Part shown: positions 1 through 64,000 of the stretch, piece by piece
Numbering within the stretch: the stretch's first letter is position 1
Layout of the letters: the number at the start of each line of letters is the position of its first letter
IMG/VR virus record: IMGVR_UViG_3300010355_000898
Coordinates: 192,001-256,000 of that record
Length of the DNA: 64,000 bases
Strand: one strand, 5' to 3'
DNA from: a virus
Taxonomy: Duplodnaviria > Caudoviricetes
Made by a program: the position numbers and the translations under genes
The notes under the pieces: model-generated
Databases searched by the model: none
What the model saw: the letters and a program-made list of their open reading frames with translations, nothing else
What the model was told of the DNA's origin: nothing

Positions 1-653
1 GTTGTGATATTTTTGTCAATTTTTGTATTTCTTGATATGTTTGTTTTTATGACAATACCAACATTTGGATCATCACTGAATGTTTCACACATCCATTTTA
101 ATGTATAGAAAATATTCTTTCTATCATTTTCTGGATTGTTTCCAGTTATTTGGCCAAACAACAAAAAATTGAACTCAGTGTCAATATTGAGATCAATTTT
201 TGCATCATTATTCAAAATTTCATTTGGAAATGCTTCAGGAACTATTGAGCAATTTTCAACATTTCCAATGCTATTCATTGCATGCTTTGATGGAAAGATC
301 ACATGATCCATTCTTTTACAATGATTTAACCAATCTGGATTTGAGATGTCTGTTTCAATTGCTGCCGTCAGTCCAATGTTTGTTGTTGCGATTGAATTAT
401 CCCATTCATTTGGTAGTTGTAATTGTAATGAAACGTCAAATCCTTTCAAATTTGTTGATGATGCATCAAATATTTTTCCAATCATACCATCATACTGATT
501 ACGATTTAAGATCCATGGTGTATCTCCCCATGGCATTATTTGAAATTTCACATCATATTTTTTTTCATCCAATAACCACTTTGCCACTTGACGACAATGT
601 ACGCCATAACCAGACTGTGTCAATATTGGGCCACGTAAAAGTACACTTTTCAT
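1..653 (-). CDS. Glycosyltransferase (GT-B), partial; runs off the window start
   Basis: Manual translation from ATG at 653: MKSVLLRGPILTQSGYGVHCRQVAKW..., a GT4-like N-terminal SGYG motif. ATGA overlap with the upstream GT. Absent from the ORF track because it is truncated. Confidence 0.75.
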   Translation of the reverse strand, partial: MKSVLLRGPILTQSGYGVHCRQVAKWLLDEKKYDVKFQIMPWGDTPWILNRNQYDGMIGKIFDASSTNLKGFDVSLQLQLPNEWDNSIATTNIGLTAAIETDISNPDWLNHCKRMDHVIFPSKHAMNSIGNVENCSIVPEAFPNEILNNDAKIDLNIDTEFNFLLFGQITGNNPENDRKNIFYTLKWMCETFSDDPNVGIVIKTNISRNTKIDKNIT

Positions 654-1897
654 ATTGAATTAACATTCCACCTTTTGATGTCAGAATTTTTCCAATCATT
701 GATCAATTTTGTTAATGACATATCCCAATCATTGATTGTGTTTTTCATATTGAACTTTGTTTGTGCATTAATTTGTGCCAAATTACCAATTCTTTCTCGC
801 TCACTCTGTGGTAATTTATACATTTTCATGATTGCGTCTGTTACTTTTTTATGTGAAACATAATCTTCATAAATGTATGGTATCATTTGATTTCCAACAA
901 GTGATTTCACATCCGGTTCGAGTGCACAACCAAATTCTGTGCCTGTTTCATCATCAAATACTTGTTCTATCATTCCACCAGTTTTCACAGCAATCAATGG
1001 TTTTGCTGCCATTTTTGCTTCCAACAGTGACAATCCAAATCCTTCATTGAGTGAAACATTTATCACAACGTCACTCAAATTGTATATGACATTCATCTTT
1101 TGAAAATCAAGTCTTTCATTTGAAAAGACAACATTTTCATTCAATTTCAACTGATCAATTACTCTGTGTAAATTTGGACCTTCCTGATCAAAGGGATCAG
1201 TATGCATCAACAATGTTGCTTTTGAATGACCTTCAGAAATTTGCAATTGATCTATAAATTGACGCCATGAAACAAGCAAATCATTTGCTCTCTTTCTTCT
1301 TGCATTTCTTGACACAAACAGCACAATAAAATGATCAGCTCTATTTTGTCCCAAAAGCTGAATTTTATTCTGTCTATTCTGTTCTTGCGTTAATTGAAAA
1401 TAGAGTTCATTTGGAACAGCATGAGGTATATAACCAACATTGTGTGTTGGCATATTTTCTTTCAACATATTGAAAGTCTGTTTGTTGATGCAATTGATCA
1501 GATCACAACTTTCATACAACACTCTGTTGAATTCTGGCCAGGGTGGATTGTCCCAAAGATGGTTGTATGCTATTGGACACACAGAATGTATTTCATCTTC
1601 CATTTCAAAAATGTGGATAAAAAATCTTGGGTCCGTGAACAATAGAACACAATCTGGCTGTTCTGTAGCAATTGCGTGGCGAATAAGATCTCTGGTACCA
1701 AAACCATCGATTGGTTTTATGATGAAATCATCATTCACTGTGACAATATCATAATTGTCATGTTTAACAGCTGCACCAAAACATTTGAAATTGTACCTAC
1801 CAGTTTCAATCAACCCATTGATCAACCATCTTGCTTGTGTACCAACACCTGAGCTTGATAATGGGTGATCAGAAAACAATAGTATTTTGTTTTTCAT
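650..1897 (-). CDS. GT4-family glycosyltransferase
   Basis: N-terminal SSSGVG, RNARRKR, and the GT4 donor-binding motif EGFGLSLLEA. Confidence 0.9.
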   Translation of the reverse strand: MKNKILLFSDHPLSSSGVGTQARWLINGLIETGRYNFKCFGAAVKHDNYDIVTVNDDFIIKPIDGFGTRDLIRHAIATEQPDCVLLFTDPRFFIHIFEMEDEIHSVCPIAYNHLWDNPPWPEFNRVLYESCDLINCINKQTFNMLKENMPTHNVGYIPHAVPNELYFQLTQEQNRQNKIQLLGQNRADHFIVLFVSRNARRKRANDLLVSWRQFIDQLQISEGHSKATLLMHTDPFDQEGPNLHRVIDQLKLNENVVFSNERLDFQKMNVIYNLSDVVINVSLNEGFGLSLLEAKMAAKPLIAVKTGGMIEQVFDDETGTEFGCALEPDVKSLVGNQMIPYIYEDYVSHKKVTDAIMKMYKLPQSERERIGNLAQINAQTKFNMKNTINDWDMSLTKLINDWKNSDIKRWNVNSI

Positions 1898-1944
1898 CAA
1901 AAATATAGTAACACAATCATATGTCTTGGTTAATAGTTAATGAT

Positions 1945-2172
1945 ATGAAACTTACTGAAGATGTGCTGCGTAAACTTATAAAAGAAGCATATGAAGATGA
2001 AGGAATTGATTTGACTGAAAAACTTCAAGGTGCAATTCTTGAAATTGAAGAAGATTTGTATGGTTATGGTGATCTTTTCAAAAGATATTCAGATGAAAAT
2101 GGATTACGTTTATATCAAGCATACCAATTACTTCTAAAACAATTTGAAGCTGTAAAATCTTGGGTTAAGTAA
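1945..2172 (+). CDS. Small protein with MKLT..LRKLIKE N-terminal helix; possible head-internal protein
   Basis: MKLTEDVLRKLIKEAYE. ATAGTTA motif at 1933-1939 just upstream. Opposite strand to its neighbours. Confidence 0.6.
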   Translation: MKLTEDVLRKLIKEAYEDEGIDLTEKLQGAILEIEEDLYGYGDLFKRYSDENGLRLYQAYQLLLKQFEAVKSWVK

Positions 2173-2177
2173 CAGTT

Positions 2178-2981
2178 TCATTTACACCATTCAGTATTTT
2201 TGAATTCACACCATTTACAGGCATTGCGATTTTTTAGAGCAATGCCTTTTTTTACGGCACTGATCATATTGTTGACAACTTTTATTGAACGTTCTGTTGT
2301 CAGATCACCAACAGATACTTTGATGAATTCACAACGTTTTCCCTGTTTTGCTACCTTTTTCAAGAGAAGAAATCCACATTGAATATCTTTTGGATCAATA
2401 TTCAATTTTTTTGAATAGAAATTTTTGTACAGGACCAATTGTGATTGGATCATTTTATCAGAACGTTTTTCAGCATTCCAACCCCAATTTGTTGTTTTGA
2501 AATCAATAATCCAATATTTCCACTTTTTTCCACTTTTTGTTGGAACCTTGATTATGCAATCAATAAAACCTTTGAATGCATGTTGTGGAAATTTTTCCAA
2601 TTGCTCATACAATTGGTGTTCTGCATCAACAGGTTGCCAATCAGGAAATGTTTCATTCAAATATTGAGGTAATTCCAACAATATTGCTTCAATATTTTCT
2701 AGGGCACTTGTGAGTGTTTCATGAGGATGAGCATGCTCGAGCCACAATTGCTTGAGCATATTTTGTGCAATGGTTACATCCATTGTTCCGGAATTCAAGA
2801 AATTTTCACACCCAGCATGTGCTGATGTACCAAAATCAAGAATTTCACTCGGTTTTTGATTGTCAATTTTTTCAATGTGATGCAATTTATGACGCCAACT
2901 GCATTCAGACCATTCTTTAACTTCTGAAAAACTTACATGAGGTTTTCCAGTTATTAGATTTTCAAATTGCAATTCAGACAT
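2178..2981 (-). CDS. PD-(D/E)XK nuclease, Cas4/AddB-like
   Basis: SFSE..W..C near the N-terminus, KGFID, IIDFKT, QL.LY, and C-terminal CKWC...C (1+3 Cys, Fe-S staple pattern). Confidence 0.85.
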   Translation of the reverse strand: MSELQFENLITGKPHVSFSEVKEWSECSWRHKLHHIEKIDNQKPSEILDFGTSAHAGCENFLNSGTMDVTIAQNMLKQLWLEHAHPHETLTSALENIEAILLELPQYLNETFPDWQPVDAEHQLYEQLEKFPQHAFKGFIDCIIKVPTKSGKKWKYWIIDFKTTNWGWNAEKRSDKMIQSQLVLYKNFYSKKLNIDPKDIQCGFLLLKKVAKQGKRCEFIKVSVGDLTTERSIKVVNNMISAVKKGIALKNRNACKWCEFKNTEWCK

Positions 2982-3994
2982 TAGCTTTTCTTTTCTGGCA
3001 CAATGAAATCAAATTGAAGTTGCTCACCAACGTTTTTGTTGTCTTCAATTTGACTAACCGCACGACCCTTCAGTTTTTCCCAATCTCTTTCAGGACGAAC
3101 TTCAAGATTTTTTTGCCATGCTGCGGACAACACTTTTGGATCAACACCAAGTTGTTTTGACAAAAAGATTAATGAATTCAAATCCTTAACAAAACATGAG
3201 CCAGCGAAACCAGGCAATAATCTACCGGTTCCATCATCTGCCGGCATTGGTCCTGGGACTTTCCAATGTGAATTACCCAATCGCTTATCAAGCGTTGCAA
3301 GCTCAACTATTCTATCATAGTCAATATCTTGACCGGTTTCAAGCAACTTTTCACAAACTTGATATATTTCATTTGCAAATGAAACCTTAACAGCTAAGAA
3401 ATTGTTGATCATATATTTCACCATCTCTGCATTAACTGCTGATGTTTTATGAATTGGAACTTGAGGAAATGCCAACATAAACAATTCTTTAACCTTATTG
3501 ATCCAAGGTCGTGGACCACCAAGAATGATCCTATCCTGATTTCTCATATCATTGAGTGCATTTGCTTCTGTAAGAAATTCAGGACAAAAAACTACATATA
3601 ATCCTTTGTCAACAAATTTTTTGTTCCAATTGTCAACACTTCCAGGTGTGACAGTTGATTTGATCACGGCAATACGTTCACCAGAAACTGATGCCAATTC
3701 TTCCAATGCACCATCGACAATTGACAAATCACAACTTCCATCCATTTTCATTGGCGTTGGAAGACATACAAAATAGATACCAGAAAAATTTGTTTCTCTA
3801 TTTTCAACAGTTTCGCACCTATCAATTAGGTTTGATATTGATGTTACATCACCTTTGTAATCAATTGGGATAGAACTACCTTCAACTCGCTTACCAGTTT
3901 TATCATATGTATAAACTGTTAAACCTCGTTCAGAAAGAACTGTCGTTAAAGATCCGCCAACAAAGCCTTGCCCAATTACTGCTACACTTGTCAT
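2981..3994 (-). CDS. ugd: UDP-glucose/GDP-mannose 6-dehydrogenase family (short form)
   Basis: GQGFVG Rossmann motif, CLPTP, IKSTV.PG, PEFL.E, AEMVKY..N.FLA.KVSFANE, catalytic GFAGSCFVKD. Confidence 0.9.
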   Translation of the reverse strand: MTSVAVIGQGFVGGSLTTVLSERGLTVYTYDKTGKRVEGSSIPIDYKGDVTSISNLIDRCETVENRETNFSGIYFVCLPTPMKMDGSCDLSIVDGALEELASVSGERIAVIKSTVTPGSVDNWNKKFVDKGLYVVFCPEFLTEANALNDMRNQDRIILGGPRPWINKVKELFMLAFPQVPIHKTSAVNAEMVKYMINNFLAVKVSFANEIYQVCEKLLETGQDIDYDRIVELATLDKRLGNSHWKVPGPMPADDGTGRLLPGFAGSCFVKDLNSLIFLSKQLGVDPKVLSAAWQKNLEVRPERDWEKLKGRAVSQIEDNKNVGEQLQFDFIVPEKKS

Positions 3995-4032
3995 ATTGAC
4001 ATATTTCAACAAAATTTATGATTGTTCAAAAA

Positions 4033-4770
4033 TCATAATCCAAACTTTGTCAAAAGAACCTGACCATAATCAACTTGTTCATCAGAATATGATCTGTCAT
4101 CTATGAACATTCTTCTATCCATTTTTATCAATTCTTTTTCTGAACAATTGAATTCAATTTCATTAATCTGATCAATCAATACATTGCATTCAATATCACT
4201 CTTATCAAGCGTTTTTGTTGGAAGATGATAATCATCAAACAGCATCAATTTATTGAAATGATGTTGTGTCAGTTCCCAATCAGTTTTTGTACCATTGTAT
4301 GTATGATCACCATCAATGTATATTAGATCATAATTGTCACAATTTTTCAAAGCATTGATTGAAATATCAGGGATGAACTCAATATTGAACCATTGACTTG
4401 GAAAAATTGTTTTGAGTGCATTGAGATGCTGCACAGTTTCTTGTGTTCCAAGATTTGGATCAACAGTTGTTATTCTGTAATCAACACCAAGATCATTGAA
4501 TGTTTTTGCAGCACAAAAAGTTGAATACCCTCTTCCAAAACCAATTTCAAGCATTGATTTGCAATTGTATTTTTTGATCAAATTGCTGATCAGAATACCT
4601 CTTTCATAATTTGATCTGTAGAACATCCCAGTTGTTTTGTATAATGGGTGTGTATTTGTTCTGTGCCTTTTTGCTGTAAATTCACCTATGAAATCAAAAT
4701 CACCCATATTGATTTCATCAATATTTACGCCAATATTTTTCAATTTTGTTTTGATATCAACAATCTTCAT
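4033..4770 (-). CDS. Class I SAM methyltransferase (Methyltransf_24-like)
   Basis: LEIGFGRGYS, YDLIYIDGDH, FDDY. Confidence 0.85.
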   Translation of the reverse strand: MKIVDIKTKLKNIGVNIDEINMGDFDFIGEFTAKRHRTNTHPLYKTTGMFYRSNYERGILISNLIKKYNCKSMLEIGFGRGYSTFCAAKTFNDLGVDYRITTVDPNLGTQETVQHLNALKTIFPSQWFNIEFIPDISINALKNCDNYDLIYIDGDHTYNGTKTDWELTQHHFNKLMLFDDYHLPTKTLDKSDIECNVLIDQINEIEFNCSEKELIKMDRRMFIDDRSYSDEQVDYGQVLLTKFGL

Positions 4771-5678
4771 AATTCATCAATCAACTTTCTAAATTCATTA
4801 TAGCCCTGTGGTAATTTCAAAAAATCTACATTTGGAATGTGTGGTTTTGCCAATGTAACATCATCATTTATTGCCTCTTGTGGTAAAACTATGTCTGCAA
4901 TTCCAACGTTTCTTGAAACAACTGGAACATCAAGAAGTCCGCATTCAATTAGGGCTTGAGGTCCACCTTCAACTCTTGATGTTATTGGATACAAATTCAA
5001 CATCTGATACAGATCATTTATGACATTTTGTTCAGGACGTTCAAAATAGTGATATTCTATTCCAAGATCATCCAATTTTTTCATAACATATTGTCTTCTC
5101 CAACCTGCCAAAATTACTTCCAATTTGAATTCATTTTTTCCCAATTTCTGCAATTTATCACATGCTTTAATGAACAAATCTGGACCTTTTTCAAGTTTTG
5201 GAGAGGTCAAATCATTGCCCTCTGTATCTCTCTGAAATGAGCCAATCAAAAATACATCATTTGGTACATTGTACTTTTTTCGTAAATTGATAATGTCATC
5301 AGTTTTGTACCAAATTTTTTGATTTGCCCAAAATGGAATTGTAACAATCCTTTTTGTTGTCAATTTGCTGATGAATTCAGCAGTGTGGTGATTTGCAGCA
5401 TGATATACATCTGTTATGTCATCTCTCATCTGAAAATCATAACGTTCATTTGGGCCAAATTTTTCTGGGACGATGTGATGAATTGATGTTATCACTCTTT
5501 TCTGTTTCAGAAATTGATATGGCAATTCTTTCCAACGCCAATCTGATAATAACCATATAACATTAGCACTCATTGGATCTTTGACTGTTATGTCCTGATT
5601 ATCAATTGACCATTCATTAACAAATCTATCACAAATCCAATTTTCATTTGCTGGCAATAACCAAACTCTATTGTGCAT
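4767..5678 (-). CDS. GT4-like glycosyltransferase
   Basis: EKGPD, SRVEGGPQALIE, PVVSRNVG. Confidence 0.85.
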   Translation of the reverse strand: MHNRVWLLPANENWICDRFVNEWSIDNQDITVKDPMSANVIWLLSDWRWKELPYQFLKQKRVITSIHHIVPEKFGPNERYDFQMRDDITDVYHAANHHTAEFISKLTTKRIVTIPFWANQKIWYKTDDIINLRKKYNVPNDVFLIGSFQRDTEGNDLTSPKLEKGPDLFIKACDKLQKLGKNEFKLEVILAGWRRQYVMKKLDDLGIEYHYFERPEQNVINDLYQMLNLYPITSRVEGGPQALIECGLLDVPVVSRNVGIADIVLPQEAINDDVTLAKPHIPNVDFLKLPQGYNEFRKLIDEL

Positions 5679-6603
5679 TCAGAACCTCATCAAAAAGTTT
5701 GATATACTGATCACAAACTCTATCCATTGAAATGTCATGATGTTTTCCCAAAGAATTTCTTTTTGGTAAATAACTCAATTGTTTTACATCAATTTGTGGT
5801 GGATTATCATAATCATACAATTCAAAATTGTATTTGACGCTATCATTAATGATCATACCATATTCATTCACCAATTCTTTTGTTCCACCAGTGTTTGAAC
5901 AGATGACTGGTAAATCCATACCCAGGGCCTCCACAATTACATTAGGACAATGGTCTGCCCAAGCTAAATGGATCATCCAATCTGATTGTGAATAAATGTT
6001 TAAGCAGTCTTGGTGAGGAATTGTACCAGTGTAATATACATGTGGATCATGTGCATTCACATATGGATTTGAACCCAAGATTATAAGACAACTGTTTTGA
6101 TATCCCAAATCATTTTTGATGTGCTGATAGCAATCAATATTTGCTTCAAGTCTTTTCTGACTGTGCCAATTTGATGAAGAAACAAATACAGTATCGTACT
6201 GTTTTCGTAATGATAGTTGTCCAAATTTGATATTTTCATCAGAAAGATCAATTCCATTGAGAATTGTTGAACACAATTTGTGTTTACCAAACCACTTTTC
6301 TGTCATCTGTTTATCAAAATCTGATTGAAATACACATGCATCAGTTGCATTGTATGTTTCAACAATGTTTCTATTCTTTAGATTGAATTCTTCAGGTTTA
6401 AACCAAATTCCATCAAGTCTTATTATGGACTTTTTTGCCAACCTATTTCCTGATTTTTCTATGAACACAAGAGACACATCTGCATTGTCTGAACTTTGCA
6501 ACACATGATGTCCCCTTTTGAAGAATGCTTTTGCTAAACGTAAAGCAAAACTGTTGGGCCCAGTTCTGCTGTTGAAATCAACATTGTCAAAATGAATATT
6601 CAT
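5668..6603 (-). CDS. GT4-like glycosyltransferase
   Basis: ILNGID, QKRLE, DHCPNVIVEALG..LPVICSNTGG. Confidence 0.85.
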   Translation of the reverse strand: MNIHFDNVDFNSRTGPNSFALRLAKAFFKRGHHVLQSSDNADVSLVFIEKSGNRLAKKSIIRLDGIWFKPEEFNLKNRNIVETYNATDACVFQSDFDKQMTEKWFGKHKLCSTILNGIDLSDENIKFGQLSLRKQYDTVFVSSSNWHSQKRLEANIDCYQHIKNDLGYQNSCLIILGSNPYVNAHDPHVYYTGTIPHQDCLNIYSQSDWMIHLAWADHCPNVIVEALGMDLPVICSNTGGTKELVNEYGMIINDSVKYNFELYDYDNPPQIDVKQLSYLPKRNSLGKHHDISMDRVCDQYIKLFDEVLNAQ

Positions 6604-6962
6604 GAACGTCTTTTAATTTCAATGATGAATTGTTCAGCAAATGGCGTACCATTAAAAATGGTTGCAAGCATTGCCAATTCTTTTGTTTCAATGTTTTTTG
6701 GATCAGCATATGCATCAAATATGTTTTCATCCAACAGATCACTATTATTGTTGATTTCTATACTCAAATAGAACATTTGAGAAATGAGGTTCATGGCTTC
6801 ATTTGTCAGTTCAATATTTGATCCTTTCATTACATCAACCATGGTATTGAAAATTTCACTGTATATTTGAATGCATAATGTTCTTGTTATTGGCTGTTCT
6901 GCTGTAATTTTTTTCAATTTTTCTGTCAACAATGTTGAAATTGATTTGAATACATTGTTCAT
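6600..6962 (-). CDS. Hypothetical helical protein, paralog of 6959-7333
   Basis: ATGA-coupled within the operon; aligns colinearly by eye with its neighbour. Confidence 0.7.
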   Translation of the reverse strand: MNNVFKSISTLLTEKLKKITAEQPITRTLCIQIYSEIFNTMVDVMKGSNIELTNEAMNLISQMFYLSIEINNNSDLLDENIFDAYADPKNIETKELAMLATIFNGTPFAEQFIIEIKRRS

Positions 6963-7333
6963 GATAACATCTTTCTGCTGTTCAATTCTTCACTCAGATC
7001 ATCATACAACAATGTATTATTCAACAATTTTATCAATTGTTCAAGATCTTGTGTTTTCAGATCTTTTGTTGAATATTCATTCATCATAATCAATTCTGAA
7101 ATTTTCATTTCATTTATTTGCAAATTTTTGAAATACTTCATTGTTAACCACTTTATTGCAATGTCAGAAATGTACGTTTGATTGTTGATCAATGTGGCAG
7201 TTATTTCATTCTTGATTTCATTAAAGATTTTGTGCAGTGCAACATCTGGTTGCAAATTTTGTGTTGCAAGTTTTGAAACCTCTTGCTGCACAATGATTGG
7301 CAATGTTTTTTCGAGTGTTTGATTGAAAGTCAT
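6959..7333 (-). CDS. Hypothetical helical protein, paralog of 6600-6962
   Basis: Operon coupling and colinear similarity with 6600-6962. Confidence 0.7.
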   Translation of the reverse strand: MTFNQTLEKTLPIIVQQEVSKLATQNLQPDVALHKIFNEIKNEITATLINNQTYISDIAIKWLTMKYFKNLQINEMKISELIMMNEYSTKDLKTQDLEQLIKLLNNTLLYDDLSEELNSRKMLS

Positions 7334-7352
7334 ATCTAGATTTTATAGCATA

Positions 7353-8144
7353 ATGATTTACATTGGTACAACAATATCATCGACATTGGAAAGTAATAGT
7401 CAAGACTTTTTCAAATCTGTTGAAAAGAATGATCAACATCAACATTTTTGTTGTGCAATAAACATGAAAAATTTGAAAACATTCATCAATGATCACAAAT
7501 CATTCAATTTCATAAATCTTGACATCAAAAATGTTTCATCAAAATATTATGATGGTTGGCCTGAAAATAGACAAAATTTTGTTTCACTACAAACAGGTGA
7601 ATTTGTTGAATATATTGAATGCGATGATGATGACGTTGTCATTTTTTGTGATTATGATATCACAATGCAAAAGCCATTGACAAACGCACACATCGAAATG
7701 TTCTCATCAATTGATGAGAATACATTCCTTTTAGAATATGATCATTTTCCACCAATCATGTGTTTACATGATTATTGTTTGATGTTTAAACCAATCTGTG
7801 GTGATCAAAAAATATTTGAACTGTTTCCAGAAAATATGAAATCATTGCATGTATACAATGCAGGTGTCATTGTTGCAAAATTTGGTGCATGGAAAAAATT
7901 GTGGAAAAATGTTTCAAATGTTTATTGCAACATATCAAATTTTAGACATCATGGCGCAATCCAATTTTTATTGAACCATTGTATGCAAATTGATGGTTTA
8001 AGAATACAAAACTTACCATTTGATATTCATAATGCTTTTTGGTTCAATGGCACAAAAAGCTATGAAAAGAATAGAAAATTGCATATTGATGGAATACCTG
8101 TTGTGTTTTCACATCACAAATTTATGAAAACATATTCATTCTGA
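7353..8144 (+). CDS. GT8-like / nucleotide-diphospho-sugar transferase (GT-A)
   Basis: DxD motif FCDYDI, YNAGV, Q..LN, and terminal FSHH. Confidence 0.65.
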   Translation: MIYIGTTISSTLESNSQDFFKSVEKNDQHQHFCCAINMKNLKTFINDHKSFNFINLDIKNVSSKYYDGWPENRQNFVSLQTGEFVEYIECDDDDVVIFCDYDITMQKPLTNAHIEMFSSIDENTFLLEYDHFPPIMCLHDYCLMFKPICGDQKIFELFPENMKSLHVYNAGVIVAKFGAWKKLWKNVSNVYCNISNFRHHGAIQFLLNHCMQIDGLRIQNLPFDIHNAFWFNGTKSYEKNRKLHIDGIPVVFSHHKFMKTYSF

Positions 8145-9096
8145 CTTGAGATGATATCCAATCATATGTTTTTTCTAAACCATCATACAATTTCATGCTT
8201 GGTGACCAATTCAATTCTTTCATAATCAATCTGTTGTCTGATGATCTTCCTCTAACACCTTGTGGACCATCAATGTGTTTTATTTTGAGAGTTTTTCCAG
8301 AAATTTTTATGATCATTTCGGCAAGCTGATTGATTGATACCATTTCATCAGATCCAATATTGATTGGGTTTTTGAAATTTGATGCCATCAATCTTTCAAT
8401 ACCTTCAAGACATTCATCAATGTATAAAAATGTTCTTGTTTGATTTCCATCTCCCCAAATTTCAATTTCATCACCACTGTTTGCCATGGCTACTTTTCTA
8501 CAAAGAGCAGCGGGAGCTTTTTCTCTACCACCATTCCACGTACCAAGTGGACCAAAAATATTGTGAAATCTTGCTATTCTTATATCAATGTTTTTTGTCC
8601 TATTGTAGGTTGAATATAATCGTTCACTGAACAATTTTTCCCAACCATATTCACTGTCAGGATTTGCTGGATACGCTGAGCTCTCTTCACAATTTGGGTT
8701 ATTTGGATCCATTTGATTATATTCAGGATAAGCACATGCCGAGGATGAGTAGAATATTTTTACCTGTTTATGCAATCTGCTGACTGCATTCAATATGTTC
8801 AAATTTATCATTGCAGAATTGTGCATAATTTCAGCATCATTTTTGCCAGTGAACACAAATCCAGCACCACCCATATCAGCTGCCAACTGATAAATTGTGT
8901 CAGGTTTTGAAAGAAGTATCATTTCATTAACTTCAAGTTGATTTCTCAAATCAACAATGTTGAACTCTTTACATTTCATTCCATATTCATGATGTTTGAT
9001 GTCAACACCATAGACATCATGACCTTGCATTGTCAACTTTGTTGACAAGTGACCACCAATAAAACCACCTGCTCCAAGCACCAAAACCTTACTCAT
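8122..9096 (-). CDS. NAD-dependent epimerase, GDP-mannose 3',5'-epimerase-like
   Basis: GAGGFIG, QLAADMGG.GF, YSSSACAYP, YGWEK, RFHNIFGP.GTW.GGREKAPAALCRK. Confidence 0.9.
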   Translation of the reverse strand: MSKVLVLGAGGFIGGHLSTKLTMQGHDVYGVDIKHHEYGMKCKEFNIVDLRNQLEVNEMILLSKPDTIYQLAADMGGAGFVFTGKNDAEIMHNSAMINLNILNAVSRLHKQVKIFYSSSACAYPEYNQMDPNNPNCEESSAYPANPDSEYGWEKLFSERLYSTYNRTKNIDIRIARFHNIFGPLGTWNGGREKAPAALCRKVAMANSGDEIEIWGDGNQTRTFLYIDECLEGIERLMASNFKNPINIGSDEMVSINQLAEMIIKISGKTLKIKHIDGPQGVRGRSSDNRLIMKELNWSPSMKLYDGLEKTYDWISSQVRMNMFS

Positions 9097-9111
9097 AAAA
9101 CAAATAGTACT

Positions 9112-9915
9112 CTACTTTTTCAGATATTTGGCAGCCATTACACAACTCAATTTTGTTTTTTCATAACAATGATGTTCAAACCATTGTGTTGTGTCAATAA
9201 TTGGTATTCTGTGTTTTGAACAAAAATAGTTGTATGCTGTCTGTTCACTGCAAGACCAAATTTTTACTCTAATGTTTTCACCTTCTGAGAACTTAACAAT
9301 TGATGAAATGTCAACGTCAATAAGTTTTTGTGTCAAAATTTTCAATTCATCTTTGTGAGTATGAAATTTTTGTGGTAGTGCAAAAATACCCATATTGTGA
9401 ATATCAAAATTGCTGGTGTTGAATGCTTTTTCAGCTGCATACTTTTCACCCCAATGCAATTTTCCATCTGAACATTTACGTTCAAATTTCCACATCAGTG
9501 CATTATCATCAATCAAATTGAACAGATCATCACAGTTTTTTAAGCATGTCAAATCATTATCAAGTTTGATAACATTTTCATGTTCACAAAATTCTTGTGA
9601 ATAGTATTCAACTATGGGCCAAAAACAATATTCATGTTGTGACCACTTTTTTATCAATTCAGAATTTTCAACAACATTCAAATTGTTACAGTTGACATCA
9701 TATTGTGAAATTTTTGACAATAACAATTCTCTATTGTCAGTTAAGACATCATATTGCGTTTTTTTATTGTGATTTAGTACTGTTGCTATTGATGCTGCAG
9801 CATACTCAAAAATGTTATCCCTATTTTTGTAACCTTCTTTTGCCCAAACTCTACCACTGGAATACATTTTCAAAAAATCATAATCAAACACAAGACTGAT
9901 GAATTTGTTATTCAC
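9112..9915 (-). CDS. Putative GT-A glycosyltransferase (GT8-like)
   Basis: VLTDN, KLDNDL (DxD), NMGIF, SEQTA. GTG start overlaps the upstream TGA. Confidence 0.6.
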   Translation of the reverse strand: MNNKFISLVFDYDFLKMYSSGRVWAKEGYKNRDNIFEYAAASIATVLNHNKKTQYDVLTDNRELLLSKISQYDVNCNNLNVVENSELIKKWSQHEYCFWPIVEYYSQEFCEHENVIKLDNDLTCLKNCDDLFNLIDDNALMWKFERKCSDGKLHWGEKYAAEKAFNTSNFDIHNMGIFALPQKFHTHKDELKILTQKLIDVDISSIVKFSEGENIRVKIWSCSEQTAYNYFCSKHRIPIIDTTQWFEHHCYEKTKLSCVMAAKYLKK

Positions 9916-10559
9916 AACAACTCTTTCTTGACAAAGATTGCATCTCCCCAATCAAATTTTGTCATATTTGTTTCCATTCTTTTGTATCCAAATTGATTGA
10001 GATATTCTTCCAATTCTGGTAGAAGACAACAATTTTCATACAGTGTGTCTGTGTTGACTTCACTATAAATGAAATCAAATTTTGTTATGAGATTTCCAAT
10101 ACCTTTCAGAACTTTCAATTCGGCACCTTGAACATCCATATTCAAGAAATTGAACATGTTCAGATCAATATTCAAATTCTCATATATCTGATCAAAACGT
10201 TGTGTTTGCAATTTCAATACCTTATCAACTGTTATGTTTGGATAGTGCACAAGATGTTTATCAAGTTTCAGCATTGATGATGATGCCGATCTGAAATTGG
10301 TTGTTACATAAAAATCAACATGTTCTTCAGTGTCAGATAACAGAATATTGTATGCAACATTGTGATCATAAGTTTCAATATTCTGCTTCAGAATATTGAA
10401 TGTTTCAGGATTTGCCTCAAACCAGACAACATTTTTTACATCACAATTTGCATATGCTTCTCTCTCTTCACCAGTGCATGCACCAACATGAATTATGCCT
10501 TTGATCTGCTTTTTGGGATTGTATTTTTCAAACAGATCTTCAAATTTTATGTACATCAT
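9912..10559 (-). CDS. FkbM-family methyltransferase
   Basis: IHVGAC.GEE, WFEANP, SSSML, MDVQGAELKVLKG, YSEV, WGDA. Confidence 0.9.
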   Translation of the reverse strand: MMYIKFEDLFEKYNPKKQIKGIIHVGACTGEEREAYANCDVKNVVWFEANPETFNILKQNIETYDHNVAYNILLSDTEEHVDFYVTTNFRSASSSMLKLDKHLVHYPNITVDKVLKLQTQRFDQIYENLNIDLNMFNFLNMDVQGAELKVLKGIGNLITKFDFIYSEVNTDTLYENCCLLPELEEYLNQFGYKRMETNMTKFDWGDAIFVKKELL

Positions 10560-11266
10560 TTTATGATCCCCCGAATGTTTGGATTTATGTTGTATTCTTT
10601 ATGAAGATTTTTCAATTCATTTTCATACAATCTGTAATTCCATTTACCTTTTGATATTGCAGTACAAATATGTGGATATGCTTTACATTCATAATGATAT
10701 TTTCCAATCTTTTTTTCATCATTATGGTATGTAAAAAGACCTCTAATGTTTAGGCTTGTGCAAGCCTCTGTCCAATGTTTTCCTTCAAACCACAATTTTG
10801 ATTTTGCACGTTCATACAACTTTATGAAATCATGCCTTTTCCAGATTGTAATTTGCATTTGAAATATGTCTTGTACAAACTGTGGTGCTTCATAATAGTG
10901 TTCAACAATCAATTTCATATCATCATTGAATCCACACCTAAATGGTCTGATGTATGAATATTCTTTATGATTTGATAGAAAATCTGTGTGCATACTGAAT
11001 GCATTCATATCAATTTTTCCAATTGCTGTATGATCATCTTGTGAATATATGATGTAATCATAATCAATCTGATTGAGTGCATTTACCCAATGTTTATAGT
11101 AATCATCATCATTCTGATATTTCAAAAATGTATGATTTTGTACTCTTGGATCAACATCTGAAATCACATAGCTGTCAACATTGACGTATTTTGTCAACTG
11201 ACCAAAATGCATTGGCCAAATATCACAATATTTGTTGTTTGTGTATGTTACAATTGCAATTGACAT
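10556..11266 (-). CDS. Putative GT-A glycosyltransferase
   Basis: Y.DIW, YIIYSQDDH, Q.TIW, AI.KGKW; a pattern seen in GT-like proteins of sugar clusters, plus gene context. Confidence 0.55.
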   Translation of the reverse strand: MSIAIVTYTNNKYCDIWPMHFGQLTKYVNVDSYVISDVDPRVQNHTFLKYQNDDDYYKHWVNALNQIDYDYIIYSQDDHTAIGKIDMNAFSMHTDFLSNHKEYSYIRPFRCGFNDDMKLIVEHYYEAPQFVQDIFQMQITIWKRHDFIKLYERAKSKLWFEGKHWTEACTSLNIRGLFTYHNDEKKIGKYHYECKAYPHICTAISKGKWNYRLYENELKNLHKEYNINPNIRGIIK

Positions 11267-12105
11267 GCGTTGTATTCATTATACAACTTTTCAATTGAAA
11301 TTTTGATTGATAATTCTGTTTGATGATCAATCTCATTTGTTCTTGCACTATCAATTGCAGGTGTCGTTTTCATAATTCCACCATCAATGATCGACGTAAG
11401 CATATTCATTTGTTCAAATTTTGTTGAAGCATACTTTTCAAATCCTTGCAATACAGGTACTTGCATAATGTCACACAATTTTTCAAATATATCTGTTCTC
11501 CAAATTGTAGGTCTGGATGTATAATGCCAATTTGTTTTCAAAAACTTGTATGAGTTTACATCATTACATTGTTCCCAAATCAATTTTTGATTTGAAACTG
11601 TATTGTAAAATCTGATTGCATCAGGATTTTTTGATTTATTTGTTATGTCACAATTGTACTGATTGAAATTGTTGAATTCAATAATCGGCACTCTAACGCA
11701 AGCAACATCTGCATTATTTTTATCATCCAAATGTTTGATGCATGCAATCAATTTTTCATTTGCATCTTGATGCATTATGAAATCATCATAACAATACATC
11801 AAATAGTCAGAATTGTTACGTTTTGCTTCCCATAGTGTTACAAAAAACACTGCAATATCAAAAAAGTTTTCATTGAAATGAACATACTTTTTGAATGGTT
11901 TGTTTTGTAATGTTTGCTTTACGCATTCAATTGAACAGTTATCAACTGAAACACAATTGAATTTTTCAATGTATTTGAATGTATTGATGCTATCATTGAA
12001 GTGTTTTTGACGATAACTTTTGTTGGCTTCATTAACATACGTTAAATAACCAATTGTCAATTTATTGTGCAAATTTGTTGAAAAATTGTTCATAAAGTTT
12101 TGCAA
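11248..12105 (-). CDS. Putative GT2-like glycosyltransferase
   Basis: VDNCS, YLMYCYDDF, RPTIW. Confidence 0.55.
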   Translation of the reverse strand: MQNFMNNFSTNLHNKLTIGYLTYVNEANKSYRQKHFNDSINTFKYIEKFNCVSVDNCSIECVKQTLQNKPFKKYVHFNENFFDIAVFFVTLWEAKRNNSDYLMYCYDDFIMHQDANEKLIACIKHLDDKNNADVACVRVPIIEFNNFNQYNCDITNKSKNPDAIRFYNTVSNQKLIWEQCNDVNSYKFLKTNWHYTSRPTIWRTDIFEKLCDIMQVPVLQGFEKYASTKFEQMNMLTSIIDGGIMKTTPAIDSARTNEIDHQTELSIKISIEKLYNEYNACQLQL

Positions 12106-12955
12106 TATTGTTTATGTGAAATTGTTTTGCCCACTCATATGATCTGTTTGAAATATCCATTCTCAATTTATGATCACAAATCAACATTTCAAGTTTTTCA
12201 ATGAATTCATTTTTTGATGTTATTGATAACCATGCATCTCCACCAAATTCTTCAAAACTTTTATATCCACTTGAAACAGTTGGAATTCCATATGATTGAA
12301 AATTTGTCAATTTTGCATTTGGTTTGAATTGATGTACATATGATTTATAACCACAATTTTCAACAAAAATTGCTCCAATATCAATTGTTTTCATCAATTC
12401 ATGACATTCAATTCTTGTATTTGGATGTTTATGAACAAAATTGATATCATACTTTTTGCACAATTTTTCAACATCATCATATGCATCAAATTGATTCTGA
12501 ATTCCAATGAAACCTAAAGTTTCAACATTCTGTTTCACATCAATTCTATGTTTTTCAAAATTGACAGCATGATGTGGTATCACTGATATACGTTCATCAT
12601 CAATGAATTTTTTCATTTTCAATAATGCTGATGAATTGTTGACAATTATTCCATCAACGTTGTTAACATAATGCGACCAATCAATTTCATTTTCACCATT
12701 TGGATACTGTTTATGCTGATCAGCAACAGGTCTATCAAGAAGATCATAAACTATTTTGCAATTTTGGTGTTTCAATCTTTTTGCCAAATCAACATCAATT
12801 TGACGAATGAATATAACAATGGCATTATTCAATTTCAAGATTTCCTGTCTGTTCAAATTGATGTCAAAAAATCTTGAATCATTTATTACACCTGAAATTT
12901 GTATGCCTCTTATCAACCCAGATGTGCGTTCTTTCATTCCAATGAAAGCAATCAT
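12062..12955 (-). CDS. Putative GT-B glycosyltransferase
   Basis: VYDLLD, VIPHH, KPNAKL.NF.SYGIPTV, C-terminal LR..IS...A..F. Confidence 0.7.
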   Translation of the reverse strand: MIAFIGMKERTSGLIRGIQISGVINDSRFFDINLNRQEILKLNNAIVIFIRQIDVDLAKRLKHQNCKIVYDLLDRPVADQHKQYPNGENEIDWSHYVNNVDGIIVNNSSALLKMKKFIDDERISVIPHHAVNFEKHRIDVKQNVETLGFIGIQNQFDAYDDVEKLCKKYDINFVHKHPNTRIECHELMKTIDIGAIFVENCGYKSYVHQFKPNAKLTNFQSYGIPTVSSGYKSFEEFGGDAWLSITSKNEFIEKLEMLICDHKLRMDISNRSYEWAKQFHINNIAKLYEQFFNKFAQ

Positions 12956-13875
12956 TTCATAACCTCAAACATATATTGTACTCTTGCTTGTGCTGTATGA
13001 TATAGTTCAGCATGTTTCCAACAATCTGTCTGAATTGTTTTGAAAAGTTCATAATCTGATAAAACAGTTCTCAATTTCATATTCAATTCATCAATAGTGT
13101 CAAATTTGATACAATTTTTCATATCTTCAAAATCATGTGGCATTATAATATGCCATCTTTGGTATGCTGGAATTGCACCCTGACCTATAATTTCCCACAA
13201 TCTTGCATTGCAATCACCACCACCCCATGCATCAATTCCAATCTTTGATTGTTTCAGATTGTTGATATATTCATCAAATTTGATGCCCGATTTTTTGAAA
13301 ACTTTGTAATCTTTAAATTCACAATTATAGATTTGAGATCTCAAACCAGTTTGCAATTGACCAAAACATGTAAACAGATCATAATGACGATTATGATCAT
13401 CAAAATGTGTGTTCTGCACAATACCAAATGGTAATGGCACTATTCCTTTATCAATGTCATCAGGATAACATTCTCTTTTAAAGTACCATTTACACCTTCT
13501 GAAAAAATGATCATTAATCCAGGGTTCTCCTCGCCTTCTTAATGCATTATTCATTGATAACAAAACTTGATTTGGTAATGGGTATGCAGTTGCAGTCCAT
13601 TCACTACCATCAATGTATGCTACCTTTTCCCATGCATTTATATTGTTCAAAAGATTGTATTTTGGTGGTGAATTATCTCGAACTTTTCCAAAAAAAGCAA
13701 AAATGTAATCACAATCTTTTGCATATTGAATAAATTCATAATCATTCAAATTCTGTACACAACCATTACCAGAATTTGAAACCTCAAATTGTATATTAGC
13801 ACTCTTTAAGCCAGACAATACAGTTGAAACAAGATAATCATGTTTCCTATCTGGCGTTATGCAAGCTATTCTCAT
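12952..13875 (-). CDS. Putative GT-B glycosyltransferase (CgeB-like C-terminus)
   Basis: YIDGSE, YFKRE, L.QSKIGID.WGGG.CN.RLWE, HT..ARV.Y. Confidence 0.7.
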   Translation of the reverse strand: MRIACITPDRKHDYLVSTVLSGLKSANIQFEVSNSGNGCVQNLNDYEFIQYAKDCDYIFAFFGKVRDNSPPKYNLLNNINAWEKVAYIDGSEWTATAYPLPNQVLLSMNNALRRRGEPWINDHFFRRCKWYFKRECYPDDIDKGIVPLPFGIVQNTHFDDHNRHYDLFTCFGQLQTGLRSQIYNCEFKDYKVFKKSGIKFDEYINNLKQSKIGIDAWGGGDCNARLWEIIGQGAIPAYQRWHIIMPHDFEDMKNCIKFDTIDELNMKLRTVLSDYELFKTIQTDCWKHAELYHTAQARVQYMFEVMK

Positions 13876-14792
13876 AATGCATCAATTATATTCATGAATT
13901 CATTACAACATTTTTCAATGTCAAGATTTCTGTAAATGATCTTTTTTCTGTATTTGTCAATATCATTTGACATGATCTTCAGTTTTTGAATGAAATCATC
14001 AAAATCTTGATACATTTCACCATGATGTTTACATACGTCTACGATTGCACCACCATCTCTGTGATAGAGAACTGGTAATCCACAACTTGCACCCTCTATA
14101 TGATGCATTCCACAAGGCTCATATCTTGATGCTGTCACATATATGTCACATTTTTGCAATTCTTTTCCAAGATTTTCACCATAAAGTGGCTCAATTAACT
14201 TTGTTGATTTTGGACGATATTGAGAATTATATCTTCCAATGTATGTGAATTCAAACTGATTGTTATCAGTAACAAATTGATCAATCTGATTATAGATGTC
14301 AAATCCTTTCATCCAATTGTCAGACCAATGATGTGTAACCAATCTAATCTTTTCATTATTGTGTTCAATTGGTTTGAATATTGACTGATCACAACCATTA
14401 TAGATGACATGTGATTTCTTGTTGTATCCAAGTTTTATGAAATATTGTTGTAACCATTCACTGATGAAAACAACTTCATCAGATACATTCATTGATTTCA
14501 TAACAACATTGTCAATATCGTTGGTGCCTTTTCTTGCGTCACATTCATTGACTCTGTACAATATTTTTGTTCTTGGATTTTTTAGTTTGTAATCATAAAT
14601 TTCATTGATTGATAATGAACCATCACCATCATATCTTGGATCAATCATAAAGATAACATCAATGTCATTTTCAAAATGATGCACAACTTTGTGACCATGT
14701 TGAATCAAAAAATCAACCATCGCAGTCAAAAATTGTGATCCACCACCCCAAGGTGTTTTGCGAACATTTCTGTTGAAATATATCTTTTTCAT
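13872..14792 (-). CDS. GT4 glycosyltransferase
   Basis: WGGGSQF, VIYNGCD, KGFD, ASRYEPCGMHHIEG..CGLPV. Confidence 0.88.
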   Translation of the reverse strand: MKKIYFNRNVRKTPWGGGSQFLTAMVDFLIQHGHKVVHHFENDIDVIFMIDPRYDGDGSLSINEIYDYKLKNPRTKILYRVNECDARKGTNDIDNVVMKSMNVSDEVVFISEWLQQYFIKLGYNKKSHVIYNGCDQSIFKPIEHNNEKIRLVTHHWSDNWMKGFDIYNQIDQFVTDNNQFEFTYIGRYNSQYRPKSTKLIEPLYGENLGKELQKCDIYVTASRYEPCGMHHIEGASCGLPVLYHRDGGAIVDVCKHHGEMYQDFDDFIQKLKIMSNDIDKYRKKIIYRNLDIEKCCNEFMNIIDAL

Positions 14793-15535
14793 ACAAAATT
14801 TTCCCATGGAGCACCATTTGCAACATAACCACGATTTCTTATGAAATCGGCTTCCATTTTTTGGAATTTTGCATCATCAGTTTGAAACGTTTCTGGTTTC
14901 ACGTCAATTGTGTAATGATACATTACCCTTGGTATGAAAACATTTTTTCTTGATTGATGAAGAACCGGAAGATAGAGGGCCTGATCTCCACAACGTTTTA
15001 CTGGATCACCGTTGTGATTTGAGAAATTTTCCCATGGAATATTTGTAAGCAATTGTTTTCTGAATGTTTTGAGATGACTTGTTACCCATGGTTGAACATA
15101 TACACTAATTCCCTCTTTTAGAGGAGCAGATATGTTGAAATCTGACATGTCCCAACGATGTTTTGACCAAGCACAATCACATCCAGTTTGTTCATAACAT
15201 GCATTAAATTGATACAATGCATCCAAATCACAAAGATAATCATCAGCATCAATTCTGCAAATGATATCATCATCATTACACTGTTTAATACCATTCAGAA
15301 CATTAACAGTTTCCCATTTCTTTTTGTCATTCCAAACTGTTATGATTTTGTGTTCATAACAGTTGAACTGTTTCAAAATTTCAATACATTTTTGTTTATG
15401 TTCTGCATCAGAAACATCATCAATCAGTACTAACTGCCAATTTTCATATGATTGACCAGCTAAACTGTGTAACATTCTTGCAAGTGTTTTGCTTGCATTA
15501 TACATTGGTGCAATGAAAACAAATCGATTATTCAT
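14789..15535 (-). CDS. GT2 glycosyltransferase
   Basis: APMYNA, S..GQSY.NW, IDDVSD, RIDADD. Confidence 0.9.
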   Translation of the reverse strand: MNNRFVFIAPMYNASKTLARMLHSLAGQSYENWQLVLIDDVSDAEHKQKCIEILKQFNCYEHKIITVWNDKKKWETVNVLNGIKQCNDDDIICRIDADDYLCDLDALYQFNACYEQTGCDCAWSKHRWDMSDFNISAPLKEGISVYVQPWVTSHLKTFRKQLLTNIPWENFSNHNGDPVKRCGDQALYLPVLHQSRKNVFIPRVMYHYTIDVKPETFQTDDAKFQKMEADFIRNRGYVANGAPWENFV

Positions 15536-17453
15536 GATTAGTCCAAGAATTCATAATTTTGGGTTCAGATTCACTGATTGTAATCCAAGGAGTTGGACGA
15601 TTAAAATCAATCCTTGTGTGAAAAATCCAACCACCAAGATCATTTTTCATTCTTGTGGCCAATTTTTCAATTTCATCATCTGTAACTTCTGACCAAGATT
15701 TTTCGAAAAACATATTATTTTCTGGTATGTCAGTTTGAACTTTGTTGAAGAGTGACATCCAATGTTTTGACCAATAATTTTTGTATGTGTGTATTTTTCG
15801 CTCAATATTGAACCATGAATAATGATAAATGCTTGGAACATTTTTGATCAAATTTTTTGCCCAATTTTCATATATTTTCAATGCTGATGCATTTCCATTC
15901 AATGCATCAAGACGAATTTTTTCAACATCTTGATGATAGAATGTTGCAAATGGAACGCTTTCAAATGTGTCACAGAAAATGTAATCACATCCATCAGATC
16001 CCAAAGAATAGAGCTCGCCATTTTCATCATATGCTCTGTGATTTTTTGGTATGCCATGTGTAATATTTGACACATTTCTTGACAATCTCCATTTCCATGG
16101 ATTTACATCAACTCTAACCTTTTCATGACCACCCCAATATTCAATCACTGGCAATGCAATGAGATCACATTGTTCTGGGAAGTTTTTTGCAATATTTCTG
16201 ATCTTTTCATAATCATGTTCATTAACAACTTCATCAATATCCTGCTGCCAACAATATTTCCCTTTACACTGTTCTCTTGCATACGCTTTCTGTTGACCAT
16301 CAAACAATGCAAATCTTTTATCATTCCAATCCCTTTTTAGTTGTTTCAATATCAATTTTGGTTCTTCAACTGACCATTTTTGCAATTCTTCCCATGTACC
16401 ATCAGTTGAACCACCATCAATGACAACAACTTCATCACAAAATCCCAATAGTGAAATTATTGATTGTCGCCAAGGATATTTTTGTTCAATACAATTTCTT
16501 GTTTGAGTATATCCTGACAAAAGAATGTCATTTTTTGCATCATTAACAGAATTCCAAAACACATTTTTTGCATTTGTAAGATGTTCAATCATGTCATGAT
16601 TTTCACCATTGAACCATTGTTCATTTTTATGTTGAACATGATCATTGATGATCAGTTTACAATTGAGCATTTTTGCTTCAATTACCATTCTTGGACATGT
16701 GTCACCACCATTTGGCAAATAAACAAATCCTTCTGCTGATGCAATTTTTTTCAATGTTTCATCATATGAAAGACCCCAAATTATTTCTGGATTTATGTTT
16801 TTTGATCTGCACCAATTGAGTGCATTTTCATATCCTTTGACCCAAGATTGTGATCCAAGTACAATCCACCCAGATTTTTTTTCATTCTGTAATTCAAGTT
16901 TCAGTTTACTGATTGAATTCAGAGTATCATCTGAAAATACACTTGACAGAATGATGTTTTTTGTATTTGAAAGATATGAAAATCTTGTATGATATATGTT
17001 CTTTTGTGTTTCAGACATCCAAAACAGAATCTTTGCACCCTTATACAGTGATGCAATCATTTTTCCATGTTCTGAATTGTGACAATTGCATGGAACATGC
17101 TCTAAAAACATATGCTTTTCAATTGATCTGTGTACACAAAACTTGTAATCATATTCAATGACACAATAGTTGAGCATGCTGATAATGCTGGGGATTAGGT
17201 TATTGTTCATTGTTGAACAATTGCAGAAGATCCAAAATTTGTCCCTATTCTGCTCTATGATCTTTTTTGTGAGATTTTTTGCTTTCAATCTTGTGACTGA
17301 ACTTGAACTTTTGGCGCTCTGTATGAGCGCCTCTGTGGTCAATTCTGCACCACCAGAATATTCATCTGCAAAAAGATCAGCAACAAAAATATATTCAGCT
17401 TCCTGTGGAATCTGTTCCATGACATCAAATAATGATTTTGAAAAATCAAACAT
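15528..17453 (-). CDS. Bifunctional glycosyltransferase (GT-B N-terminal + GT2 C-terminal)
   Basis: N-terminal GGAE, KGY and DTCPRMVIEA; C-terminal DEVVVIDGGSTDGT and QDIDE. Confidence 0.85.
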   Translation of the reverse strand: MFDFSKSLFDVMEQIPQEAEYIFVADLFADEYSGGAELTTEALIQSAKSSSSVTRLKAKNLTKKIIEQNRDKFWIFCNCSTMNNNLIPSIISMLNYCVIEYDYKFCVHRSIEKHMFLEHVPCNCHNSEHGKMIASLYKGAKILFWMSETQKNIYHTRFSYLSNTKNIILSSVFSDDTLNSISKLKLELQNEKKSGWIVLGSQSWVKGYENALNWCRSKNINPEIIWGLSYDETLKKIASAEGFVYLPNGGDTCPRMVIEAKMLNCKLIINDHVQHKNEQWFNGENHDMIEHLTNAKNVFWNSVNDAKNDILLSGYTQTRNCIEQKYPWRQSIISLLGFCDEVVVIDGGSTDGTWEELQKWSVEEPKLILKQLKRDWNDKRFALFDGQQKAYAREQCKGKYCWQQDIDEVVNEHDYEKIRNIAKNFPEQCDLIALPVIEYWGGHEKVRVDVNPWKWRLSRNVSNITHGIPKNHRAYDENGELYSLGSDGCDYIFCDTFESVPFATFYHQDVEKIRLDALNGNASALKIYENWAKNLIKNVPSIYHYSWFNIERKIHTYKNYWSKHWMSLFNKVQTDIPENNMFFEKSWSEVTDDEIEKLATRMKNDLGGWIFHTRIDFNRPTPWITISESEPKIMNSWTNHE

Positions 17454-17459
17454 AGTATC

Positions 17460-17489
17460 ATTGTACGATCAAATGATCAACTATGTACA
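17460..17489 (-). promoter_or_regulatory. Sigma70-like leaderless promoter for the glycosylation operon
   Basis: Minus strand reads TGTACA-N18-TACAAT-N6-ATG(17453). Confidence 0.55.
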
Positions 17490-17550
17490 AAATAAATCAC
17501 TAATGAAAAAAAGTTCCTTTACAAGTCATTTTGGGTTTGTAGATATCTAT

Positions 17551-17610
17551 TCAGTGGTCAGTGGTCAGTGGTCAGTGGTCAGTGGTCAGTGGTCAGTGGT
17601 CAGTGGTCAG
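17551..17610. repeat. Perfect tandem repeat (TCAGTGG) x8 + TCAG
   Basis: Read directly from the sequence. Confidence 0.97.
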
Positions 17611-17764
17611 AGATACTAGATCTAAAGATTACTAGAGATACTAGATCTAAAGATTACTAGAGATACTAGATCTAAAGATTACTAGAGATACTAGATCTAA
17701 AGATTACTAGAGATACTAGATCTAAAGATTACTAGAGATACTAGATCTAAAGATTACTAGAGAT
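17611..17764. repeat. Perfect tandem repeat (AGATACTAGATCTAAAGATTACTAG) x6 + AGAT
   Basis: Read directly; no spacers; each unit contains the palindrome TAGATCTA and two CTAG. Confidence 0.97.
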
Positions 17765-18441
17765 CAGTCTCTATTGGATTTTACTGAGTACATGGTACCT
17801 GAGCCTGAATTTTTCTGTTCAGAACTTTTTAAAAGATCTTTGTCTAATATCTCAACAATCCCCAGATATCCCATTAGGGATGATTTTCTGTTCTTGATTG
17901 AGAAAGATCTCAATCGAACGTTTACGTATCCAATTTCAGAATTGCCCATTTTGCATTTTGTTTCAAAATCTCTGTGCTGCTCAATGGCTTCTTTCCACTC
18001 AGCATATACACGATCTCTGTCTCTGTCTGAGATTCCCATTACCCATCCATTACCATTCGCTTCATAGGGCATTAATCCTGTTAATTCACACATTTTTTTT
18101 GAAGCCCATGTTATTTCACCATCAACATTTGCTTCAAAATATCCAATGTTCAGGTGTGCAATTATTGCACCCATTTTGCTGTCATTCAATGTTGCCTGAG
18201 CTTCAATACGTTCTATGAGATCTCTCAAAGAATTACCACCATTGGGTCGGAATTCTTTTGACATCATATCAAGAGTTCCAGCATATTCATCAAATTTTGC
18301 AACAAATAGCATCATTTTTTTTGCAAATTTGATTGCAGGTCTTATCATATACTTCCATAAACCAGCAACTACAGTTCCTGCAGAAATCGCTATTGACAAA
18401 TATAGAAGTATCAAATCCATTTGTTGCATTATCCTGTACAT
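17764..18441 (-). CDS. Membrane-anchored PAS-domain protein
   Basis: Hydrophobic N-terminus (LILLYLSIAISAGTVVAGLW), EFRPNGGNSLRDLIERIE linker, then a PAS pattern (GYFEANVDG..TWAS...ELTG...A.GNGW...I...DR.RV..EW, F, GYLG). Exact start uncertain. Confidence 0.8.
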   Translation of the reverse strand: MYRIMQQMDLILLYLSIAISAGTVVAGLWKYMIRPAIKFAKKMMLFVAKFDEYAGTLDMMSKEFRPNGGNSLRDLIERIEAQATLNDSKMGAIIAHLNIGYFEANVDGEITWASKKMCELTGLMPYEANGNGWVMGISDRDRDRVYAEWKEAIEQHRDFETKCKMGNSEIGYVNVRLRSFSIKNRKSSLMGYLGIVEILDKDLLKSSEQKNSGSGTMYSVKSNRD

Positions 18442-18470
18442 AACTATCACAAATTTGTAATTTGAATTGT

Positions 18471-19685
18471 ATGCATGCGAATGATGTCATTTTTGGTAAG
18501 GATTTGATTGATTGTGTCAAACAAGTTATTGAATACGTACATAGAATGACATCAATTGATAAAAGTATATTCATTAATGAAAAATTGAATATTCAATCAT
18601 CAATCAGTACAGCTGCAAAATTTAAGCCAAATCAATCACAACAAAAGAACATATATGATATCATAATGAATGCTGCAATCAGAGCAGAGATGATATCTCC
18701 TGGATCTTTTGAAAAGACACTCAATTTAATCGTCAATTCATACAGTGGTAACCAACATTTGAATGACAAAAAGAAAATTGGGGTCAATCTGGATGGTAAG
18801 AATGATATGTTGGTGAGGCACCAATCAACCACTGATTGGGAAACTGTTGTCAATAGATTTATTGCAACGTTGGGATCTGATTTTGACATGTTTATGGATG
18901 CAATCAAACTTGCAGGATTTGCAGGAAAAATTCAGATTGAAAAATCTGTCAATGAATATGATATCATTCATAAACGTTCAGGTTTCAATTTCAGTCTTCA
19001 AACGTTTGGAAACATTAAACGTTTACTTAACACAAAAATTGTGATCATTGATGGTTTGATTGAGAACGTATCAGAAGTTCACAATATGTTGTCTGTTTGT
19101 GCTGAAACAAAATGTCCATTAACAATTGTTGCAAGAGGATACAGTGATGATGTTTTGAACACAATCAATGTTAACAATTTGAGAGGATCATTTCAGGTAT
19201 TGCCATTGGCTGCAAAATTTGATATTGCAACTGCAAACACATTGGTTGACATTGCAGTCATTTCAAAAAGTGATATCATTTCATCATTGAAAGGTGAGTT
19301 GATTTCAACTGTCAAATTTGATACGCTGAAATATGTTGATGAGATCAATGTGAATGGTGACATTGTTACAATGAAAAATTGTGTTGACGTCACAACACAT
19401 ATCAAACAATTGCAAAAAAAGAGGGAAGAAGTTGATGAAAGTGTTCAATATGTGTATGATGACAGAATAAAATCATTGTCACAAAATCTTGTCATATTGA
19501 AATTGAAAAATGACATCAACTTTGTGAATAGAGCACAAAAATTTGACGTTGCAATCAGAACACTGCAATCATACATAAAATTTGGAATTTATGAAGATGA
19601 ATTGGCTGCAACCCAATATGCTTCTGAAGTGTATTCAAGATCATGTTTAAGGATGATTAACAGTTTGGGTGCAATCATTTCATAA
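18471..19685 (+). CDS. Divergent chaperonin (GroEL/Cpn60-like), apparently lacking the ATP-binding motif
   Basis: AIKLAG..GKI.IE, VIIDGLIE.VSE, PL.IVARGYSDDVL.T..VN.LRG, L.DIAV and RI..L match the GroEL intermediate/apical region. No GDGTT motif. Confidence 0.7.
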   Translation: MHANDVIFGKDLIDCVKQVIEYVHRMTSIDKSIFINEKLNIQSSISTAAKFKPNQSQQKNIYDIIMNAAIRAEMISPGSFEKTLNLIVNSYSGNQHLNDKKKIGVNLDGKNDMLVRHQSTTDWETVVNRFIATLGSDFDMFMDAIKLAGFAGKIQIEKSVNEYDIIHKRSGFNFSLQTFGNIKRLLNTKIVIIDGLIENVSEVHNMLSVCAETKCPLTIVARGYSDDVLNTINVNNLRGSFQVLPLAAKFDIATANTLVDIAVISKSDIISSLKGELISTVKFDTLKYVDEINVNGDIVTMKNCVDVTTHIKQLQKKREEVDESVQYVYDDRIKSLSQNLVILKLKNDINFVNRAQKFDVAIRTLQSYIKFGIYEDELAATQYASEVYSRSCLRMINSLGAIIS

Positions 19686-20598
19686 CTGATTTTAAGTCTT
19701 CTGGCGTTATTTTACCATTTGCAATCATTTGCACTAATGATTTTGCACTTCTTGGCATTTTTTCAATATTTGCCATCAATTTACCCTTGTCAACATCAGA
19801 CAATTTTGATGTATTCTGTTGAATTGTGCCATTTGTTTGTGCTGTTTGTTGCCTTTTTTGCAAAATTTCTTGGCTATTTTTGAATGTATTGACAACTGAA
19901 TACAAATCTTCAATTGGTTTTCCCATTAATTCTTTCACATGCGCATCAAGTTTTTGTTCATCAAATATGCCCTTGAATACGCTGAGAATATTTTTGAGAT
20001 CAGCACTGAAAGCTTTTTTCAATAGTAACGCAACCCTTTGACTATTTTTTCCACAAGCAACTGCAATTGGTAACTGTTTTGCAATAACTTTACTCATGTT
20101 TGGATTTTGTATGTTATATTTGATGATCTTGAAATCATTTGCAATCTTCAATATATGTTTTTTGTCAAGTTTTCCAGATTTGATCATATTTTGTAAACTT
20201 TCAGCATCATATTGACTAAAATTTTCAACAACTTTTACTGACTGTTTATATCCTCTTTCAAGAAATAGACCAAAATTTACAACACTGTCACTTACAGATT
20301 TTCCAATCATTTGTCTTGCAAAACTTTTCAAAACATTTGAGTCTGCAACATGTGATATGACATCATCAATTGCTGTTGCAACAACTTCTGTACACCCAGG
20401 CTGTTTTTTTACAACATCAAGAATTCTTTTTGCTGAATTGATTTTATCAAGATCGTTCTGATTCAATTGAAATCTGAATGCGTCCTTTACCCTATCACCA
20501 ATTCCAGCTTCATTCAATATCACATTTGAAGCTTCAGTTATTCTTTCAAGTGCTTCAGGATGTTTTTTGATTGTGTACAGTGTTTTTAGAGAACTCAT
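19675..20598 (-). CDS. Hypothetical protein, possibly a processed head-internal protein
   Basis: 307 aa ORF; ATATTTA motif 5 nt upstream; ITE-A and LNE-A sites near the N-terminus. Confidence 0.65.
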   Translation of the reverse strand: MSSLKTLYTIKKHPEALERITEASNVILNEAGIGDRVKDAFRFQLNQNDLDKINSAKRILDVVKKQPGCTEVVATAIDDVISHVADSNVLKSFARQMIGKSVSDSVVNFGLFLERGYKQSVKVVENFSQYDAESLQNMIKSGKLDKKHILKIANDFKIIKYNIQNPNMSKVIAKQLPIAVACGKNSQRVALLLKKAFSADLKNILSVFKGIFDEQKLDAHVKELMGKPIEDLYSVVNTFKNSQEILQKRQQTAQTNGTIQQNTSKLSDVDKGKLMANIEKMPRSAKSLVQMIANGKITPEDLKSVMK

Positions 20599-20620
20599 AA
20601 CGTTAAATATTCATTTACAA

Positions 20621-20649
20621 TTTACATAAGAACATTTCAGTTCTATAAT
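20621..20649 (+). promoter_or_regulatory. Sigma70-like promoter, leaderless
   Basis: TTTACA-N17-TATAAT-N7-ATG(20657). Confidence 0.7.
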
Positions 20650-20656
20650 CATCAAT

Positions 20657-20866
20657 ATGAATAAGAATGAAAAAATTAAGGAATTGTGGAATGTTTTTCT
20701 TTTCACAAAGGAATTGACGTCAAAAAATTTGACTGAAGCTGTTTCAACCGGTAAACTGAAAGTTGATCCACAAACTCTTCAAACAATTATTGGTCTTGTT
20801 TCTTCAACTATCGATCAAGGATACAATAAAACATACCAGAAGACAGTCAAACTCTTTGATGAATAA
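20657..20866 (+). CDS. Hypothetical protein
   Basis: Directly follows a promoter; codon usage like other genes. Confidence 0.65.
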   Translation: MNKNEKIKELWNVFLFTKELTSKNLTEAVSTGKLKVDPQTLQTIIGLVSSTIDQGYNKTYQKTVKLFDE

Positions 20867-20874
20867 ATTGTTGT

Positions 20875-21336
20875 ATGTTGACAGCACAAAAACATCTGAT
20901 AAAATGTAAGTGTATACTTCCACAATTTAGAAAACAAAAAAATCCACCAAATCATCAATTTACTGTTATGTCAATATTGGAAGATGATGTTGTTAAACAA
21001 AAATTTGTGCAGTGTACAAATTGTGGTGTTATTCACAAAATTGTTGACATTTGTAAATCAGAAATTATGAATGGTGTTGAGAATACGTCACTGATATCAA
21101 TTGATGACATCAAAATGTCAATATCAGAAAAGTATTCAAAAATACTTGAAGCAAATTTTGCAGATCTTCCAACCTGGGAAATGGTTCAATTTATACTTGA
21201 GAATGAACAGTGGGGAAATTATGTGATCATTCAATCTGAAAAAATTGATGATCAGAAACAGGGTAAATTATTGCGCATATTGGGTGAAAATCTTTGTAAG
21301 ATTGAACCTTTTACAACTGGAGATGTTATCAAATGA
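20875..21336 (+). CDS. Hypothetical Zn-binding protein
   Basis: CKC...H...CTNC..H...C. Confidence 0.7.
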   Translation: MLTAQKHLIKCKCILPQFRKQKNPPNHQFTVMSILEDDVVKQKFVQCTNCGVIHKIVDICKSEIMNGVENTSLISIDDIKMSISEKYSKILEANFADLPTWEMVQFILENEQWGNYVIIQSEKIDDQKQGKLLRILGENLCKIEPFTTGDVIK

Positions 21337-21584
21337 ATGACACGTATAATCAGTTACAGTCTGAAAAAATTGTTGAAGAGAATGAACAATGCAGATTGAT
21401 TCTGAGCGAAATAAACAATTTTGGTATCTCTGACAGACAGAGACAGTATTTGATTTATCTACTTGCACTTGAACTTGAAAATCATGATTGTTTAAGAATA
21501 ATGATTGAAGCAACAAAGGAATGCAATCAATTGATTTGTGAACAACAAGGAAAAATATTTCTATTGCCTGAAGAGGAAAAATAA
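21333..21584 (+). CDS. Hypothetical protein
   Basis: Overlap-coupled between neighbours in the clpP operon. Confidence 0.65.
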   Translation: MNDTYNQLQSEKIVEENEQCRLILSEINNFGISDRQRQYLIYLLALELENHDCLRIMIEATKECNQLICEQQGKIFLLPEEEK

Positions 21585-22162
21585 TGGGAAGAATATCTGG
21601 TAATAAGTTTTCAATTGGATCATATGATGAGCCCGTAATTATGGGATCAAATGATGGTGCAAGAATTGTCATGTTGCATGGTGATGTAACAGAATATTCA
21701 ATCGCCGCAACAATAATGCAATTGATTGCATATGCAAATATGAACAATAAAAAACCAATAACATTGGTCATATCAACATACGGTGGATCTGTTGATGAAA
21801 TGTTCAGTTTATATGATGTGATAAAATTTCTACCATGCCCAGTTCATACACTTGCATTGGGTAAAGTCATGTCAGCCGGTGTTCTATTGTTGGCTTCTGG
21901 AAAAAAGGGTCACAGAACCATTGGCAGTAATGCCAGAATTATGATTCATGCAATATCTGGGGGTGTTGGTGGTAATGTATTGGAAATTCTAAATCAGAGT
22001 GATGAGATCAAGAGAATGCAAGAACAGATGACAAAAACAATTCTTGCTGAAACAAAATTCACTGAAAAAGAATTGTCTGACATCATGAATAGTAAAGGTG
22101 ATGTGTACATTACACCTGAACAAGCAGTCAAATTTGGTATTGTTGATCAAATCATAAAATGA
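21584..22162 (+). CDS. clpP: ClpP protease subunit
   Basis: ISTYGGSV, GKVMSAG (Ser), RIMIH (His), DVYITPEQAVKFGIVD (Asp). Confidence 0.92.
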   Translation: MGRISGNKFSIGSYDEPVIMGSNDGARIVMLHGDVTEYSIAATIMQLIAYANMNNKKPITLVISTYGGSVDEMFSLYDVIKFLPCPVHTLALGKVMSAGVLLLASGKKGHRTIGSNARIMIHAISGGVGGNVLEILNQSDEIKRMQEQMTKTILAETKFTEKELSDIMNSKGDVYITPEQAVKFGIVDQIIK

Positions 22163-22202
22163 TTTGTGTACATATGACAGATCGTATGTATGATGTTTCA
22201 TC

Positions 22203-23837
22203 ATGTATAATGTTACGTTTGATCAATGTAAGCAATATTTTCCACTGAAACAAGCAAGACATTCACAACAAACAGCAATTGAATTTGCAGTGAATGCTTT
22301 CAATAGTGGAAAAAAATTTGTAATACTTGAATTACCTGTTGGCTGTGGAAAGTCTGCTGTTGGTGTAACAATTGCAAACTATTTCAATTCAAATCCAATT
22401 GGAAATCAGTCAGGTGCTTACATTTTGACAACACAAAAAGTTTTACAGGATCAGTATGTTTCTGATTTTGGTCCCAAAAGTTTGAATATTTTGAGATCAA
22501 TAAAATCAAGTTCAAATTATCAATGTTTACATAATAGAGATCAAACTTGTGCTGAAAGCAGAAGAGTTCTATTTCAATTGAGAGAACAATTGGCAGGAAC
22601 CGAATATGCAAAAGTTTGTGGTTGTAAATGTAGTTACAAACTTGACAAAGATAAGTTTATTCAGTCTCTGATTGGTGTTACAAACTTTTCATATTTTCTT
22701 GCTGAGACAGCATATAAAGGTGATTTGACGCCAAGACAATTGTTGATAATAGATGAAGCACACAATATTGAAAGTGAATTGTCAAAAGTGATTGAAATTT
22801 CATTTTCAGAAAAGGTTGCAAAAAAATTGTTGGGATGTAAATTGATGAAAAAACAACCAACGCAAGAGAATGTTTACAAATGGTTGACAACTTCATACAT
22901 TGTAGCGCTCAAAAAATATATTGCAAATCTTCAAATCAAATTGAGTAATGCATTGAGAACTGCAAATACAGTTCTTGGGAAAGAGTATGCTCAACAATTT
23001 GAGAAACTTGATAAACATATTTGTAAGGTTAATCGTTTCATTGATGAATATAATCAGGAAAATTGGATTTTGAATGTAAGCATTGATGAAAAAACAAAAT
23101 TGAAAAAATTTGAATTCAAACCAATTGATGTGTCAACTTATGGCAATGACAAATTGTACAAATTTGGTGAAAAAGTTTTGTTAATGTCAGCGACAATAAT
23201 CAATAAAGAAGCATTTTGTGAATCAATTGGTATACCAATGAATGATGTCGAATTTTTGAGTTTACCTTCAACATTTCCAGTTGAAAATAGACTTATTCAT
23301 TTTATGCCAGTTGGAAGTATGTCAAAGTCAATTATTGATATTACATTGCCAAAAATGGCAAAAGCAATTGAATACATTCTTGACAATCATCAAGAAAAAG
23401 GAATTATTCATACTGTGAATTACAGAATTGCTCAATACATTGTTGAGAATGTAAAATCAGATAGATTACTATTACATGATGCAACAAATAGAGAAGATGT
23501 TCTAAAAAAGCATATTGAATGCAGTGAAAATACTGTATTGATTTCACCTTCAATGACAGAAGGTGTTGATCTCTATGATCAGAACAGCAGATTTCAAATT
23601 ATATGTAAGGTACCATTTCCATATTTGGGTGATGAAATGGTAAAACGCCGTATGGAAAGAAGCAAAATTTGGTACAATTTTCAGACAGCAAAAACATTGA
23701 TTCAATCATTGGGAAGATCAGTGAGGAATGAAAATGATTATGCAATATCATACATACTTGACAATGATTGGGAAAAATTCTATAAATTGAATCAATCAAT
23801 ATTTCCAAATGATTTCAAACAATTATTGAGGATGTAA
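22203..23837 (+). CDS. DinG/Rad3-like SF2 helicase
   Basis: PVGCGKS, LQDQY, Cys cluster, IIDEAH, MSAT, EGVD, KVPFP, QSLGRSVR. Confidence 0.9.
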   Translation: MYNVTFDQCKQYFPLKQARHSQQTAIEFAVNAFNSGKKFVILELPVGCGKSAVGVTIANYFNSNPIGNQSGAYILTTQKVLQDQYVSDFGPKSLNILRSIKSSSNYQCLHNRDQTCAESRRVLFQLREQLAGTEYAKVCGCKCSYKLDKDKFIQSLIGVTNFSYFLAETAYKGDLTPRQLLIIDEAHNIESELSKVIEISFSEKVAKKLLGCKLMKKQPTQENVYKWLTTSYIVALKKYIANLQIKLSNALRTANTVLGKEYAQQFEKLDKHICKVNRFIDEYNQENWILNVSIDEKTKLKKFEFKPIDVSTYGNDKLYKFGEKVLLMSATIINKEAFCESIGIPMNDVEFLSLPSTFPVENRLIHFMPVGSMSKSIIDITLPKMAKAIEYILDNHQEKGIIHTVNYRIAQYIVENVKSDRLLLHDATNREDVLKKHIECSENTVLISPSMTEGVDLYDQNSRFQIICKVPFPYLGDEMVKRRMERSKIWYNFQTAKTLIQSLGRSVRNENDYAISYILDNDWEKFYKLNQSIFPNDFKQLLRM

Positions 23838-24091
23838 TGCCAAGGAACAAAAAAGTTGTAAATAATGTTGGTGTTGAAAGAACGCTTGAAAAATGGGAAG
23901 AGATAAAAATCTATATTCAAGCTTGTGATTTGGATGTGCACAACAATTTATTGAAAGGTAATCTGTCTGCTGGTAGAAGGATCAGAAATGCTTTTAGAGA
24001 GATAAAAAAACTTATACATCAATTTCAGATGGAAATCATGACAATTGATAAGAATAGAATTGAGCAAAAAGAAAACAAAGCTGATAAATAA
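23837..24091 (+). CDS. Hc1-like (histone H1-like) nucleoid protein
   Basis: KGNLSAGRRIRNAFREIKK resembles the GN.sAG.R.RK core of the Hc1 family. Confidence 0.6.
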   Translation: MPRNKKVVNNVGVERTLEKWEEIKIYIQACDLDVHNNLLKGNLSAGRRIRNAFREIKKLIHQFQMEIMTIDKNRIEQKENKADK

Positions 24092-24107
24092 ATTAGAGGA
24101 AAAAGTA

Positions 24108-24422
24108 ATGCCATCATCTAGAGCAATTCTTTCAGATATTTTGCATAAAGGTTTAGATCCAAAAACATCATACACATCAACTGGCAAAGATGGAAAATTG
24201 ATGCATCATATTTCTGTTGAACAAAAGATTGAGCAACCTGAACAAAAAATTGTTGAACAGGATGAAGAAATTGTTATTGAAGATATTGATGAAAATATTC
24301 AATCTGAAATTGATCAACAAAGTGTTGTTGATATCATAATTGAAGATGATGAAAATAAAAAGCCCATTTTGAATTCAAAACAGGCTGAAAAGAATGCACA
24401 AAAGAAATCAAAGAAAAAGTAA
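24108..24422 (+). CDS. Hypothetical protein with acidic middle and basic tail
   Basis: GAGGA ribosome-binding site before ATG 24108. Confidence 0.6.
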   Translation: MPSSRAILSDILHKGLDPKTSYTSTGKDGKLMHHISVEQKIEQPEQKIVEQDEEIVIEDIDENIQSEIDQQSVVDIIIEDDENKKPILNSKQAEKNAQKKSKKK

Positions 24423-24662
24423 TTAGGTTTCTTTTTTGATTTTTGAGAAAACGTTTTTTTCAATTTGACATATTCTCATTCTTGTTAATGAGAACCATTT
24501 TCCTATTGTTTGAAGTGTGTGTGGACCATTTTGTGCTGCTATCATTATGCAATTATGATTGTCTTCGCAATTTAACCAATGTTTACATTGTGTTCTTTGA
24601 CAATGAACATTGTGTTTCATATGAGCGCCAAAACAAGTTATTCCTTCAACAATATTGTTCAT
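24423..24662 (-). CDS. Sigma70 region-4 HTH-only protein with Cys-rich N-terminus
   Basis: HTLQTIGKWFSLTRMRICQIEKN matches the region 4.2 consensus TL.EIG..F..TRERIRQIE; C.....C....C..W......NC upstream. Confidence 0.75.
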   Translation of the reverse strand: MNNIVEGITCFGAHMKHNVHCQRTQCKHWLNCEDNHNCIMIAAQNGPHTLQTIGKWFSLTRMRICQIEKNVFSKIKKET

Positions 24663-24704
24663 AATTTAACCATCTATGATATAATGTAATTAACGCCTCT
24701 GAAC

Positions 24705-26090
24705 ATGTTCATTGGCTATGGAGATACAGTGAGTAAAAAAACATACGTTCTTGATACAAATGTTCTTTTGAGCGATCCAAACTGTTTACATGCTTTTGAA
24801 GAGAATGATATCATAATTCCAATGGCAGTATTGGAAGAACTTGACAAACAAAAAAGTCGTCAAGATGATACAGGCAGAAATGCAAGAATTATTTCAAGAA
24901 TGTTGGATGATCTTAGAGATGGTTCAGGTATACTGAAAACAGGTGTTTCACTTGGAGAAAATTTTGGTAAGTTGAATGTTGCAACAATGCAATCTGACTA
25001 TATGAAAAACTTACCACCAGAAATGGTTGCATCAAAAGTTGATAACGTAATCATTGCATTCATGTTGCAATTGAAAAATAATAAACAGGAAGCAATATTG
25101 ATATCAAAAGACATCAATGTTAGACTTAAATGTGACAGTTTAGGTGTTAAATGTGAAGATTACAGAAAAATGAAAGTTGCTTCTGATAGGACGATGTTGT
25201 ATACTGGAGTACAAGTTGTCGACATATCAAATGAAATGATAAATGAATTCTATCAGAACAGATCATTACCAATTAAGGGTATTACTGAAACAGCACATCC
25301 AAATGAAATGTTTGTTTTGAAATGTGAAGGATCACAGAGTGCATTGGCAAAATGTGTTAATCAAAGTTTGGTTCCAATTTTGGATATCAAAAAGGTGCAT
25401 GGTTTAACACCAAAAAACAAAGAACAAAAATTTGCACTAGACCTACTATTTGATCCCAACATAAAGATGGTTTCATTGATAGGAATTCCAGGTTCTGGAA
25501 AAACAATATTGGCACTAGCTGCAGGTTTGGATCAGTTGAACTCAATAGCATCAAATGGAATGTCAAGATATGAGAGAATAATTGTTACAAAACCAGTCTT
25601 ACCAGTTGGACATGATATTGGATTTTTGCCCGGATCTCTTGAAGAGAAGATGGAACCATGGGTTGCGCCAATCAAAGATAATCTGAATTTTTTGATGTCA
25701 AATTCAGAACATGATGCAAGAAAAAAGAAGTTTGGTTTAAAGAGTGAAAGGAATGAATACATGTCAATGATGCTTGACAAGGGTCTCATAGAAATTGAGG
25801 CAATTACATTCATTAGAGGACGTTCAATTCCAAATTCTTATATCATAATAGATGAAGCACAAAATATATCATTGCATGAATTGAAGACAATCATAACTCG
25901 AGTTGGTGAAGGGACAAAAATAGTTTTGACTGGTGATATTGATCAGATAGATAATGTGCATTTGGATGCATACACAAATGGTTTAACATATGCTGCAGAA
26001 AAATTTAAGAATGTTTCAATTGCTGGACACATAAGTCTCATTAAGGGTGAAAGATCTGAGTTGGCAACACTTGCAGCCAATATTCTTTGA
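24705..26090 (+). CDS. phoH: PIN-PhoH (PhoH2/YlaK-like) RNase-ATPase
   Basis: YVLDTNVLL, VLEELD and SKD.NVR (PIN); G.PGSGKT, IGFLPG, RGRS, IIDEAQN and GD..QID (PhoH). True start may be the GTG at 24729. Confidence 0.92.
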   Translation: MFIGYGDTVSKKTYVLDTNVLLSDPNCLHAFEENDIIIPMAVLEELDKQKSRQDDTGRNARIISRMLDDLRDGSGILKTGVSLGENFGKLNVATMQSDYMKNLPPEMVASKVDNVIIAFMLQLKNNKQEAILISKDINVRLKCDSLGVKCEDYRKMKVASDRTMLYTGVQVVDISNEMINEFYQNRSLPIKGITETAHPNEMFVLKCEGSQSALAKCVNQSLVPILDIKKVHGLTPKNKEQKFALDLLFDPNIKMVSLIGIPGSGKTILALAAGLDQLNSIASNGMSRYERIIVTKPVLPVGHDIGFLPGSLEEKMEPWVAPIKDNLNFLMSNSEHDARKKKFGLKSERNEYMSMMLDKGLIEIEAITFIRGRSIPNSYIIIDEAQNISLHELKTIITRVGEGTKIVLTGDIDQIDNVHLDAYTNGLTYAAEKFKNVSIAGHISLIKGERSELATLAANIL

Positions 26091-26123
26091 CATCAAGATG
26101 CCCTCAGAGAATACTTTAATGTT

Positions 26124-27092
26124 ATGAGTGGAATACTTGACAGCAAAACAAGAGTTATTGATACTGTCATTACAGATGAAGGCCGTAGGCAAATTTTGCA
26201 GGGCGGCCTTCAGGTAAAATATGTGTCATTTAATGACATTGGAATTTCTTATGAAGAAGATATTGTAAGTGGGTCAGTTGATCCTGCTGGAAAGATATAT
26301 CTTGAGGCATCAAAACTTCCTTGGGACATGATTGTTTTTGAAGCTGATGATTCTGGAAAAATAACAACTGCACTGAATGGTGTAATGTCACAGAACAGTA
26401 CACTCATAAACAATGGAAATATTGTTCAGACTGAAAACATATCCGGATCAATTGTTTCAACAATATTGTCAGGTTCTGAATTTGCATCAACTGCGGGTGA
26501 TATCATTTCCATTACAACAAATTCAGTACAGAAGATGCAGCAACTTGGATATGATGACAATCAGTATGATGATATCAATATAGATCTTATTCCAAATGCG
26601 TACAGTTTCAAAAAAGATTTGCAATTACAAAATGCATATGATCAATTGAATATTGATGTAATGGATACAATGATCACAGATGGAAAATTGAGAGGAAAAA
26701 TCAATTTTCAGTTTTTGCCACCAATCAATTCAACTGATGGAAAAGTCATTGGAAAATATACAGACGTTAGATCATATGTTTCTCAACAAAAGGCAATCCC
26801 TTTTCAGGATGGTGGAAAATATATGAAAGCAAGCCTATTTCAAGAATTGAAAAATCTTGATGATAATGGTATGAAAAAAACATTTGCAATAGAAAAAGTT
26901 TCAAGAACAAATAATATTGCATTACAAATTTATGAAATCGAGAATGATACCATAACAAAACTTGATATGATTTCATTGGTTGATGATGATAACCAATATT
27001 TTGGCGGAAGATCAGTCTATTCAATTGGCAAAGTTTTTCAAAATAGTTTGGAACAAGATGTTTTCGTGAATATATTCAATCTTGTGATATGA
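26124..27092 (+). CDS. Putative virion structural (baseplate/tail) protein
   Basis: N-terminal ID.VITDEGR..I motif shared with 34645; first gene of the structural block. Confidence 0.55.
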   Translation: MSGILDSKTRVIDTVITDEGRRQILQGGLQVKYVSFNDIGISYEEDIVSGSVDPAGKIYLEASKLPWDMIVFEADDSGKITTALNGVMSQNSTLINNGNIVQTENISGSIVSTILSGSEFASTAGDIISITTNSVQKMQQLGYDDNQYDDINIDLIPNAYSFKKDLQLQNAYDQLNIDVMDTMITDGKLRGKINFQFLPPINSTDGKVIGKYTDVRSYVSQQKAIPFQDGGKYMKASLFQELKNLDDNGMKKTFAIEKVSRTNNIALQIYEIENDTITKLDMISLVDDDNQYFGGRSVYSIGKVFQNSLEQDVFVNIFNLVI

Positions 27093-27111
27093 ATAGATGG
27101 AGTAATAGAAC

Positions 27112-29406
27112 ATGTTTGTAAATTTGACAGATCTGAAACAAACAAATTTGCTCACTGTCGGTGATGGAAATTCATTTGCAGATTTGATCAATATTGCTGA
27201 TATGAATGCTGAATTCAATCTATTTTGTAGCATAAACAAAGAATTGGCAAAACAGGTTAATGCAACAAAAATAACTGTTTCGATCAAAAAGAACACAAAT
27301 CCAGTACCAGGTACAATTGCAGCAAGTATTGAAGGTGGTGTTATCAATTCACAAAAATTGATTGATAATGCTGTGATGCAATACAAAAAATCTGTTGATG
27401 AAATGGATAAAGCAAATGTTAATGTTGCAATACAATCAGTAGCTGTCAGTCAAGTTGTGAATGCGAATACAGTTTCAAAAAAGTTATCATTTGAACAGAA
27501 CAGTGCCATATCACTTGAAACTATGAAACAATTGTATGATGTTGCGCCATCAAAACAGGCATTCATTGATCTGATCAATGACGGCATTGATCCATCAACA
27601 ATTGTGCAAATGAATCATTACAGTTCAACAGCACAACACAATATTTCTGGTCTTACAACTACAATAAAGAGTTCAAATTTGAACAAAAAACAGACAGATT
27701 TGTTGAATATGATGTTGAATGGTGTGTTTACAAATTCAAATACATTTCTAAATCAAACATTTGATATAGTGAATGATATTGATGGTGAATTTGAATTCAA
27801 TGTTTTGCTGCCAACCTATTTGGGAAATTGTACAGTTGTTTTCACTGTGTATGATAATAGGTCAACACAATTGAAAAAAGTTGAGAGACAACTGAACATT
27901 TCATCATTTATTGAAAACTATTTGGTTCCAAAAACTGCACCAATTGTGAAGAAAAAATCAGTATCAAATGGTACATTTCTCAACATAAAACAGACATCAA
28001 ATGTTGCAACCGGTGTACTAATTTTTAGAAAAAATGTAACATCACTTGAAAATTATGAATTGATTGACAATATCAAATTGACAGCATTGAATGACATCAA
28101 TTATAAGATTGATGAAATCAGATCAAATACCATGATCTATAGGGTTGTGTCATATGGTCCTGATGAACGATATATTTCATCAACATATACAAATGTTGTT
28201 GCATTGAAAAATCTTCAAAAGAATTATCTTTCTAGTATACTATCATTCAATATTTTCCAATCAGACAATAGTGTTAAGTTTTCATTATCAGGTTTGAGCA
28301 AAAGCAAATATCAGATTGCCGGAATTCAATTGTTTAGAAGAAATCTAACATTCAAAGAGACTGAATATACATCGATAACAGAAATTGAACCAATAGATGG
28401 AGATCTTTATGAAAAGATATCATTGGTAGAAAAATATGGATATGTGTATGAATACTATCCGCGAATATTTTTTAAGAATGGAACAAAGTATGACTTTATT
28501 ACGAAAGTCATTGATCTAATCGAACCAAATCCAGATAAAATTGACACAAAAATTTCAAACTTTGTAATCATTGATCAGGGTGATCTTGAATTGAATGTTC
28601 AATTTGATGTCATTTCAAATTATGTTGACAATTCAATTCAAAACTTGAAAAATTTGTTAACTGATAATGGTGTGTATGATCTGTATGCAACACTTTTTGA
28701 TGAACAGAAAATTCAATTATCAGATGTGATTGCACATCATATTCAAAGAGTTAACAACACAACGGGAGATGTTGAATATCTTGGAATTATTGATAATGGA
28801 AAATTTGATGATATTGCACAATCAAAAAAATCATCTGCAAAATCATTGAATTCAGAACATTCATATACATATGAAATTTTTACGTTATTGAAATCTGCTG
28901 AAACGTTATTTGAGACAAATATAAAATTGCAAACAGATACAATATCAAATAAGAAATTCATCTTTAATGTTCCAAAATATAGAAATAGTGAAACATTGAA
29001 ATCTGGATGTGTTTATACTTTGCAAGGATTAGATTTGAAAATTGGAAAAGATCATTTCAATTATGGAATAATTGGTGAACCAATTGTACAAACTGTTGAT
29101 TTCAAAAGAACAACTGCAACAATAACTCAACAATCTGTTGTGAGAGCAGAAACTGATTTGAATATCATTACATGGGAAGTTGTTGGTGATATCAAAACAA
29201 TTGATCATTTCATAATCATGAAATGTAATGACGTAACAAAAACAATAATTGATGTAGTTCATTCTGGCTTTATTGGAAATTCTTGTTTTTATCAACACAA
29301 ATTGCATCCAAAATATGACACAGGAGAATTTCAATATTTCATAAGACCAGTATTCAATACATATGATATTGGCGCACCAACCTATACAGATAAGGTGACC
29401 ATATAA
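27112..29406 (+). CDS. Putative virion structural protein with FN3/Ig-like repeats
   Basis: Repeated IFRK...Y.YRV, Y.YEY, Y.YEI and FQYFIRP strands. Confidence 0.55.
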   Translation: MFVNLTDLKQTNLLTVGDGNSFADLINIADMNAEFNLFCSINKELAKQVNATKITVSIKKNTNPVPGTIAASIEGGVINSQKLIDNAVMQYKKSVDEMDKANVNVAIQSVAVSQVVNANTVSKKLSFEQNSAISLETMKQLYDVAPSKQAFIDLINDGIDPSTIVQMNHYSSTAQHNISGLTTTIKSSNLNKKQTDLLNMMLNGVFTNSNTFLNQTFDIVNDIDGEFEFNVLLPTYLGNCTVVFTVYDNRSTQLKKVERQLNISSFIENYLVPKTAPIVKKKSVSNGTFLNIKQTSNVATGVLIFRKNVTSLENYELIDNIKLTALNDINYKIDEIRSNTMIYRVVSYGPDERYISSTYTNVVALKNLQKNYLSSILSFNIFQSDNSVKFSLSGLSKSKYQIAGIQLFRRNLTFKETEYTSITEIEPIDGDLYEKISLVEKYGYVYEYYPRIFFKNGTKYDFITKVIDLIEPNPDKIDTKISNFVIIDQGDLELNVQFDVISNYVDNSIQNLKNLLTDNGVYDLYATLFDEQKIQLSDVIAHHIQRVNNTTGDVEYLGIIDNGKFDDIAQSKKSSAKSLNSEHSYTYEIFTLLKSAETLFETNIKLQTDTISNKKFIFNVPKYRNSETLKSGCVYTLQGLDLKIGKDHFNYGIIGEPIVQTVDFKRTTATITQQSVVRAETDLNIITWEVVGDIKTIDHFIIMKCNDVTKTIIDVVHSGFIGNSCFYQHKLHPKYDTGEFQYFIRPVFNTYDIGAPTYTDKVTI

Positions 29407-32400
29407 TGCCAAATGTTAACACAATTGTTTACAATTCAACATCACAAATAGCTTCTGCAATCAATACAAAACAGTATGAAGTTGTCGGTATTAACACAGA
29501 TACGCCAACAGTGATATTGTTGTCTGAGTTCAAACCATTGTATGATTATAAGGACGGCGGCTATTCATTAACAAATGAAGGACAATTTCTTCAAAAACAG
29601 TTGTCAACACAAAATGTGTTGAATACATCAATCAGAAAATTGTTGAAAAATTTGAAAACAAATACATCAACTTCAAAAATGACAATTCAAACAGTAATAG
29701 ATCAAACATTGTCATTATTACAAAGTGCGCAATTGGTTGAACCATTTTTTGACATAAAATCATTGAAAACAAATGCAATCGTATATGCAAAGTCTCAAAC
29801 TGCATACAACAATCAATTGGAAATTGAATCAATATATTTGAACAGAATTCCTGCAATCATACCATCAGAGATCACAATTTCAGATCTGTTGAAAACGTTT
29901 GGTTATACTCAAATTGAAAAATGGTCACCAATGAAATTGTATCAACAATTGTTGGTCGAATTGAGACATTTAATTGTGTCACAATCACCAGTTTTTAGTT
30001 TTGAAACTAATTCAAGAACAACATCAATATCATTAACAAATCATCAAAATGGAATATTCATTCCAAATGATATTGTTCTGATACCACCATGGCCTGTTAG
30101 TGATGTGCAGAGATTATTGTATAGCAATCTTGTTGTTGGTACAACAGATTATTCATCAAATGATCTAATCAATTATGCAAAAGGTGTTGTCAATTCATTA
30201 ATGCCCTATAAATCAAAATTTCAAGGTGATAAATGTATTTGTCAACTTGCAATGATGTTATCAAAAGAATTCAATATTTCAACAGCACTAAATTCAAAAG
30301 AAGTTTTGAGTGCATTGGCTGGTAAATGGATGCCTCCACCACTTGAGAATGTTGAAAATGATTATGCTGTAATTGATGCAATAATTGGAAAATTTATCAC
30401 TGATGTAAATCAACCACACAATACGTTGGATAATTCACTCATAAATTCAGCATATACAATTGATTTTGATGGAAACTATGTAACAAACATTTCTGGTGGT
30501 TCTGATTGTGTACTCAAATCACCACAACAACATTATATTGATGAAACATTTTCAAACGTAACAAAAGACAATAATGGTAACACGAAGTTTGTAACAACAA
30601 ATTGTGATGCAAGAATTAAACAATTGGATGATAATTTGAATACATTACAAACATTTGCGAAGTATTCAAATTTGTATGGCGCAAAAACAAAATTGAAATA
30701 TAAGCTATCAACTGGTGGTAGTCTTGTTGACGTTCAAACAAATTTAACAAATCATACAAAATTGTTTGAAGACATTTTCAATATGATGTATCAATTGAGT
30801 TCAACACAAAATGTTGATGGCACAAAAACATACTATGTTGATGAAATTGACAAATTGACAGCAGTGTATGTTGACAACAAGATTGAAAAAGTATCAAAAT
30901 CATTATCATTCAAGCTGTTATGTTCAGCAGCATTGGCAGATGTGACAACAATGACAAGATTGATGGCACTCATTTTGTGGAAAATGAACATAAATCCAGC
31001 AAATACATTTGCAAATAACAGAATGAAAGATATTGTAACTCAACTTGTTAGTTCTGTTTTTGTTTCTCAAGGTACATATAAGCTCAGCAATAAACAACAA
31101 TTTATGTATGCAAGTGCAAATTATGCATCTACATACAAGATGAAATCATTTGTTGAATCAACAACAAAAGTACTCATGTATGGTGCAGACACACAAGGAA
31201 TTGATGTTTTTGAAAACGTTGTGTCATATATAAAAGCAATGTTAAGTCTGTATGAAAATAATGCATGCAGATCAACAACCACTGGTTTCAAAACGAGCAG
31301 ATTTGGTGGTTATTCAATGTTATTGATTGCATTGTTGATGACAAATTTGGTGATAAGAATTACAGCACAATTTTCACCATATTCATTGCAAGCTTCTGTT
31401 GCAACAACAGATACTCTTGGTAATGGTTTAGTTGTACAGATTGACAGTCAAAAAACACTTTATGGAACAAAGTATCAAAATATTGAGAATATTCTTGAAA
31501 AAGAATATGGGTACATGACACAAGCTCTGTTTTCAATTGAAGATATGATCCAAAAAACAAGATCTCAACTGTCAGGATTTATATCTTCAATAAATGGAAT
31601 TTCTGTTGAAAAGAATGAATTTAGAAATTTGTTATCAACAATTGGTGGTGATTTGATCAAATTTGCATCACCAATATCACGATCACATTTTAACATAGTC
31701 AAGGATACACAACTATCATTACCTAAAAATTTTGATCCAATGAAATCACAATCTGTTGATGAATTGTTGGATTTGATTGATACAACCGATTATGGTACTG
31801 ATTTTTACAATCTATTGTTGTCACATTTTAAGCAACAGGATTATTCAATTTCTAACAAATCATTCAATAAAAAAATCATATCAGTTGGAATTCCAAATGG
31901 TATGGCAGAGAAATTGAGAAAAGCTTCATATTATGAAAATGATACGTATGAAAATGATATCATATCAATTATGATAACAAAGATTGACAATTTTCAAAAA
32001 GACATTGTTTTCAACAAGAAAGAATATATGTTTGAATTGTCAAGATTTGTGAAGCGTGATATGACATCGATTAAGTCAGTGAAAGATTTGACATCATCAG
32101 ATGATGTGATCACAAATATACAGACATACAATTTTGCAAATTTGGATAATCAAAATTATCAGGGAAAAACTTACCCTGAAAGTCTTTCAGAACAACAATA
32201 TTCAAATTTGACACAAACTGGTAAAAAAAACATGATTTATAATCATATCATGAGTTTCTTTTTATCAATCTATATGCAAAAATTCACTGGTGTAAAACTT
32301 ATGGAAGAACAGTATTCATTGGTCGACAACACTGTTGATACACAACTTTCATCTCTCATTGCAAATCAATTTGCAAATACAAATCTTATTTCGCCAAAAT

Positions 32401-32699
32401 TTGTTTCAGAAACAAATGATTATCTAACAAACAGATTGAAGTCTGTTGACAACCAATCACTCATTATGCAATTGATGACACCAAAAAAGTTTGATAGAAT
32501 ATTCAATATTATTTTTGATCCAGATGATTTTACAATTGATCTCATAAAAACAGCATCAACTGATGTTGGTAAAAAAGTTTTGAATCAATTGTTGACAACA
32601 GGAAAAATGCAACAAAAATCTGGCGTTGGTATCCTTTCTAAAAAAGGAAAACAAGATATATCATTTGATAGTTACTTTGTAACAGTGAGAAACGTCTAA
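29406..32699 (+). CDS. Large hypothetical protein, likely virion
   Basis: 1097 aa, S/T/N-rich, coupled within the structural operon. Confidence 0.55.
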   Translation: MPNVNTIVYNSTSQIASAINTKQYEVVGINTDTPTVILLSEFKPLYDYKDGGYSLTNEGQFLQKQLSTQNVLNTSIRKLLKNLKTNTSTSKMTIQTVIDQTLSLLQSAQLVEPFFDIKSLKTNAIVYAKSQTAYNNQLEIESIYLNRIPAIIPSEITISDLLKTFGYTQIEKWSPMKLYQQLLVELRHLIVSQSPVFSFETNSRTTSISLTNHQNGIFIPNDIVLIPPWPVSDVQRLLYSNLVVGTTDYSSNDLINYAKGVVNSLMPYKSKFQGDKCICQLAMMLSKEFNISTALNSKEVLSALAGKWMPPPLENVENDYAVIDAIIGKFITDVNQPHNTLDNSLINSAYTIDFDGNYVTNISGGSDCVLKSPQQHYIDETFSNVTKDNNGNTKFVTTNCDARIKQLDDNLNTLQTFAKYSNLYGAKTKLKYKLSTGGSLVDVQTNLTNHTKLFEDIFNMMYQLSSTQNVDGTKTYYVDEIDKLTAVYVDNKIEKVSKSLSFKLLCSAALADVTTMTRLMALILWKMNINPANTFANNRMKDIVTQLVSSVFVSQGTYKLSNKQQFMYASANYASTYKMKSFVESTTKVLMYGADTQGIDVFENVVSYIKAMLSLYENNACRSTTTGFKTSRFGGYSMLLIALLMTNLVIRITAQFSPYSLQASVATTDTLGNGLVVQIDSQKTLYGTKYQNIENILEKEYGYMTQALFSIEDMIQKTRSQLSGFISSINGISVEKNEFRNLLSTIGGDLIKFASPISRSHFNIVKDTQLSLPKNFDPMKSQSVDELLDLIDTTDYGTDFYNLLLSHFKQQDYSISNKSFNKKIISVGIPNGMAEKLRKASYYENDTYENDIISIMITKIDNFQKDIVFNKKEYMFELSRFVKRDMTSIKSVKDLTSSDDVITNIQTYNFANLDNQNYQGKTYPESLSEQQYSNLTQTGKKNMIYNHIMSFFLSIYMQKFTGVKLMEEQYSLVDNTVDTQLSSLIANQFANTNLISPKFVSETNDYLTNRLKSVDNQSLIMQLMTPKKFDRIFNIIFDPDDFTIDLIKTASTDVGKKVLNQLLTTGKMQQKSGVGILSKKGKQDISFDSYFVTVRNV

Positions 32700-34568
32700 A
32701 TGGAAACATTGCCATCTTCACAAATTGTTGATATTGATATTCCAAATTATGAAGATCAGTTTAACGTACAGTTTGTATACAATTTTTTTGTTGAAGATGA
32801 GATGGTGAATACTGTAAATGACTCACAATTGAATTCATCATTGAATAATAAGATTTCATCCACAAATCAGAATGTATATGAACAATCATATTTGAAAAGA
32901 AAAGTACCAAGATATGTAAAAATTCAAATCTGTAACACTTTACAACAGTCTGGAAAAAATTCACAAGCTGAAATCTATTACACACAATTGAAATCTTTAA
33001 ATGGGTTGATCAAATCAAATCTTGACAGATTGATTGATGAAGATGTTGCAGCAACGTTCAGATACTATAGTGTAAACTATTATGATGTTAGCACAGATGC
33101 AAGAAACAATTATGTGATTTCCGGATCATACACCATGTTGAAAGCGACAGATGTGTTTGCGCCAATTTCACAAACAAAAACTACTCAACAACAATTTTTG
33201 AATGCTCTATCACCAAAAGCACACAATGAAATATCAAACAAATATAACAATTATGATCAGAATGCATTCATAAACTTAAATGTAAAAGTGAATTCACAAT
33301 TGTTATCAAAGGTCATTGACGATAATAATAGCAGATTTGTGGTGAACACAAATATGAATACAAATACGCCAATTGACAATTTGCAAGGAGTTGGCATAAA
33401 CAGTTTTCAATTATCTGAAGCAGATTATAGATTGATACTCAAACCAATTAGTGTTTCAACACTACAGCATGGCAATGTTCAAATTTCATCATATCAAACA
33501 AATCTTGTTGGCTATGTCATAACAAAAAAAAGAATAAATTTAGATGGAACATATGCTTCATTTGAACAGTTGACAGTTGAGACACCAGATATATCAACGA
33601 TATACGATACAGATATTTTGTTTGGTGCAGTGTATGAATACACAATAAGTTCTGTGTACAAGATTGATATTCCAGCTATTGATATTTTAACAGGTGAAGG
33701 AGTGTATGCTTCATTTCTATTCAAATCAAAACAATCATCAACCAAAACAGTGATTTGTGATGAGATGATACCACCTAAGCCACCAACAAATTTGATGTTT
33801 ATTTGGGACAATATGTCAGGTGTTGAGAATGTTTTACAGTATGATCAGCTAACAAATGAATATGTGAATTCTCCAACGTCAAGAGGAAGATTGATCATTT
33901 CATGGTCATTTCCAATTGGAACGCAATTGGATGTGAAACAATTTCAAATTTTCAGAAAAAAGAAACCAAGATATGGAACTTTTTATGACATTCCATATGA
34001 GCTGATAAAAGTGTACAATTTTGACAATTCAGTCATTCCAATGAAAAGTGATGACAATAATGTTGATACAAAATTGATTGAAAAAATGTCAAATCCAAAA
34101 ACATTCTTTATTGATGAGGAATTTGATAAAAATTCAGATTATGCATACACAATTTGTGCAGTTGATGCGCATGGCTATACTTCAAACTATTCATCACAAT
34201 TTGAAGTTTGGTTTGATCAAACTTCAGAAAAATTGAAGAAACGATTGTTATCAATTCAGGGTGCACCAAAAGCATATCCAAACATATATGCAAATTTTGA
34301 TATGTTTAATGACCTGATTAGGGTAAATGGTCCTAGAGCGACAAAATTTGATCTATATTTTAATCCAGAAGTTTACAAAATTCAGAAGGGTGACGATATT
34401 GTTGATGCTATAGCAACAATTCAAGATAATGTCTTGAAAGACAACAATGCAAAACGTTATTTGATTGATGTCGTAAATACAGATACAGCAACAGGATGTG
34501 ATACCAGTGTGTACATAACAACACAAAATGTTGTATCACCAATCATGTCATTTGCAATGAGACAATGA
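32700..34568 (+). CDS. FN3-domain structural protein
   Basis: PPKPPTNL, IISW, FQIFRK, YAYTICAVDAHG.TS.YS. Confidence 0.65.
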   Translation: METLPSSQIVDIDIPNYEDQFNVQFVYNFFVEDEMVNTVNDSQLNSSLNNKISSTNQNVYEQSYLKRKVPRYVKIQICNTLQQSGKNSQAEIYYTQLKSLNGLIKSNLDRLIDEDVAATFRYYSVNYYDVSTDARNNYVISGSYTMLKATDVFAPISQTKTTQQQFLNALSPKAHNEISNKYNNYDQNAFINLNVKVNSQLLSKVIDDNNSRFVVNTNMNTNTPIDNLQGVGINSFQLSEADYRLILKPISVSTLQHGNVQISSYQTNLVGYVITKKRINLDGTYASFEQLTVETPDISTIYDTDILFGAVYEYTISSVYKIDIPAIDILTGEGVYASFLFKSKQSSTKTVICDEMIPPKPPTNLMFIWDNMSGVENVLQYDQLTNEYVNSPTSRGRLIISWSFPIGTQLDVKQFQIFRKKKPRYGTFYDIPYELIKVYNFDNSVIPMKSDDNNVDTKLIEKMSNPKTFFIDEEFDKNSDYAYTICAVDAHGYTSNYSSQFEVWFDQTSEKLKKRLLSIQGAPKAYPNIYANFDMFNDLIRVNGPRATKFDLYFNPEVYKIQKGDDIVDAIATIQDNVLKDNNAKRYLIDVVNTDTATGCDTSVYITTQNVVSPIMSFAMRQ

Positions 34569-34644
34569 ATTTACATTTTTGATTGATGCAAATTTTGTAG
34601 TATTGATATGAGATAGAGACGTATAAGTAAATAATGAGTTACAT

Positions 34645-35346
34645 ATGGGATTTCTTGACAACAGCACAAACAACATAATTCTTGATGCAGTTTTGACTGA
34701 TACAGGACGTCAATTCATTGCAAAACAGGATGGATCATTTTTGATTCATAAATTTGCTTTTAGTGATGATGAGGTCGACTATTCAATTATTCAAAAGTAT
34801 GGAAGACAAATTGGTAGAGAAAAGATTGAAAAGAATACACCAATCTTTGAAGCAATAACAAATCAATCACAATCTCAAAAATATAAGTTGGTTAGCATAT
34901 CAAATCCAAATTTGACAAGATTGCCAAAACTTGATCTGATTAACACAACTTCAAATACAATTACGTTAGGCAGAAATAACAAAAAATATTCAGCAATATC
35001 AATTGAGCAATCAATTCAGGATGGTTCGACAATAGATGTTGAATTGAGAGATCAAACATTTACTGTTGAATTGAATAATCTGTTTCTTGAAGTTCAAAAA
35101 GAAGTTCCAGAATTGATTGATGGATATCAGAAAGCAACATATCTTTTGACAAGATCATCTTCAGTTACATCAGCTTCAGGATCAAAACTTGAATTCACCA
35201 TCAATGTAAAATCAATAAGTGATACACTTTTTACAACATATGGAACAACACAAAATAAATCACAAATAAAAACGTATGTTAAGGTTGTTGGTTTACAATC
35301 AGGCGCTGTGAAAGAATTTACAGTTGTGATAGATAAGAACGTATAA
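34645..35346 (+). CDS. Putative baseplate/tail structural protein
   Basis: MGFLD....ILDAVLTD.GR...A....F.I.KFAFSDDEVDY. Confidence 0.6.
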   Translation: MGFLDNSTNNIILDAVLTDTGRQFIAKQDGSFLIHKFAFSDDEVDYSIIQKYGRQIGREKIEKNTPIFEAITNQSQSQKYKLVSISNPNLTRLPKLDLINTTSNTITLGRNNKKYSAISIEQSIQDGSTIDVELRDQTFTVELNNLFLEVQKEVPELIDGYQKATYLLTRSSSVTSASGSKLEFTINVKSISDTLFTTYGTTQNKSQIKTYVKVVGLQSGAVKEFTVVIDKNV

Positions 35347-35360
35347 CGAGAGAATATTCA

Positions 35361-36569
35361 ATGGCAACCTATAAAGAACTTTTACCAAACAATATCAAAA
35401 CTGCTAGAACACAATTATCACAAATTGTTGATGTGTTGCAAGAGGATATAAGCGGTTCTGTATCAAGAAAAAAGTATCAACATTTTGTTACGGGTGGGAT
35501 TGGACCAGGTGTTACATCATCACTTTTTCAAACAGTTTATGATCAAGATTTCACAATGCAAACTGCAAACGCTGTATTTGATGTGACAGTTGGTCTATTT
35601 GAGGGTGGCGCAACTGTTTTAAACAGTACAACTGGAACTGATGCCGCTGGAAAATTGCTTTTCCCATCATCATCATTGATGATGAGAGAAAAGATTGACA
35701 ATTATAAGCAATTTGCTGGTACACTTTTGGGTGATACAACAGCACAATTCACGGCACCGTTTGACAGTACAGACACAAGTGATAACATTGATGTTGCAGC
35801 ATTTTTTGCAATCAAACGTTTGTTTGCAAGAGATCAGATAAAGAGAGAAACATTTGCTCTAAAATTTTATCAGACTGCTTCACTCAGTAAATATGATGGT
35901 GGAACATCAATATCAAATTTGTACAAATCTTCTGAATTGGGTGCTGCAATCTATACAGATGTTGGCAGTGCAACAAATAAATTGTCAACATTTGGTGGTC
36001 AAGTTGGAAATGTTGTGAATGCTGCAGACGTAACCCAAACTGTCGGTTTGCTATTTTATGATAGAGGAGTATTGGTACTTGATCTTGAAAAATGTACTTC
36101 AGGATCACAATTTGTGTCAGGAACAATTGATGCAATGAACAGCTTGGGTTATCAAACTCTTGGTGCTACAGGAACTGAAACAGCGTTAACATCAAAATTT
36201 ATACCTGATTTTATTGTTTCAGGTTCAATTGACAACATTGTTGATCATCTTTGCTATTCAAGATTTCAATCAGGTTCATATTCAGCAATGTTGTTTCAGA
36301 ATTCAACAAACATAAACAGTTCACTGATCTATTGTACCGGTGAAGCTGATGAATTCAACTACAGTTCAAATCCAACATTTACAGATGAAAATGATAGAAT
36401 AGTTGTTATTGATGAAGGTCAAGAAGATGTTCAACAAACGTTTTCATATATAACAGGTGTTGGACTGTATGATGCAAATGATAATCTGCTTGCAATGGCA
36501 AAAACATCAAGACCAATTGAAAAAAGTCCTGAAAGACAAATTACATTGAGAGTAAGATTGGACGCATAA
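35361..36569 (+). CDS. Putative tail/baseplate structural protein
   Basis: VG.LFYD.G, EFNYSSNPTF, YITGVGLYDAND.LLA.AK.SRPI.K, VRLD. Confidence 0.6.
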   Translation: MATYKELLPNNIKTARTQLSQIVDVLQEDISGSVSRKKYQHFVTGGIGPGVTSSLFQTVYDQDFTMQTANAVFDVTVGLFEGGATVLNSTTGTDAAGKLLFPSSSLMMREKIDNYKQFAGTLLGDTTAQFTAPFDSTDTSDNIDVAAFFAIKRLFARDQIKRETFALKFYQTASLSKYDGGTSISNLYKSSELGAAIYTDVGSATNKLSTFGGQVGNVVNAADVTQTVGLLFYDRGVLVLDLEKCTSGSQFVSGTIDAMNSLGYQTLGATGTETALTSKFIPDFIVSGSIDNIVDHLCYSRFQSGSYSAMLFQNSTNINSSLIYCTGEADEFNYSSNPTFTDENDRIVVIDEGQEDVQQTFSYITGVGLYDANDNLLAMAKTSRPIEKSPERQITLRVRLDA

Positions 36570-36589
36570 AGTTTTGATAGTTATGCAAC

Positions 36590-39079
36590 ATGTCATTCTT
36601 TAATTTCAATAGTGATGATCTTGAAGTATTTACACTGATAACATATCCAAGTAGACTTTTTAGCTCAAGCTCAAATGGAGTTATTGGAAGTGTAAATGTT
36701 TTCAACAGACGATCACAAATTGAAAAAGATATTGATCCAATATCATCATGTGTTAACAGTACACATGATGATGCTGACATATCAAATCAATTGCAATCAA
36801 TCACTTCAAAATGTGGAGTAAAAGTATCACTAAAACAGTCAATATATGATGAGATGACGTCATATATGAATGCTGTGAATTCTCAAAAACAGTCAATCAA
36901 AAAACAGAAACAACTTGAAATTTTGAGATCTGTACCGGGAAATGTATATGATACATCTTTTCAAAAAAAGATAATTGCAAAAAATTTGCAATCACATTAT
37001 AGGGTTGAATATTCTCACAATGATTGGAAATATAACAACTATTGTAGTCTGAATTTTTATTCAGGATCATCAGTTCCAGAACAGTCTGCACTCCTGTATC
37101 CAGATCCAGGAGAGAATCCAAATTCTTCATTGTATGAAGGTTATGTAACAGGAACATACAGTCTGCTTGGACCATTCAGCTTTGAATTCTATATCAATCC
37201 AAAATATAAACAAGAATCTGAACATTTTAACGCAGGAACAATTTTTCATCTTTCATCTTCATACGCTATATCACTTATTTCTGGATCAAAAAGGGACGAT
37301 TTTGGCAATGCCGAAATGTTCAGATTGCAATTGCAATTGAGCGCTAGCGCTGATATTAGACCAGATCTTGCTGTTCCTGGAAGTCATCCAAATAATTTCA
37401 CATTTTTGTCTGATGACAACAGCCTTCAATGGAATAAATGGCATCACGTTGTCATCAGATGGGGTACAAGTGATGTTGAATATGGGACCGGTTCTTTTGT
37501 TGTTGATGGAGAAGTTAAGGGAACATTTGTTATACCATCACAATCAATAGCGCCAAAATTGTTCAAAAACAGTGATAATCCTGCTCTGTTGACAATTGGA
37601 AATTATTATGTTGGAACAAATGCTGGCAATAGTTCACAAACAAGATTTTTTTCATCATATGTATCATACACTGAAGGTCTCAAAGAATTGTCTGCGTTGT
37701 CAGATAATCAACCTGAACAGTATGGATTTACAAATCCACTCAATGCTGAATTGCATGATTTGTCAATAAAGAGATATTACGTAACTGATGATGAAATTAT
37801 TCAGAATGGTGGTAGAGGACCAGAGATATCTGATGTAATTGATACAGAAAAGTATGCATTCTATCTTGGGCCACAATTTCATGAATTGTCACCAATTAGA
37901 AAAAAGTATGTTAATGATTATGCATCACCCGGTGGATATAAGATCACACCAGTAATGAATATTGACGGTTCAACAAAAACACCTTTTGGAACATTTATGT
38001 CAGGTATTGGTGGTAATTACATCAATATTGAAAATCATGTTGTTGATGCAACAAATTCAAATTGGCCAAGATGTCACCTGATGTCAAGCTCAATAACTGT
38101 TGAAGCATCTGATAATATTGTTGATTGCAATGAAATTCTTTATCAGGATGAATTCATTAGGAGAAGAAATACGCTGATACTTCCATGTGATGATGGAAAT
38201 TTTGTTCCATCATATGTAATTGCACAATTGAATTCAAACAATAACAGTATGCACACTGATTACGTTGGAAATGTTGACTATTCAATGGTTCAACTTGGAA
38301 ATGTGTATACATCAAGTTCATTCATAATTTCATCACAATTGTATGCAGCTCAAGAAGGAACACAAACATTTGCTGATGATCTCATAGGACCAACACCTGA
38401 ACACCCATTGAGAGCATATGGTCCTGCACTATCTTCATATATGAAGAGCTTGTACAGAGATGCACACTCTTCTGATGGGTATCAATACTCAAAAGTTTAT
38501 GCTGAACCAAATGTAATCTATTCCAGAACATTTGATAAGGCTTCAAATAATGTTACACTATTCAATATTAGTAACCTCTATTATGGGATGAAGATTAAAC
38601 CTGGGTCATTTTCAATTAAAGATGTATCCATTACAGGCTCAAATGGTAGATATGGTATAACGTTGCATGATGATGGGTTTGGTGGGTTGTACAGATCAGA
38701 TTGTTATGGTAAACAGGCAACCACAAATACAGTTGGAACAGTATTCTATGATGAAGGATTGATTGCCATCATAAATCCATATTTGAACCTTTTTGGAAAA
38801 GATCAGTTTGAAATATCATTCAAAGGTGTACAAAATGTTCATGTTGCAAAATATAGTGTGACAGCAAATGCAAATACATTGAACAGCTCAAAAAATCCTT
38901 CATACAAATTGTTGTCTGCATCACTCAATGCAAATGATCAGAATTCAAAATTTGTTGCAATATCAGGTATCAATTTTCATGATGACAATTACAATATTGT
39001 TATGAAATCTCAATTGGCACAACCAATTGTTAAGAGAACAACAGATACAATAACTTTCAAAGTGAAGTTTGATTTTTGA
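36590..39079 (+). CDS. Structural protein with LamG/ConA-like domain; C-terminus paralogous to 35361
   Basis: FSFEFYINP, KWHHVVI and FVVDG (LamG-like); IKPGSF, DDG.G.L, VG.VFY.EG, S.NPS, LAQPI.K, VKFDF. Confidence 0.65.
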   Translation: MSFFNFNSDDLEVFTLITYPSRLFSSSSNGVIGSVNVFNRRSQIEKDIDPISSCVNSTHDDADISNQLQSITSKCGVKVSLKQSIYDEMTSYMNAVNSQKQSIKKQKQLEILRSVPGNVYDTSFQKKIIAKNLQSHYRVEYSHNDWKYNNYCSLNFYSGSSVPEQSALLYPDPGENPNSSLYEGYVTGTYSLLGPFSFEFYINPKYKQESEHFNAGTIFHLSSSYAISLISGSKRDDFGNAEMFRLQLQLSASADIRPDLAVPGSHPNNFTFLSDDNSLQWNKWHHVVIRWGTSDVEYGTGSFVVDGEVKGTFVIPSQSIAPKLFKNSDNPALLTIGNYYVGTNAGNSSQTRFFSSYVSYTEGLKELSALSDNQPEQYGFTNPLNAELHDLSIKRYYVTDDEIIQNGGRGPEISDVIDTEKYAFYLGPQFHELSPIRKKYVNDYASPGGYKITPVMNIDGSTKTPFGTFMSGIGGNYINIENHVVDATNSNWPRCHLMSSSITVEASDNIVDCNEILYQDEFIRRRNTLILPCDDGNFVPSYVIAQLNSNNNSMHTDYVGNVDYSMVQLGNVYTSSSFIISSQLYAAQEGTQTFADDLIGPTPEHPLRAYGPALSSYMKSLYRDAHSSDGYQYSKVYAEPNVIYSRTFDKASNNVTLFNISNLYYGMKIKPGSFSIKDVSITGSNGRYGITLHDDGFGGLYRSDCYGKQATTNTVGTVFYDEGLIAIINPYLNLFGKDQFEISFKGVQNVHVAKYSVTANANTLNSSKNPSYKLLSASLNANDQNSKFVAISGINFHDDNYNIVMKSQLAQPIVKRTTDTITFKVKFDF

Positions 39080-39471
39080 TGAAAAAGAAGAAAAAGAAAT
39101 CAGCAAAATTTACAAATGGTATGCACCATTCAACCAAAACAGGTATGACATACAACTATAAGAGCAGTTGGGAATTGGCATACATGAAATTTCTCGATAA
39201 ATCTGATGATGTTAAATCATACCAATATGAACAGGTTATCATAATGTATGTATGCAAACTGAAAATGTATAATCTGAGAAAATATCTTCCTGATTTTTTG
39301 GTTGAATATTTGGATGGTAGAAAAGAATTGATTGAGATAAAACCTGCATCAAAAGTGAAAGACTATCAGGTTGCTGAAAAAGCAAAAATTGCAGAACAGT
39401 GGTGCAGAGAACACAATGCAACATTCAAATTTATGACAGAAGTTGATCTCAAAAAAATTGGTGTACTATAG
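39079..39471 (+). CDS. TnsA-like nuclease / T4 gp4-like head completion protein
   Basis: YKSSWE..YM..LD, YE...I.Y, YLPDF, IEIKP, K...A..WC, F..MTE. Confidence 0.8.
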   Translation: MKKKKKKSAKFTNGMHHSTKTGMTYNYKSSWELAYMKFLDKSDDVKSYQYEQVIIMYVCKLKMYNLRKYLPDFLVEYLDGRKELIEIKPASKVKDYQVAEKAKIAEQWCREHNATFKFMTEVDLKKIGVL

Positions 39472-39478
39472 TGTACAT

Positions 39479-40060
39479 ATGTCTCATTTAATTGGATTTG
39501 ATATATCAACAACATACATTGGAATAACTGTTCTGAATGCAAATAGAGATTTTGGCAGTGATGGATTAAACATTGCAAAGCTTGAACACATTGATTTCAA
39601 AGATTGCAAAACATTTTGGGAAAAGGCTGACAAAGTTAAAAGTCTTTTTGAACAATGGAAATTGACAAAACCATTCGATGATATCGAAGAAATATATGTT
39701 GAGGATGCCGCAAAAAGGTATTCAACTGGTAAAACTAGTGCTGACACAATTGCAACATTGCTAAAGTTCAATGGGCTTGTTTCATATTTTGCAAGATGTG
39801 TGTGGAATTGTGAACCTGAAATGATATCGGTTGCACATGCAAGAAAATTGTGTGGTTTGAAAATGCAACAGTCAAAAATTTGTCAAAAAACTCATAAAGA
39901 ACAAACATTTGAGCAGATGATGAACACTGATTTGAAACATATCACTTGGGAAAAAAAGAAAAAGAGTGAACGAATAGTTGATTGGGCCAATGATATTGTT
40001 GACAGTTATGTCATAGCAAAGGCAGGACACAAATCACGTAATCGTCAATTTCAAACATGA
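39479..40060 (+). CDS. RuvC-like Holliday junction resolvase
   Basis: IGFDIST..IG, IYVED, L.KFNG, ARK, DIVDS.VIA. Confidence 0.75.
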   Translation: MSHLIGFDISTTYIGITVLNANRDFGSDGLNIAKLEHIDFKDCKTFWEKADKVKSLFEQWKLTKPFDDIEEIYVEDAAKRYSTGKTSADTIATLLKFNGLVSYFARCVWNCEPEMISVAHARKLCGLKMQQSKICQKTHKEQTFEQMMNTDLKHITWEKKKKSERIVDWANDIVDSYVIAKAGHKSRNRQFQT

Positions 40061-40074
40061 ACATTTGAACATAT

Positions 40075-40102
40075 TGTACATTCAAATGTAATACACTATA
40101 AT
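40075..40102 (+). promoter_or_regulatory. Sigma70-like promoter, leaderless
   Basis: TGTACA-N16-TATAAT-N7-ATG(40110). Confidence 0.6.
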
Positions 40103-40109
40103 TGCATCA

Positions 40110-41075
40110 ATGCTTCAGACTACGACGGCAAAAATCAGGTTTATAGAAAGCATTTTTGGCAAAGGAAATTTGGCTGGCGATGGCATCAATTTTGATGTTA
40201 GATGTCCATTTTGTGCGCCAAATGATCACAAAAAAAAGAAACTGGCAATCAGACTTGTTGATGATGCAAATCATTGTTGGACTTGCGGGTGGAAATCGAG
40301 AACATTAGCACCACTTTTGAAAAAATTGGGTTTAAACCTGCAACTGAATGATTATTTGAAAGATTTTCTGAATTCAGATATCTTCATCAGTGAAGAGGTG
40401 AAGAATGAAATAAGATTGCCAAAAGATTTCAGATTGATTGTTTTTGGAAATGATCATGATCCAGATTGCATTGCAATTAAACGATATCTCAATAAACGTG
40501 GACTCACAGATGATGATCTGTGGTATCATAAAATAGGCTATTCAAATGAGCCAAGGTGGTACAGAAGAGTGATAATACCCTCATATGATGATAGAGGAAA
40601 TCTGAACTATTTTGTATCAAGAGCAATTGATGCAAACAAAAAACCAAAATATGATAATCCAAACATTGACAAAAATTTGATCATTTTTGGTGAGCAGAAT
40701 ATAAATTGGTTGAAACCTATCATATTGTGTGAAGGTGTATTTGACGGTATGAAATGTGGAACAAATTCAATCCCATTGTTGGGAAGTGATTTGAATGAAG
40801 ATGCATATCTTTTCAGCAAAATATTGGCATATTCACCCAAAATTATAATTGCACTTGATGGTGATATGTGGTCAAAGAAAACACCTAAATTGGTAAAAAG
40901 TTTGGAAAAATTTTGTATTGATGTCGTTGTCGCAGACACAAGAAGTATCATTGATCCAGGATCAGAAACCAAAAGTGTTATGGCAGAGATCATCAATAAT
41001 GCACAATGTATGACATGGGACAATATTTTTCATGAAAAATTGAATAACGCCTCAAGAACAAAATTGTCAATTTGA
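40110..41075 (+). CDS. DNA primase (Zn ribbon + TOPRIM)
   Basis: CPFC...HCWTC, YL.KRG, RVIIP, KY.NP, CEG.FD, IALDGD, DPG. Confidence 0.88.
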   Translation: MLQTTTAKIRFIESIFGKGNLAGDGINFDVRCPFCAPNDHKKKKLAIRLVDDANHCWTCGWKSRTLAPLLKKLGLNLQLNDYLKDFLNSDIFISEEVKNEIRLPKDFRLIVFGNDHDPDCIAIKRYLNKRGLTDDDLWYHKIGYSNEPRWYRRVIIPSYDDRGNLNYFVSRAIDANKKPKYDNPNIDKNLIIFGEQNINWLKPIILCEGVFDGMKCGTNSIPLLGSDLNEDAYLFSKILAYSPKIIIALDGDMWSKKTPKLVKSLEKFCIDVVVADTRSIIDPGSETKSVMAEIINNAQCMTWDNIFHEKLNNASRTKLSI

Positions 41076-41112
41076 ATTGAACAAACAGCAATAAAATGTT
41101 GACTATCTTATA

Positions 41113-41760
41113 GTGATAAAGATTGCACACATAAGTGACATTCATATCAGAGGTAGAAGTAGACTTGATGAATATCAAGAAATTTTGAGCAAATTCAATT
41201 CTGATGTTGAGCGTTTAAATGTTGATCATATATTCATAGGTGGTGATATTTTTCACACAAAAACACAAGGAATAACGCCCGAGTACATTGATTTTCTTGT
41301 GTGGTGGTTGAAATCAATGTCATCAATTGCACCAGTCCATATGATATTGGGTAACCATGATGGAAATCTTGTTAACTTATCAAGATTGGATGCAATAACG
41401 CCAATTGTTGAAGCAATTGGGGATGAAAATATACACTTATATAAGAATTCAGGAGTGTATGAATTCCATCCTGGATATACATTCTGTGTCTTTTCAATCT
41501 TTGATACAGAAAATTGGCATAAAGTGCTTCCAATTAGTGGAAAAACAAATATTGCATGTTATCACGGTCCAGTTCATGGTTCAACAACAGAAGTTGGATG
41601 GAACATTGAGGGTGAATTGAATGTTGATACATTTAAAGAATTTGATTTCTGTTTTTTGGGCGACATTCATAAAAAACAGTTTCTTGGTTTTAGAGATGTT
41701 GAAATTGAAATTGATGAAAATGATTTGTCAAAATACCCGGGTGCTGAGGTAATAGAATGA
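41113..41760 (+). CDS. Mre11/SbcD (gp47-like) nuclease, N-terminal part (motifs I-V)
   Basis: HISDIH, GGDIFH, GNHD, YHG, LGDIH, followed by an acidic tail and stop. Confidence 0.9.
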   Translation: MIKIAHISDIHIRGRSRLDEYQEILSKFNSDVERLNVDHIFIGGDIFHTKTQGITPEYIDFLVWWLKSMSSIAPVHMILGNHDGNLVNLSRLDAITPIVEAIGDENIHLYKNSGVYEFHPGYTFCVFSIFDTENWHKVLPISGKTNIACYHGPVHGSTTEVGWNIEGELNVDTFKEFDFCFLGDIHKKQFLGFRDVEIEIDENDLSKYPGAEVIE

Positions 41761-44342
41761 GCAATAAAAAGATCAGAATAAGGGTAAAAAAGCCCTGGAT
41801 AGGATATCCAGGTACTCCAATTCAACAAAATTATGCCGAAGATTTGGAACATGGATATTTTGTATGGGACATTGATAATGCAAAAAAATTTGATGTCAAA
41901 TATCATCAATTGCCAAACACAAAACCATTTGTTACGTTGAAATGGACTGATGATGTTGAAAAAACATTTGAACTTGCAAAAAAATATCCTCAAGGATCAA
42001 GATTTCGAATTGTTAGTGATGTGCACATCATTCAGCGAGATATACATGAATTGACAATGAAATTACGACAAGATTTGTGTGCTCTTGAGGTGACATACAA
42101 ATCTGATGCAGATTTGAGTTCAAAAAATGTCAAATTCACAAATTCAAATATTCAACAGGATGATTTGCGCAATATTGATGTTCAATTGAAATTGCTGAAA
42201 GAATATCATAAGAATTCATCAATAGATACAGAAGAATTTGATAAAATTTCAAATAAGATTAGAGACTATTTGAAAATTGTTGCAACTGGCGATGACACAA
42301 TAAGAAACACTCAGTGGTCACTTAAAAGTTTGAAATTTGACAATATGTTTTCATATTGTGAAGACAATTACATAAATTTTGAGAATTTGAATGGTGTAGT
42401 TGGAATTTTTGGTCAAAATAGAACTGGAAAATCATCAATTGTTGGTACGTTAATGTATGCTCTGTACAATGCAACAGATCGTGGTCCAATCAAAAATTTG
42501 CATGTAATCAACGTTAGAAAGGATAAATGTTCAGTTAGGGCAGTTATTCAAATCAATGGTGTTGATTATGTCGTTGAAAGAATTACTGAAAAGAATGAAA
42601 CAAAAAAGGGAGCAATATTTGCACCCACAACATTGAATCTCTATTCAATTGATGATAGTGGTGATGCTCACATTATGAATGGTGAGCAGAGAAATGATAC
42701 TGAAAAAATGATCAGAAAACTGATTGGAACACAGGATGATTTTCAAATCACATCATTGGCAGCACAGGATGATCTGAAACAGTTCATCAATCATGGATCA
42801 ACAAGACGTAGACAAATCTTGTCAAGATTTCTTGATCTTGATATTTTTGACAAAATGCATGAACTTGCAAAGAATGATTTGAATTTCATCAAGGCGCAAT
42901 ATAAGAATGTATCAAAAAAGGACTGGAAACAGACTGAAGATATATTGCTAACCAATATATCAAATTGTGAACAGGAACTTCAAACAATTGATGATAAGAT
43001 CAGTTTTTGCAGAAGTGAATTGTCAAAATATGAAATTGAACTATCAGCACACCACAATTCAAATCCTGTAACACAGTATGACATTGATCAGTGTAATGAA
43101 CAATTGAATTCAACAAACAGAAATTTGACAAATGAACTCAAATGTGAAAGTGATTATCAACACAAAATTGATGATTTGAAAGGTAAAATTCAAAAAATTG
43201 ATATTGCGTTAAAGAGTGTTGATGTCAATGATCTGAAGAATAGAAAAGAACAGATCAGAAAGCTCGAATTGTTAATCAATGATGTGAAACATGATTGTGA
43301 TGTTTCAGCAACAGAAATCAAAAGACATAAAAAATCACTTCAATTATTGAATGACATCCCATGTGGAGAAAAATATCCAACATGCAAATTCATTAAAGAT
43401 GCAATTGAATTGAAACCAGAATTGCTGAAAGAAGAACAGAAATCAACACAACTTACTGAAAAATTGCAAAATTATGTTGACAATATGAAAAAGTTGACAT
43501 ATGAAAATGTTGATGAAAAACTTGACAAATTTCAAAAACTTCAACAGATGAAATCAAAATTTGAGATTGAGGTTGAAAAATTCAATCATTCATTACACGT
43601 TTCAAAAGAAAAAATTGTCAGATTGAATGAAAAGATTGAATTGTTAACTGAACAATTGCAAAAATACATTGAAGCAATCAAGAATGATGATAATGTTACA
43701 ATTGTCAACATAAAGACAGAAATTGATAGAACAAAAAAACTCATAAAGAAGTATGATAATGATAAGATAATTTCAGCAACTGAAATTGGAAGATCAAAAT
43801 CTCAACTTGAAAAAGTTTTGAATGAAAAGGCTGAATATGATGAAGCTTTGAGTAAACTGAAAATTTATGAGTTGATAACATCTGCATTTTCAAAAAAGGG
43901 AATTCCACAGCTGATTATGCAATCACAATTGCCAATGTTGAATGAAGAGGTTACAAAATTATTGCATGGAATTGTTGATTTTACAATAGAACTTGGCGCA
44001 GATGATGAAACTGACAGTATGGAAATATACATCAATTATGGTGATAGTAAACGTCCAATTGAGTTGTGCTCAGGAATGGAAAAAACAATTGCATCAATTG
44101 CTTTGAGAGTTGCAATGATCAACATATCATCATTACCCAAATCTGACGTATTCATAATTGATGAGGGTTTTGGTGTTTTTGATGAGAGTGGTATTGATGC
44201 AGTCAATAGACTGTTGGGCGTTCTGAAAACATATTTCAAAACTGTTCTTATCATTACGCATATTGATGGCATAAAGGATGCAACAGATCAAATTGTTGAA
44301 ATATCAAAACGCGAAATTGATTCGTATGTATATTTCGAGTGA
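41757..44342 (+). CDS. Mre11 C-terminal part fused to Rad50/SbcC (gp46-like) ATPase
   Basis: YPGTPIQQNYAE...GY..WD (Mre11 C-terminal strands), FDNMFSY, GQNRTGKSS, coiled coil, CSGME, IIDEGFG, IITH. Confidence 0.9.
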   Translation: MSNKKIRIRVKKPWIGYPGTPIQQNYAEDLEHGYFVWDIDNAKKFDVKYHQLPNTKPFVTLKWTDDVEKTFELAKKYPQGSRFRIVSDVHIIQRDIHELTMKLRQDLCALEVTYKSDADLSSKNVKFTNSNIQQDDLRNIDVQLKLLKEYHKNSSIDTEEFDKISNKIRDYLKIVATGDDTIRNTQWSLKSLKFDNMFSYCEDNYINFENLNGVVGIFGQNRTGKSSIVGTLMYALYNATDRGPIKNLHVINVRKDKCSVRAVIQINGVDYVVERITEKNETKKGAIFAPTTLNLYSIDDSGDAHIMNGEQRNDTEKMIRKLIGTQDDFQITSLAAQDDLKQFINHGSTRRRQILSRFLDLDIFDKMHELAKNDLNFIKAQYKNVSKKDWKQTEDILLTNISNCEQELQTIDDKISFCRSELSKYEIELSAHHNSNPVTQYDIDQCNEQLNSTNRNLTNELKCESDYQHKIDDLKGKIQKIDIALKSVDVNDLKNRKEQIRKLELLINDVKHDCDVSATEIKRHKKSLQLLNDIPCGEKYPTCKFIKDAIELKPELLKEEQKSTQLTEKLQNYVDNMKKLTYENVDEKLDKFQKLQQMKSKFEIEVEKFNHSLHVSKEKIVRLNEKIELLTEQLQKYIEAIKNDDNVTIVNIKTEIDRTKKLIKKYDNDKIISATEIGRSKSQLEKVLNEKAEYDEALSKLKIYELITSAFSKKGIPQLIMQSQLPMLNEEVTKLLHGIVDFTIELGADDETDSMEIYINYGDSKRPIELCSGMEKTIASIALRVAMINISSLPKSDVFIIDEGFGVFDESGIDAVNRLLGVLKTYFKTVLIITHIDGIKDATDQIVEISKREIDSYVYFE

Positions 44343-44346
44343 GAAT

Positions 44347-44613
44347 ATGAAAACATATCATATAATTTCAGACTTCAATGATGAAGAGAAAACAATTCCG
44401 CTATTTTGTCCACATTGTGGACAATTGATGAAAACATATGATGATCAGAATGCTTTCAATCAGTATGAATGTTGTGATTGGTGTGCAATGAAATGGGCAC
44501 ATCCAAATTCTGGACAGTGGAAGAATGGCTGGCGACCTGAGAAGAATATTCTTGAATTTGAGTTAAAAAATAGACCTCCAATGATGTTGAATCTTCAACT
44601 CAGAGTTGAGTGA
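44347..44613 (+). CDS. Small Cys-rich hypothetical protein
   Basis: CPHC...CCDWC...W..GWRP. Confidence 0.7.
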   Translation: MKTYHIISDFNDEEKTIPLFCPHCGQLMKTYDDQNAFNQYECCDWCAMKWAHPNSGQWKNGWRPEKNILEFELKNRPPMMLNLQLRVE

Positions 44614-44628
44614 TATTTAAGAGTTGTC

Positions 44629-45012
44629 ATGGCAGAACAAATAAATTACAATGCTTTGGGTCAAGCAATTGATACGACCTGGGGTAGAAGTTCAACTCCA
44701 CTCACATCTGGTTATTCAGTCAAATTTTCACTCTTTGGTGAAACTGGCATGATTGCTTCATACACAGCAATTGTCAATTTTGGCACAGAAAAACAGATGA
44801 TTGATATGAAATTGCGTTATCAGGATGAGGCAAACAGAGTTGTCAGTGAATATGTTAAAGCCATAAAAGAGAGATATAAGTCGTTGACTGGAAAAGCAAT
44901 AAAAATTGTTGAAAACAATTCCAGTGATTCAATTGAAGTGATTGGCTTTGGAGTACACAATCCTCGTAGAACAGCGTACTATAGAAAAAAGTTAGTCTTT
45001 GAATTGGGCTGA
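44629..45012 (+). CDS. Hypothetical protein upstream of terminase
   Basis: 127 aa; ATATTTA motif at 44613-44619. Confidence 0.7.
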   Translation: MAEQINYNALGQAIDTTWGRSSTPLTSGYSVKFSLFGETGMIASYTAIVNFGTEKQMIDMKLRYQDEANRVVSEYVKAIKERYKSLTGKAIKIVENNSSDSIEVIGFGVHNPRRTAYYRKKLVFELG

Positions 45013-45013
45013 A

Positions 45014-47812
45014 ATGGCATTAACAGGAAATCCAACAAAAAGTGATCAGGTAAAAGAGATAATCAGGTGCGGTAAAGACCCAGTCTATTTCATAAACAGT
45101 TATGTAAAAATTCAGCACCCATTGAAAGGAACCATACCTTTCAACACATATCCATTTCAGGATGAATGTTTGAAATCATATGAAGAAAATCGTTTCAACA
45201 TAATCTTGAAATCAAGACAGCTTGGTTTATCAACTGTCAGTGCTGCATATGCAGTGTGGCTGGCAATTTTTCATAAAGACAAGAATGTTCTCATCATTGC
45301 AACAAAACTTCCAACTGCACAAAACTTTGTGAAAAAATGTTTGGTTGCTGTTCAAAACTTACCAAAGTGGTTACTTTTGCCAAAATATCAACCATCAAAA
45401 CAACAGATAGAATTCAGTAATGGGTCAGTGATTAAGGCTATTCCAACATCTGAGGATGCTGGTAGATCAGAAGCTTTGTCATTGTTGATTGTGGATGAAT
45501 GCGCATTCATACGAGACTTTGATACGATTTGGACAGGTATTTTTCCAACAATAAGCTGTTTAACAGGTGATACAAAAGTATTGACTGATTTGGGATGGTC
45601 AAATATTGATGAATTGTGCAAAGGAGATATTGGAACATTTTGTGATGCAAAAGATTTGAATGTTTATGCAAAGAATGGATTTGAATCGGTTTCACATACA
45701 TACATTTCGCCAAAATCATCATTGAAAATTATCACAACGTCAAGTGGTAAAAAATTGAAAACTACATTTGAACATCCATTGTGGACCTTGAGAGATGGAA
45801 CAATTGGAATGATCAAAGCAAATCAATTGAAAATTGGTGATCATTTGAAATTGAAATTTGGTACACAACAATTTGGCAAAATTGTTGATGAAAATGCATA
45901 CATTAGTGGTGTGATCTTATCTAAGTCATTCATTAATGATAATGAAACATGTGTACAGAATGATGATGTACAAATAGGAGAACGTTTACTTGCAGTAGGG
46001 TTTCAATACAATGATGGTATATTCAGATCAGAACGTCAAGAACACAGATTGAATTCAATTCCAAATTCAGTTTGGAAAGGTAATAGGCATACGCAATCTC
46101 AGTTTTTGAGAGGGTTTTTTGATGCAAATTCACACATAGGCAACACAATAATGACATATTCTCATAACAGAGAATTGATGAATGAAATTCAACTGTTGTT
46201 GCAAAATTTTGGAATTGTGTCAAAAGTTTATGAATATTCTGATTTGAAATCAAGGTTATCAACCCCCCCAGTTGAAAACCAAACCAATTGGGTTCTTGAA
46301 TTGAACAAATATGGCTCTGAATTGTTCAAGAATGACATTGGAATAACTGTTGAAAAGAAAATGGGGAAACTATTAAAGTTGTCAGAAAAATATTCTGGCG
46401 ATGAAAGAATGCAATTTATATTGTCAAAAAAGTTGCAAAGTGTTGTTGAAACAATGTTGAGAAATGTGATTGACTATCAGAGAACAAGGATATCAAATCA
46501 CAAAAAATATTCATACATTTCTGATCTGATAGGAAAATTGAGATATCAGGTTCTTGCAAACAGAATTCTTGAGGATGATTTTGATCTGTCTGAGGATGAA
46601 CAAACATTCTTTCATGAAATTGGAGAAGAGAGTGTTCTGTGGGATGAAATTGTTTCAATTGAATGTGGTGATGATCAGATAACATATGATTTCACAGTTC
46701 CTGGAACACATACGTTTTATCAGAATGGTATATTGGGAAGCAATACAGGTGGTCGAGCAATTCTGCTGTCGACGCCAAATGGCGTTGGTGGTCAATATTA
46801 CAAATTGTGGGTCGATGCAGAAGCAGGTGTCAACAATTTTAATGCAATAAGATTGCCATGGACAGTTCATCCAGAACATGATCAGGATTGGTTTGTTAAT
46901 GAGACCAGAGGATTCACGAAAAAGAAAATTTCACAAGAATATGTGTGCGACTTCGTAGCAAGTGGTGACACGTTCTTAACGTCAGAAACACTCGAATTGG
47001 TTAGACAAGACATAGAAGTACCTTACAAAAAGTCAGAAATTGACAGAAATGTTTGGATATGGAAAGACCCAGTACCAGGAAAGAAATATATCATTTCAGC
47101 AGATGTATCAAGAGGTGATGCAAGAGATTTCAGCGCATTTCATGTTATTGACGAAGAAAAACTTGAAGTTGTTGCTGAATATATGGGAAAGATACCACCT
47201 GAAAAATTGGGTGATTTACTGAATGAAATTGGAAAATTGTATTGCAAAGCATTGATTGCAGTTGAACAGAATACGTTTGGATATTTCACTGCAACAAAAT
47301 TGAAAACAATTGGTTATCCACATCTCTATTATCACAATGCAAGGGGAGATTACAGATCATATGTGCCATCAGAGGATGAGACACCCGGTTTTCCAACAAA
47401 TCAGAAAACTAGAACACAAATAACAACAAAACTCGAAGAATTGTTGAGAAACAGACAACTTCATGTTAAGTCTCAACGATTATATGATCAATTGCAATCT
47501 TTCATCTGGAATGGAAATAAACCCATGGCTTCAAAGGATGCATATGACGATCTTGTTCTGTCACTTGCAATTGGGACGTGGATGCTCGATGCTGGTGAAG
47601 GAAAGAATGCAAATGTTGACATAATGTATGCACTTCTTGGATCAACTGGTAAAATTGGATTGAAACAGAATGACATTCCAGGTTTCAGGAAAATTCATGA
47701 TATGTCAATTCATTCAACTTACAAAAATATTGGTGTTGCAAAACCACGACAAATGGATGATGTCACAAAAGAAAGACCTGATCTGCTGATTGATACAAGT
47801 TGGTTATTATGA
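45014..47812 (+). CDS. terL: Terminase large subunit (T4 gp17-like), intein-containing
   Basis: DPVYF..YVKI.HP, YPFQ, LKSRQLG.ST, LIVDECAF, LSTPNG, QEY.C.F, ADVSRG...DFSA, VE.N..G, DDLV.SLA. Confidence 0.95.
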   Translation: MALTGNPTKSDQVKEIIRCGKDPVYFINSYVKIQHPLKGTIPFNTYPFQDECLKSYEENRFNIILKSRQLGLSTVSAAYAVWLAIFHKDKNVLIIATKLPTAQNFVKKCLVAVQNLPKWLLLPKYQPSKQQIEFSNGSVIKAIPTSEDAGRSEALSLLIVDECAFIRDFDTIWTGIFPTISCLTGDTKVLTDLGWSNIDELCKGDIGTFCDAKDLNVYAKNGFESVSHTYISPKSSLKIITTSSGKKLKTTFEHPLWTLRDGTIGMIKANQLKIGDHLKLKFGTQQFGKIVDENAYISGVILSKSFINDNETCVQNDDVQIGERLLAVGFQYNDGIFRSERQEHRLNSIPNSVWKGNRHTQSQFLRGFFDANSHIGNTIMTYSHNRELMNEIQLLLQNFGIVSKVYEYSDLKSRLSTPPVENQTNWVLELNKYGSELFKNDIGITVEKKMGKLLKLSEKYSGDERMQFILSKKLQSVVETMLRNVIDYQRTRISNHKKYSYISDLIGKLRYQVLANRILEDDFDLSEDEQTFFHEIGEESVLWDEIVSIECGDDQITYDFTVPGTHTFYQNGILGSNTGGRAILLSTPNGVGGQYYKLWVDAEAGVNNFNAIRLPWTVHPEHDQDWFVNETRGFTKKKISQEYVCDFVASGDTFLTSETLELVRQDIEVPYKKSEIDRNVWIWKDPVPGKKYIISADVSRGDARDFSAFHVIDEEKLEVVAEYMGKIPPEKLGDLLNEIGKLYCKALIAVEQNTFGYFTATKLKTIGYPHLYYHNARGDYRSYVPSEDETPGFPTNQKTRTQITTKLEELLRNRQLHVKSQRLYDQLQSFIWNGNKPMASKDAYDDLVLSLAIGTWMLDAGEGKNANVDIMYALLGSTGKIGLKQNDIPGFRKIHDMSIHSTYKNIGVAKPRQMDDVTKERPDLLIDTSWLL
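45557..46744 (+). mobile_element. Intein (396 aa) with LAGLIDADG-type endonuclease region
   Basis: PTIS|CLTGDT ... TTFEHPLW (block B) ... FLRGFFDANS, IQLLLQNFGI ... TYDFTVPGTH ... GILGSN|TGG. Removing it restores PTISTGG.AI.LSTPNG. Confidence 0.93.
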
Positions 47813-47835
47813 CAGATACTTAACTGACAGGTATT

Positions 47836-48150
47836 ATGTCATCAAAAATTCATATAGCAGAATTGAAACAGATAATTCGTGATGAATTGAAAACTTTGAA
47901 AGAAAATGTTGAAATTGATCATGAAGTTGCAAAGGATGTTGTTACCAAAGCAAGCAAACTTTTGTCAGCAATAAAAACATTCAATGATGGTCTGGGTGAA
48001 TTGCCTCAAGTTATTGGTGCAGTGTCAATTGATCTCAAAAGAGTTGAGGATGCTCTCAAAGCAATGGTAGAAAATCCAGCATTGTATGCTGTGAAGAAAA
48101 AAACGCCAAAGGTTCAAAAAGTTTCTTTAACTTCAAAGAACAAAATTTGA
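47836..48150 (+). CDS. Small protein with LKQIIRDEL..LKE leader
   Basis: ATACTTA at 47816-47822; N-terminal helix family. Confidence 0.7.
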   Translation: MSSKIHIAELKQIIRDELKTLKENVEIDHEVAKDVVTKASKLLSAIKTFNDGLGELPQVIGAVSIDLKRVEDALKAMVENPALYAVKKKTPKVQKVSLTSKNKI

Positions 48151-48198
48151 TAAGATCAAACATATTTGTTGAGCCTAGGCTTATGAATAGGTGGGCAC

Positions 48199-50679
48199 AT
48201 GACCAATAAAAAGAACAGAGATTTATTTAAGCGTTTAACAAGACTATTCAAATCAGGTCCAGTAGTAAAGAGAAAAATCAGATCTTATGATACAGTGATT
48301 GCATCGCCTGATCATGAAAAATCGTCAGCAGCGTTGCTTTTTCAGAGATCTTTTTCTCCAACATATTCAAGAATAACAGCCAATGCTTACAATCTTTCTG
48401 AGAGATTGATGAGGTATCAAGACTTTTGTCTCACTGGAGATACATTGGTTGCTGTGTTGAATGATACAGGCTATATGCGTCTTGATGAAATTGTTGATAG
48501 ATGGAATAGTGGTGATAGACACATATACACATATTCATATGATGTGCAAGATAATGTAAGAGTAGTTTCAAAAATTACTGGTGCAAAATACAATGGAAAA
48601 CGTGAAATTTTACACGTTGTTCTTGATGACGGTACGGTGATCAGATCAACTCCTGATCACAGATTTATGTTACGTGATGGGACATATGTTGAAGCAAAGG
48701 ATTTGACAAAAAATTCCAAATTGATGTCTATGAATTTGGAACGTTCAGTAAAAGAAATTCAAAATACTGATGAAATTGAAGATGTTTATGATATTGAAGT
48801 CGCTGACTATTCAAATTTTGCGTTAGTTTCCAATCTTGAAGAACATCCTTATTCAGTGTTTGTTCACAACTGTGAAATGGAACTTTTTCCTGAATTGTCA
48901 TCAGCACTTGATATATTTGCAGATGAAGTTATGGCATGTGATGATAAAGGAAAATCATTACACATATATTCTGACAACGAAAAGATAAAAGAGCTTCTTG
49001 ATGAACTGTTTTATGGTGTACTGAATTTTGAATTCAATGGAAGATTGTGGGCAAGAAATCTTTGCAAATTTGGTGATTTCATTCTGTACAATGATGTGCA
49101 TCCTGAACGTGGAATTGTGAACGCTTTTCCAATCCCAGTGAATGAAATTGAGAGAGAAGAAAACTTTGATAGAGAAGATCCATTTGCAATCAGGTACAGA
49201 TGGGCAGGTGCTGGTAATAGAACACTTGAAAATTGGGAAGTAACACATTTTAGATTGCTTGGTAATGATGCGTTTCTTCCATATGGATCATCAGTGCTTG
49301 ATCCAGCCAGAAGAATTTGGCGTCAATTGATCCTCATTGAGGATGCAATGTTGGTTTACAGAATTGTTAGAGCACCGGAACGTCGTGTATTCTATGTTGA
49401 CGTTGCAAACCTACCTCCAGCTGAAGTACCAATGTACATTGAGGAAATGAAAAAGAACTTGAGATCAAATCAGGTTATTGATCAGGCAACTGGAAGAGTT
49501 GATCTCAGATACAATCCGTTCAGTGTTGATGAAGATTTTTTGATCCCGGTGAGAGGTAATGAATCAGGCACAAAGATTGATACACTTGCTGGTGGACAGA
49601 ACACAGCTGCAGTTGAGGATGTTGCATATATTCAGAAGAAATTGTTTGCAGCATTGAAAATTCCAAAAGCATACCTTTCATATGATGAAGGTGTAAGTTC
49701 AAAAGCAACATTGGCATCTGAGGATATCAGATTTTCAAGAACAATAACATCAATACAAAAGATGATGATTGCTGAACTCAATAAGTTGGCAATTATTCAT
49801 CTGTATGCACATGGATATTCTGGTGAAGATTTGGGAAATTTCAATCTCAAATTGTCAAATCCATCGTCAGTTGCCCAACAGCAAAAACTTGAATTGTGGC
49901 GTTCAAAGTTTGAAATTGCCGGAAATATGCCTGAAGGTATGGGTAGTAAAGAATTCATCTACAGAGAGATCTGGGGATTGGATAGTGATCAGATAAACAA
50001 TATTGCAGATCAGCAATTGAGAGAACGTGTCTATTCAGTACAGCTTGATAATGTGTCAGAACCAGATACAGAAGAATTGTTTGGTAATGCGGGTGGTAAT
50101 ATGGGAGGAGCCGGTTCAGAGGGCGGCGCTGAGGCGGGAGCTGAGGAACTTGAAACTGCAGGTGAAGAACCGGAAGAAGAACAGGATCCTGATTTGGAAT
50201 TGTTGATCTCTGGTGATGAACCAAGCCCTGATGAAAAACCAATTTTTGAAAAGGATGAACCGGTTAAGGTAAATTCTCAAATCAAGAGAACACAATATAA
50301 TCGTTCAAGACAAAGAACACATGGAAGTTCAAAAACACACATCCCAGATTTTGGAAAGATGACATCAGAATTTGATTCAAACTCTGATCCATATGATGAT
50401 GAATACAGAAAATCAATCATAACAAATCCTTTCAAAGAAGGAAGAGATTTTCAATATTTTGTTAAACCAGAATTTCCTGAACATGTCAAATTGGATGAAA
50501 ATTTGAAGTGTGTTCTCAATCATCTTGATCAGAAATTTGGCTTTGGTAAGCGAATGAACAGCACAAAATTGATCAGTGAAGCAGTTGATATACAGGATGA
50601 AATTGATGGCAAAAATTTTGTCATTGACACAAAAAACATAGATTTAACCGGAATATTTGATATTAGAGAAGAGGAATAA
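48199..50679 (+). CDS. Portal protein (T4 gp20-like), intein-containing
   Basis: SALDIFADE, R.LCKFGD, HFRL, PYG.S.L..AR..WRQL.L.EDAMLVYRI.RAPERRVFYVDV, EDF.IP.RG, IDTL.GG, ALKIPK, DIRF.R. Confidence 0.95.
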   Translation: MTNKKNRDLFKRLTRLFKSGPVVKRKIRSYDTVIASPDHEKSSAALLFQRSFSPTYSRITANAYNLSERLMRYQDFCLTGDTLVAVLNDTGYMRLDEIVDRWNSGDRHIYTYSYDVQDNVRVVSKITGAKYNGKREILHVVLDDGTVIRSTPDHRFMLRDGTYVEAKDLTKNSKLMSMNLERSVKEIQNTDEIEDVYDIEVADYSNFALVSNLEEHPYSVFVHNCEMELFPELSSALDIFADEVMACDDKGKSLHIYSDNEKIKELLDELFYGVLNFEFNGRLWARNLCKFGDFILYNDVHPERGIVNAFPIPVNEIEREENFDREDPFAIRYRWAGAGNRTLENWEVTHFRLLGNDAFLPYGSSVLDPARRIWRQLILIEDAMLVYRIVRAPERRVFYVDVANLPPAEVPMYIEEMKKNLRSNQVIDQATGRVDLRYNPFSVDEDFLIPVRGNESGTKIDTLAGGQNTAAVEDVAYIQKKLFAALKIPKAYLSYDEGVSSKATLASEDIRFSRTITSIQKMMIAELNKLAIIHLYAHGYSGEDLGNFNLKLSNPSSVAQQQKLELWRSKFEIAGNMPEGMGSKEFIYREIWGLDSDQINNIADQQLRERVYSVQLDNVSEPDTEELFGNAGGNMGGAGSEGGAEAGAEELETAGEEPEEEQDPDLELLISGDEPSPDEKPIFEKDEPVKVNSQIKRTQYNRSRQRTHGSSKTHIPDFGKMTSEFDSNSDPYDDEYRKSIITNPFKEGRDFQYFVKPEFPEHVKLDENLKCVLNHLDQKFGFGKRMNSTKLISEAVDIQDEIDGKNFVIDTKNIDLTGIFDIREEE
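48427..48870 (+). mobile_element. Mini-intein (148 aa, no endonuclease)
   Basis: YQDF|CLTGDT ... STPDHRF ... VYDIEV...NF ... FVHN|CEME. Confidence 0.93.
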
Positions 50680-50680
50680 A

Positions 50681-51559
50681 ATGTCTGCACACAATAAGAA
50701 AAGAAATGCTGGCTTACTCTATGAATTCCTGATCAAGGAAATTTCAACATCACTTGTTGAAGGAGATAAGAAACGATCAAACACAGCACTCAAAATTTTG
50801 AAAACATATTTCAAACCTGGTACTGAATTGTATAAGGAATTCAGATTGATCAATTCTCTAATAAAGACGCATGTTTCTTCGCAGTCAGTTGTTCAATCAA
50901 TTTTGTCAGAGGCAAAGAGGGCAGCAGAGAAGTATGATTTACAAAAACTTGATCGTGAAAAATCACTTCTTATCAAGACCATCAATCACACTTTTGGCGT
51001 TAACAACACAATTTTTGATCACAATGTGAATGAATATAAAAAGTATGCAACTGTGCAAACATTGATAAATGATTGGCGATCAAATGATCATGACATATTC
51101 AGAATTGCAAAATTTGAGGATCAGCTGACAGGTTGGCTGCTTGAAAATCCTGAGCAATGCACAGATGTTGTGATTGAAAATTCAGAAACGCCTGGGACCA
51201 ATAGATTGGTTATGAAAATTTTGTCAAACAAATTGAATGAAAAGTATGATAAAGTTTTGAATTCATCACAAAAAGATCTGATACGAGTGTATGCAATTGC
51301 AACAACAAATCAGGATGAAGGTCTTATTAGGGAAAAATTGCAACAATCAAGAGAAACATTGTTGTCAGAAATGAAGAATTACATCAGTGAGCAGCGTAGT
51401 ATGAAAGATGGCAGTACATATGTTGCTGATAAACTTGAAAAGTTATCTCAACAAATTGTTGAGGAAAGCATTGATGCCATTGATGATGACACAATCACAA
51501 AGTACTTATCATATATGAAACTCTATGAAGAGATCATTAAACCTGAGGAGAATGTATGA
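50681..51559 (+). CDS. Hypothetical head-module protein
   Basis: HNKKRNAGLLYEFL; sits between portal and protease; GAGGA ribosome-binding site. Confidence 0.7.
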   Translation: MSAHNKKRNAGLLYEFLIKEISTSLVEGDKKRSNTALKILKTYFKPGTELYKEFRLINSLIKTHVSSQSVVQSILSEAKRAAEKYDLQKLDREKSLLIKTINHTFGVNNTIFDHNVNEYKKYATVQTLINDWRSNDHDIFRIAKFEDQLTGWLLENPEQCTDVVIENSETPGTNRLVMKILSNKLNEKYDKVLNSSQKDLIRVYAIATTNQDEGLIREKLQQSRETLLSEMKNYISEQRSMKDGSTYVADKLEKLSQQIVEESIDAIDDDTITKYLSYMKLYEEIIKPEENV

Positions 51560-52158
51560 ATTTGAAACTTTTGAGCACCTATGAACCGGTTGACACAAAT
51601 GGTCAACTGATTAGAGAGAATGTTAATGAGAATGGTGAAGAAAAATTGTTTCTCAAAGGTATTCTTCAGAGAGCAGATACACTCAATCAGAATGGCAGAA
51701 TTTATCCAAAAGAAATTCTTGAGAGAGAAGTTAGAAATTATCAAAAATTCATTGCAGAAAATAGAGCATTGGGTGAGTTAGATCACCCAGATTCAAGTGT
51801 AGTCAATCTCAAAAATGCTTCACACATCATCAGAGAGGCATACATGGAGGGTGATGTTGTGTATGGAACACTTGAAGTTTTAACAAAATTACCATCTGGT
51901 CAAGTGTTGAAAGGTTTAATTGAGCATGGAGTAAAAATTGGTATCAGTTCAAGGGGTGTTGGAACAACAAGAAAACAGGGTGATTATCAAGTTGTTCAGG
52001 ATGATTTTCAATTGATCTGTTGGGACACCGTCTCTGAACCATCAACTCCAGCAGCATTCATGTTGCCAGAGGGCAGACAGTTGTCAGAGAGTGAAATTCA
52101 CAGAGTTCTCAATAAATCTGATAGAATTGACAGAATTTTGAATGATATATTGAAGTGA
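51556..52158 (+). CDS. Prohead core protease (T4 gp21-like)
   Basis: GILQRAD..NQNGRIYP, ALGELDHP, SH, GISSRG.G, WD.VS.PS...A. Confidence 0.95.
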   Translation: MNLKLLSTYEPVDTNGQLIRENVNENGEEKLFLKGILQRADTLNQNGRIYPKEILEREVRNYQKFIAENRALGELDHPDSSVVNLKNASHIIREAYMEGDVVYGTLEVLTKLPSGQVLKGLIEHGVKIGISSRGVGTTRKQGDYQVVQDDFQLICWDTVSEPSTPAAFMLPEGRQLSESEIHRVLNKSDRIDRILNDILK

Positions 52159-52181
52159 TATCACCAATTCATGAATTCATT

Positions 52182-52210
52182 TTGAGCCACGAGAGTGGCT
52201 CAATCTGTTT
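52182..52210 (+). terminator. Intrinsic terminator
   Basis: TTGAGCCAC-GAGA-GTGGCTCAA followed by TCTGTTT. Confidence 0.7.
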
Positions 52211-52240
52211 CAGCTATATTTAATGAAGAAAGAATAGTTC

Positions 52241-52630
52241 ATGTTAAACAATCCAAAACCAGGTTATAATGCTCTCAATGAATATCAGGCATCTGCATTA
52301 CCATGGGTAACCAGTTCATATGGTGCTCAAGGCGTAACATATGGATACAATTTTGACTATGTTACAAAATTTGTTGTGATTAAGAATTTGACTTCAACAT
52401 CTGGTAGCAATTTACGAGTTGGTTTTACAAAAAATGGTGTTGAAAATTCAAACTATTTTCTTGTTGCACCAAGTGATCAGATAGATCTTGAATATCGGGT
52501 TAATGAATTGTATTTGAGAACTGATGGAGCATATTCAGTTCAGTATTCAGTGGCTGCAGGTTTGACTGCAATTGAATCACGATTTGCAGTACCAATCACC
52601 GGATCAAATGGATACAATGGAGTAGGATAA
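52241..52630 (+). CDS. Small beta-rich putative virion protein
   Basis: YQ.S..PWVTSS, VTKF..IKN, LRVGF, NYF; ATATTTA upstream. Confidence 0.65.
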   Translation: MLNNPKPGYNALNEYQASALPWVTSSYGAQGVTYGYNFDYVTKFVVIKNLTSTSGSNLRVGFTKNGVENSNYFLVAPSDQIDLEYRVNELYLRTDGAYSVQYSVAAGLTAIESRFAVPITGSNGYNGVG

Positions 52631-52644
52631 GTTTGAGGTAGAGT

Positions 52645-53061
52645 ATGAAAATCTCAAAACAATTGTTCAAAGAATATGTTAAAGAATGTTTGATTGAAAT
52701 TTTGACTGAAGGATTGTCAAAGACAGAATTGAATGAGAGCATAAAAAAGAATTCTTCTGTTGTGTTTGGTTCTTCTGATAAACCGCGTACACAACAACGT
52801 TCTGTTGATGTTGAAAGTGGCAAAGTGAATGAATTGGTGAAATCTGCAACAAGTGATGCGAAATTTGCATCATTACTTGAGGACACTGCAAGGAATACAT
52901 TGCCTGATATGTTGAAATCAGAACAGAGGAGTGCTCAACAGGTTTATGCAAAAGGGACTGCAGAAGATATAGTTGATCAACATAATCCTGAAGAGCTTTT
53001 TGGTAATGTTGCAAACAATTGGTCAAATTTGGCATTTGCATCGAAGAAATTACCTGGCTGA
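52645..53061 (+). CDS. Hypothetical head-module protein (MKISK.LFKEYVKE leader)
   Basis: GAGG ribosome-binding site; LTE and LNE sites. Confidence 0.7.
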   Translation: MKISKQLFKEYVKECLIEILTEGLSKTELNESIKKNSSVVFGSSDKPRTQQRSVDVESGKVNELVKSATSDAKFASLLEDTARNTLPDMLKSEQRSAQQVYAKGTAEDIVDQHNPEELFGNVANNWSNLAFASKKLPG

Positions 53062-53096
53062 TTGTAATACTTAGTGAATATCTTGGGTGATATAAA

Positions 53097-53348
53097 ATGA
53101 AACTTACAAAAGAACTGTTACAAAAGCTGATCATTGAAGAGAAGGAAAAATTTGGCAAAATCAGGTCAACTGAGGATGTTGCTGAAGAGACTGAAGAGGT
53201 TGATGCAGATGAATATGCTGACACTCTTGAGAAGCATGTTGATTTCATCAAGGCATTAAAAATCAAAGAGAACAGATTGCGTTCACAATTGAGAAGAATT
53301 GGTGAAGCAAAAAAAGTTGTGATAACAAAAATCAAAAAGATGATCTGA
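53097..53348 (+). CDS. Small protein (MKLTKELLQKLIIEE leader)
   Basis: ATACTTA at 53067-53073; N-terminal helix family. Confidence 0.7.
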   Translation: MKLTKELLQKLIIEEKEKFGKIRSTEDVAEETEEVDADEYADTLEKHVDFIKALKIKENRLRSQLRRIGEAKKVVITKIKKMI

Positions 53349-53373
53349 TTGAAGATTTGAAAGAAATTGACAT

Positions 53374-53901
53374 ATGGCAATAACAAAGAAGAAAGCAACA
53401 CCTGGCAGCGGAAAATACGGAAGATACGCTCCAAACAAGACTGATCCAAAATATACACTTTTGGCCAAGTGTTTCTCAAACACACCATATGTTAAGGATG
53501 GTGCTGTACTTGATGAGAACACATATGCGCAACAGGTGATTGACATAGCAACAGCACCATTCAGTAGTGGCAATCCTGGATTATTGCCAAGTGATGGGAT
53601 TTCAGGTGCTGATCCTGATCTGTTTGCCAATGGTCAAGTTGCAACCGGTTATGGTAATGCACCAAATATTGGTGATGTAAAGTGGACAGAACCAGGTGGA
53701 CCAGCAAATTCATATGTACCAGATGTAACGTCACCAGGACCAGGAAAAACAGAAGGTATTGACAAGAATAAGGATCCACAAATCGGATATAATGATATCA
53801 AACCGGCTTATGCAGGACCTGGAACAACAGAGGGCACTGCATTGCCAACTGAAGCTTCAAAAACTATCATCAATGATAGAGGTTTTGCAAAGAGGTCATA
53901 A
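53374..53901 (+). CDS. Pro/Gly-rich hypothetical head-module protein
   Basis: 175 aa ORF between head genes. Confidence 0.7.
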   Translation: MAITKKKATPGSGKYGRYAPNKTDPKYTLLAKCFSNTPYVKDGAVLDENTYAQQVIDIATAPFSSGNPGLLPSDGISGADPDLFANGQVATGYGNAPNIGDVKWTEPGGPANSYVPDVTSPGPGKTEGIDKNKDPQIGYNDIKPAYAGPGTTEGTALPTEASKTIINDRGFAKRS

Positions 53902-53937
53902 AAATCAATTTTTGTCCACTAGTTAAAAAAGGATAAT

Positions 53938-55818
53938 ATGTCAAAGCAATTATACGTTGAAGCATTAGCTGATGTCAAAAAATTGAAGGAAGTTGCAGAA
54001 AATAATGCAAAAAATGCAATTATTGAAGCTGTTACTCCAAGAATTAGAGAATTCATTGAAAATTCTCTTCAAGGAGAAATCGATGATCAAGAGGATGAAA
54101 CTGATGACATAACTCCTCCTGGAATGCCCTCAGTTAATGGAGAAATGTTGACAGATGTTGACAATAATCCAAATGAGAAGAATGATTTGACAGTATCTGG
54201 TGAAGAACAACCACTTGAACAGATGACGGCTCCAACTCCACAATCAGAACAACCATTGATATCATCTCCTGATGAAGAAGGAAAAGTTACTCTTGATCTG
54301 AGCGGTCTTGAGGCTCCTCCTGGTGAAGTTGATGTTGTTGTGCCAAATGTTGAGGATGTTGTTGTTGATGAAATATCTTCAGATGATTCAGAAGAAGAGT
54401 ATGAATTGAGTCTTGAAGCAATATCATTGTTGGCGCCTCTCATTGGAAAGAAGAAGGCTGCCAATGAAAAAATGTTTGAATTGAATGTTTACAGAATTTC
54501 AGAAGCAGTTGATCAGTACAGGACCGCAAGCAAACTTTTGAGAGAAACAAGAACATATCAGGATCAAATTTCAAAGATGATTGCTGCAGTGCAAAATATG
54601 TATGAATACTTGCAGGAAGCTGGTTTTGAACAGTCAAGGAAATCATTCCTTGAAGAAAAACTTGAGAAACTGCATGAGGATGTTAACAATCTCAAGAAAC
54701 AGGGCAAAAACATGAAAAAACTTAATGAAGCAGAAGTTACTCTCAAATTGACCGGCATGCCGGATGACATTGATCTTGAACAGATTGGTGTTGATCTCTT
54801 GACTGGTGAAGAGGAGGAAGGAACTGAAGAGGGTGAACCTGAGGACCTTGATATTGACATCACATCTGATGAGGATGAAGGTGGTGAAGAGGGCCAAGAG
54901 GGTGAAGATCTTGATCTGAACATTGATGCTGACGGTGAAGATGTTAACGTCAAAGAAGAGGGTGAAGATATGGATGATGATCAGGTCATTGAGATTGATG
55001 AATCTGTTCTCAGAAGAGAGCTGATCAGAGCACGTAAACTCTTTGAGAGCGCTGCAAAAGCAAAGAGTGCAAAGGACTTTGGCGGTGGAAAGTCTGATGG
55101 CGATCCACTGAAAGAGGATGAAGAATTTGGCGGTGGAAAATCAGAGGGTGATCCTCTCAAGGAAGCAGATGGTGCTTCAGATGATGAGGGAACTCTGGTT
55201 GCAAATGAATCAGTTTGCGAAGAGGGTGATGAGATGGAAGAGGGTGGTCAAAAGGGTGAAATCAATGATCAACCAGAAAATCGTCAGATTGAGGAAGAAC
55301 TTCAATTTGAGTCAAAATTGCGCTCATCACTTGCAAGGAGAGCTAAACTGATCAGAGAGAGTTCAGTCAGTGGTTCAAGAGTGCGTTACAACAACATTGT
55401 GAAGCGTTTCAATGAATCACTCGCACGTTCAAAAGGATTGCGTGCAAAGATGTTAAAAGAGCACAACTCAAATAGTGGCTCAAGGTCTGAGGAGAGCAGG
55501 ACCAACAGAAGTCTCCAAACAAAATTGGCAGAGACGAATCTCTACAATGCAAAACATCACTTAACAAAGAAGCTGTTTGAAACTCGTGTTGTGACATCTG
55601 CTCAGAAGGCAGCAATTGTCAGAAGAATTGATGCAGCAAAATCTGTTGGTGAGGTTAGGGCTCTAATTGAGAATTTCTCAAAGAGACTTAGTGGTAAGAC
55701 AATCAGTGAGAGTGCTGTCAAAGGCAGCGCATCACAACCCGCAAAGCAATCACAACCAGTCTTGACAGAAGGTGTCGAGGTTGATCGTTGGGGTAAGCTT
55801 GCTGGCATAATCAAGTGA
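53938..55818 (+). CDS. Prohead scaffold/core protein
   Basis: ALAD.KKLKEVA..NAK, long acidic regions, ETNLYNAK, C-terminal RWGKLAGI; immediately upstream of the capsid gene. Confidence 0.8.
   Translation: MSKQLYVEALADVKKLKEVAENNAKNAIIEAVTPRIREFIENSLQGEIDDQEDETDDITPPGMPSVNGEMLTDVDNNPNEKNDLTVSGEEQPLEQMTAPTPQSEQPLISSPDEEGKVTLDLSGLEAPPGEVDVVVPNVEDVVVDEISSDDSEEEYELSLEAISLLAPLIGKKKAANEKMFELNVYRISEAVDQYRTASKLLRETRTYQDQISKMIAAVQNMYEYLQEAGFEQSRKSFLEEKLEKLHEDVNNLKKQGKNMKKLNEAEVTLKLTGMPDDIDLEQIGVDLLTGEEEEGTEEGEPEDLDIDITSDEDEGGEEGQEGEDLDLNIDADGEDVNVKEEGEDMDDDQVIEIDESVLRRELIRARKLFESAAKAKSAKDFGGGKSDGDPLKEDEEFGGGKSEGDPLKEADGASDDEGTLVANESVCEEGDEMEEGGQKGEINDQPENRQIEEELQFESKLRSSLARRAKLIRESSVSGSRVRYNNIVKRFNESLARSKGLRAKMLKEHNSNSGSRSEESRTNRSLQTKLAETNLYNAKHHLTKKLFETRVVTSAQKAAIVRRIDAAKSVGEVRALIENFSKRLSGKTISESAVKGSASQPAKQSQPVLTEGVEVDRWGKLAGIIK
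55078..55164 (+). repeat. In-frame duplication FGGGKS(D/E)GDPLKE x2
   Basis: Copies at 55078-55116 and 55126-55164. Confidence 0.85.
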
Positions 55819-55850
55819 ACAAATACAGAAAGCAAAAGAGAGAGAAATAT

Positions 55851-57737
55851 ATGTCTAAAATGTTTACACTTGATCAGCTCTCAAAGGACGTTAAAGAACG
55901 TAACATTGGTGCTGATCGCGTTAGATTGGTAGAAAAATGGTCAAGATCAGGTCTCCTGAGAGGCCTTGATGGTTACAAGCGTGAGTCAATGGCTCAATTG
56001 CTTGAGAACCAAGCAGCACAGGTTTTGAAGGAAGCTGCTGCAATCTCAACCGGTGGTGGTACAATGACCTCAACCGGTCAACTGCAAGGTTTCACAAACG
56101 TTGCATTCCCAATAGTTCGTAGGGTTTTCGGTGGTCTCGTTGCAAATGAGCTGGTTTCAGTTCAGCCAATGACACTCCCATCTGGCCTTGTGTTCTATCT
56201 CGATTACACATATGGAAGTTATGTCGGTGGTGACAGCGATGCAACAAACAATGTGTATGCAAAGGGTCAGTCATTGTACAGCAACCCAGCTGGTAGAGGT
56301 ATCCAATCAGGATCTCTTGCAGCAGGTGGTATGTATGATATCGCTGGTGATGGATACTCAAGAGTTCATGCTGTGTCAGCAACCATCGCAACTGCATCAA
56401 TTGGTGCATGGACCGGTGCTTCTGAAGCCTGGACAGTTGGTGGCATCGTTGCTTCACAAACTGATTTTACAGGTACAAACGCAAGAATGCTTCAATTTGA
56501 TCCACAAGTTGAGGTTGACATTGCAAACAATGTTCTTGACGTTCAATTCCTCCATGTCGCTGTCAGTGATTTGACAACTGGCATTGCAAAGGGTGACTTC
56601 CTCGCAATTGATCAGATTGCTTACTTTGGTCCAACGACCGGGAGCGTCGGCTCCGACGTCTGGGGTTCAACCTATCAGGGCGGTTCTGGCATCCTGAATC
56701 TCAGGAGACTGAACAAGCGTGGTACGTTCTCTGGTGGTGTGTTTACCGCTGATCCACTCAATGGTACATACATTCAGATGGTACTCAGGTTGACAAACGC
56801 TGCAACAACAGCAATCATCACCGGTGCTCAGGCTTCAAACTTGAAGTTCTCTGCTCCTGTCCAAGACAACCTCGCAGTTGACAGCAGCTCTGGCGGTACT
56901 CTCACGGTTCCAAGTTTTGAAAGCGATTTTGGTTCTTCACCAACGCCTGCAATTCCTGAAATCGATATCAAGATTGAGAGCATTGCAATCACTGCAACAA
57001 GCCGTAAGCTCAGGGCTCGTTGGTCCCCTGAATTGGCACAAGATCTCAATGCGTACCACTCAATTGACGCAGAGGTTGAGTTGACATCAATCCTTTCAGA
57101 GCAGATTGCTCTTGAGATTGATCGTGAAATTCTTGGTGATCTTCTCACACAAGCAAATGGCGCAATCATGTACTGGAGCAGAGCTCCTGGCAGGTTCGTC
57201 AACAAGTTGACCGGTGCTCCTGTTCAGTTGGCAAACAGCCTTTCAATCGGACCACAATTCACTGGTACAGTCCGTGAATGGTATGAGACACTGATTGAGA
57301 CAATCATCGATGTTGCAAATACAATTCACAGGAAGACCCTCCGCGGTGCAGCAAACTTCATGGTAACTGGCCCAGATGTTTGCACAATCCTTGAGAGCAG
57401 CGTGTTGTATAAGCCAAAGTTCTCAATTGATAGCGAAGGTCAGGTTGGCAGCCCATTCACCATTGGTGCAGAGGCTGTTGGTACGGTGAGCAACAGGTTC
57501 ACAGTTTACAAGGACCCATACTTCCCAAGAAACAAGATTCTTGTTGGATATAAAGGTGGATCATATTTGGAAACGGGATTTGTATATTCCCCATACGTTC
57601 CGCTGATAGTCACACCAACAATTTTCGCACCTGAAGATTTTACGCCAAGGCGTGGAGTGATGACAAGGTACGGAAAGAAGATGATTCGATCTGACTTCTA
57701 TGGTGTTGTGAATGTCCTTGACATGAACATCATCTAA
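55851..57737 (+). CDS. Major capsid protein (T4 gp23-like) with a large insertion
   Basis: KW..SGLL.GL, LLENQ, FPIVRRVF..L.A.ELVSVQPM..PSGL.FY, RKLRA.WS.ELAQDL.A.H..DAE.EL, EIDREI, GYKG, Y.PY.PL, TRYG. Confidence 0.97.
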   Translation: MSKMFTLDQLSKDVKERNIGADRVRLVEKWSRSGLLRGLDGYKRESMAQLLENQAAQVLKEAAAISTGGGTMTSTGQLQGFTNVAFPIVRRVFGGLVANELVSVQPMTLPSGLVFYLDYTYGSYVGGDSDATNNVYAKGQSLYSNPAGRGIQSGSLAAGGMYDIAGDGYSRVHAVSATIATASIGAWTGASEAWTVGGIVASQTDFTGTNARMLQFDPQVEVDIANNVLDVQFLHVAVSDLTTGIAKGDFLAIDQIAYFGPTTGSVGSDVWGSTYQGGSGILNLRRLNKRGTFSGGVFTADPLNGTYIQMVLRLTNAATTAIITGAQASNLKFSAPVQDNLAVDSSSGGTLTVPSFESDFGSSPTPAIPEIDIKIESIAITATSRKLRARWSPELAQDLNAYHSIDAEVELTSILSEQIALEIDREILGDLLTQANGAIMYWSRAPGRFVNKLTGAPVQLANSLSIGPQFTGTVREWYETLIETIIDVANTIHRKTLRGAANFMVTGPDVCTILESSVLYKPKFSIDSEGQVGSPFTIGAEAVGTVSNRFTVYKDPYFPRNKILVGYKGGSYLETGFVYSPYVPLIVTPTIFAPEDFTPRRGVMTRYGKKMIRSDFYGVVNVLDMNII

Positions 57738-57763
57738 GGTTAAAATAAGGTCAAAATAACTTT

Positions 57764-57793
57764 GGGCCTCCTTTTGGGAGGCCCTTTGTTTTT
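57764..57793 (+). terminator. Intrinsic terminator after the capsid gene
   Basis: GGGCCTCC-TTTTG-GGAGGCCC followed by TTTGTTTTT. Confidence 0.9.
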
Positions 57794-57983
57794 CTGCAAA
57801 GTGCATCATGAACCATCAAAGGGTAAATGACTTTTTCATAAATGACTTTCACAAAGTCATCATCTCTGTTCTCAAGGGAACAATAGGGTGAATGACTACC
57901 ACACAAGGGGTGAATGACAATTACATACTTAATTGTGTACAGTGGTCAATTGTGTTGTACAATAAAACTATGAAAGTTGTTTT

Positions 57984-58907
57984 ATGGAAATTTGTAAAGA
58001 TTGTGGAATTGAATTAAAAAACATACGAGCGCTTGTATTACATGTGAATAAACATCATCATGGATATGATTTATATGTACTCAACCATGATTACAATGGT
58101 GTAAGACCATTGTGCAAATGTGGATGTGGTCAAGAAACTCCTTGGAGTAAAAAGAAAAAGAAATACACTGAATATTCATATGGTCATATATTGCAAACAC
58201 CATCAGTGAGGCCTAGGGCGTTAAAAGCTGCAGCAATTGCAATGAGTCGTCCTGAAGTTAGAGCAAAGAATTCTGAACGATTAAAGGAACGTTGGAAGAA
58301 TGATGAAAAGTTCAGAGAACATCAAAAACAGATATCAAAAATGAATATGCAGAAAATGTTAGAACACAACAAAACTCCAGAAGCTCGGGCAGCATCTTCA
58401 CAGAGAAAAAAGGATTTTTGGGCATCTGAAAAGGGTGAACAACTCAGAGAACAGATGAAATCTGATGAAATGAGACAGAAGATATCAGAGGCAACTCAGA
58501 CTGCATTTACCCCTGAAGTTAAACAGAGAACATCTGATGGCGTGAAGAGAGCAATCATGAGTGGAAAGTTTACACCATCAACAAGTTGGAAAAATCTTGA
58601 TAGAGGATACGTTGACAACATTTGGTGTGACAGTGGACTTGAGAAAAGATTTGTTGAGAAATGTAGAGAACTGAATATTGTTTGTGAAAGAACATCCAGA
58701 TGTCACAGAGTACAGTATGGTGATGGAAAAATATACATTCCAGATTTCTATCTTCCAGAACACAATGCAATCATTGAATTGAAGGGAAGAATTGTTGACA
58801 TTGATTATGAAAAATGGAAAGAGGCAGAAAAAGTGTTCGAACATTTCATTGTATTGAATAAAGATAATTACGCAAAATTTTTGGAGGTATTATGTCCCTC
58901 TACGTAA
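57984..58907 (+). CDS. Free-standing homing-endonuclease-like protein (Zn fingers, NUMOD3-like repeats, PD-(D/E)XK)
   Basis: CKDC...H...H, CKCGCG, PE.RAK.S repeats, SGLE..F, YIPDFYLPE.N.IIELKG. Confidence 0.8.
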   Translation: MEICKDCGIELKNIRALVLHVNKHHHGYDLYVLNHDYNGVRPLCKCGCGQETPWSKKKKKYTEYSYGHILQTPSVRPRALKAAAIAMSRPEVRAKNSERLKERWKNDEKFREHQKQISKMNMQKMLEHNKTPEARAASSQRKKDFWASEKGEQLREQMKSDEMRQKISEATQTAFTPEVKQRTSDGVKRAIMSGKFTPSTSWKNLDRGYVDNIWCDSGLEKRFVEKCRELNIVCERTSRCHRVQYGDGKIYIPDFYLPEHNAIIELKGRIVDIDYEKWKEAEKVFEHFIVLNKDNYAKFLEVLCPST

Positions 58908-60049
58908 AGAAGACAGAGTTCTGTTGCAAGATTTGTGGTTGGCAAATGAAGGACACAGAGAGAGCAGGAAAAGCATTCTCAGATCATCTCAGACGTCAAC
59001 ACGGTTTGAGTTCTCAAGAGTACACTGTCAGACATCTCCATAATGGAGTGAGACCAACCTGTCCAGTCTGTGGCAGTGAGACACGATACCTCTCTTTTGG
59101 CTTTAGGAAATACTGCTCTGAGCACCAGAAGTGTGCAATGCAGGAGGGTGGCAGGGGTGAACTGAGTTCTCCAAATGGGGCTGCTGCCGCGACAATGATT
59201 ATGGTCAAACCGATCACAGCAAAAGAAAAGATTCCCAAGACAACTGACCGGTCTTGGGAAGATCTGTACGCAGAATGGCAAACATTCATCAGGAAACAGC
59301 ACAGGGGAACGTTCACCAAGGGTGACACACAATTCTCAGACTGCGGGAAGTGGGCATACAGACTGATTGACATCAGGAAGAATGTAGACAGGACAGAGTT
59401 GTCAAATCTGTACACTGCATTGGGCAACATTGGTTGCAGACTGACTGTGTACACCAGCGATGAATGGCGAGAAAAGGGTGACATCTGCAGACAACAGATT
59501 GGTCACATATTGGGTGAGAGCACAGTCAGGATTGGCGCACGACAGTGCCAGATTAGGCAGTTGACAACAGCTGAAAGACGTGATGTGTTCACCAAATATC
59601 ACATTCAGGGTGACACTTCAGCAAAGGTTGCATATGGACTCATCAGTGGGGGTGAAATTGTTGGTGCTGTGAGCGGCAGAGTTCCAGTTCAGAAGAAGTG
59701 GGGACATGTTCTTGAGATTGCAAGGATGGTTTTCAAGAGTGGATATTCAGTCATGGGCGGCGCATCGAGGCTCATAAGGGCTCTTGAAGTGTGGGCCAAA
59801 TTGAACTGCTTCAGTGGCGTCATTTCATATGCTGAGCTGCGTTATGGAACAGGTGGTGTGTACGGGAAGTGTGGGTACCAGAAGGTTGCTGTCACTGGGC
59901 AGAACTATTGGTATTCAGATGGAGTGAACAGGTATGACCGGTTTGCTTTCCGCGCCCATGATGGTAAGTCAGAAGCACAGTGTGCACTCGAGCATGGTGT
60001 TCATCCTGTTTGGGGAATTGGCAATGCTGTGTACCTGAAACTGTTCTGA
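58892..60049 (+). CDS. Hef-like endonuclease-family protein with GNAT/Mom-like C-terminal domain
   Basis: CKIC..H...H, CPVCG...FRKYCS, DEW..K..I, IGARQC.I, HIQG, YGL, EIAR, V.GGASRL, ISYA.LRY..G.VY...GY. Visibly higher GC than the genome. Confidence 0.7.
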   Translation: MSLYVKKTEFCCKICGWQMKDTERAGKAFSDHLRRQHGLSSQEYTVRHLHNGVRPTCPVCGSETRYLSFGFRKYCSEHQKCAMQEGGRGELSSPNGAAAATMIMVKPITAKEKIPKTTDRSWEDLYAEWQTFIRKQHRGTFTKGDTQFSDCGKWAYRLIDIRKNVDRTELSNLYTALGNIGCRLTVYTSDEWREKGDICRQQIGHILGESTVRIGARQCQIRQLTTAERRDVFTKYHIQGDTSAKVAYGLISGGEIVGAVSGRVPVQKKWGHVLEIARMVFKSGYSVMGGASRLIRALEVWAKLNCFSGVISYAELRYGTGGVYGKCGYQKVAVTGQNYWYSDGVNRYDRFAFRAHDGKSEAQCALEHGVHPVWGIGNAVYLKLF

Positions 60050-60130
60050 GCAATAGCCACATACAGTTCTGTCAACAGGTCCAGAATGACCCAGAACAAT
60101 TTTTTGTCAGCACACCATAGATATAACTGT

Positions 60131-60364
60131 ATGCAGACTGACAAAGGTATTCAGGGGTTATTGAGGGAGATCAGGGATGTTCTCATTGATAAGGTTGATC
60201 AGGAGGAATTGGATGAGATCATCAGGAAGGTTGGCAACCGATGGGTTCTGTACACTAAGAAGAAGGATCCAAAAACAGGCAAACACAGGAGGTTGGGAAC
60301 TCATACCTCAAAGAAGGGTGTAATTGATCAGGAATTGGCAATCAAGTATTCACAAGGACAGTGA
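60131..60364 (+). CDS. Small basic-domain protein
   Basis: LDE-IIRKVGNRWVLYTKK...LGTH.SK; ATAGATA variant motif upstream. Confidence 0.65.
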   Translation: MQTDKGIQGLLREIRDVLIDKVDQEELDEIIRKVGNRWVLYTKKKDPKTGKHRRLGTHTSKKGVIDQELAIKYSQGQ

Positions 60365-61263
60365 ACATGCTGTTGACTGAAGCAAAATTTGGTTTGAATG
60401 ATCTCAAAAAGTTTGGTTACAAACTGTATGTTGAGGATAATTCAAATGGTGAGATCACAATCTATCTCATTGATGATGAGAATAGTACGCATGGCGTAAT
60501 TGTGACAGAAGTGATTGGTTCATCAAAGAGCACAGTTCATGAAGTTGTTAGGGTTGCTGCAGATGGTGGTTGGGGTCCACTGATGTATGAGGCAGCAATG
60601 GCATACTTTTATCCACAATACATTAAACCATCTGGATACATGACTTCCACCTATGCGTCAGCAGTATGGGAAAAGTTTTTCAATAGAGATGATGTTGAAA
60701 AGTTGAAAATTGATTATGAAAGATTGGGTCCGAGAGCAGAATATCTGAATACTTTGTACAGAAAAAAGAACCCCATACTCAAGAACAGAATCGTTGACAT
60801 ATCTGAACATCCAGAATTCAATGTTGTTGATGAAATGTTCAGAGATGAAGTGAACCCAATCAAGGGTGATTATAAGAAATTCTTTGATAAAAAGTACAGT
60901 AAAGAAGTAAAAGCTGACAAAAGAGAATTTCATTGGAAAGAGAACATTCTGAACGTTGAAGATTTGTTGAAACATATTATCCACTGGAAAAACTTTGATA
61001 CAATGTGGGTTGATGAAGATGACGCCAAATCTTTTTTGAAAGATCTTCAAAAATTGCAGAATGACATTGAAGATTTGGGTATTGCAAAAAGGATTGATAT
61101 CAACAATTGTGAAATGATTATTGATGAATTGAGTGATGCAATTGAGATGGCATACAACACTGACAATGATAAAAATTTGAACAAATTGATCAAAGAATAT
61201 GTTAAAGAACTGATTGAGGCTTTGAGAGATCTCATTTGGAACGTTAAAAATCTGCGTAAATAA
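60361..61263 (+). CDS. Hypothetical protein with possible GNAT-like domain
   Basis: LLTE-A N-terminus; V..VAA..GWGPLMYEAAM ... S..A..VW resembles a GNAT acyl-CoA loop. Confidence 0.55.
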   Translation: MNMLLTEAKFGLNDLKKFGYKLYVEDNSNGEITIYLIDDENSTHGVIVTEVIGSSKSTVHEVVRVAADGGWGPLMYEAAMAYFYPQYIKPSGYMTSTYASAVWEKFFNRDDVEKLKIDYERLGPRAEYLNTLYRKKNPILKNRIVDISEHPEFNVVDEMFRDEVNPIKGDYKKFFDKKYSKEVKADKREFHWKENILNVEDLLKHIIHWKNFDTMWVDEDDAKSFLKDLQKLQNDIEDLGIAKRIDINNCEMIIDELSDAIEMAYNTDNDKNLNKLIKEYVKELIEALRDLIWNVKNLRK

Positions 61264-61347
61264 AGTTTTGAACTCTTTAACCGCCATTTGTTACATTACT
61301 GATATCAGCTAATGCTGCTAAACAGGATGAAATCAGAAGGTAAAATT

Positions 61348-61605
61348 ATGGCAAAGAAGTATATTCAGATCAACAAGAGTGCATCAATCAAGACCCGTTA
61401 TGATCGTACGGGAAAGCTTAGGACTGAGACCGCCGGCAGGAATGCAGGTGTCAATGTTGCAGTGAGTACAAATGAGCGCAATGACAGCACAATGTTGTAC
61501 GTTGACTTCCCAGATGGGAGTGTTGCTCAATTTGATGGTAGGTCAGCAAGAACACTCTTTAGGGTTCTCAGCAGACATTATGATGTGCAGGATAAATCAC
61601 TCTAA
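61348..61605 (+). CDS. Small basic hypothetical protein
   Basis: GAAGG ribosome-binding site; followed by a strong terminator. Confidence 0.7.
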   Translation: MAKKYIQINKSASIKTRYDRTGKLRTETAGRNAGVNVAVSTNERNDSTMLYVDFPDGSVAQFDGRSARTLFRVLSRHYDVQDKSL

Positions 61606-61627
61606 AAATCAGTAAATAAAAAGTGTG

Positions 61628-61666
61628 CAGTTCAAGGGATCAGAAATGGTCCCTTGAGCTGTTTTT
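61628..61666 (+). terminator. Intrinsic terminator
   Basis: CAGTTCAAGGGATCA-GAAA-TGGTCCCTTGAGCTG followed by TTTTT. Confidence 0.88.
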
Positions 61667-61682
61667 GTTGTACAATCTGTGC

Positions 61683-61907
61683 ATGTTGAATGTTGAATTG
61701 TCATTGATTGAAGCAATTGATGTTGTAACTGTCCTATCACTCATCAGTGTTGAACAGTTTGAGAATGATAGGATACAGAACATAAAGAGTGTCATCAATC
61801 GCATCAGGTCTGCTGCAGGTGCTGATGACAGCATTGTGAAACAGTTTGATGTGTGGCGTAAACGTCAGGAAGAGATCATCAATTTGCGTAATCACAGTGC
61901 AGATTGA
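61683..61907 (+). CDS. Hypothetical protein
   Basis: TACAAT-N6-ATG(61683). Confidence 0.55.
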   Translation: MLNVELSLIEAIDVVTVLSLISVEQFENDRIQNIKSVINRIRSAAGADDSIVKQFDVWRKRQEEIINLRNHSAD

Positions 61908-61925
61908 AGTGATAATATATCAAGT

Positions 61926-62132
61926 ATGGATAGAGAACATTTGTGGCAATTATCTCACAAAGTTGTTGGTATGACAATTGCTCAAGCATTCAAATGTGTT
62001 GTGTCAACAGGATGCAAATTCAGGATATACAGATACAATGGTGAACAGAACATCATGAATGAAATGTCTGAATTCAACACAATTGTTGTATCTGTCAATG
62101 ATGGAATAGTTAAAAAATCATGGGTAGGTTAA
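61926..62132 (+). CDS. Potato inhibitor I / I78-like small protein
   Basis: VVGMT...A......G..FRI...NG.......F.TI.V.V.DGIV.....G pattern. Confidence 0.5.
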   Translation: MDREHLWQLSHKVVGMTIAQAFKCVVSTGCKFRIYRYNGEQNIMNEMSEFNTIVVSVNDGIVKKSWVG

Positions 62133-62133
62133 T

Positions 62134-62346
62134 ATGTCAGCATACACAGAGAATTTAGTTGAAGAGATCAAGAGACTTGAGAGCAAGATCAAACTGTTGA
62201 AAGAGAATGATGATCCCATAACAGATGAGGCTAATCTTCTGAATGTTTTACGAGAAAAATTGCAACAGGCAACCAACGCCCTGTCAGGAGGAGCACAATT
62301 GTTGAAGAGTTCTGTTGAACAGGGTCAACCTGTTCTGAAAGGATAA
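62134..62346 (+). CDS. Coiled-coil hypothetical protein
   Basis: Tight operon spacing. Confidence 0.6.
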   Translation: MSAYTENLVEEIKRLESKIKLLKENDDPITDEANLLNVLREKLQQATNALSGGAQLLKSSVEQGQPVLKG

Positions 62347-62347
62347 A

Positions 62348-62569
62348 ATGATAGCAGATATAACTCAAACAGTCAGGGCAGCAAGACCAGCCCCCGCAGC
62401 GCCATTAACAATCATAGTTGAACAACCAATTGCTGGTACATTCACACAAGTGGGTCCACAACAACATGTTGTCAAAACTGAACCATATGTCAGGGTGAGT
62501 GCTCTTTCACAACAATTGCAGGAAATGATCAGAAGAGAACTTGAATTGATGACTGCTGGATATAGATGA
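62348..62569 (+). CDS. Hypothetical protein
   Basis: AGGA ribosome-binding site; operon coupling. Confidence 0.6.
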   Translation: MIADITQTVRAARPAPAAPLTIIVEQPIAGTFTQVGPQQHVVKTEPYVRVSALSQQLQEMIRRELELMTAGYR

Positions 62570-62817
62570 GAGAACTGAAACTTGGCGATGTTGGCAGCGA
62601 CGTAAGATTGTGGAAAGAATTTCTCATAACACTTGGCGGTCAATATGTCAATGTTGTTGTTGACGATACATTTGATGTGCAAACGCAACATGTTACACAA
62701 TGTTTTCAGAGATCACTTGGCGTTGATCCAACAGGTGTTGTTGATCAGGTGACTGTTGGTTATGCTCTCTTGACAGGATATGATTGGTCAAGATTGCATG
62801 AAATTTTTGTTGATTAG
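62566..62817 (+). CDS. Stand-alone peptidoglycan-binding domain (PG_binding_1-like)
   Basis: LKLGD.G.DV...K.FL ... D..F...T......FQ...G....G.VD..T. Confidence 0.75.
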   Translation: MRELKLGDVGSDVRLWKEFLITLGGQYVNVVVDDTFDVQTQHVTQCFQRSLGVDPTGVVDQVTVGYALLTGYDWSRLHEIFVD

Positions 62818-62845
62818 TTAGCTTGCAGGAACGGGTGGAGAAACA

Positions 62846-63373
62846 ATGACTGCAAAAAGAATTGTTACAGATCATAAAGAACTTGACAACATAGGTACAC
62901 TGACACATGATCAGATTGATGTTGCTGTCAACAACACAGAGTGGATCATAACGTCAAGTTCAGTTGAACAACCTCCAAATGCAAGAAAATTGACAGCCGG
63001 AACTGGAATTCAGATTGATGATCATGGTCCAGGAGCAGAGCTCATCATATCTTCAACTGCATCCGGATCATCAGGTATTGATGAAAGTGTTCATGAAAGT
63101 TTGAATACACTTGCACACTATCCTGTGCAAAACGGTGTTGATGATGTTCAGTACAATACGTGGGGTGTTACAGACTACATTTTGTGGACAAATGGTTCAA
63201 GAAATGTCAAATTGCAGGATTACAAAATTACTTACAACAGTATTGGTTTGATATCACAATTGACTGGTAGCACATACAATTCTGATGGTACAGTGAAAAC
63301 AAGATTATTGGAAACGCCAACATATGACAGTTTGAGAAGAATAGTTTCTATTGACAGGGTGAAAGTTGTGTAA
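62846..63373 (+). CDS. Tail-fibre-associated structural protein
   Basis: TH.QID and NARKLTAGTGI...D.GPG, the latter shared with the next gene. Confidence 0.6.
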   Translation: MTAKRIVTDHKELDNIGTLTHDQIDVAVNNTEWIITSSSVEQPPNARKLTAGTGIQIDDHGPGAELIISSTASGSSGIDESVHESLNTLAHYPVQNGVDDVQYNTWGVTDYILWTNGSRNVKLQDYKITYNSIGLISQLTGSTYNSDGTVKTRLLETPTYDSLRRIVSIDRVKVV

Positions 63374-64000
63374 ATGCTGAATGTAATACAGATACAGATT
63401 AATGATTCTACCCCAAGAGTATTCACTGGACCTCAAACATATGATAGAGACAATGGTGGTGCACTTATAGTTCCAGCAGGATACAGTTTGCCAACTGGAT
63501 CACTGATAAATGGTGAAGTTTTTTGGAACATCACAGAAAAGAAACTTTACAGATACAATTCAGGATCTCTGTCTTGGGAAGCATCTGGTGGAGCATATGC
63601 ACCTGATGATGCACAGTATCTTGTTCTGTCTTCATCTGCAACATTGTCAAATGAAAGAATTGTTTCAATTGGAACAGGATTGATTGGTGTTGATGGTGGT
63701 CCTGGGTCTGCATTCAATTTCAGCATTGATGACAGCGTTGTTGCAACGTTGAGTGGATCTGCATTCAGTGGTCCTGTTGTGGCAAATGGTGGATTGAGTG
63801 GATCACTTCAGAAATTGTCTGATGGAACGAGTTACATTGTTGCTGGCACAAATGTGTCAGTGATTTCTTCATCAAATGGTCAGATCACAATCAGCACTCG
63901 GGATGCAGCAGACTTGAATGCCTCATATTTGGTGTTGAATGCAACCAGTTCACTCAATAATGAGCGAGTATTGACAATTGGAACAGGATTGAGTGGATCA
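63374..64000 (+). CDS. Tail fibre-like protein, partial; runs off the window end
   Basis: Manual translation MLNVIQIQINDSTPRVFTG... is open to the end, with a repeated A.YLVL.....L.NER.L.IGTG unit. Confidence 0.7.
   Translation, partial: MLNVIQIQINDSTPRVFTGPQTYDRDNGGALIVPAGYSLPTGSLINGEVFWNITEKKLYRYNSGSLSWEASGGAYAPDDAQYLVLSSSATLSNERIVSIGTGLIGVDGGPGSAFNFSIDDSVVATLSGSAFSGPVVANGGLSGSLQKLSDGTSYIVAGTNVSVISSSNGQITISTRDAADLNASYLVLNATSSLNNERVLTIGTGLSGS

Follow-up and report, generated by a model that had tools for sequence, protein, structure and literature searches.

A candidate virion-protein glycosylation island in a 270-kb wastewater phage

Mycobacteriophages Che8, Corndog and Myrna (Freeman et al. 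2023, Cell Host Microbe 31:1216) are the precedent for glycosylation of phage virions: according to citing papers such as PMC12619734, each system has two to four soluble phage glycosyltransferases (GTs), which are proposed to modify capsid and tail proteins of the same phage in the host cytoplasm, with C-terminal acceptor tags and proof by mass spectrometry. Chloroviruses, which infect eukaryotes, use enzymes of their own for cytoplasmic glycosylation of the capsid protein, building unusual virion-protein glycans without the ER/Golgi or membrane carriers; their proteins (PBCV-1 A064R, A111/114R, A075L and A546L; NY-2A B736L) include cytoplasmic GTs, methyltransferase activity and sugar-nucleotide enzymes (PMC5408694), although B736L and A546L are themselves functionally uncharacterised. 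Large sets of GTs and NDP-sugar epimerases also make up the 'LPS / cell-wall' clusters of T4-like cyanophages (P-SSM2, S-SCSM1, and S-SCSM2R with 13 GTs), which have been read, on non-experimental grounds, as modifying the host surface (PMC12801897). In DNA glycosylation clusters (T4 agt/bgt; RB69/DLP3 poly-arabinosyl-5hoC, PMC13326640; MT/TET/GT, bioRxiv 10.1101/2023.12.21.572611), GT4-fold GTs and phage-made sugar nucleotides are combined with a ThyA-family base-hydroxylating enzyme; the GTs adjoin the base-modifying enzyme and add one to three sugars.

The island described here is an 18-kb block in a 269,547-bp phage record, of which the window analysed is a stretch of 64,000 nt. It runs from 489 nt before the window start, where the GT380 gene ends, to window position 17,453, and holds 19 tightly packed minus-strand genes and 2 plus-strand ORFs (Table 1). 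A preliminary description, made from the window alone, had noted tight gene coupling and continuation past the window edge; the minus-strand run is indeed contiguous from position 1, with mostly ATGA-type overlaps, and the continuation amounts to those 489 nt. The island shares the codon usage of the other phage genes (RSCU r 0.98), as the description had it, and this agreement, together with a frame of genes kept in relatives, rules out a chimeric join to host DNA.

Table 1. Features of the island in window coordinates.
Feature	Position	Strand	Evidence
GT4-like glycosyltransferase GT380, tail frame	1..653	-	full gene L003:1511-2653:-; Pfam PF00534 E 8e-9
GT4 glycosyltransferase GT416, tail frame	650..1900	-	Pfam E 5e-14; model pLDDT 82
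Small 83-aa ORF, opposite strand	1921..2172	+	
Cas4/AddB-type PD-(D/E)XK nuclease, 267 aa, frame gene	2178..2981	-	Pfam PF12705 E 4e-17; alignment
NDP-sugar dehydrogenase-like protein, 343 aa	2981..4012	-	Pfam PF03721 + PF00984; TIGR03026 just below cut-off
Class I SAM methyltransferase (Methyltransf_24, O-methyltransferase-like), 245 aa	4033..4770	-	Pfam E 5e-12
GT-B (GT4-like) glycosyltransferase, 303 aa	4767..5678	-	Pfam; in 27/80 loci
GT-B (GT4-like) glycosyltransferase, 311 aa, widely shared	5668..6603	-	Pfam; in 42-43/80 loci
Two small genes, 124 aa + 120 aa	6600..7333	-	120-aa gene conserved in 11 loci
273-aa ORF, opposite strand	7323..8144	+	fills sole gap of minus-strand run
GDP-mannose 3,5-epimerase homologue, 324 aa	8122..9096	-	PDB 2c59 E 4.4e-100, res 3-319; Pfam Epimerase
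279-aa protein	9112..9951	-	weak GT8 lead only
FkbM-family SAM methyltransferase, 215 aa	9912..10559	-	Pfam PF05050 E 3e-17; TIGR01444 above cut-off
236-aa protein, variable cassette	10556..11266	-	no Pfam, PHROG or PDB match of note
GT-A-fold glycosyltransferase-like protein, 285 aa, variable cassette	11248..12105	-	Atlas structure search, TM 0.62-0.67 to GT2 clusters
Probable GT-B glycosyltransferase, 297 aa, weak, variable cassette	12062..12955	-	PHROG glycosyltransferase E 2e-4; Pfam Glyco_trans_1_2 E 0.07
GT-B-like glycosyltransferase, 307 aa, variable cassette	12952..13875	-	Pfam Glyco_trans_1_2 E 2.8e-7, above cut-off
GT-B (GT4-like) glycosyltransferase, 311 aa	13872..14807	-	Pfam PF00534/PF13692; homologues in 28-29/80 loci
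GT2 glycosyltransferase, 248 aa	14789..15535	-	Pfam PF00535 E 5e-15
641-aa bifunctional glycosyltransferase, island head	15528..17453	-	Pfam GT2; AF2 model; Foldseek; VIA

The cluster itself is confirmed, but of the about 13 GT-like genes that had been proposed, Pfam, NCBIfam, PHROG and structure together support 10, with 11 GT domains. Above Pfam/NCBIfam threshold are six GT-B/GT4-like proteins (380, 416, 303, 307 and both 311 aa), the 248-aa GT2, the 641-aa protein and, as previously reported, two methyltransferases (245 and 215 aa). The Pfam search was empty for the 285-aa protein. The 279-aa ORF returned nothing from Pfam or PDB searches; its Atlas feature matches are viral clusters, in one of which 20% of members carry PF01501. 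No assignment could be given to the 83-, 236- and 273-aa ORFs or to the 124- and 120-aa proteins, and the last two show no phmmer similarity to each other at E <= 1. An intact Cas4-like nuclease also lies within the cluster and had gone unmentioned.

Set beside 80 related loci and three relatives that are complete or nearly so, the island proves to be a conserved frame around a phage-specific, variable middle cassette. In relatives the 641-aa gene comes first, and the nuclease, GT416 and GT380 close the island, followed by the late sigma gene and gp25-like/baseplate genes; the middle varies from phage to phage, islands reach 25-31 kb, and some relatives hold just the four frame genes. Neither the 307-aa GT-B-like gene nor the 273-aa plus-strand ORF has a homologue among the 80 loci, whereas the 248-aa GT2 occurs in 64 of them, in 45 directly after the 641-aa gene (offset +1). 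This layout is undescribed for the cyanophage clusters. It also distinguishes the island from the mycobacteriophage systems as the citing papers describe them, as do its sugar-nucleotide and methylation enzymes, its roughly ten GTs, known here from genes alone, and its host, which is probably a member of the Bacteroidota.

One of the closest systems is that of the cultured Flavobacterium phage immuto, which has an orthologous PD-(D/E)XK nuclease followed by counterparts of GT416 (immuto_89, 35% identity) and GT380 (immuto_90, 31%, E 5e-53), and in which the tail frame precedes a GT2, a methyltransferase, aminotransferases, an epimerase and further GTs. However, neither the 641-aa fusion nor the GT2 that accompanies it is present in immuto, whose island lies ~18 kb from the late sigma/baseplate genes that the studied island adjoins. 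The nuclease has four invariant Cys, and its D...D-x-K and Q...Y motifs are intact; every complete relative, the minimal islands, immuto and Mel-JY01 all have it next to GT416.

The proposed GT-B/GT2 fusion was confirmed as a GT-B plus GT-A protein in the AF2 model of the 641-aa protein (pLDDT 88.8): residues 17-310 match GT4 folds with Z up to 19.5 (VIA; 6kih), residues 305-618 match SunS at Z 15.1 (VIA), the GT-A/GT2 part (residues ~310-620) carries a DxD at D405/D407, and the GT-B part has a conserved Cys/His insert (C106, C122, C124). Its 2367 homologues are ~640 aa long and 52-58% identical, and the family occurs on 404 IMG/VR stretches with no match across 50,697 cultured phage records, the cyanophages included; the chloroviruses have no counterpart either. 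GT416 is closest in fold to 6kih (Z 35.7) and to chlorovirus B736L (Z 34.5 over 369 residues; VIA), the latter also being its nearest solved relative by sequence profile (3oy2, E 2e-11), and it is thus detectably related to B736L/A546L, with bacterial GT4s scoring nearly equal. Because phage DNA arabinosyltransferases show the same fold matches (6kih, BshA-like GT4; PMC13326640), the GT fold is silent on the acceptor.

Two enzymes bear on which sugars the island might use. The 324-aa SDR protein, described earlier as GDP-mannose-3,5-epimerase-like, is homologous over its full length to the plant enzyme (2c59), and its sequence predicts a supply of GDP-L-galactose or GDP-L-gulose. In the supposed UDP-glucose dehydrogenase the NAD-binding domain, the central domain and the catalytic Cys motif are present, whereas the UDP-binding domain at the C-terminus is missing, the PDB alignment ending at residue ~313 of 445-aa enzymes (relatives' forms are ~287 aa), which weakens the proposal of a uronic-acid-containing glycan.

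The picture of a soluble, self-contained pathway has held up across the whole record. TM-like segments are absent from all ORFs of the cluster, and the record contains no Wzx/Wzy-like polytopic protein, ligase, exporter or priming transferase (PF02397 and PF00953, with matches in controls). Bacterial O-antigen and core GTs mostly lack TM segments too, so these enzymes could instead act at the inner membrane face on host undecaprenyl-linked intermediates of LPS, O-antigen or capsule, leaving the host's priming enzyme, flippase and exporter to finish the job. The resemblance of the 641-aa GT-A domain to the cell-wall-polymer modifiers TarS, TarP and RmlT, that of GT416 to WaaG, PimA and WbnH, the O-antigen-locus look of a hypervariable cassette between conserved flanks, and the published reading of the cyanophage clusters all fit such envelope remodelling. 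We nonetheless consider it unlikely, given the missing membrane parts and two further points: the fusion occurs on phage-like contigs only, matches in bacterial genomes being limited to its GT-A part at ~30% identity, and a core 50% identical across phages that likely infect different hosts would be odd if tied to host-specific lipid-linked acceptors.

Very improbable, in our judgement, is a third alternative, in which the enzymes would make an oligo- or polysaccharide that stays free or is secreted, or would glycosylate a non-virion target, for instance a small molecule or proteins of the host. The GT-B plus GT-A layout of the 641-aa enzyme, its Foldseek matches to chondroitin polymerase (K4CP), heparosan synthase and EXT1/2, alongside RmlT, SunS and TarS/TarP, and a profile match to heparosan synthase B would fit a co-polymerase that alternates as K4CP, PmHS2 and exostosin do, but the polymerase matches reflect generic GT-A similarity (whole-chain TM 0.16-0.25), an exporter is absent and nothing points to a specific alternative acceptor.

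A search of the genome for base-modification genes, in contrast to that for export genes, did return a candidate. Besides ThyX, the phage encodes a ThyA-family protein whose best solved relative is the CMP 5-hydroxymethylase MilA (E 2.7e-42, against 1e-22 for thymidylate synthases) and which has Asp at the cytosine-specifying position; Asp is also kept at the D169 position, which by a published criterion (PMC13326640) places it outside the 5-hydroxycytosine type. Some or all of the GTs might thus glycosylate 5-hydroxymethylcytosine in the phage DNA, for which T-even phages, RB69/DLP3 and the metavirome clusters of Pyle et al. offer parallels, with the intact, conserved nuclease directed against unmodified DNA. 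Every PF00534/PF00535 gene of the genome, and so every recognisable GT, falls in the island, its GT4 fold neighbours are shared with known DNA GTs, and there are precedents for trisaccharides on DNA bases. For part of the island this is a serious, live rival given the MilA-like enzyme; overall we judge it distinctly improbable. Unlike in the DNA glycosylation clusters, the hydroxymethylase lies 130 kb from the island, in a nucleotide-metabolism module, where it is inserted within an SDR-TK pair; the pair is also conserved in its absence. Two relatives, G003 (93% complete) and G004 (100%), keep the frame and 25-kb islands with no ThyA-family gene, and we therefore count the core as independent of base hydroxymethylation. 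Immuto virion DNA contained dA, dC, dT and fdPreQ1 only by LC-MS, with no glycosylated base reported in a phage that has the tail frame (PMC10516641). At E <= 1e-5, nothing homologous to GT416 turned up in RB69, DLP3 or T4. Moreover, we know of no DNA modification that would require ten GTs, two methyltransferases and a GDP-mannose 3,5-epimerase. The earlier preference for virion protein over DNA thus gains from the relatives and from immuto, and loses from the MilA-like enzyme.

The virion proteins themselves provide a further lead, and one that envelope remodelling leaves unaccounted for. In the large outer virion proteins of this genome SGS occurs 91 times against 30.7 expected (GSS, 31); immuto baseplate, fibre and spike proteins share the [S/T]GS excess, with baseplate and fibres having SGS 33 against 7.4, TGS 28 against 6.3 and GSS 3. 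T4, which lacks these GTs, has no such excess (5 against 4.8), and that of Mel-JY01 is modest and local. The phages with an excess are mutually related and T4 is the single negative control, and the motif may instead be a structural turn. Counted against virion glycosylation are Mel-JY01, where the homologous genes adjoin replication genes, and the promoters: of 74 ATANTTA boxes in the genome, 33 lie <=45 nt upstream of a start (~2 expected), yet none of these late boxes is on the island coding strand. The shared promoter type claimed previously is thus not confirmed, and late co-expression of the island remains a supposition.

Overall, the best reading of the candidates, at a probability of about 0.5, is that the island glycosylates the phage's own outer virion proteins. 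In this proposal a soluble cytoplasmic assembly line would build the glycan on those proteins, the conserved core (the 641-aa fusion, usually with the 248-aa GT2, and the GT416/GT380 pair) carrying out the acceptor-proximal steps and the middle cassette, with four or five more GTs, the GDP-mannose 3,5-epimerase and the FkbM methyltransferase, adding a variable outer part; which sugars are used, on what acceptor and in which order is inferred. The product would be a strain-specific, methylated and probably L-galactose-containing glycan. The four-gene core is common to hundreds of uncultured phages. If the sugars were instead placed on the host envelope, the altered cell surface could exclude superinfecting phages or keep progeny off debris.

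The minus-strand glycosyltransferase (GT) cluster, here called the island, consists of a conserved frame around a swappable middle, and we give a probability of about one half to the reading that it makes a phage-encoded glycan carried on outer virion proteins. The frame has a 641-aa GT-B/GT-A fusion at its head and, at its tail, a nuclease followed by GT416 (a 416-aa GT4) and GT380 (a 380-aa GT4-like protein). The observation in the preliminary description is real, after correction of its GT count, its dehydrogenase, its promoter claim and a nuclease that it overlooked.

The island comprises 19 minus-strand genes, mostly with overlaps of at least 4 nt, in a window of 32% GC that spans bases 192001-256000 of a single 269,547-bp viral record. 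It begins 489 bases ahead of the window and reaches 17453. It had been said to continue past the window edge; it does, but only for those 489 bases, ending with the edge-spanning GT380. Beyond GT380 lie a 108-aa membrane protein, a gp55-like late sigma factor, a gp25-like baseplate protein and very large baseplate proteins. For the two plus-strand ORFs inside the operon, we found neither homologues in the relatives nor family matches. A further protein, of 313 aa, is encoded between the island and the baseplate genes; four or five hydrophobic segments fall within its final 110 residues, and the relatives have no homologue of it.

Ten GT genes carrying eleven GT domains are supported, rather than about 13 as first counted. 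Six GT-B proteins (380, 416, 303, 311, 307 and 311 aa) and two GT2 proteins (the 248-aa and 641-aa proteins) score above the Pfam gathering threshold, a 297-aa ORF has a weak GT-B call, and a 285-aa ORF takes a GT-A fold in its Atlas model (TM 0.62–0.67 against GT2 clusters); a 279-aa ORF offers a weak GT8 lead and nothing more. Family and profile searches gave no assignment for the 236-, 124- and 120-aa ORFs or the plus-strand 273-aa ORF, and single-sequence searches of the PDB with the 236-, 273- and 279-aa ORFs returned no match. An all-against-all phmmer comparison inside the island detected zero paralogy at E <= 1, the 120/124-aa pair included. Every PF00534 and PF00535 match of the genome falls inside the island.

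Among the sugar-modifying genes, both methyltransferases are confirmed, as is the GDP-mannose-3,5-epimerase-like enzyme: homology of the 324-aa SDR to plant GDP-mannose 3,5-epimerase is clear (2c59, E 4e-100), so that GDP-L-galactose or GDP-L-gulose is the predicted donor. The supposed UDP-glucose dehydrogenase stands as far as its NAD-binding and central domains and catalytic Cys motif are concerned, but the chain stops where the C-terminal UDP-binding (nucleotide-sugar-binding) domain would start, and that entire domain is missing; the relatives have still shorter conserved forms of ~287 aa. Whether the product contains a uronic acid is thus uncertain, and the enzyme may be split or repurposed. 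In the overlooked 267-aa protein four Cys are invariant and the D, D-x-K and Q...Y motifs are all preserved, so that it is an intact Cas4/AddB-type nuclease. It always lies immediately upstream of GT416/GT380, in minimal islands, in complete relatives and in the phages immuto (a cultured Flavobacterium phage) and Mel-JY01 (a Microcystis phage), an adjacency that could reflect either functional linkage or old synteny.

Coordinates of features of the island, the source record (G000:C1) and Mel-JY01 (L223); unprefixed positions are those of the window, and L001 and L164 are fetched stretches of the source record
Feature	Coordinates	Strand	Remark
Opposite-strand ORF, 83 aa	1921-2172	+	Within otherwise all-minus operon
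ATANTTA box	1933	+	By the 83-aa ORF
Cas4/AddB-type PD-(D/E)XK nuclease, 267 aa	2178-2981	-	Between dehydrogenase and GT416
NDP-sugar dehydrogenase homologue	2981-4012	-	NAD-binding and central domains; catalytic Cys motif kept
311-aa GT4	5668-6603
Opposite-strand ORF, 273 aa	7323-8144	+	Within otherwise all-minus operon
Perfect tandem arrays	17551-17764		(TCAGTGG)x8 joined to 25-mer x6
Large terminase, 937 aa	44999-47812	+	Matches other TerL in two separated pieces, about half its length
313-aa protein	L001:15675-16616 = G000:C1:187675-188616	-	Between island and baseplate genes
ThyX	G000:C1:38522-39211		Encoded besides the MilA-like protein
TviC/GalE-like NDP-sugar epimerase (SDR) and TK-like kinase	G000:C1:59342-60322 and 61858-62445 (L164)		Pair kept in relatives G003, G004 and G005
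ThyA-family MilA-like cytosine 5-hydroxymethylase, 356 aa	G000:C1:60274-61344 (L164:1252-2322)	+	Outside window
FkbM methyltransferase-annotated protein, 1226 aa	L223:4750-8430		Among Mel-JY01 structural genes

The frame emerged from a comparison of 80 fetched loci that carry the 641-aa gene. The 248-aa GT2 follows that gene in 64 of them, an SDR is present in 60 and the 311-aa GT4 in 43, while the genes of window 7323-13875 have zero counterparts among the 80. In all three complete or near-complete relatives that we fetched whole, G003 (318 kb), G004 (284 kb) and G005 (293 kb, 100% complete), the 641-aa head is followed by 25–31 kb of largely unrelated sugar genes and then by the nuclease, GT416 and GT380, with late sigma, gp25-like and baseplate genes downstream. 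Minimal contigs have 641-nuclease-GT416-GT380 alone, and intermediate ones have 641-GT2-SDR-nuclease-short dehydrogenase-GT416-GT380, so that the 18-kb island is an expanded four-gene core with a swappable middle. Hundreds of contigs from uncultured aquatic and wastewater phages carry the core, but no cultured phage has it in full.

The 641-aa head is itself phage-specific. In a model built from a 25-sequence alignment (pLDDT 88.8), residues 17-310 fold as a GT4-like GT-B domain that aligns with 6kih over 274 residues (Z 19.5, rmsd 3.5) and residues 305-618 as a GT-A domain (Z 15.1 against the peptide S-glycosyltransferase SunS), and Foldseek adds matches to RmlT, TarS, TarP and K4CP. Homologues number 2367 database proteins, nearly all of ~640 aa and 52–58% identical, and relatives are encoded on 404 IMG/VR stretches; there is no match in cultured phage records. 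Bacterial genomes match the GT-A part only, at ~30% identity, and the few full-length matches are all on MAG contigs.

Could the island be host DNA, or act on the host? Its codon usage, previously described as shared with the phage, indeed follows the rest of the genome (RSCU r 0.98; variable middle, 0.97) more closely than the average 18-gene block does (0.94), which excludes a chimeric join to host DNA. The reported lack of a flippase, Wzy, exporter or priming enzyme extends to the whole record, which is linear according to IMG/VR and 74% complete by CheckV estimate. A crude hydropathy scan found no TM-like segments in island ORFs, the ten GT genes included, no protein of at least 350 aa with at least eight such segments among the record's 367 ORFs, and no Wzx-, Wzy- or ABC permease-like ORF in the whole record; PF02397 and PF00953 priming transferases gave no match there at E <= 0.1, with controls positive in 10 and 13 of 14 genomes. 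A Wzx/Wzy- or ABC-dependent O-antigen or capsule locus differs in having an initiating transferase and a polytopic flippase, polymerase or exporter, all absent from this record. We consider it unlikely, although by no means far-fetched, that the island serves instead to remodel the host envelope. The record's final 100 bases appear again at positions 122-221, which suggests a short terminal repeat or an assembly overlap.

The phage has a very specific ATANTTA box, which occurs 74 times in the genome and precedes many structural genes; 33 copies lie no more than 45 nt upstream of a start, against ~2 expected. A promoter type shared with the rest of the phage had been ascribed to the island, but this needs correction: the island's coding strand has no ATANTTA box, the nearest being at 18447, before the upstream PAS-domain gene. 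Read-through could thus still give late expression; no clear terminator was found between the PAS gene and the island. We rejected CATAGTTG, 31 nt upstream of the 641-aa gene, as a late-box variant because it is not enriched: of 37 copies of ATAGTTG in the genome, just two stand upstream of starts. A scan for sigma-70-type promoters did not exceed chance (94 found, 104 expected). In Mel-JY01, the homologous genes come after the replication genes. Between the PAS-domain gene and the island head, at the switch in gene orientation, sit the tandem arrays listed in the table.

DNA also needs weighing as an acceptor, as 5-hydroxymethylcytosine (5hmC) is the classic substrate for phage GTs. A genome-wide search for base-modification enzymes, which the preliminary description had proposed, turned up the MilA-like hydroxymethylase, which belongs to a module for nucleotide metabolism that also encodes a TK-like kinase, an HD phosphohydrolase and a dCMP deaminase. 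Its top solved relative is the CMP 5-hydroxymethylase MilA (E 2.7e-42), followed by thymidylate synthases (~1e-22) and T4 dCMP hydroxymethylase (7e-17), and it has Asp at the cytosine-specifying position N177 (E. coli ThyA numbering). With Asp retained at 169, it lacks D169N, the signature of 5-hydroxycytosine synthases (PMC13326640). A Tet/JBP family search gave no match in the control genomes. To go by this gene, the source phage's DNA probably contains 5hmC, and both protein and DNA acceptors therefore need checking.

Even with this enzyme in its favor, glycosylation of DNA by the island GTs seems improbable to us. Known clusters for phage DNA base glycosylation pair their GTs with the hydroxylated-pyrimidine enzyme, whereas here the two are 130 kb apart, and G003 (93% complete) and G004 (100%) have the frame and large islands but neither a ThyA-family gene nor a hydroxymethylase homologue (orthologues occur in G001 and G005). 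Moreover, the hydroxymethylase and a 183-aa ORF, which in the source phage sit between the SDR and the TK-like kinase, look inserted into a pair conserved without them; we rejected that SDR as a DNA-sugar link because the pair persists in genomes lacking the hydroxymethylase. It also speaks against DNA that T4, RB69 and DLP3 have no GT416 homologue; such homologues appeared in only seven records of the cultured set (four for immuto, Mel-JY01, an uncultured 484-kb phage and Rhodothermus phage RM378). In immuto, nuclease-GT416-GT380 is followed by a GT2, two aminotransferases, a methyltransferase, an epimerase and more GTs, and LC-UV-MS/MS of its virion DNA found dA, dC, dT and fdPreQ1 fully replacing dG, with no sugar-bearing base reported (PMC10516641). 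By homology, this argues against DNA as the substrate of the conserved tail frame, although it leaves room for a cassette GT of the source phage's own that glucosylates 5hmC.

The fold of GT416 does not discriminate between acceptors. Its model (pLDDT 82) is a canonical GT4 closest to 6kih (Z 35.7), chlorovirus NY-2A B736L (3oy2; Z 34.5, rmsd 3.0, 369 residues aligned) and BshA (Z 33.5), with bacterial GT4s within 1–2 Z of B736L, which is also the top solved match by sequence profile (E 2.3e-11). B736L is a homologue of PBCV-1 A546L, whose function is itself not known; it stems from viruses in which capsid glycosylation takes place in the cytoplasm (PMC5408694). Phage DNA arabinosyltransferases have been reported with identical fold neighbours, so the fold says nothing on the acceptor. 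A GtfA/GtfB-like protein O-GT pair was rejected for GT416/GT380, as GtfA and SdgB reach only Z 21.8 against 33–36 for generic GT4s.

The virion proteins themselves may point to a protein acceptor. Ser-Gly-Ser occurs 91 times in the source genome against 30.7 expected (permuted controls: GSS 31, SSG 47), including 25 against 3.4 in a 1425-aa protein and 7 against 0.8 in the 1138-aa baseplate protein, whose orthologues in G003, G004 and G005 all show the excess; across the whole genomes of these relatives it is 1.6–2-fold. Immuto baseplate, fibre and spike proteins contain 33 SGS against 7.4 expected (permuted GSS 3, SSG 4) and 28 TGS against 6.3; in part of the Mel-JY01 structural module, a mild excess of [S/T]GS (24 against 10.2) lies mainly within one 508-aa structural protein. 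T4, which lacks GT416/GT380, shows none in its baseplate, fibre, sheath and capsid proteins (SGS 5 against 4.8; TGS 2 against 4.9). The pattern fits a putative [S/T]GS sequon travelling with GT416/GT380, in positive phages that are interrelated and with T4 as the single negative control; a structural turn motif would give the same picture. Acceptors other than virion protein, host envelope or DNA we regard as very improbable. The Mel-JY01 structural genes also include the 1226-aa FkbM-annotated gene and a 639-aa cytidylyltransferase-like one, further sugar-related genes beyond its GT island.

By its T4-type large terminase, the source phage is closest to immuto and Mel-JY01, and megablast matched the island to no cultured phage. 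The two-piece match of the terminase to other TerL suggests a large insertion, an intein or another domain. Assignment to the moraphage lineage (PMC12619734) was rejected as unproven; moraphages have PolB.

Glycosylation systems of this kind are already known in mycobacteriophages and chloroviruses, and GT-rich clusters in cyanophages; to our knowledge, virion glycosylation in phages has been proven in mycobacteriophages only. Like the mycobacteriophage systems, this island encodes soluble GTs, and like the autonomous cytoplasmic glycosylation of chloroviruses it has an A546L/B736L-family homologue in GT416; the system here is predicted from its genes. Three things are new: a frame-plus-cassette layout is built around a phage-specific GT-B/GT-A fusion that no cultured phage has, the island is uncoupled from base hydroxymethylation, and immuto has been recognised as a cultured relative in which the decisive experiment can be done. 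Because immuto is tractable and its DNA chemistry already known, that experiment is ordinary bench work.

We tentatively suggest that the four-gene core is a general virion-glycosylation engine in which swapped sugar cassettes yield strain-specific glycans, or 'phage serotypes', comparable to bacterial O-antigen diversity. The frame-plus-cassette layout offers a concrete, testable model of glycan diversification. If virions are coated in this way, the tails and heads of large environmental phages would routinely bear glycans specific to the strain, with effects on host recognition, resistance to attack by hosts and grazers, particle stability, and recognition by antibodies and lectins.

What the first reader, a model, noticed from the sequence alone, without database searches (positions are those of the whole stretch)
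26124..64000. (S/T)-G-S tripeptide confined to virion proteins: a possible glycosylation sequon
Seen (manual count of SGS/TGS): 26124 x3, 32700 x1, 34645 x1, 35361 x4, 36590 x4, 52241 x2, capsid x2 (in or near the insertion region), 62846 x2, partial fibre x5 in about 209 aa. Many SAS/TAS/SSS/TSS variants occur too, often flanked by hydrophobic residues (ISGSV, VSGSI, LSASL, ITGSN). I found no SGS/TGS in the GTs, helicase, PhoH, primase, Mre11/Rad50, terminase or portal; exceptions are one in the PAS protein and two in the scaffold. Inference: [S/T]-[G/A/S]-S is an acceptor site for the glycosyltransferase cluster, giving a sequon-directed glycan coat on capsid, baseplate and fibres.
Basis: partly seen in the sequence, partly recalled or inferred. 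Interest (0 to 1): 0.85.

Follow-up and report, generated by a model that had tools for sequence, protein, structure and literature searches.

The report
Ser-Gly-Ser excess in outer virion proteins
The tail-fibre, outer-baseplate and capsid-insertion proteins of this 269-kb T4-like phage and its relatives carry the tripeptide Ser-Gly-Ser three to nine times more often than chance, a real and selected mark, but nothing yet shows whether it is a structural turn or a sugar-attachment site.

Summary
The excess holds after correcting for composition and for local composition. The signal is the exact tripeptide S-G-S: 20 against 5.1 expected in the right half of the window, and 91 against 29.2 in the whole genome, where it ranks first of about 7,900 tripeptides. 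GSS, SSG, SAS, TAS, SSS and TSS are not enriched here.

About 40% of the sites lie in one roughly 103-residue tandem fibre repeat. In a conserved 402-aa baseplate-module protein, four sites persist as S-[G/A/S]-S in 80 orthologues.

The excess recurs in relatives: cultured Flavobacterium phage immuto, two IMG/VR relatives, and weakly RM378. It is absent from T4 virion proteins. Portal and inner-baseplate proteins lack it.

The link to the glycosyltransferases cannot be tested by co-occurrence, because nearly all relatives carry them. One 236-kb relative lacks the whole GT4/GT2 cluster yet keeps the motif, though it has one GT8 gene.

My odds are structural or assembly turn motif 0.45 and O-glycosylation acceptor 0.3. 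Earlier notes in this scan reported the same or overlapping motifs on other genomes.

The parts
26124..27092 (+). 322-aa protein at the head of the baseplate module. SGS at residues 49, 107 and 116.
   Evidence: 3 observed vs 0.18-0.29 expected. Orthologues in relatives total 17 vs 5.0, but individual sites are poorly conserved. No Pfam or PHROG family.
27112..32699 (+). Two large proteins (764 and 1097 aa) in the position of the T4 gp6/gp7-like wedge proteins. No [ST]GS at all.
   Evidence: 0 observed. Orthologues have 2 vs 9.4 and 2 vs 3.8 expected. They are syntenic with the immuto 'baseplate wedge protein' region.
32700..35346 (+). 622-aa and 233-aa baseplate-module proteins with one SGS each (residues 141 and 178).
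   Evidence: Counts are near chance in this genome. The site at 141 is SGS, SGT or SSS in about half of 41 orthologues. The site at 178 is not conserved.
35361..36569 (+). 402-aa conserved baseplate/fibre-attachment-module protein. SGS at residues 31, 247, 287 and 304.
   Evidence: 4 vs 0.29 expected. 124 relatives at 51-69% identity. Sites are kept as S-[G/A/S]-S, and the 80 orthologues total 255 vs 28.3. In the AF2 model (pLDDT 72) the sites lie in a disordered stretch, loops and a helix-helix junction. No solved fold matched. It is syntenic with immuto gp106.
36590..39079 (+). 829-aa fibre-like protein with a ConA-like (Laminin_G_3) domain. SGS at 158 and 231, TGS at 300 and 682.
   Evidence: Pfam PF13385. 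75 orthologues total 206 vs 54.4. The site at 231 is conserved as [ST]GS. The ESM Atlas places it as a structural relative of the 35361 protein, TM 0.56.
52241..52630 (+). 129-aa head-module protein with SGS at 54 and TGS at 120.
   Evidence: 2 vs 0.21 expected. Function unknown. It lies between the prohead protease and the capsid gene.
53938..55818 (+). 626-aa protein in the scaffold position. SGS at 478 and 513.
   Evidence: 2 vs 0.41 expected. The G034 orthologue has none, so these two are probably chance.
55815..57737 (+). gp23-type major capsid protein. SGS at 165 and TGS at 275, both inside an insertion of roughly 180 aa relative to T4 gp23.
   Evidence: PHROG 138, E 2e-72. G[IV][QR]SGSLA is conserved in three relatives. 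All [ST]GS sites fall in the insertion. T4 gp23 has none.
62846..63373 (+). 175-aa protein ahead of the long fibre. SGS at 73 and TGS at 140.
   Evidence: 2 vs 0.27 expected. Weak similarity to the repeat fibres.
63374..64000 (+). First 209 residues of a 1425-aa fibre (genome 255374-259651, L002:1-4278). It has nine tandem repeats of about 103 aa, each with up to three [ST]GS.
   Evidence: 25 SGS and 5 TGS vs 3.3 expected. Repeat alignment. The family has 1632 representative proteins. GL[ST]GSL[TQ]xLxDGxSYLxAG is its most conserved block.
650..17453 (-). Glycan-gene cluster proposed as the modifying system: five GT4-type and two GT2-type transferases, UDP-glucose dehydrogenase, NAD epimerase/dehydratase and two methyltransferases. 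None of these proteins contains [ST]GS.
   Evidence: Pfam. The 416-aa GT4 (650-1900) is a clade core gene. Its best solved relative is chlorovirus GT B736L, 3oy2, E 6e-7, a generic GT4 match.

Best explanation
S-G-S (more loosely S-small-S) is a clade-specific motif under purifying selection in the peripheral virion proteins of this phage lineage. It most likely acts as a structural or assembly element: a tight Gly-centred turn or junction flanked by two serine hydroxyls, between short beta-strands or at helix ends.

Shown: the excess, its specificity, its conservation, its restriction to this clade, and its concentration in one repeat module and a few protein families.

Inferred: that the motif is a turn; that it spread by tandem duplication of a ~103-aa fibre module, by paralogy (35361/36590, three repeat fibres) and by reuse of short turn-rich units in other long fibres; and that the serines act through hydrogen bonds inside trimeric fibres rather than as modification sites.
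For: - 36 of 91 genomic SGS lie in three paralogous fibres built from one repeat.
- In about 1,013 repeats from 150 family members, [ST]GS sits inside the best-conserved 20-residue block, with Gly 97% and the second Ser 96% conserved. Conserved neighbours surround it (L, [TQ], L, DG, SY, L, AG), which is typical of a core or interface element.
- Two [ST]GS per module are spaced 15 residues apart among many other Gly turns such as SNG, DGT and AGxN.
- The monomer AF2 model leaves exactly these segments unfolded, as expected for segments that fold only in an oligomer.
- Relative G053 keeps the full excess and all sites of the 35361 orthologue without any homologue of this GT4/GT2 cluster. The syntenic site there holds PrkA, SpoVR and DUF444 genes.
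- The 35361 and 36590 proteins are structural paralogues, so fewer independent origins are needed.
Against: - Ordinary turn propensity does not explain why SGN, NGS, SGD and DGS are about two-fold depleted while SGS is 2.7-fold over its dipeptide expectation.
- G, A and S interchange in the middle position at conserved sites. That argues for small size rather than a Gly-only backbone angle.
- The excess occurs in at least six proteins with no detectable sequence similarity, including an alpha/beta baseplate protein and the capsid insertion.
- Deep homologues of the 35361 protein (immuto gp106, RM378 p128) carry SGS at other positions. Homologous T4 virion proteins show no excess at all, 6 vs 6.5. 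Loss of position with retention of density suggests selection for the motif itself.
- No experimental or confident predicted structure shows the motif's geometry.
Confidence: 0.45

Rival explanations
1. S-G-S (S-small-S, partly T-G-S) is the acceptor site of cytoplasmic O-glycosylation by phage-encoded soluble glycosyltransferases. The conserved GT4 pair would start the glycan and the variable GTs and methyltransferases would extend it. The result is a glycan coat on fibres, outer baseplate and capsid insertion.
For: - The tripeptide is exact and strictly Ser-specific, and N/D analogues are depleted.
- The middle residue must be small and both serines are about 98% conserved.
- The excess spans sequence-unrelated outer virion proteins and is absent from portal, inner baseplate and non-virion proteins.
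- It is the top-ranked tripeptide in three proteomes of the clade and is absent in T4.
- Sites turn over between deep homologues while density persists.
- Sites in the 35361 model lie in loops or low-confidence stretches.
- The clade carries a core GT4 across hosts of three phyla (Flavobacterium, Microcystis, Rhodothermus). That fits a phage-intrinsic substrate.
- Pfam searches of this 17-kb cluster named transferases, sugar-nucleotide enzymes and methyltransferases but no flippase or polymerase.
- RM378 has a UDP-galactopyranose mutase gene inside its baseplate module.
- Known cytoplasmic Ser-only O-glycosylation of fibrous beta-helical adhesins hits Ser followed by small residues (NSGG, TSAA in TibA; PMC4358343).
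- Phage virion glycosylation exists in mycobacteriophages (summarised in PMC12619734).
Against: - There is no chemical evidence.
- Co-occurrence with GTs is confounded by descent.
- G053 lacks the GT4/GT2 cluster and the core GT4 within 235.7 kb yet keeps the motif. It has only one GT8, which our phage lacks, so no initiating GT is shared by all motif carriers.
- The most conserved sites lie in a conserved structural block of a repeat.
- The GTs could instead act on DNA, since a ThyA-family gene is present, or on host glycans.
Confidence: 0.3
2. The motif is recognised in trans by something other than a glycosyltransferase. Candidates are another serine modification (phosphorylation, acylation), an assembly chaperone, or a docking site for decoration proteins.
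For: The same specificity, multi-protein spread and positional turnover apply as for the glycosylation reading. The motif persists in G053 without the GT cluster, and G053 encodes a PrkA-type serine kinase operon at the syntenic site.
Against: No candidate enzyme or partner is shared by all carriers. PrkA was seen only in G053. There is no precedent known to me for such a tag on phage virions.
Confidence: 0.12
3. The excess is an artefact of Ser/Gly-rich composition or of post hoc motif picking.
For: Virion proteins are richer in S, T and G, so expected counts are about three times higher per residue than in the left half of the window. The motif was chosen after reading the sequence.
Against: The excess survives whole-protein and block shuffles and the dipeptide model. 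Permuted tripeptides are not enriched. SGS ranks 1st of about 7,900 in two genomes and 2nd in the immuto module, an unbiased replication. T4 is a negative control.
Confidence: 0.02

Closest known systems
Mycobacteriophage virion glycosylation by phage-encoded glycosyltransferases (Freeman et al. 2023, known here through PMC12619734)
   Same: A phage genome carries soluble GTs and methyltransferases near its virion genes, and virion proteins are the proposed substrate.
   Different: In mycobacteriophages the glycans are shown by experiment and sit on the C-termini of capsid and tail-tube subunits. Here nothing is shown, the motif is internal, and it lies mainly in fibres and outer baseplate proteins.
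BAHT heptosyltransferases TibC/AAH acting on the autotransporters TibA and AIDA-I (PMC4358343)
   Same: Cytoplasmic, Ser-only O-glycosylation of many sites on a repetitive beta-rich fibrous protein. Modified serines are followed by small residues (NSGG, TSAA).
   Different: No GT9-type enzyme is found in this phage. No exact tripeptide sequon is described for BAHTs. The substrates are bacterial adhesins, not virions.
GtfA/GtfB glycosylation of serine-rich repeat adhesins (from my own knowledge, not tested against papers here)
   Same: A GT4-family enzyme works with an adjacent GT-B-like partner and modifies Ser in S-x-S type sequences. This clade keeps an adjacent pair of GT-B genes of about 416 and 382-400 aa.
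   Different: Those acceptors are long runs of Ser dipeptide repeats, not isolated tripeptides. No specific similarity to GtfA appeared among solved structures.
Short Gly-turn repeats of viral fibres, such as the triple beta-spiral of the adenovirus fibre shaft and reovirus sigma1 (1qiu, 6gao)
   Same: Fibrous virion proteins are built from short strands joined by Gly turns. Two [ST]GS of each module are spaced 15 residues apart. These entries are among the top Foldseek rows for the repeat model.
   Different: The matches are not significant (E about 6). No sequence relation was found. The fold of the repeat is unknown.
Moraphages and related large aquatic Bacteroidota phages (PMC12619734); Flavobacterium phage vB_FspM_immuto
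   Same: T4-like capsid and terminase, predicted Bacteroidota hosts, several core glycosyltransferase families, and DnaJ in relative G053. Immuto shares the capsid protein, the core GT4, the 35361 homologue and the SGS excess.
   Different: The paper does not mention any tripeptide motif. Whether this phage belongs to that named lineage was not tested.

Membership tests
Phage virion glycosylation system (mycobacteriophage type) | Phage-encoded glycosyltransferases encoded close to the virion genes | tested here: met
   Seven GT domains plus sugar-nucleotide enzymes at 650-17453, about 9 kb upstream of the baseplate module.
Phage virion glycosylation system (mycobacteriophage type) | Glycans on the C-terminal tails of capsid and tail-tube subunits | tested here: inconclusive
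   Candidate sites are internal and mostly in fibre and baseplate proteins. The capsid sites lie in a mid-protein insertion. Glycan positions cannot be read from sequence.
Phage virion glycosylation system (mycobacteriophage type) | Chemical evidence of glycosylated virion proteins | not testable with these tools
   Needs glycan staining or mass spectrometry of virions.
Sequon-directed protein glycosylation (general) | Motif enriched beyond composition and specific in sequence | tested here: met
Sequon-directed protein glycosylation (general) | Motif presence tracks presence of the transferase across independent lineages | tested here: inconclusive
   All informative relatives have GTs. G053 lacks this cluster but has one GT8 and may be incomplete. 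There are no phylogenetically independent contrasts.
Sequon-directed protein glycosylation (general) | Motif on solvent-exposed loops | tested here: inconclusive
   Sites fall in loops or low-confidence stretches of two medium-quality monomer models. No accessibility or oligomer model was obtained.
BAHT (TibC/AAH) autotransporter heptosylation | GT9-type heptosyltransferase present | tested here: not met
   PF01075 has no match in the phage genome. That TibC/AAH belong to the GT9-like heptosyltransferases is from my own knowledge.
BAHT (TibC/AAH) autotransporter heptosylation | Ser-only acceptor in short loops between beta-strands | tested here: inconclusive
   Strict Ser at conserved sites. 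Modest hydrophobic bias at -2 and +1. The structure is not resolved.
Triple beta-spiral fibre repeat | Pseudo-repeat of about 15 residues with a Gly/Pro turn and a fold match | tested here: inconclusive
   15-residue spacing within each module. Foldseek E about 6 only. No sequence match.
T4-like (gp23-type) myophage | gp23-type capsid protein, gp20-type portal, gp21-type protease and large terminase | tested here: met
   PHROG matches with E from 1e-43 to 2e-72. tblastn hits to T4-like capsid genes.

The most novel reading that the evidence does not exclude
S-G-S (S-small-S) is a clade-wide O-glycosylation sequon. It would be read in the cytoplasm by the conserved phage GT4 pair and extended by the variable GTs and methyltransferases. 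Large aquatic Bacteroidota, cyanobacterial and Rhodothermus phages would then coat their fibres, outer baseplate and capsid insertion with a phage-made, strain-specific glycan. This would be the first sequon-defined virion glycosylation code in phages, and it can be tested on cultured Flavobacterium phage immuto.
Probability: 0.28. Interest if true: 0.85.

Novelty: new variant of a known kind. Interest (0 to 1): 0.55.

Why it matters
If the motif is an acceptor site, it would give phage virion glycosylation a readable sequence code. So far that modification is shown only for mycobacteriophages. It would also explain the large export-free glycan clusters of aquatic jumbo phages and allow glycan shields to be predicted from sequence.

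If the motif is structural, it marks an undescribed fibre building block. The repeat family has about 1,600 representative proteins and no solved relative.

Either way the question is now directly testable. A cultured relative, Flavobacterium phage vB_FspM_immuto, shows the same excess (33 vs 7.4) and carries the same core GT4.

Tried and rejected
- **Nucleotide search.** The capsid region found nothing among deposited phages. Protein-level searches were needed.
- **PHROG and Pfam.** Neither names most motif carriers.
- **Fold of the 35361 protein.** Foldseek and VIA-align gave no convincing match, best Z 5.0 over 68 residues. A profile search of PDB sequences found nothing. The ESM Atlas returned only unnamed viral clusters.
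- **Fold of the fibre repeat.** The model has pLDDT 66 and pTM 0.28. Only non-significant rows appeared, including the adenovirus and reovirus triple beta-spiral. The profile search against the PDB found only a chance histone hit.
- **Repeat in cultured phages.** tblastn found none.
- **26124 protein in IMG/VR.** No relative was found by the pattern scan.
- **GT-free relatives.** The four large contigs without GT1, and also G034, are cut next to the baseplate module, so they say nothing. G053 is the only useful case and is not GT-free.
- **DNA-level explanation** (shared 9-mer, recombination linker). Rejected: 36 different codings.
- **Composition and dipeptide explanations.** Rejected.
- **[S/T]-[G/A/S]-S as a general enriched class in this genome.** Rejected for SAS, TAS, SSS and TSS. 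G/A/S do interchange at conserved sites in orthologues, and TGS is enriched in G053 and immuto.
- **Literature.** A search for a known Ser-Gly-Ser sequon found nothing relevant. The Freeman 2023 paper itself is not held.

Full report
**Setting.** The window is bases 192001-256000 of a 269,547-bp IMG/VR phage record. GC content is about 32%. The phage has a gp23-type capsid protein, gp20-type portal, gp21-type protease and a large terminase. Its nearest deposited relatives are Flavobacterium phage vB_FspM_immuto, Microcystis phage Mel-JY01, an uncultured 484-kb phage and Rhodothermus phage RM378. Genes 26124-39079 are syntenic with the immuto block annotated 'baseplate wedge ... tail fiber ... 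tail spike'. That block ends, as here, before primase and exonuclease genes. Calling these genes baseplate or fibre proteins rests on that synteny, because no Pfam or PHROG family names them. The minus-strand block 650-17453 is a real glycan-gene cluster. It holds five GT4-type and two GT2-type transferases, UDP-glucose dehydrogenase, an NAD epimerase/dehydratase and two methyltransferases.

**The observation.** Shuffling each protein gives 26 [ST]GS observed against 9.1 expected in 26124-64000, with none of 2000 shuffles reaching 26. The left half has 1 against 2.7. So the apparent 'confinement' is an excess in some virion proteins, not a depletion elsewhere.

The excess belongs to the exact tripeptide S-G-S, at 20 against 5.08. 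GSS, SSG, TGS, SAS, TAS, SSS and TSS all stand at 0.8-1.6 times expectation. Shuffling within blocks of 10, 20 or 40 residues keeps the excess. A first-order dipeptide model expects 27.7 where 75 are seen. The chemically similar SGN, NGS, SGD and DGS are about two-fold depleted in the same proteins. The 91 genomic SGS are encoded by 36 different 9-mers, so the signal is at the protein level.

An unbiased scan of all tripeptides ranks SGS first of about 7,900 in the whole genome (91 vs 29.2). It ranks third once the three repeat fibres are removed. It ranks first in relative G053 and second in the immuto baseplate-fibre module. TGS is also enriched in those two. This answers the worry about post hoc motif choice.

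**Where the sites are.** The 'partial fibre' at 63374 is a 1425-aa protein with 25 SGS and 5 TGS. Most of them lie in nine tandem repeats of about 103 residues, each of which carries GTGLSGSD, VATISGSTFSG and GGLSGSLQKL. Two further fibres upstream of the window (genome 168529-174455) share the module. Together these three hold 36 of the 91 sites.

The module defines a family of 1,632 representative proteins in public metagenomes. Across about 1,013 repeats, GL[ST]GSL[TQ]xLxDGxSYLxAG is the best-conserved block, with Gly 97% and the second Ser 96% conserved. ATxSG[ST]xF is next, and the GLSGSD copy is not conserved.

Outside the repeats the excess is still about five-fold. The window's baseplate module has 11 against 2.15. 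Three large proteins at genome 174477-184560 have 15 against about 2.1. These carriers show no sequence similarity to each other by phmmer. The ESM Atlas does relate 35361 and 36590 structurally.

The capsid protein's sites lie in an insertion of roughly 180 residues relative to T4 gp23. G[IV][QR]SGSLA is conserved there in three relatives.

Portal, terminase, protease and the two large proteins 27112 and 29406 have none. Orthologues of 27112 are even depleted, at 2 against 9.4.

**Selection.** The 402-aa protein at 35361 has 124 relatives at 51-69% identity. Its four sites read SGS, SAS or SSS in nearly all of 80 orthologues. Serines inside the motif are about 98% conserved, against 54% for the protein's other serines. 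Summed over relatives:

| Orthologue group | SGS observed | Expected |
|---|---|---|
| 35361 | 255 | 28.3 |
| 36590 | 206 | 54.4 |
| 26124 | 17 | 5.0 |

Non-virion neighbours sit near 1x. In fibre-type proteins individual sites turn over while density stays high. Deep homologues of the 35361 protein (immuto gp106, RM378 p128) carry SGS at other positions.

**Clade limits.**

| Phage or region | SGS observed | Expected |
|---|---|---|
| Immuto baseplate-fibre module | 33 | 7.4 |
| G053 (236 kb, about 40% aa identity), whole | 93 | 37.8 |
| G034 largest fibre | 13 | 3.7 |
| RM378, 85-130 kb | 10 | 3.1 |
| T4, 26 virion proteins incl. all fibres and baseplate | 6 | 6.5 |

In G053 the excess has the same distribution over proteins as in this phage. 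The excess is therefore not a general property of T4-like virions or of tail fibres.

**Structure.** The AF2 model of the 35361 protein has pLDDT 72. It puts the four sites in a disordered stretch, a loop after a short helix, a helix-helix junction and a loop before a strand. No solved fold matches. A two-repeat fibre model has pLDDT 66 and pTM 0.28. It folds only the two hairpins of each repeat and leaves the SGS-bearing segments as low-confidence coil. The conserved GLSGSL stretch is the least confident part. That is what one expects of segments that fold only in a trimer. Foldseek's top rows include the adenovirus and reovirus triple beta-spiral, but at E about 6, which is a lead only. Exposure or burial of the serines could not be decided.

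**The link to glycosyltransferases.** GT1-family genes occur in 15 of 19 and 21 of 36 relatives' contigs. Among the 19 contigs, the four without GT1 are cut close to the baseplate module; the misses among the 36 are nearly all short contigs at 7-44% estimated completeness whose context I did not check. Among 50,697 deposited phage records, the 416-aa GT4 (650-1900) and the 35361 protein hit exactly the same seven records. Immuto also has GT2 genes. So GTs and the motif are both clade characters, and their co-occurrence cannot be told apart from shared descent.

A GT4 kept across phages of Flavobacterium, Microcystis and Rhodothermus does suggest a phage-intrinsic substrate. That could be virion protein, but DNA is not excluded, because a ThyA-family gene is present.

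The one informative exception is G053. It has no homologue of any gene of this cluster by BLAST, phmmer or tblastn. It has no PF00534, PF00535, PF13692, PF13439 or PF13524 match. PrkA, SpoVR, DUF444, NUDIX and DnaJ genes occupy the syntenic site. It still has the full excess. However, G053 ends inside fibre genes, is rated 87% complete, and carries one GT8 gene that our phage lacks.

Our own record is rated 74% complete. Yet its first 221 bases repeat at its end, matching at 220 of 221. This suggests such completeness estimates run low in this clade. The result weakens a tie between the motif and this particular cluster, but it does not exclude glycosylation.

**Verdict.** For mechanism I give 0.45 to a structural or assembly turn motif, propagated by the fibre repeat and by paralogy. 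I give 0.30 to an O-glycosylation acceptor, 0.12 to another trans-recognised tag and 0.02 to artefact.

The structural reading is favoured by prior experience with fibre repeats, by the conserved block around the motif, and by G053. The acceptor reading is kept alive by several points:
- strict serine specificity;
- depletion of Asn and Asp analogues;
- the small-residue rule at the middle position;
- spread over unrelated outer proteins;
- positional turnover with kept density;
- absence from T4.

Known parallels are Ser-only cytoplasmic heptosylation of TibA and AIDA-I at Ser followed by small residues (PMC4358343) and mycobacteriophage virion glycosylation (as cited in PMC12619734). This phage has no GT9-type enzyme. 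Its core GT4 matches solved GT4 enzymes only generically, the best being chlorovirus B736L.

Earlier notes of this scan report the same or overlapping motifs ([S/T]GS, LS[A/G/S], Ser-Gly) on other genomes of what appears to be the same broad group. This window is therefore not the first sighting.

Noticed in passing
G000 (own genome) bases 1-221 and 269327-269547: The first 221 bases are repeated at the end of the record, matching at 220 of 221. The contig is therefore probably a closed or terminally redundant genome of about 269.3 kb, although it is classed as linear and 74% complete.
   Followed up: partly
window 63374-64000 and beyond (L002:1-4278): A 1425-aa fibre with nine tandem repeats of about 103 aa plus a central domain that matches tail-fibre (C1q-like) domains of small phages. 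The repeat family has 1632 representative proteins, some with 20 or more repeats, and no solved structure.
   Followed up: partly
window 44999-47812 and 48199-50679: The large terminase is 937 aa, against 540-544 aa in relatives G053 and G034. Terminase matches fall at residues 13-325 and 685-860, around a middle part that hits an unnamed PHROG. The portal is 826 aa against 651-668 aa. Both look like they carry an inserted element such as an intein.
   Followed up: no
window 57984-60049: Two endonuclease-like genes lie directly after the capsid gene. One is an HNH/homing-endonuclease type, and the C-terminal half of 58892-60049 matches PHROG 3339 and 559. GC content rises to 0.44 in this stretch.
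   Followed up: no
G000:C1:60523-61185 (outside the window): A ThyA-family gene in a 356-aa frame. If it is a hydroxymethylase rather than a thymidylate synthase, the glycosyltransferases could act on modified DNA instead of protein.
   Followed up: no
L156:9400-13855 (relative G053): At the position where this phage has its glycan cluster, relative G053 carries a PrkA serine kinase, SpoVR and DUF444 trio (YeaG/YcgB/YeaH-like), a NUDIX-HD protein and DnaJ.
   Followed up: partly
L179:27986-29137 (Rhodothermus phage RM378): A UDP-galactopyranose mutase gene sits inside the baseplate module, two genes from the homologue of the 35361 protein.
   Followed up: no
relative G034 (L168-L178): The top over-represented tripeptides in G034 are PQG and GPQ (41 and 39 against 7.1 expected). 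This points to collagen-like repeats in one of its proteins.
   Followed up: no
window 35361-36569 and 36590-39079: The 402-aa and 829-aa neighbours appear to be structural paralogues (Atlas TM 0.56). The longer one carries an inserted ConA-like domain. Both end in a conserved ...VGLYD...LLAVAKLSRP...RVRLD segment, which earlier scan notes liken to half of a P2 gpH-type tail-collar domain.
   Followed up: no

Follow-up and report, generated by a model that had tools for sequence, protein, structure and literature searches.

The Mre11–Rad50 DNA-repair enzyme of a 269.5-kb jumbo phage record is encoded as two coupled proteins, and this arrangement is very probably a fractured gene: an endonuclease cassette split a fused chain, the present allele keeps a charged tail and head as its scar, and the two pieces assemble non-covalently. 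Both reading frames lie in a stretch of 64,000 nucleotides (positions 192,001 to 256,000 of IMG/VR record IMGVR_UViG_3300010355_000898), hereafter the window. As far as can be read from the sequence, the break arose naturally, leaves the two genes translationally coupled, and involves no intein.

Architecture of the Split Locus

The features of the locus, in window coordinates, are as follows:

41113..41760, + strand: ORF1, the N-terminal piece of Mre11/SbcD (GTG start, 215 aa), with phosphoesterase motifs I–V and an acidic tail
41698..41757, + strand: acidic C-terminal tail V196–E215 (VEIEIDENDLSKYPGAEVIE), absent from fused relatives
41746..41750, + strand: Shine–Dalgarno-like GAGGT for ORF2, within the A-E-V codons of the tail, as read from the sequence
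41757..41760, + strand: ATGA stop/start overlap of the translationally coupling type, the ORF2 ATG (41757–41759) lying on the ORF1 TGA, as read from the sequence
41757..44342, + strand: ORF2, 861 aa
41757..41792, + strand: basic N-terminal head M1–K12 (MSNKKIRIRVKK), absent from fused relatives
41793..42341, + strand: C-terminal part of Mre11 within ORF2 (about residues 13–195), colinear with residues 198–400 of fused relatives
42342..44342, + strand: Rad50/SbcC ABC ATPase and coiled coil, covalently joined to the Mre11 C-terminal part

ORF1 ends in ...FLGDIHKKQFLGFRD VEIEIDENDLSKYPGAEVIE, with its TGA stop at 41758–41760, and ORF2 begins with MSNKKIRIRVKK PWIGYPGTPIQQN. The ATGA overlap and the GAGGT upstream of it are both present at the junction as the original prediction had described them, and GAGG stands 7 nt from the ORF2 ATG. 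Junctions in relatives take several forms: ATGA, TAATG, TGATG, an 8-nt overlap, or spacers of 20–90 nt. The break falls inside the Mre11/SbcD nuclease domain, between GDIH (motif V) and YPG (motif VI). These motifs had been said to lie a few residues apart in unbroken chains, and in fused relatives the distance from GDIH-x3-F/Y-L to YPG is indeed 5–9 residues.

All of the metal ligands reside on ORF1. They are carried by D9/H11, GGD45-x2-H48, GN81-H82-D, H151, and GD184-I-H186, a motif set that identifies an Mre11/SbcD phosphoesterase, and the nine residues (D9, H11, D45, H48, N81, H82, H151, D184, and H186) are invariant in 94 sequences. Profile searches agree: ORF1 matches Pfam Metallophos above the cut-off (E 5e-14), the SbcD-like family phrog_100 (E 3e-17), and, among PDB profiles, Escherichia coli SbcD (E 1e-6). 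The Mre11 C-terminal part at the front of ORF2 supplies the final strands of the nuclease sandwich, with motif VI (YPGT), together with the capping domain and linker helices. A PDB profile search with this part alone gave no significant match; its AlphaFold2 (AF2) model has strands at 32–39 and 45–52 and a confident domain at 58–133. The complete SbcD fold, a sandwich with a capping domain, was recovered by AF2 and Foldseek from residues 1–400 of the fused relative P0145, not from the window's own two chains. That model (pLDDT 80.6) has E. coli SbcD (4lu9_C) as its best Foldseek match, with E 5.7e-14 and probability 1.0 over ~350 columns.

The remainder of ORF2 is an ABC ATPase of the Rad50 type. 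It matches Pfam AAA_23 above the cut-off (E 4e-12), SMC_N below the gathering score (E 1e-4), and the SbcC-like family phrog_77 (E 1e-49), and its translation contains a Walker A motif (GQNRTGKS), a signature motif (SGMEK), and a D-loop (IDEGFG). The apex of its coiled coil lacks the canonical CxxC zinc hook. It reads P-C-G-E-K-Y-P-T-C, a C-x6-C arrangement in which P535, C536, and C543 are invariant in 36 sequences, and appears to be a non-canonical hook.

Split and Fused Relatives

ORF1 has 369 database matches, the best 120 of which are all 214–233 aa long and 60–67% identical to it; among the best 120 matches to ORF2, 43 are C-terminal halves of 843–963 aa. Conservation extends along the whole of each piece. 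Most relatives, at ~60–66% identity, instead carry a single fused Mre11–Rad50 chain of ~1045 aa. Such single frames, 1041–1202 aa long, occur in Microcystis phage Mel-JY01, in LR756501, and in 72 distinct metagenomic junction types, compared with 13 distinct split types, all located at the same hairpin. A literature search for fused Mre11–Rad50 in phages found no specific description.

The structure of this hairpin is apparent from the fused forms. Three close ones (L007, L008, and L089) read GYRD-G-KPWIGYPG, a tight β-hairpin, and in the AF2 model of P0145:1-400 the corresponding strands, 190–195 and 198–203, are joined by the two-residue turn D196–G197 in a block with a pLDDT of ~93. A sister split clade (L165, P0228, and others) is cut at the same turn and is almost tail-less (GYREL-stop, then MKKLTPW); it is itself conserved, in 7 clusters and at least 23 contigs.

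On the gene tree, split forms are intermingled with fused ones, which requires at least 11 changes by FastTree (124 rows) and at least 9 by IQ-TREE (42 rows), counts that come from unrooted trees and so treat gains and losses alike. Grouping the long-tailed split forms into one clade was rejected by an AU test (delta lnL 1021, p 3.9e-6). Split P0215 falls within a group of fused alleles, and its identity to fused P0230, taken in segments along the gene, is 63–91%. A co-conversion tract was not demonstrated for split P0215/L167 against fused P0230/L170; the first ~25 residues give a weak hint, and the N-side comparison was uninformative. Taken at the level of sequence, the ancestral state in this phage group was evidently one fused Mre11–Rad50 polypeptide, later cut at a new place. 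This reverses the history first suggested for the locus, in which the gene boundary had moved so that Rad50 came to carry part of Mre11.

Oppositely Charged Extensions at the Break

Relative to the fused forms, the split form carries an insertion of 31 residues at the hairpin tip, 20 in the tail and 11 in the head, found in split forms only. The window tail, V196–E215, has seven acidic residues and one basic residue (net −6), and the head, M1–K12, has six basic residues (net +6). The tail follows the consensus R-[DE]-V-E-[LI]-x-I-D-E-x-D-L-x-K-Y-P-G-A-E-[VI]-[ILV]-E and the head M-x-K-K-I-[KR]-I-[KR]-V-K-K. Among the best 120 ORF1 matches, 118 tails fit this consensus, one match has no tail, and one is the window's own sequence. 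The sign of the charge is constant throughout, averaging −6.1 (range −3 to −10) for the tails of 120 relatives and +5.3 (range +3 to +9) for the heads of 34. Alignment of homologs, proposed as a check at the outset, thus bears out that split and tails are conserved, with opposite charges across more than 100 relatives. Column identity is 0.69 in the tail and 0.69 in the head, compared with 0.78 in the enzyme core.

The finer pattern differs from what had been expected. The alternating acidic arrangement seen in the window tail is not itself conserved, since position 199 may be V, E, T, or I. What persists, among clusters just 60–67% identical, are E197, I200, L205, Y208, and P209, each at least 90% conserved, and D201 at 88% (106/120). 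In the head, alternation of basic and hydrophobic residues is strict (K5 in 31 of 34, I8 in 32 of 34). Conservation of the tail A-E-V partly coincides with the Shine–Dalgarno site, because GAGG lies inside those codons. The suggestion that the same tails might serve other split genes of the phage was not borne out: a regular-expression scan of all 1387 ORFs in the 269.5-kb record returned the ORF1/ORF2 pair only.

Endonucleases at the Junction and a Proposed History

In some relatives a gene lies between the two pieces. In L004/L085, the tail and head seen in the window flank a 289-aa Vsr/DUF559-like gene, which matches the PHROG families "homing endonuclease" and "HNH endonuclease"; in L002, similar tails flank a 305-aa zinc-finger and TnsA_N-like gene. 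Two further junctions, L015 and L097, hold ORFs of 72 and 59 aa with no family match and no likeness to the junction endonucleases. The L004 and L002 endonucleases are barely related (BLASTP E 0.013, zinc-finger repeats only), so either of them, or neither, may have donated the tails. In genome G000, no gene resembles the L004 endonuclease along its full length; there are just partial matches elsewhere in that genome.

No free-standing endonuclease separates the pieces in the window, where they meet in the ATGA overlap. Since such genes occupy the homologous point in L004/L085 and L002, the window is best read as an endonuclease-less derivative, and a past endonuclease in its lineage can be inferred. 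The extensions had been regarded as a later gain of genes already split; they belong rather to a homing-endonuclease cassette that is still found at this codon in relatives.

The following history would account for the locus. The ancestor would have encoded Mre11 (SbcD) and Rad50 (SbcC) in a single ~1045-aa polypeptide. The two-residue turn of the hairpin between motif V (GDIH) and motif VI (YPG) would then have been invaded by a homing-endonuclease cassette. Reading in frame, this cassette would have lengthened the upstream arm with acidic sequence that ends at a stop; beyond the endonuclease gene, a new start would have opened the downstream arm, itself lengthened with basic sequence. The lineage of the window would since have lost the endonuclease gene, leaving the two extensions joined by ATGA. 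With this overlap, and with the Shine–Dalgarno site embedded in the tail codons, both pieces would come from one message, probably in similar amounts. The scar may moreover shield the allele from re-cutting by related endonucleases.

Proposed Assembly of the Two Pieces

Under the same scheme, the pieces would associate without covalent joining. Strands of ORF2 (~14–18 and 33–39) would complete the nuclease β-sandwich beside ORF1 strands 3–7 and 178–182, and Rad50 would keep the link to the Mre11 capping domain that it had in the fused ancestors. Tail and head would lengthen both arms of the broken hairpin into an antiparallel ribbon, hydrophobic on one face and lined with acid–base pairs on the other, over which the DL-x-KYPGAEVIE segment may fold back; both elements are partly modelled.

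A model of the ORF1–ORF2 complex scored 0.89, compared with 0.00 for the best control. Among solved complexes, 58 of 80 attain this mark, as do 2 of 110 mismatched pairs, counts that hold only roughly here because the complex was modelled from our own alignments; the two chains being halves of a fold with solved structures, the pass may also reflect that likeness and not binding by this particular copy. At least 93% of contacts are shared between runs, and the partner pLDDT is at least 69. The modelled interface comprises ORF1 residues 178–203, 205, 208, and 210–215 and ORF2 residues 2–22. The contacts of lowest error all lie in the rebuilt β-sandwich core, between ORF1 3–7 and ORF2 34–39 and between ORF1 179–182 and ORF2 14–17. 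The model output gives interface residues only, not tail-to-head pairs, so the register of the ribbon is an inference.

These observations bear on the electrostatic β-zipper of the original prediction, which was to reassemble the nuclease. The zipper itself holds up in several respects: the extra sequence is specific to split forms, its charges are opposite, it falls within the modelled interface, and strand–strand pairing is the natural geometry for a tail and head that sit on the two arms of a broken β-hairpin. That it reassembles the nuclease was overstated, given where the lowest-error contacts lie and that a sister clade broken at this very point has hardly any tails. For the latter reason the tails are probably helpful, not essential; they probably strengthen or speed assembly without being indispensable.

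Readings on either side of this one fare less well. One goes further, taking tail and head as a self-sufficient heterodimerizing mini-domain of ~31 residues, a two-stranded ribbon with a clasp, carried by the endonuclease cassette as an "antidote"; we regard it as doubtful, though worth entertaining. The other, which we judge improbable, treats the tails as neutral leftovers of the cassette (read-through plus a recruited start) that are retained by nucleotide-level constraints, namely the ribosome-binding site, coupling, and a disrupted endonuclease target, while the halves assemble through the core alone. It gains from the nearly tail-less clade, from the confinement of the lowest-error contacts to the core, from the GAGG within the A-E-V codons, and from Aeromonas phage Aeh1 NrdA, in which heterodimer formation did not need tails. 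Set against it are the amino acid-level conservation of tail residues distant from the ribosome-binding site, the strict alternation in the head, the invariant charge sign in all tails and heads, and the presence of tail and head residues in the modelled interface.

Artifact, Frameshifting, and Intein

Three other explanations retain next to no probability. According to the first, a sequencing or assembly frameshift, or a pseudogene, disguises one continuous Mre11–Rad50 ORF. Most relatives are indeed fused and the two frames are one base apart; however, the junction is identical base for base in an independent assembly (ENA ERZ27309396, contig L171) that has 4 substitutions in the surrounding 201 nt, all 120 of the best matches are split, both pieces are conserved throughout, and the split form differs from fused forms by 31 extra codons and not by a single-base indel. 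Occurrence of split and tails in L171 and in the best database matches shows that the feature is neither chance nor assembly error, as had been surmised from the junction alone.

Just as remote is programmed −1 ribosomal frameshifting, by which one fused chain would be made and the two-piece reading would be a by-product. Relative to ORF1, ORF2 is indeed in the −1 frame and overlaps it, but both frames are open over only 12 nt (41748–41759), a stretch that lacks any X XXY YYZ slippery heptamer. ORF2 is also equipped with an ATG and a ribosome-binding site of its own, and frameshifting cannot bridge the 20–90-nt spacers, small ORFs, and whole endonuclease genes found at this place in relatives.

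A degenerate split intein, with tail and head as remnants of its N- and C-terminal pieces, would recall the N-piece, endonuclease, C-piece layout of known fractured genes (Dassa et al., 2009), and the genome does carry an intein in its terminase; against this virtually negligible possibility, Pfam detects no HINT or other intein domain, the 31 residues compare with at least ~120 in known split inteins, the tail starts with V (after D195) and the head ends in K-K before P, with neither a Cys/Ser start nor His-Asn followed by Cys/Ser/Thr, so that, as first noted, splicing residues are missing, and Dassa et al. (2009; PMC2677866) themselves noted no intein at their SbcD-like locus.

Relation to Known Fractured Genes

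The locus has the hallmarks of a fractured gene: its host gene, unbroken in relatives, is interrupted at a single defined position, and its tails are oppositely charged and confined to split forms. Loci of this type have been known since 2009–2011 (Crona et al., 2011; Dassa et al., 2009), including this SbcD-like split (Dassa et al., 2009), and a minimal non-splicing split-protein tag, as the extensions had been called, is not a new idea, having been shown for Aeh1 NrdA (Crona et al., 2011). Dassa et al. (2009; PMC2677866) described an SbcD-like gene cut into N- and C-terminal halves between consecutive conserved motifs, with 25 C-terminal and 9 N-terminal extra residues absent from unsplit homologs, and with an endonuclease whose 3′ end overlaps the downstream piece. 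Compared by description, L004/L085 (289-aa Vsr-like gene, head MGKIKIRVK) fit that locus closely; the window differs in having no endonuclease gene and in the direct overlap of its pieces. Their account covered one locus, assigned no function to the extra residues, and mentioned neither a fused Mre11–Rad50 host nor charge complementarity.

Another close parallel is nrdA-a/mobE/nrdA-b of phage Aeh1, the "genes in pieces" of Crona et al. (2011; Nucleic Acids Res 39:1381, PMC3045599). There too, a free-standing homing endonuclease splits an essential phage nucleotide or DNA enzyme between two adjacent β-strands, the cassette-derived tails are oppositely charged, and non-covalent assembly restores function with no RNA or protein splicing. 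Unlike the window, the host enzyme is a ribonucleotide reductase (RNR), the HNH endonuclease MobE is still present, and the polarity is reversed, the upstream tail being basic and the downstream tail acidic. In Aeh1, both activity and dimerization of heterodimers were shown to require the tails, whereas the window is known from sequence and model and has nearly tail-less split relatives. In phage T4 topoisomerase genes 39/mobA/60, a homing-endonuclease insertion likewise divides what relatives have as one gene, and the break carries tail-like charged extensions that, in the speculation of Crona et al. (2011), are assembly tails; T4 gene 60 has in addition a 50-nt translational bypass, of which none is seen at the window junction.

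Split-intein fractured genes (among them gp41-1, NrdJ-1, and IMPDH-1; Dassa et al., 2009) have the same tripartite arrangement, in which a Vsr-like or GIY-YIG gene separates the halves, and some alleles, such as gp41-7, have likewise lost their endonuclease. Their intein pieces, however, measure 88–105 and 33–54 residues, and the halves are joined covalently by protein trans-splicing, for which the window has neither HINT domain nor splicing residues.

Significance

If the doubtful reading of tail and head as a portable mini-domain were true, it would let the cassette invade β-hairpins of essential genes without needing an intron or intein, and the pair would represent a distinct, transferable class of natural split-protein tag, movable to other proteins. 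Under the preferred reading of a fractured gene with a retained scar, the naturally occurring fused, split-with-tails, and split-without-tails alleles form a comparison set for what charged strand extensions add to reassembly, one useful for split-protein design although the principle was already published in 2009–2011. For the phages themselves, the locus suggests that an essential repair enzyme can survive being cut by a selfish endonuclease midway through its catalytic fold, and that the scar can outlast the endonuclease.

The split and its junction

In the IMG/VR virus record (269.5 kb, GC 37%, CheckV completeness 74%), bases 192001–256000 of which form the window, Mre11–Rad50 is encoded by two ORFs:

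41113–41760, plus strand: ORF1, 215 aa, calcineurin-like phosphoesterase of the SbcD/Mre11 type
41757–44342, plus strand: ORF2, 861 aa, matching SbcC/Rad50 from about residue 190 on

ORF1 matches Pfam Metallophos (E 5e-14) and the SbcD-like phrog_100 (E 3e-17), and a PDB profile search matches ORF1 to E. coli SbcD (E 1e-6), aligning GHIHRAQII to GDIHK-x-QFL; the Rad50 part of ORF2 matches AAA_23, SMC_N and phrog_77 (E 1e-49). ORF1 closes with an acidic tail of 20 residues (net −6) and ORF2 opens with a basic head of 12 (net +6); an ATGA overlap joins the two ORFs, with GAGGT 7 nt 5′ of the ORF2 ATG; the A-E-V codons of the tail serve also as ribosome-binding site. Split, tails, overlap and GAGGT had all been noticed in the original prediction, and every detail of it is borne out. 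The Rad50 coiled-coil apex (window ~43350–43380, ORF2 535–543) reads P-C-G-E-K-Y-P-T-C, a C-x6-C and not a canonical CxxC zinc hook, with P535, C536 and C543 invariant in 36 relatives.

The Mre11–Rad50 split is real and no artefact. That it is natural, and no sequencing frameshift, had been suggested from the outset, and is confirmed by an identical junction elsewhere and by a common tail consensus. L171 (ENA ERZ27309396, 41 kb), a contig from another sample and an independent assembly, has a junction base-for-base identical to that of the window; across the 201 nt around it there are four substitutions, three synonymous plus R7K in the head. A database of 5.8 billion proteins yielded 369 ORF1 relatives of 118–377 aa, the best 120 of which are all 214–233 aa long (60–67% identity, 98–100% query coverage). 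The consensus R-[DE]-V-E-[LI]-x-I-D-E-x-D-L-x-K-Y-P-G-A-E-[VI]-[ILV]-E fits 118 of these 120 tails; one of the remaining two lacks it, and the other is the window's own. The 120 best relatives of the ORF2 N-terminus include 43 C-halves of 843–963 aa, the majority beginning M-x-K-K-I-[KR]-I-[KR]-V-K-K-P-W, and another 75 that are single chains of ~1045 aa. Three C-halves (P0123, P0124, P0127; contig L166, 3001–5892) reach 962–963 aa, ~100 residues over the usual 860; as their basic head is normal, the surplus lies further along the chain.

A fused ancestor and the insertion point

Nuclease and ATPase are fused in single ORFs of 1041–1202 aa in Microcystis phage Mel-JY01 (annotated merely 'AAA domain containing protein'), in the 735-kb phage LR756501 and in 72 distinct metagenomic junction types. 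Gene order is constant throughout: TnsA-like gene, primase, Mre11–Rad50, then terminase and portal. In the window, the TnsA-like gene (39076–39471) encodes a 131-aa protein with a TnsA-like endonuclease N-terminal domain (Pfam E 1.5e-15; best PHROG label 'head closure') and overlaps the end of the 829-aa gene upstream; relatives keep it at the same place, upstream of primase and Mre11, sometimes in two copies. An intein containing a LAGLIDADG endonuclease interrupts the large terminase gene (44999–47812, 937 aa), whose homologue in the near-identical contig L171 matches Pfam Terminase_6N, Intein_splicing and LAGLIDADG_3.

The junction reads GDIHKRQFLGYRD-G-KPWIGYPG in fused relatives up to 63–66% identical, and GDIHKKQFLGFRD-(tail, stop / start, head)-KPWIGYPG in the window; this comparison shows that the 31 additional residues were inserted at a single, exact position. 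In the AlphaFold2 model for residues 1–400 of P0145, a fused relative (mean pLDDT 80.6), strands 190–195 and 198–203 are separated by a two-residue turn, D196–G197, which places the predicted insertion point at the tip of a β-hairpin. The same model matches the whole of E. coli SbcD (4lu9_C, E 5.7e-14), and thus ORF2 residues 13–195 are the last sandwich strands, capping domain and linker of Mre11. The ancestral state is a fused Mre11–Rad50. What was first proposed as a moved gene boundary fits better with a fusion that was later cut at a new site.

Endonuclease genes and the patchy distribution of the split

At related loci L004 and L085 (host gene 64% identical), a 289-aa ORF lies between ...VEIEINEEDLHLYEGAEIVS-stop and MGKIKIRVKKPW, with an overlap on either side. 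Zinc-finger-like Cys pairs and a nuclease end resembling Vsr/DUF559/PvuRts1I are present in this ORF, whose PHROG matches are the families 'homing endonuclease' and 'HNH endonuclease'. L002 (LR756508), a 484-kb phage only 35% identical, has at the break a 305-aa zinc-finger and TnsA_N-like ORF, flanked by comparable extensions, an acidic tail (...YEVEEMVVEEDELEKY...) and a basic head (..DDKYRVKRVW). ORFs of 72 aa (L015, 5645–5863) and 59 aa (L097, 1120–1296) also lie between two Mre11 pieces, overlapping both neighbours; they have no family match and no likeness to the junction endonucleases, and could be unrelated hitch-hikers or remnants. Further split alleles have spacers of 20, 38 or 90 nt, or direct overlaps (ATGA, TAATG, TGATG, 8 nt). 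Such a range suggests successive steps in the decay and loss of the endonuclease, with the window at the end of the series. Outside the window, two stretches of the phage's own genome (G000:C1 ~49115–49525 and 54115–55050) match junction endonucleases by tblastn (E 1e-4 to 1e-6), resembling the zinc-finger part of the L002 enzyme and the Vsr-like end of the L004 enzyme; free-standing relatives are therefore still present elsewhere in the phage.

Split and fused forms interleave in trees built from sequence downstream of the break, with at least 11 changes over 124 rows (FastTree), or at least 9 over 42 rows when only well-supported branches are counted (IQ-TREE). A tree constrained to hold the long-tailed split forms in a single clade is 1021 log-likelihood units worse (AU p 3.9e-6), a p-value that is generous, the group having been chosen after the first tree was inspected, though the effect is very large. 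Split P0215 is nested among fused alleles, with 63–91% identity to fused P0230 per 60-residue window. Interleaving and nesting imply many gains or losses of the cassette (endonuclease gene with flanking tail and head) or of its scar, a pattern expected from homing and from recombination between co-infecting phages. Fused P0211 (..YRESIDESGVTRKKPW..) could have arisen by deletion and re-fusion, or could be a precursor.

What the tails probably contribute

All 120 tails are acidic (net −3 to −10, mean −6.1) and all 34 long heads basic (+3 to +9, mean +5.3). In the tail, E197, I200, L205, Y208 and P209 are at least 90% conserved and D201 88% (106/120); in the head, K5 and I8 are retained, along with a strict alternation of basic and hydrophobic residues. 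Column identity is 0.69 in the tail versus 0.78 in the nuclease core, and 0.69 in the head versus 0.59 in the rest of the Mre11 C-part. Tail and head each sit on one arm of the interrupted hairpin, so the most straightforward arrangement is its prolongation as an antiparallel ribbon. If the register of the fused hairpin carried on, V196–V10, I198–I8 and I200–I6 would pair on one face, and E197–R9, E199–R7 and D201–K5 on the other.

A complex model of ORF1 with ORF2 1–195 scores 0.89 against 0.00 for the best control; 58 of 80 solved complexes get this far, as do 2 of 110 mismatched pairs, counts that are only approximate because our own alignments were used. The runs share at least 93% of contacts (partner pLDDT at least 69), and the modelled interface spans ORF1 178–203, L205, Y208 and 210–215, and ORF2 2–22. 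Because structures are solved for the fold that ORF1 and ORF2 share between them, likeness may account for the pass. The lowest-error contacts lie in the core (ORF1 3–7/ORF2 34–39; ORF1 179–182/ORF2 14–17). A sister clade split at the same hairpin turn is nearly tail-less, with only GYREL-stop and MKKLTPW; it is conserved over 7 clusters, and P0228 alone occurs in 23 contigs. L165 (2405–3200), a Logan ERR3573280 contig from the same phage group, has the ATGA overlap with almost no added residues (GYREL-stop/MKKLTPWIGY). The proposal that the tails reassemble the nuclease thus holds in part: opposite charges, conservation and modelled interface favour it; the core contacts and the near-tail-less clade call for caution. 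Most likely, the core drives most of the assembly and the tails make it tighter or faster.

Precedents and significance

This kind of split is already known (Crona et al., 2011; Dassa et al., 2009), and the feature in the window is real and neatly explained. As described, the locus of Dassa et al. (2009; PMC2677866) corresponds to an L004-type allele of the same Mre11–Rad50 split: an SbcD-like gene broken between successive conserved motifs, with 25 additional C-terminal and 9 additional N-terminal residues at the break and no intein. In Aeh1, oppositely charged tails acquired with mobE were shown experimentally to reassemble split NrdA, and similar tails were predicted on other fractured genes (Crona et al., 2011; PMC3045599). 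Those tails are dispensable for the heterodimer, and essential for higher-order assembly and activity (PMC3045599). The role proposed here for the Mre11–Rad50 tails is close to this. New here are the endonuclease-less, ATGA-coupled allele, the fused Mre11–Rad50 context, the mapping of the break to a hairpin tip, the tail-less split clade, and the size and patchiness of the split/fused distribution.
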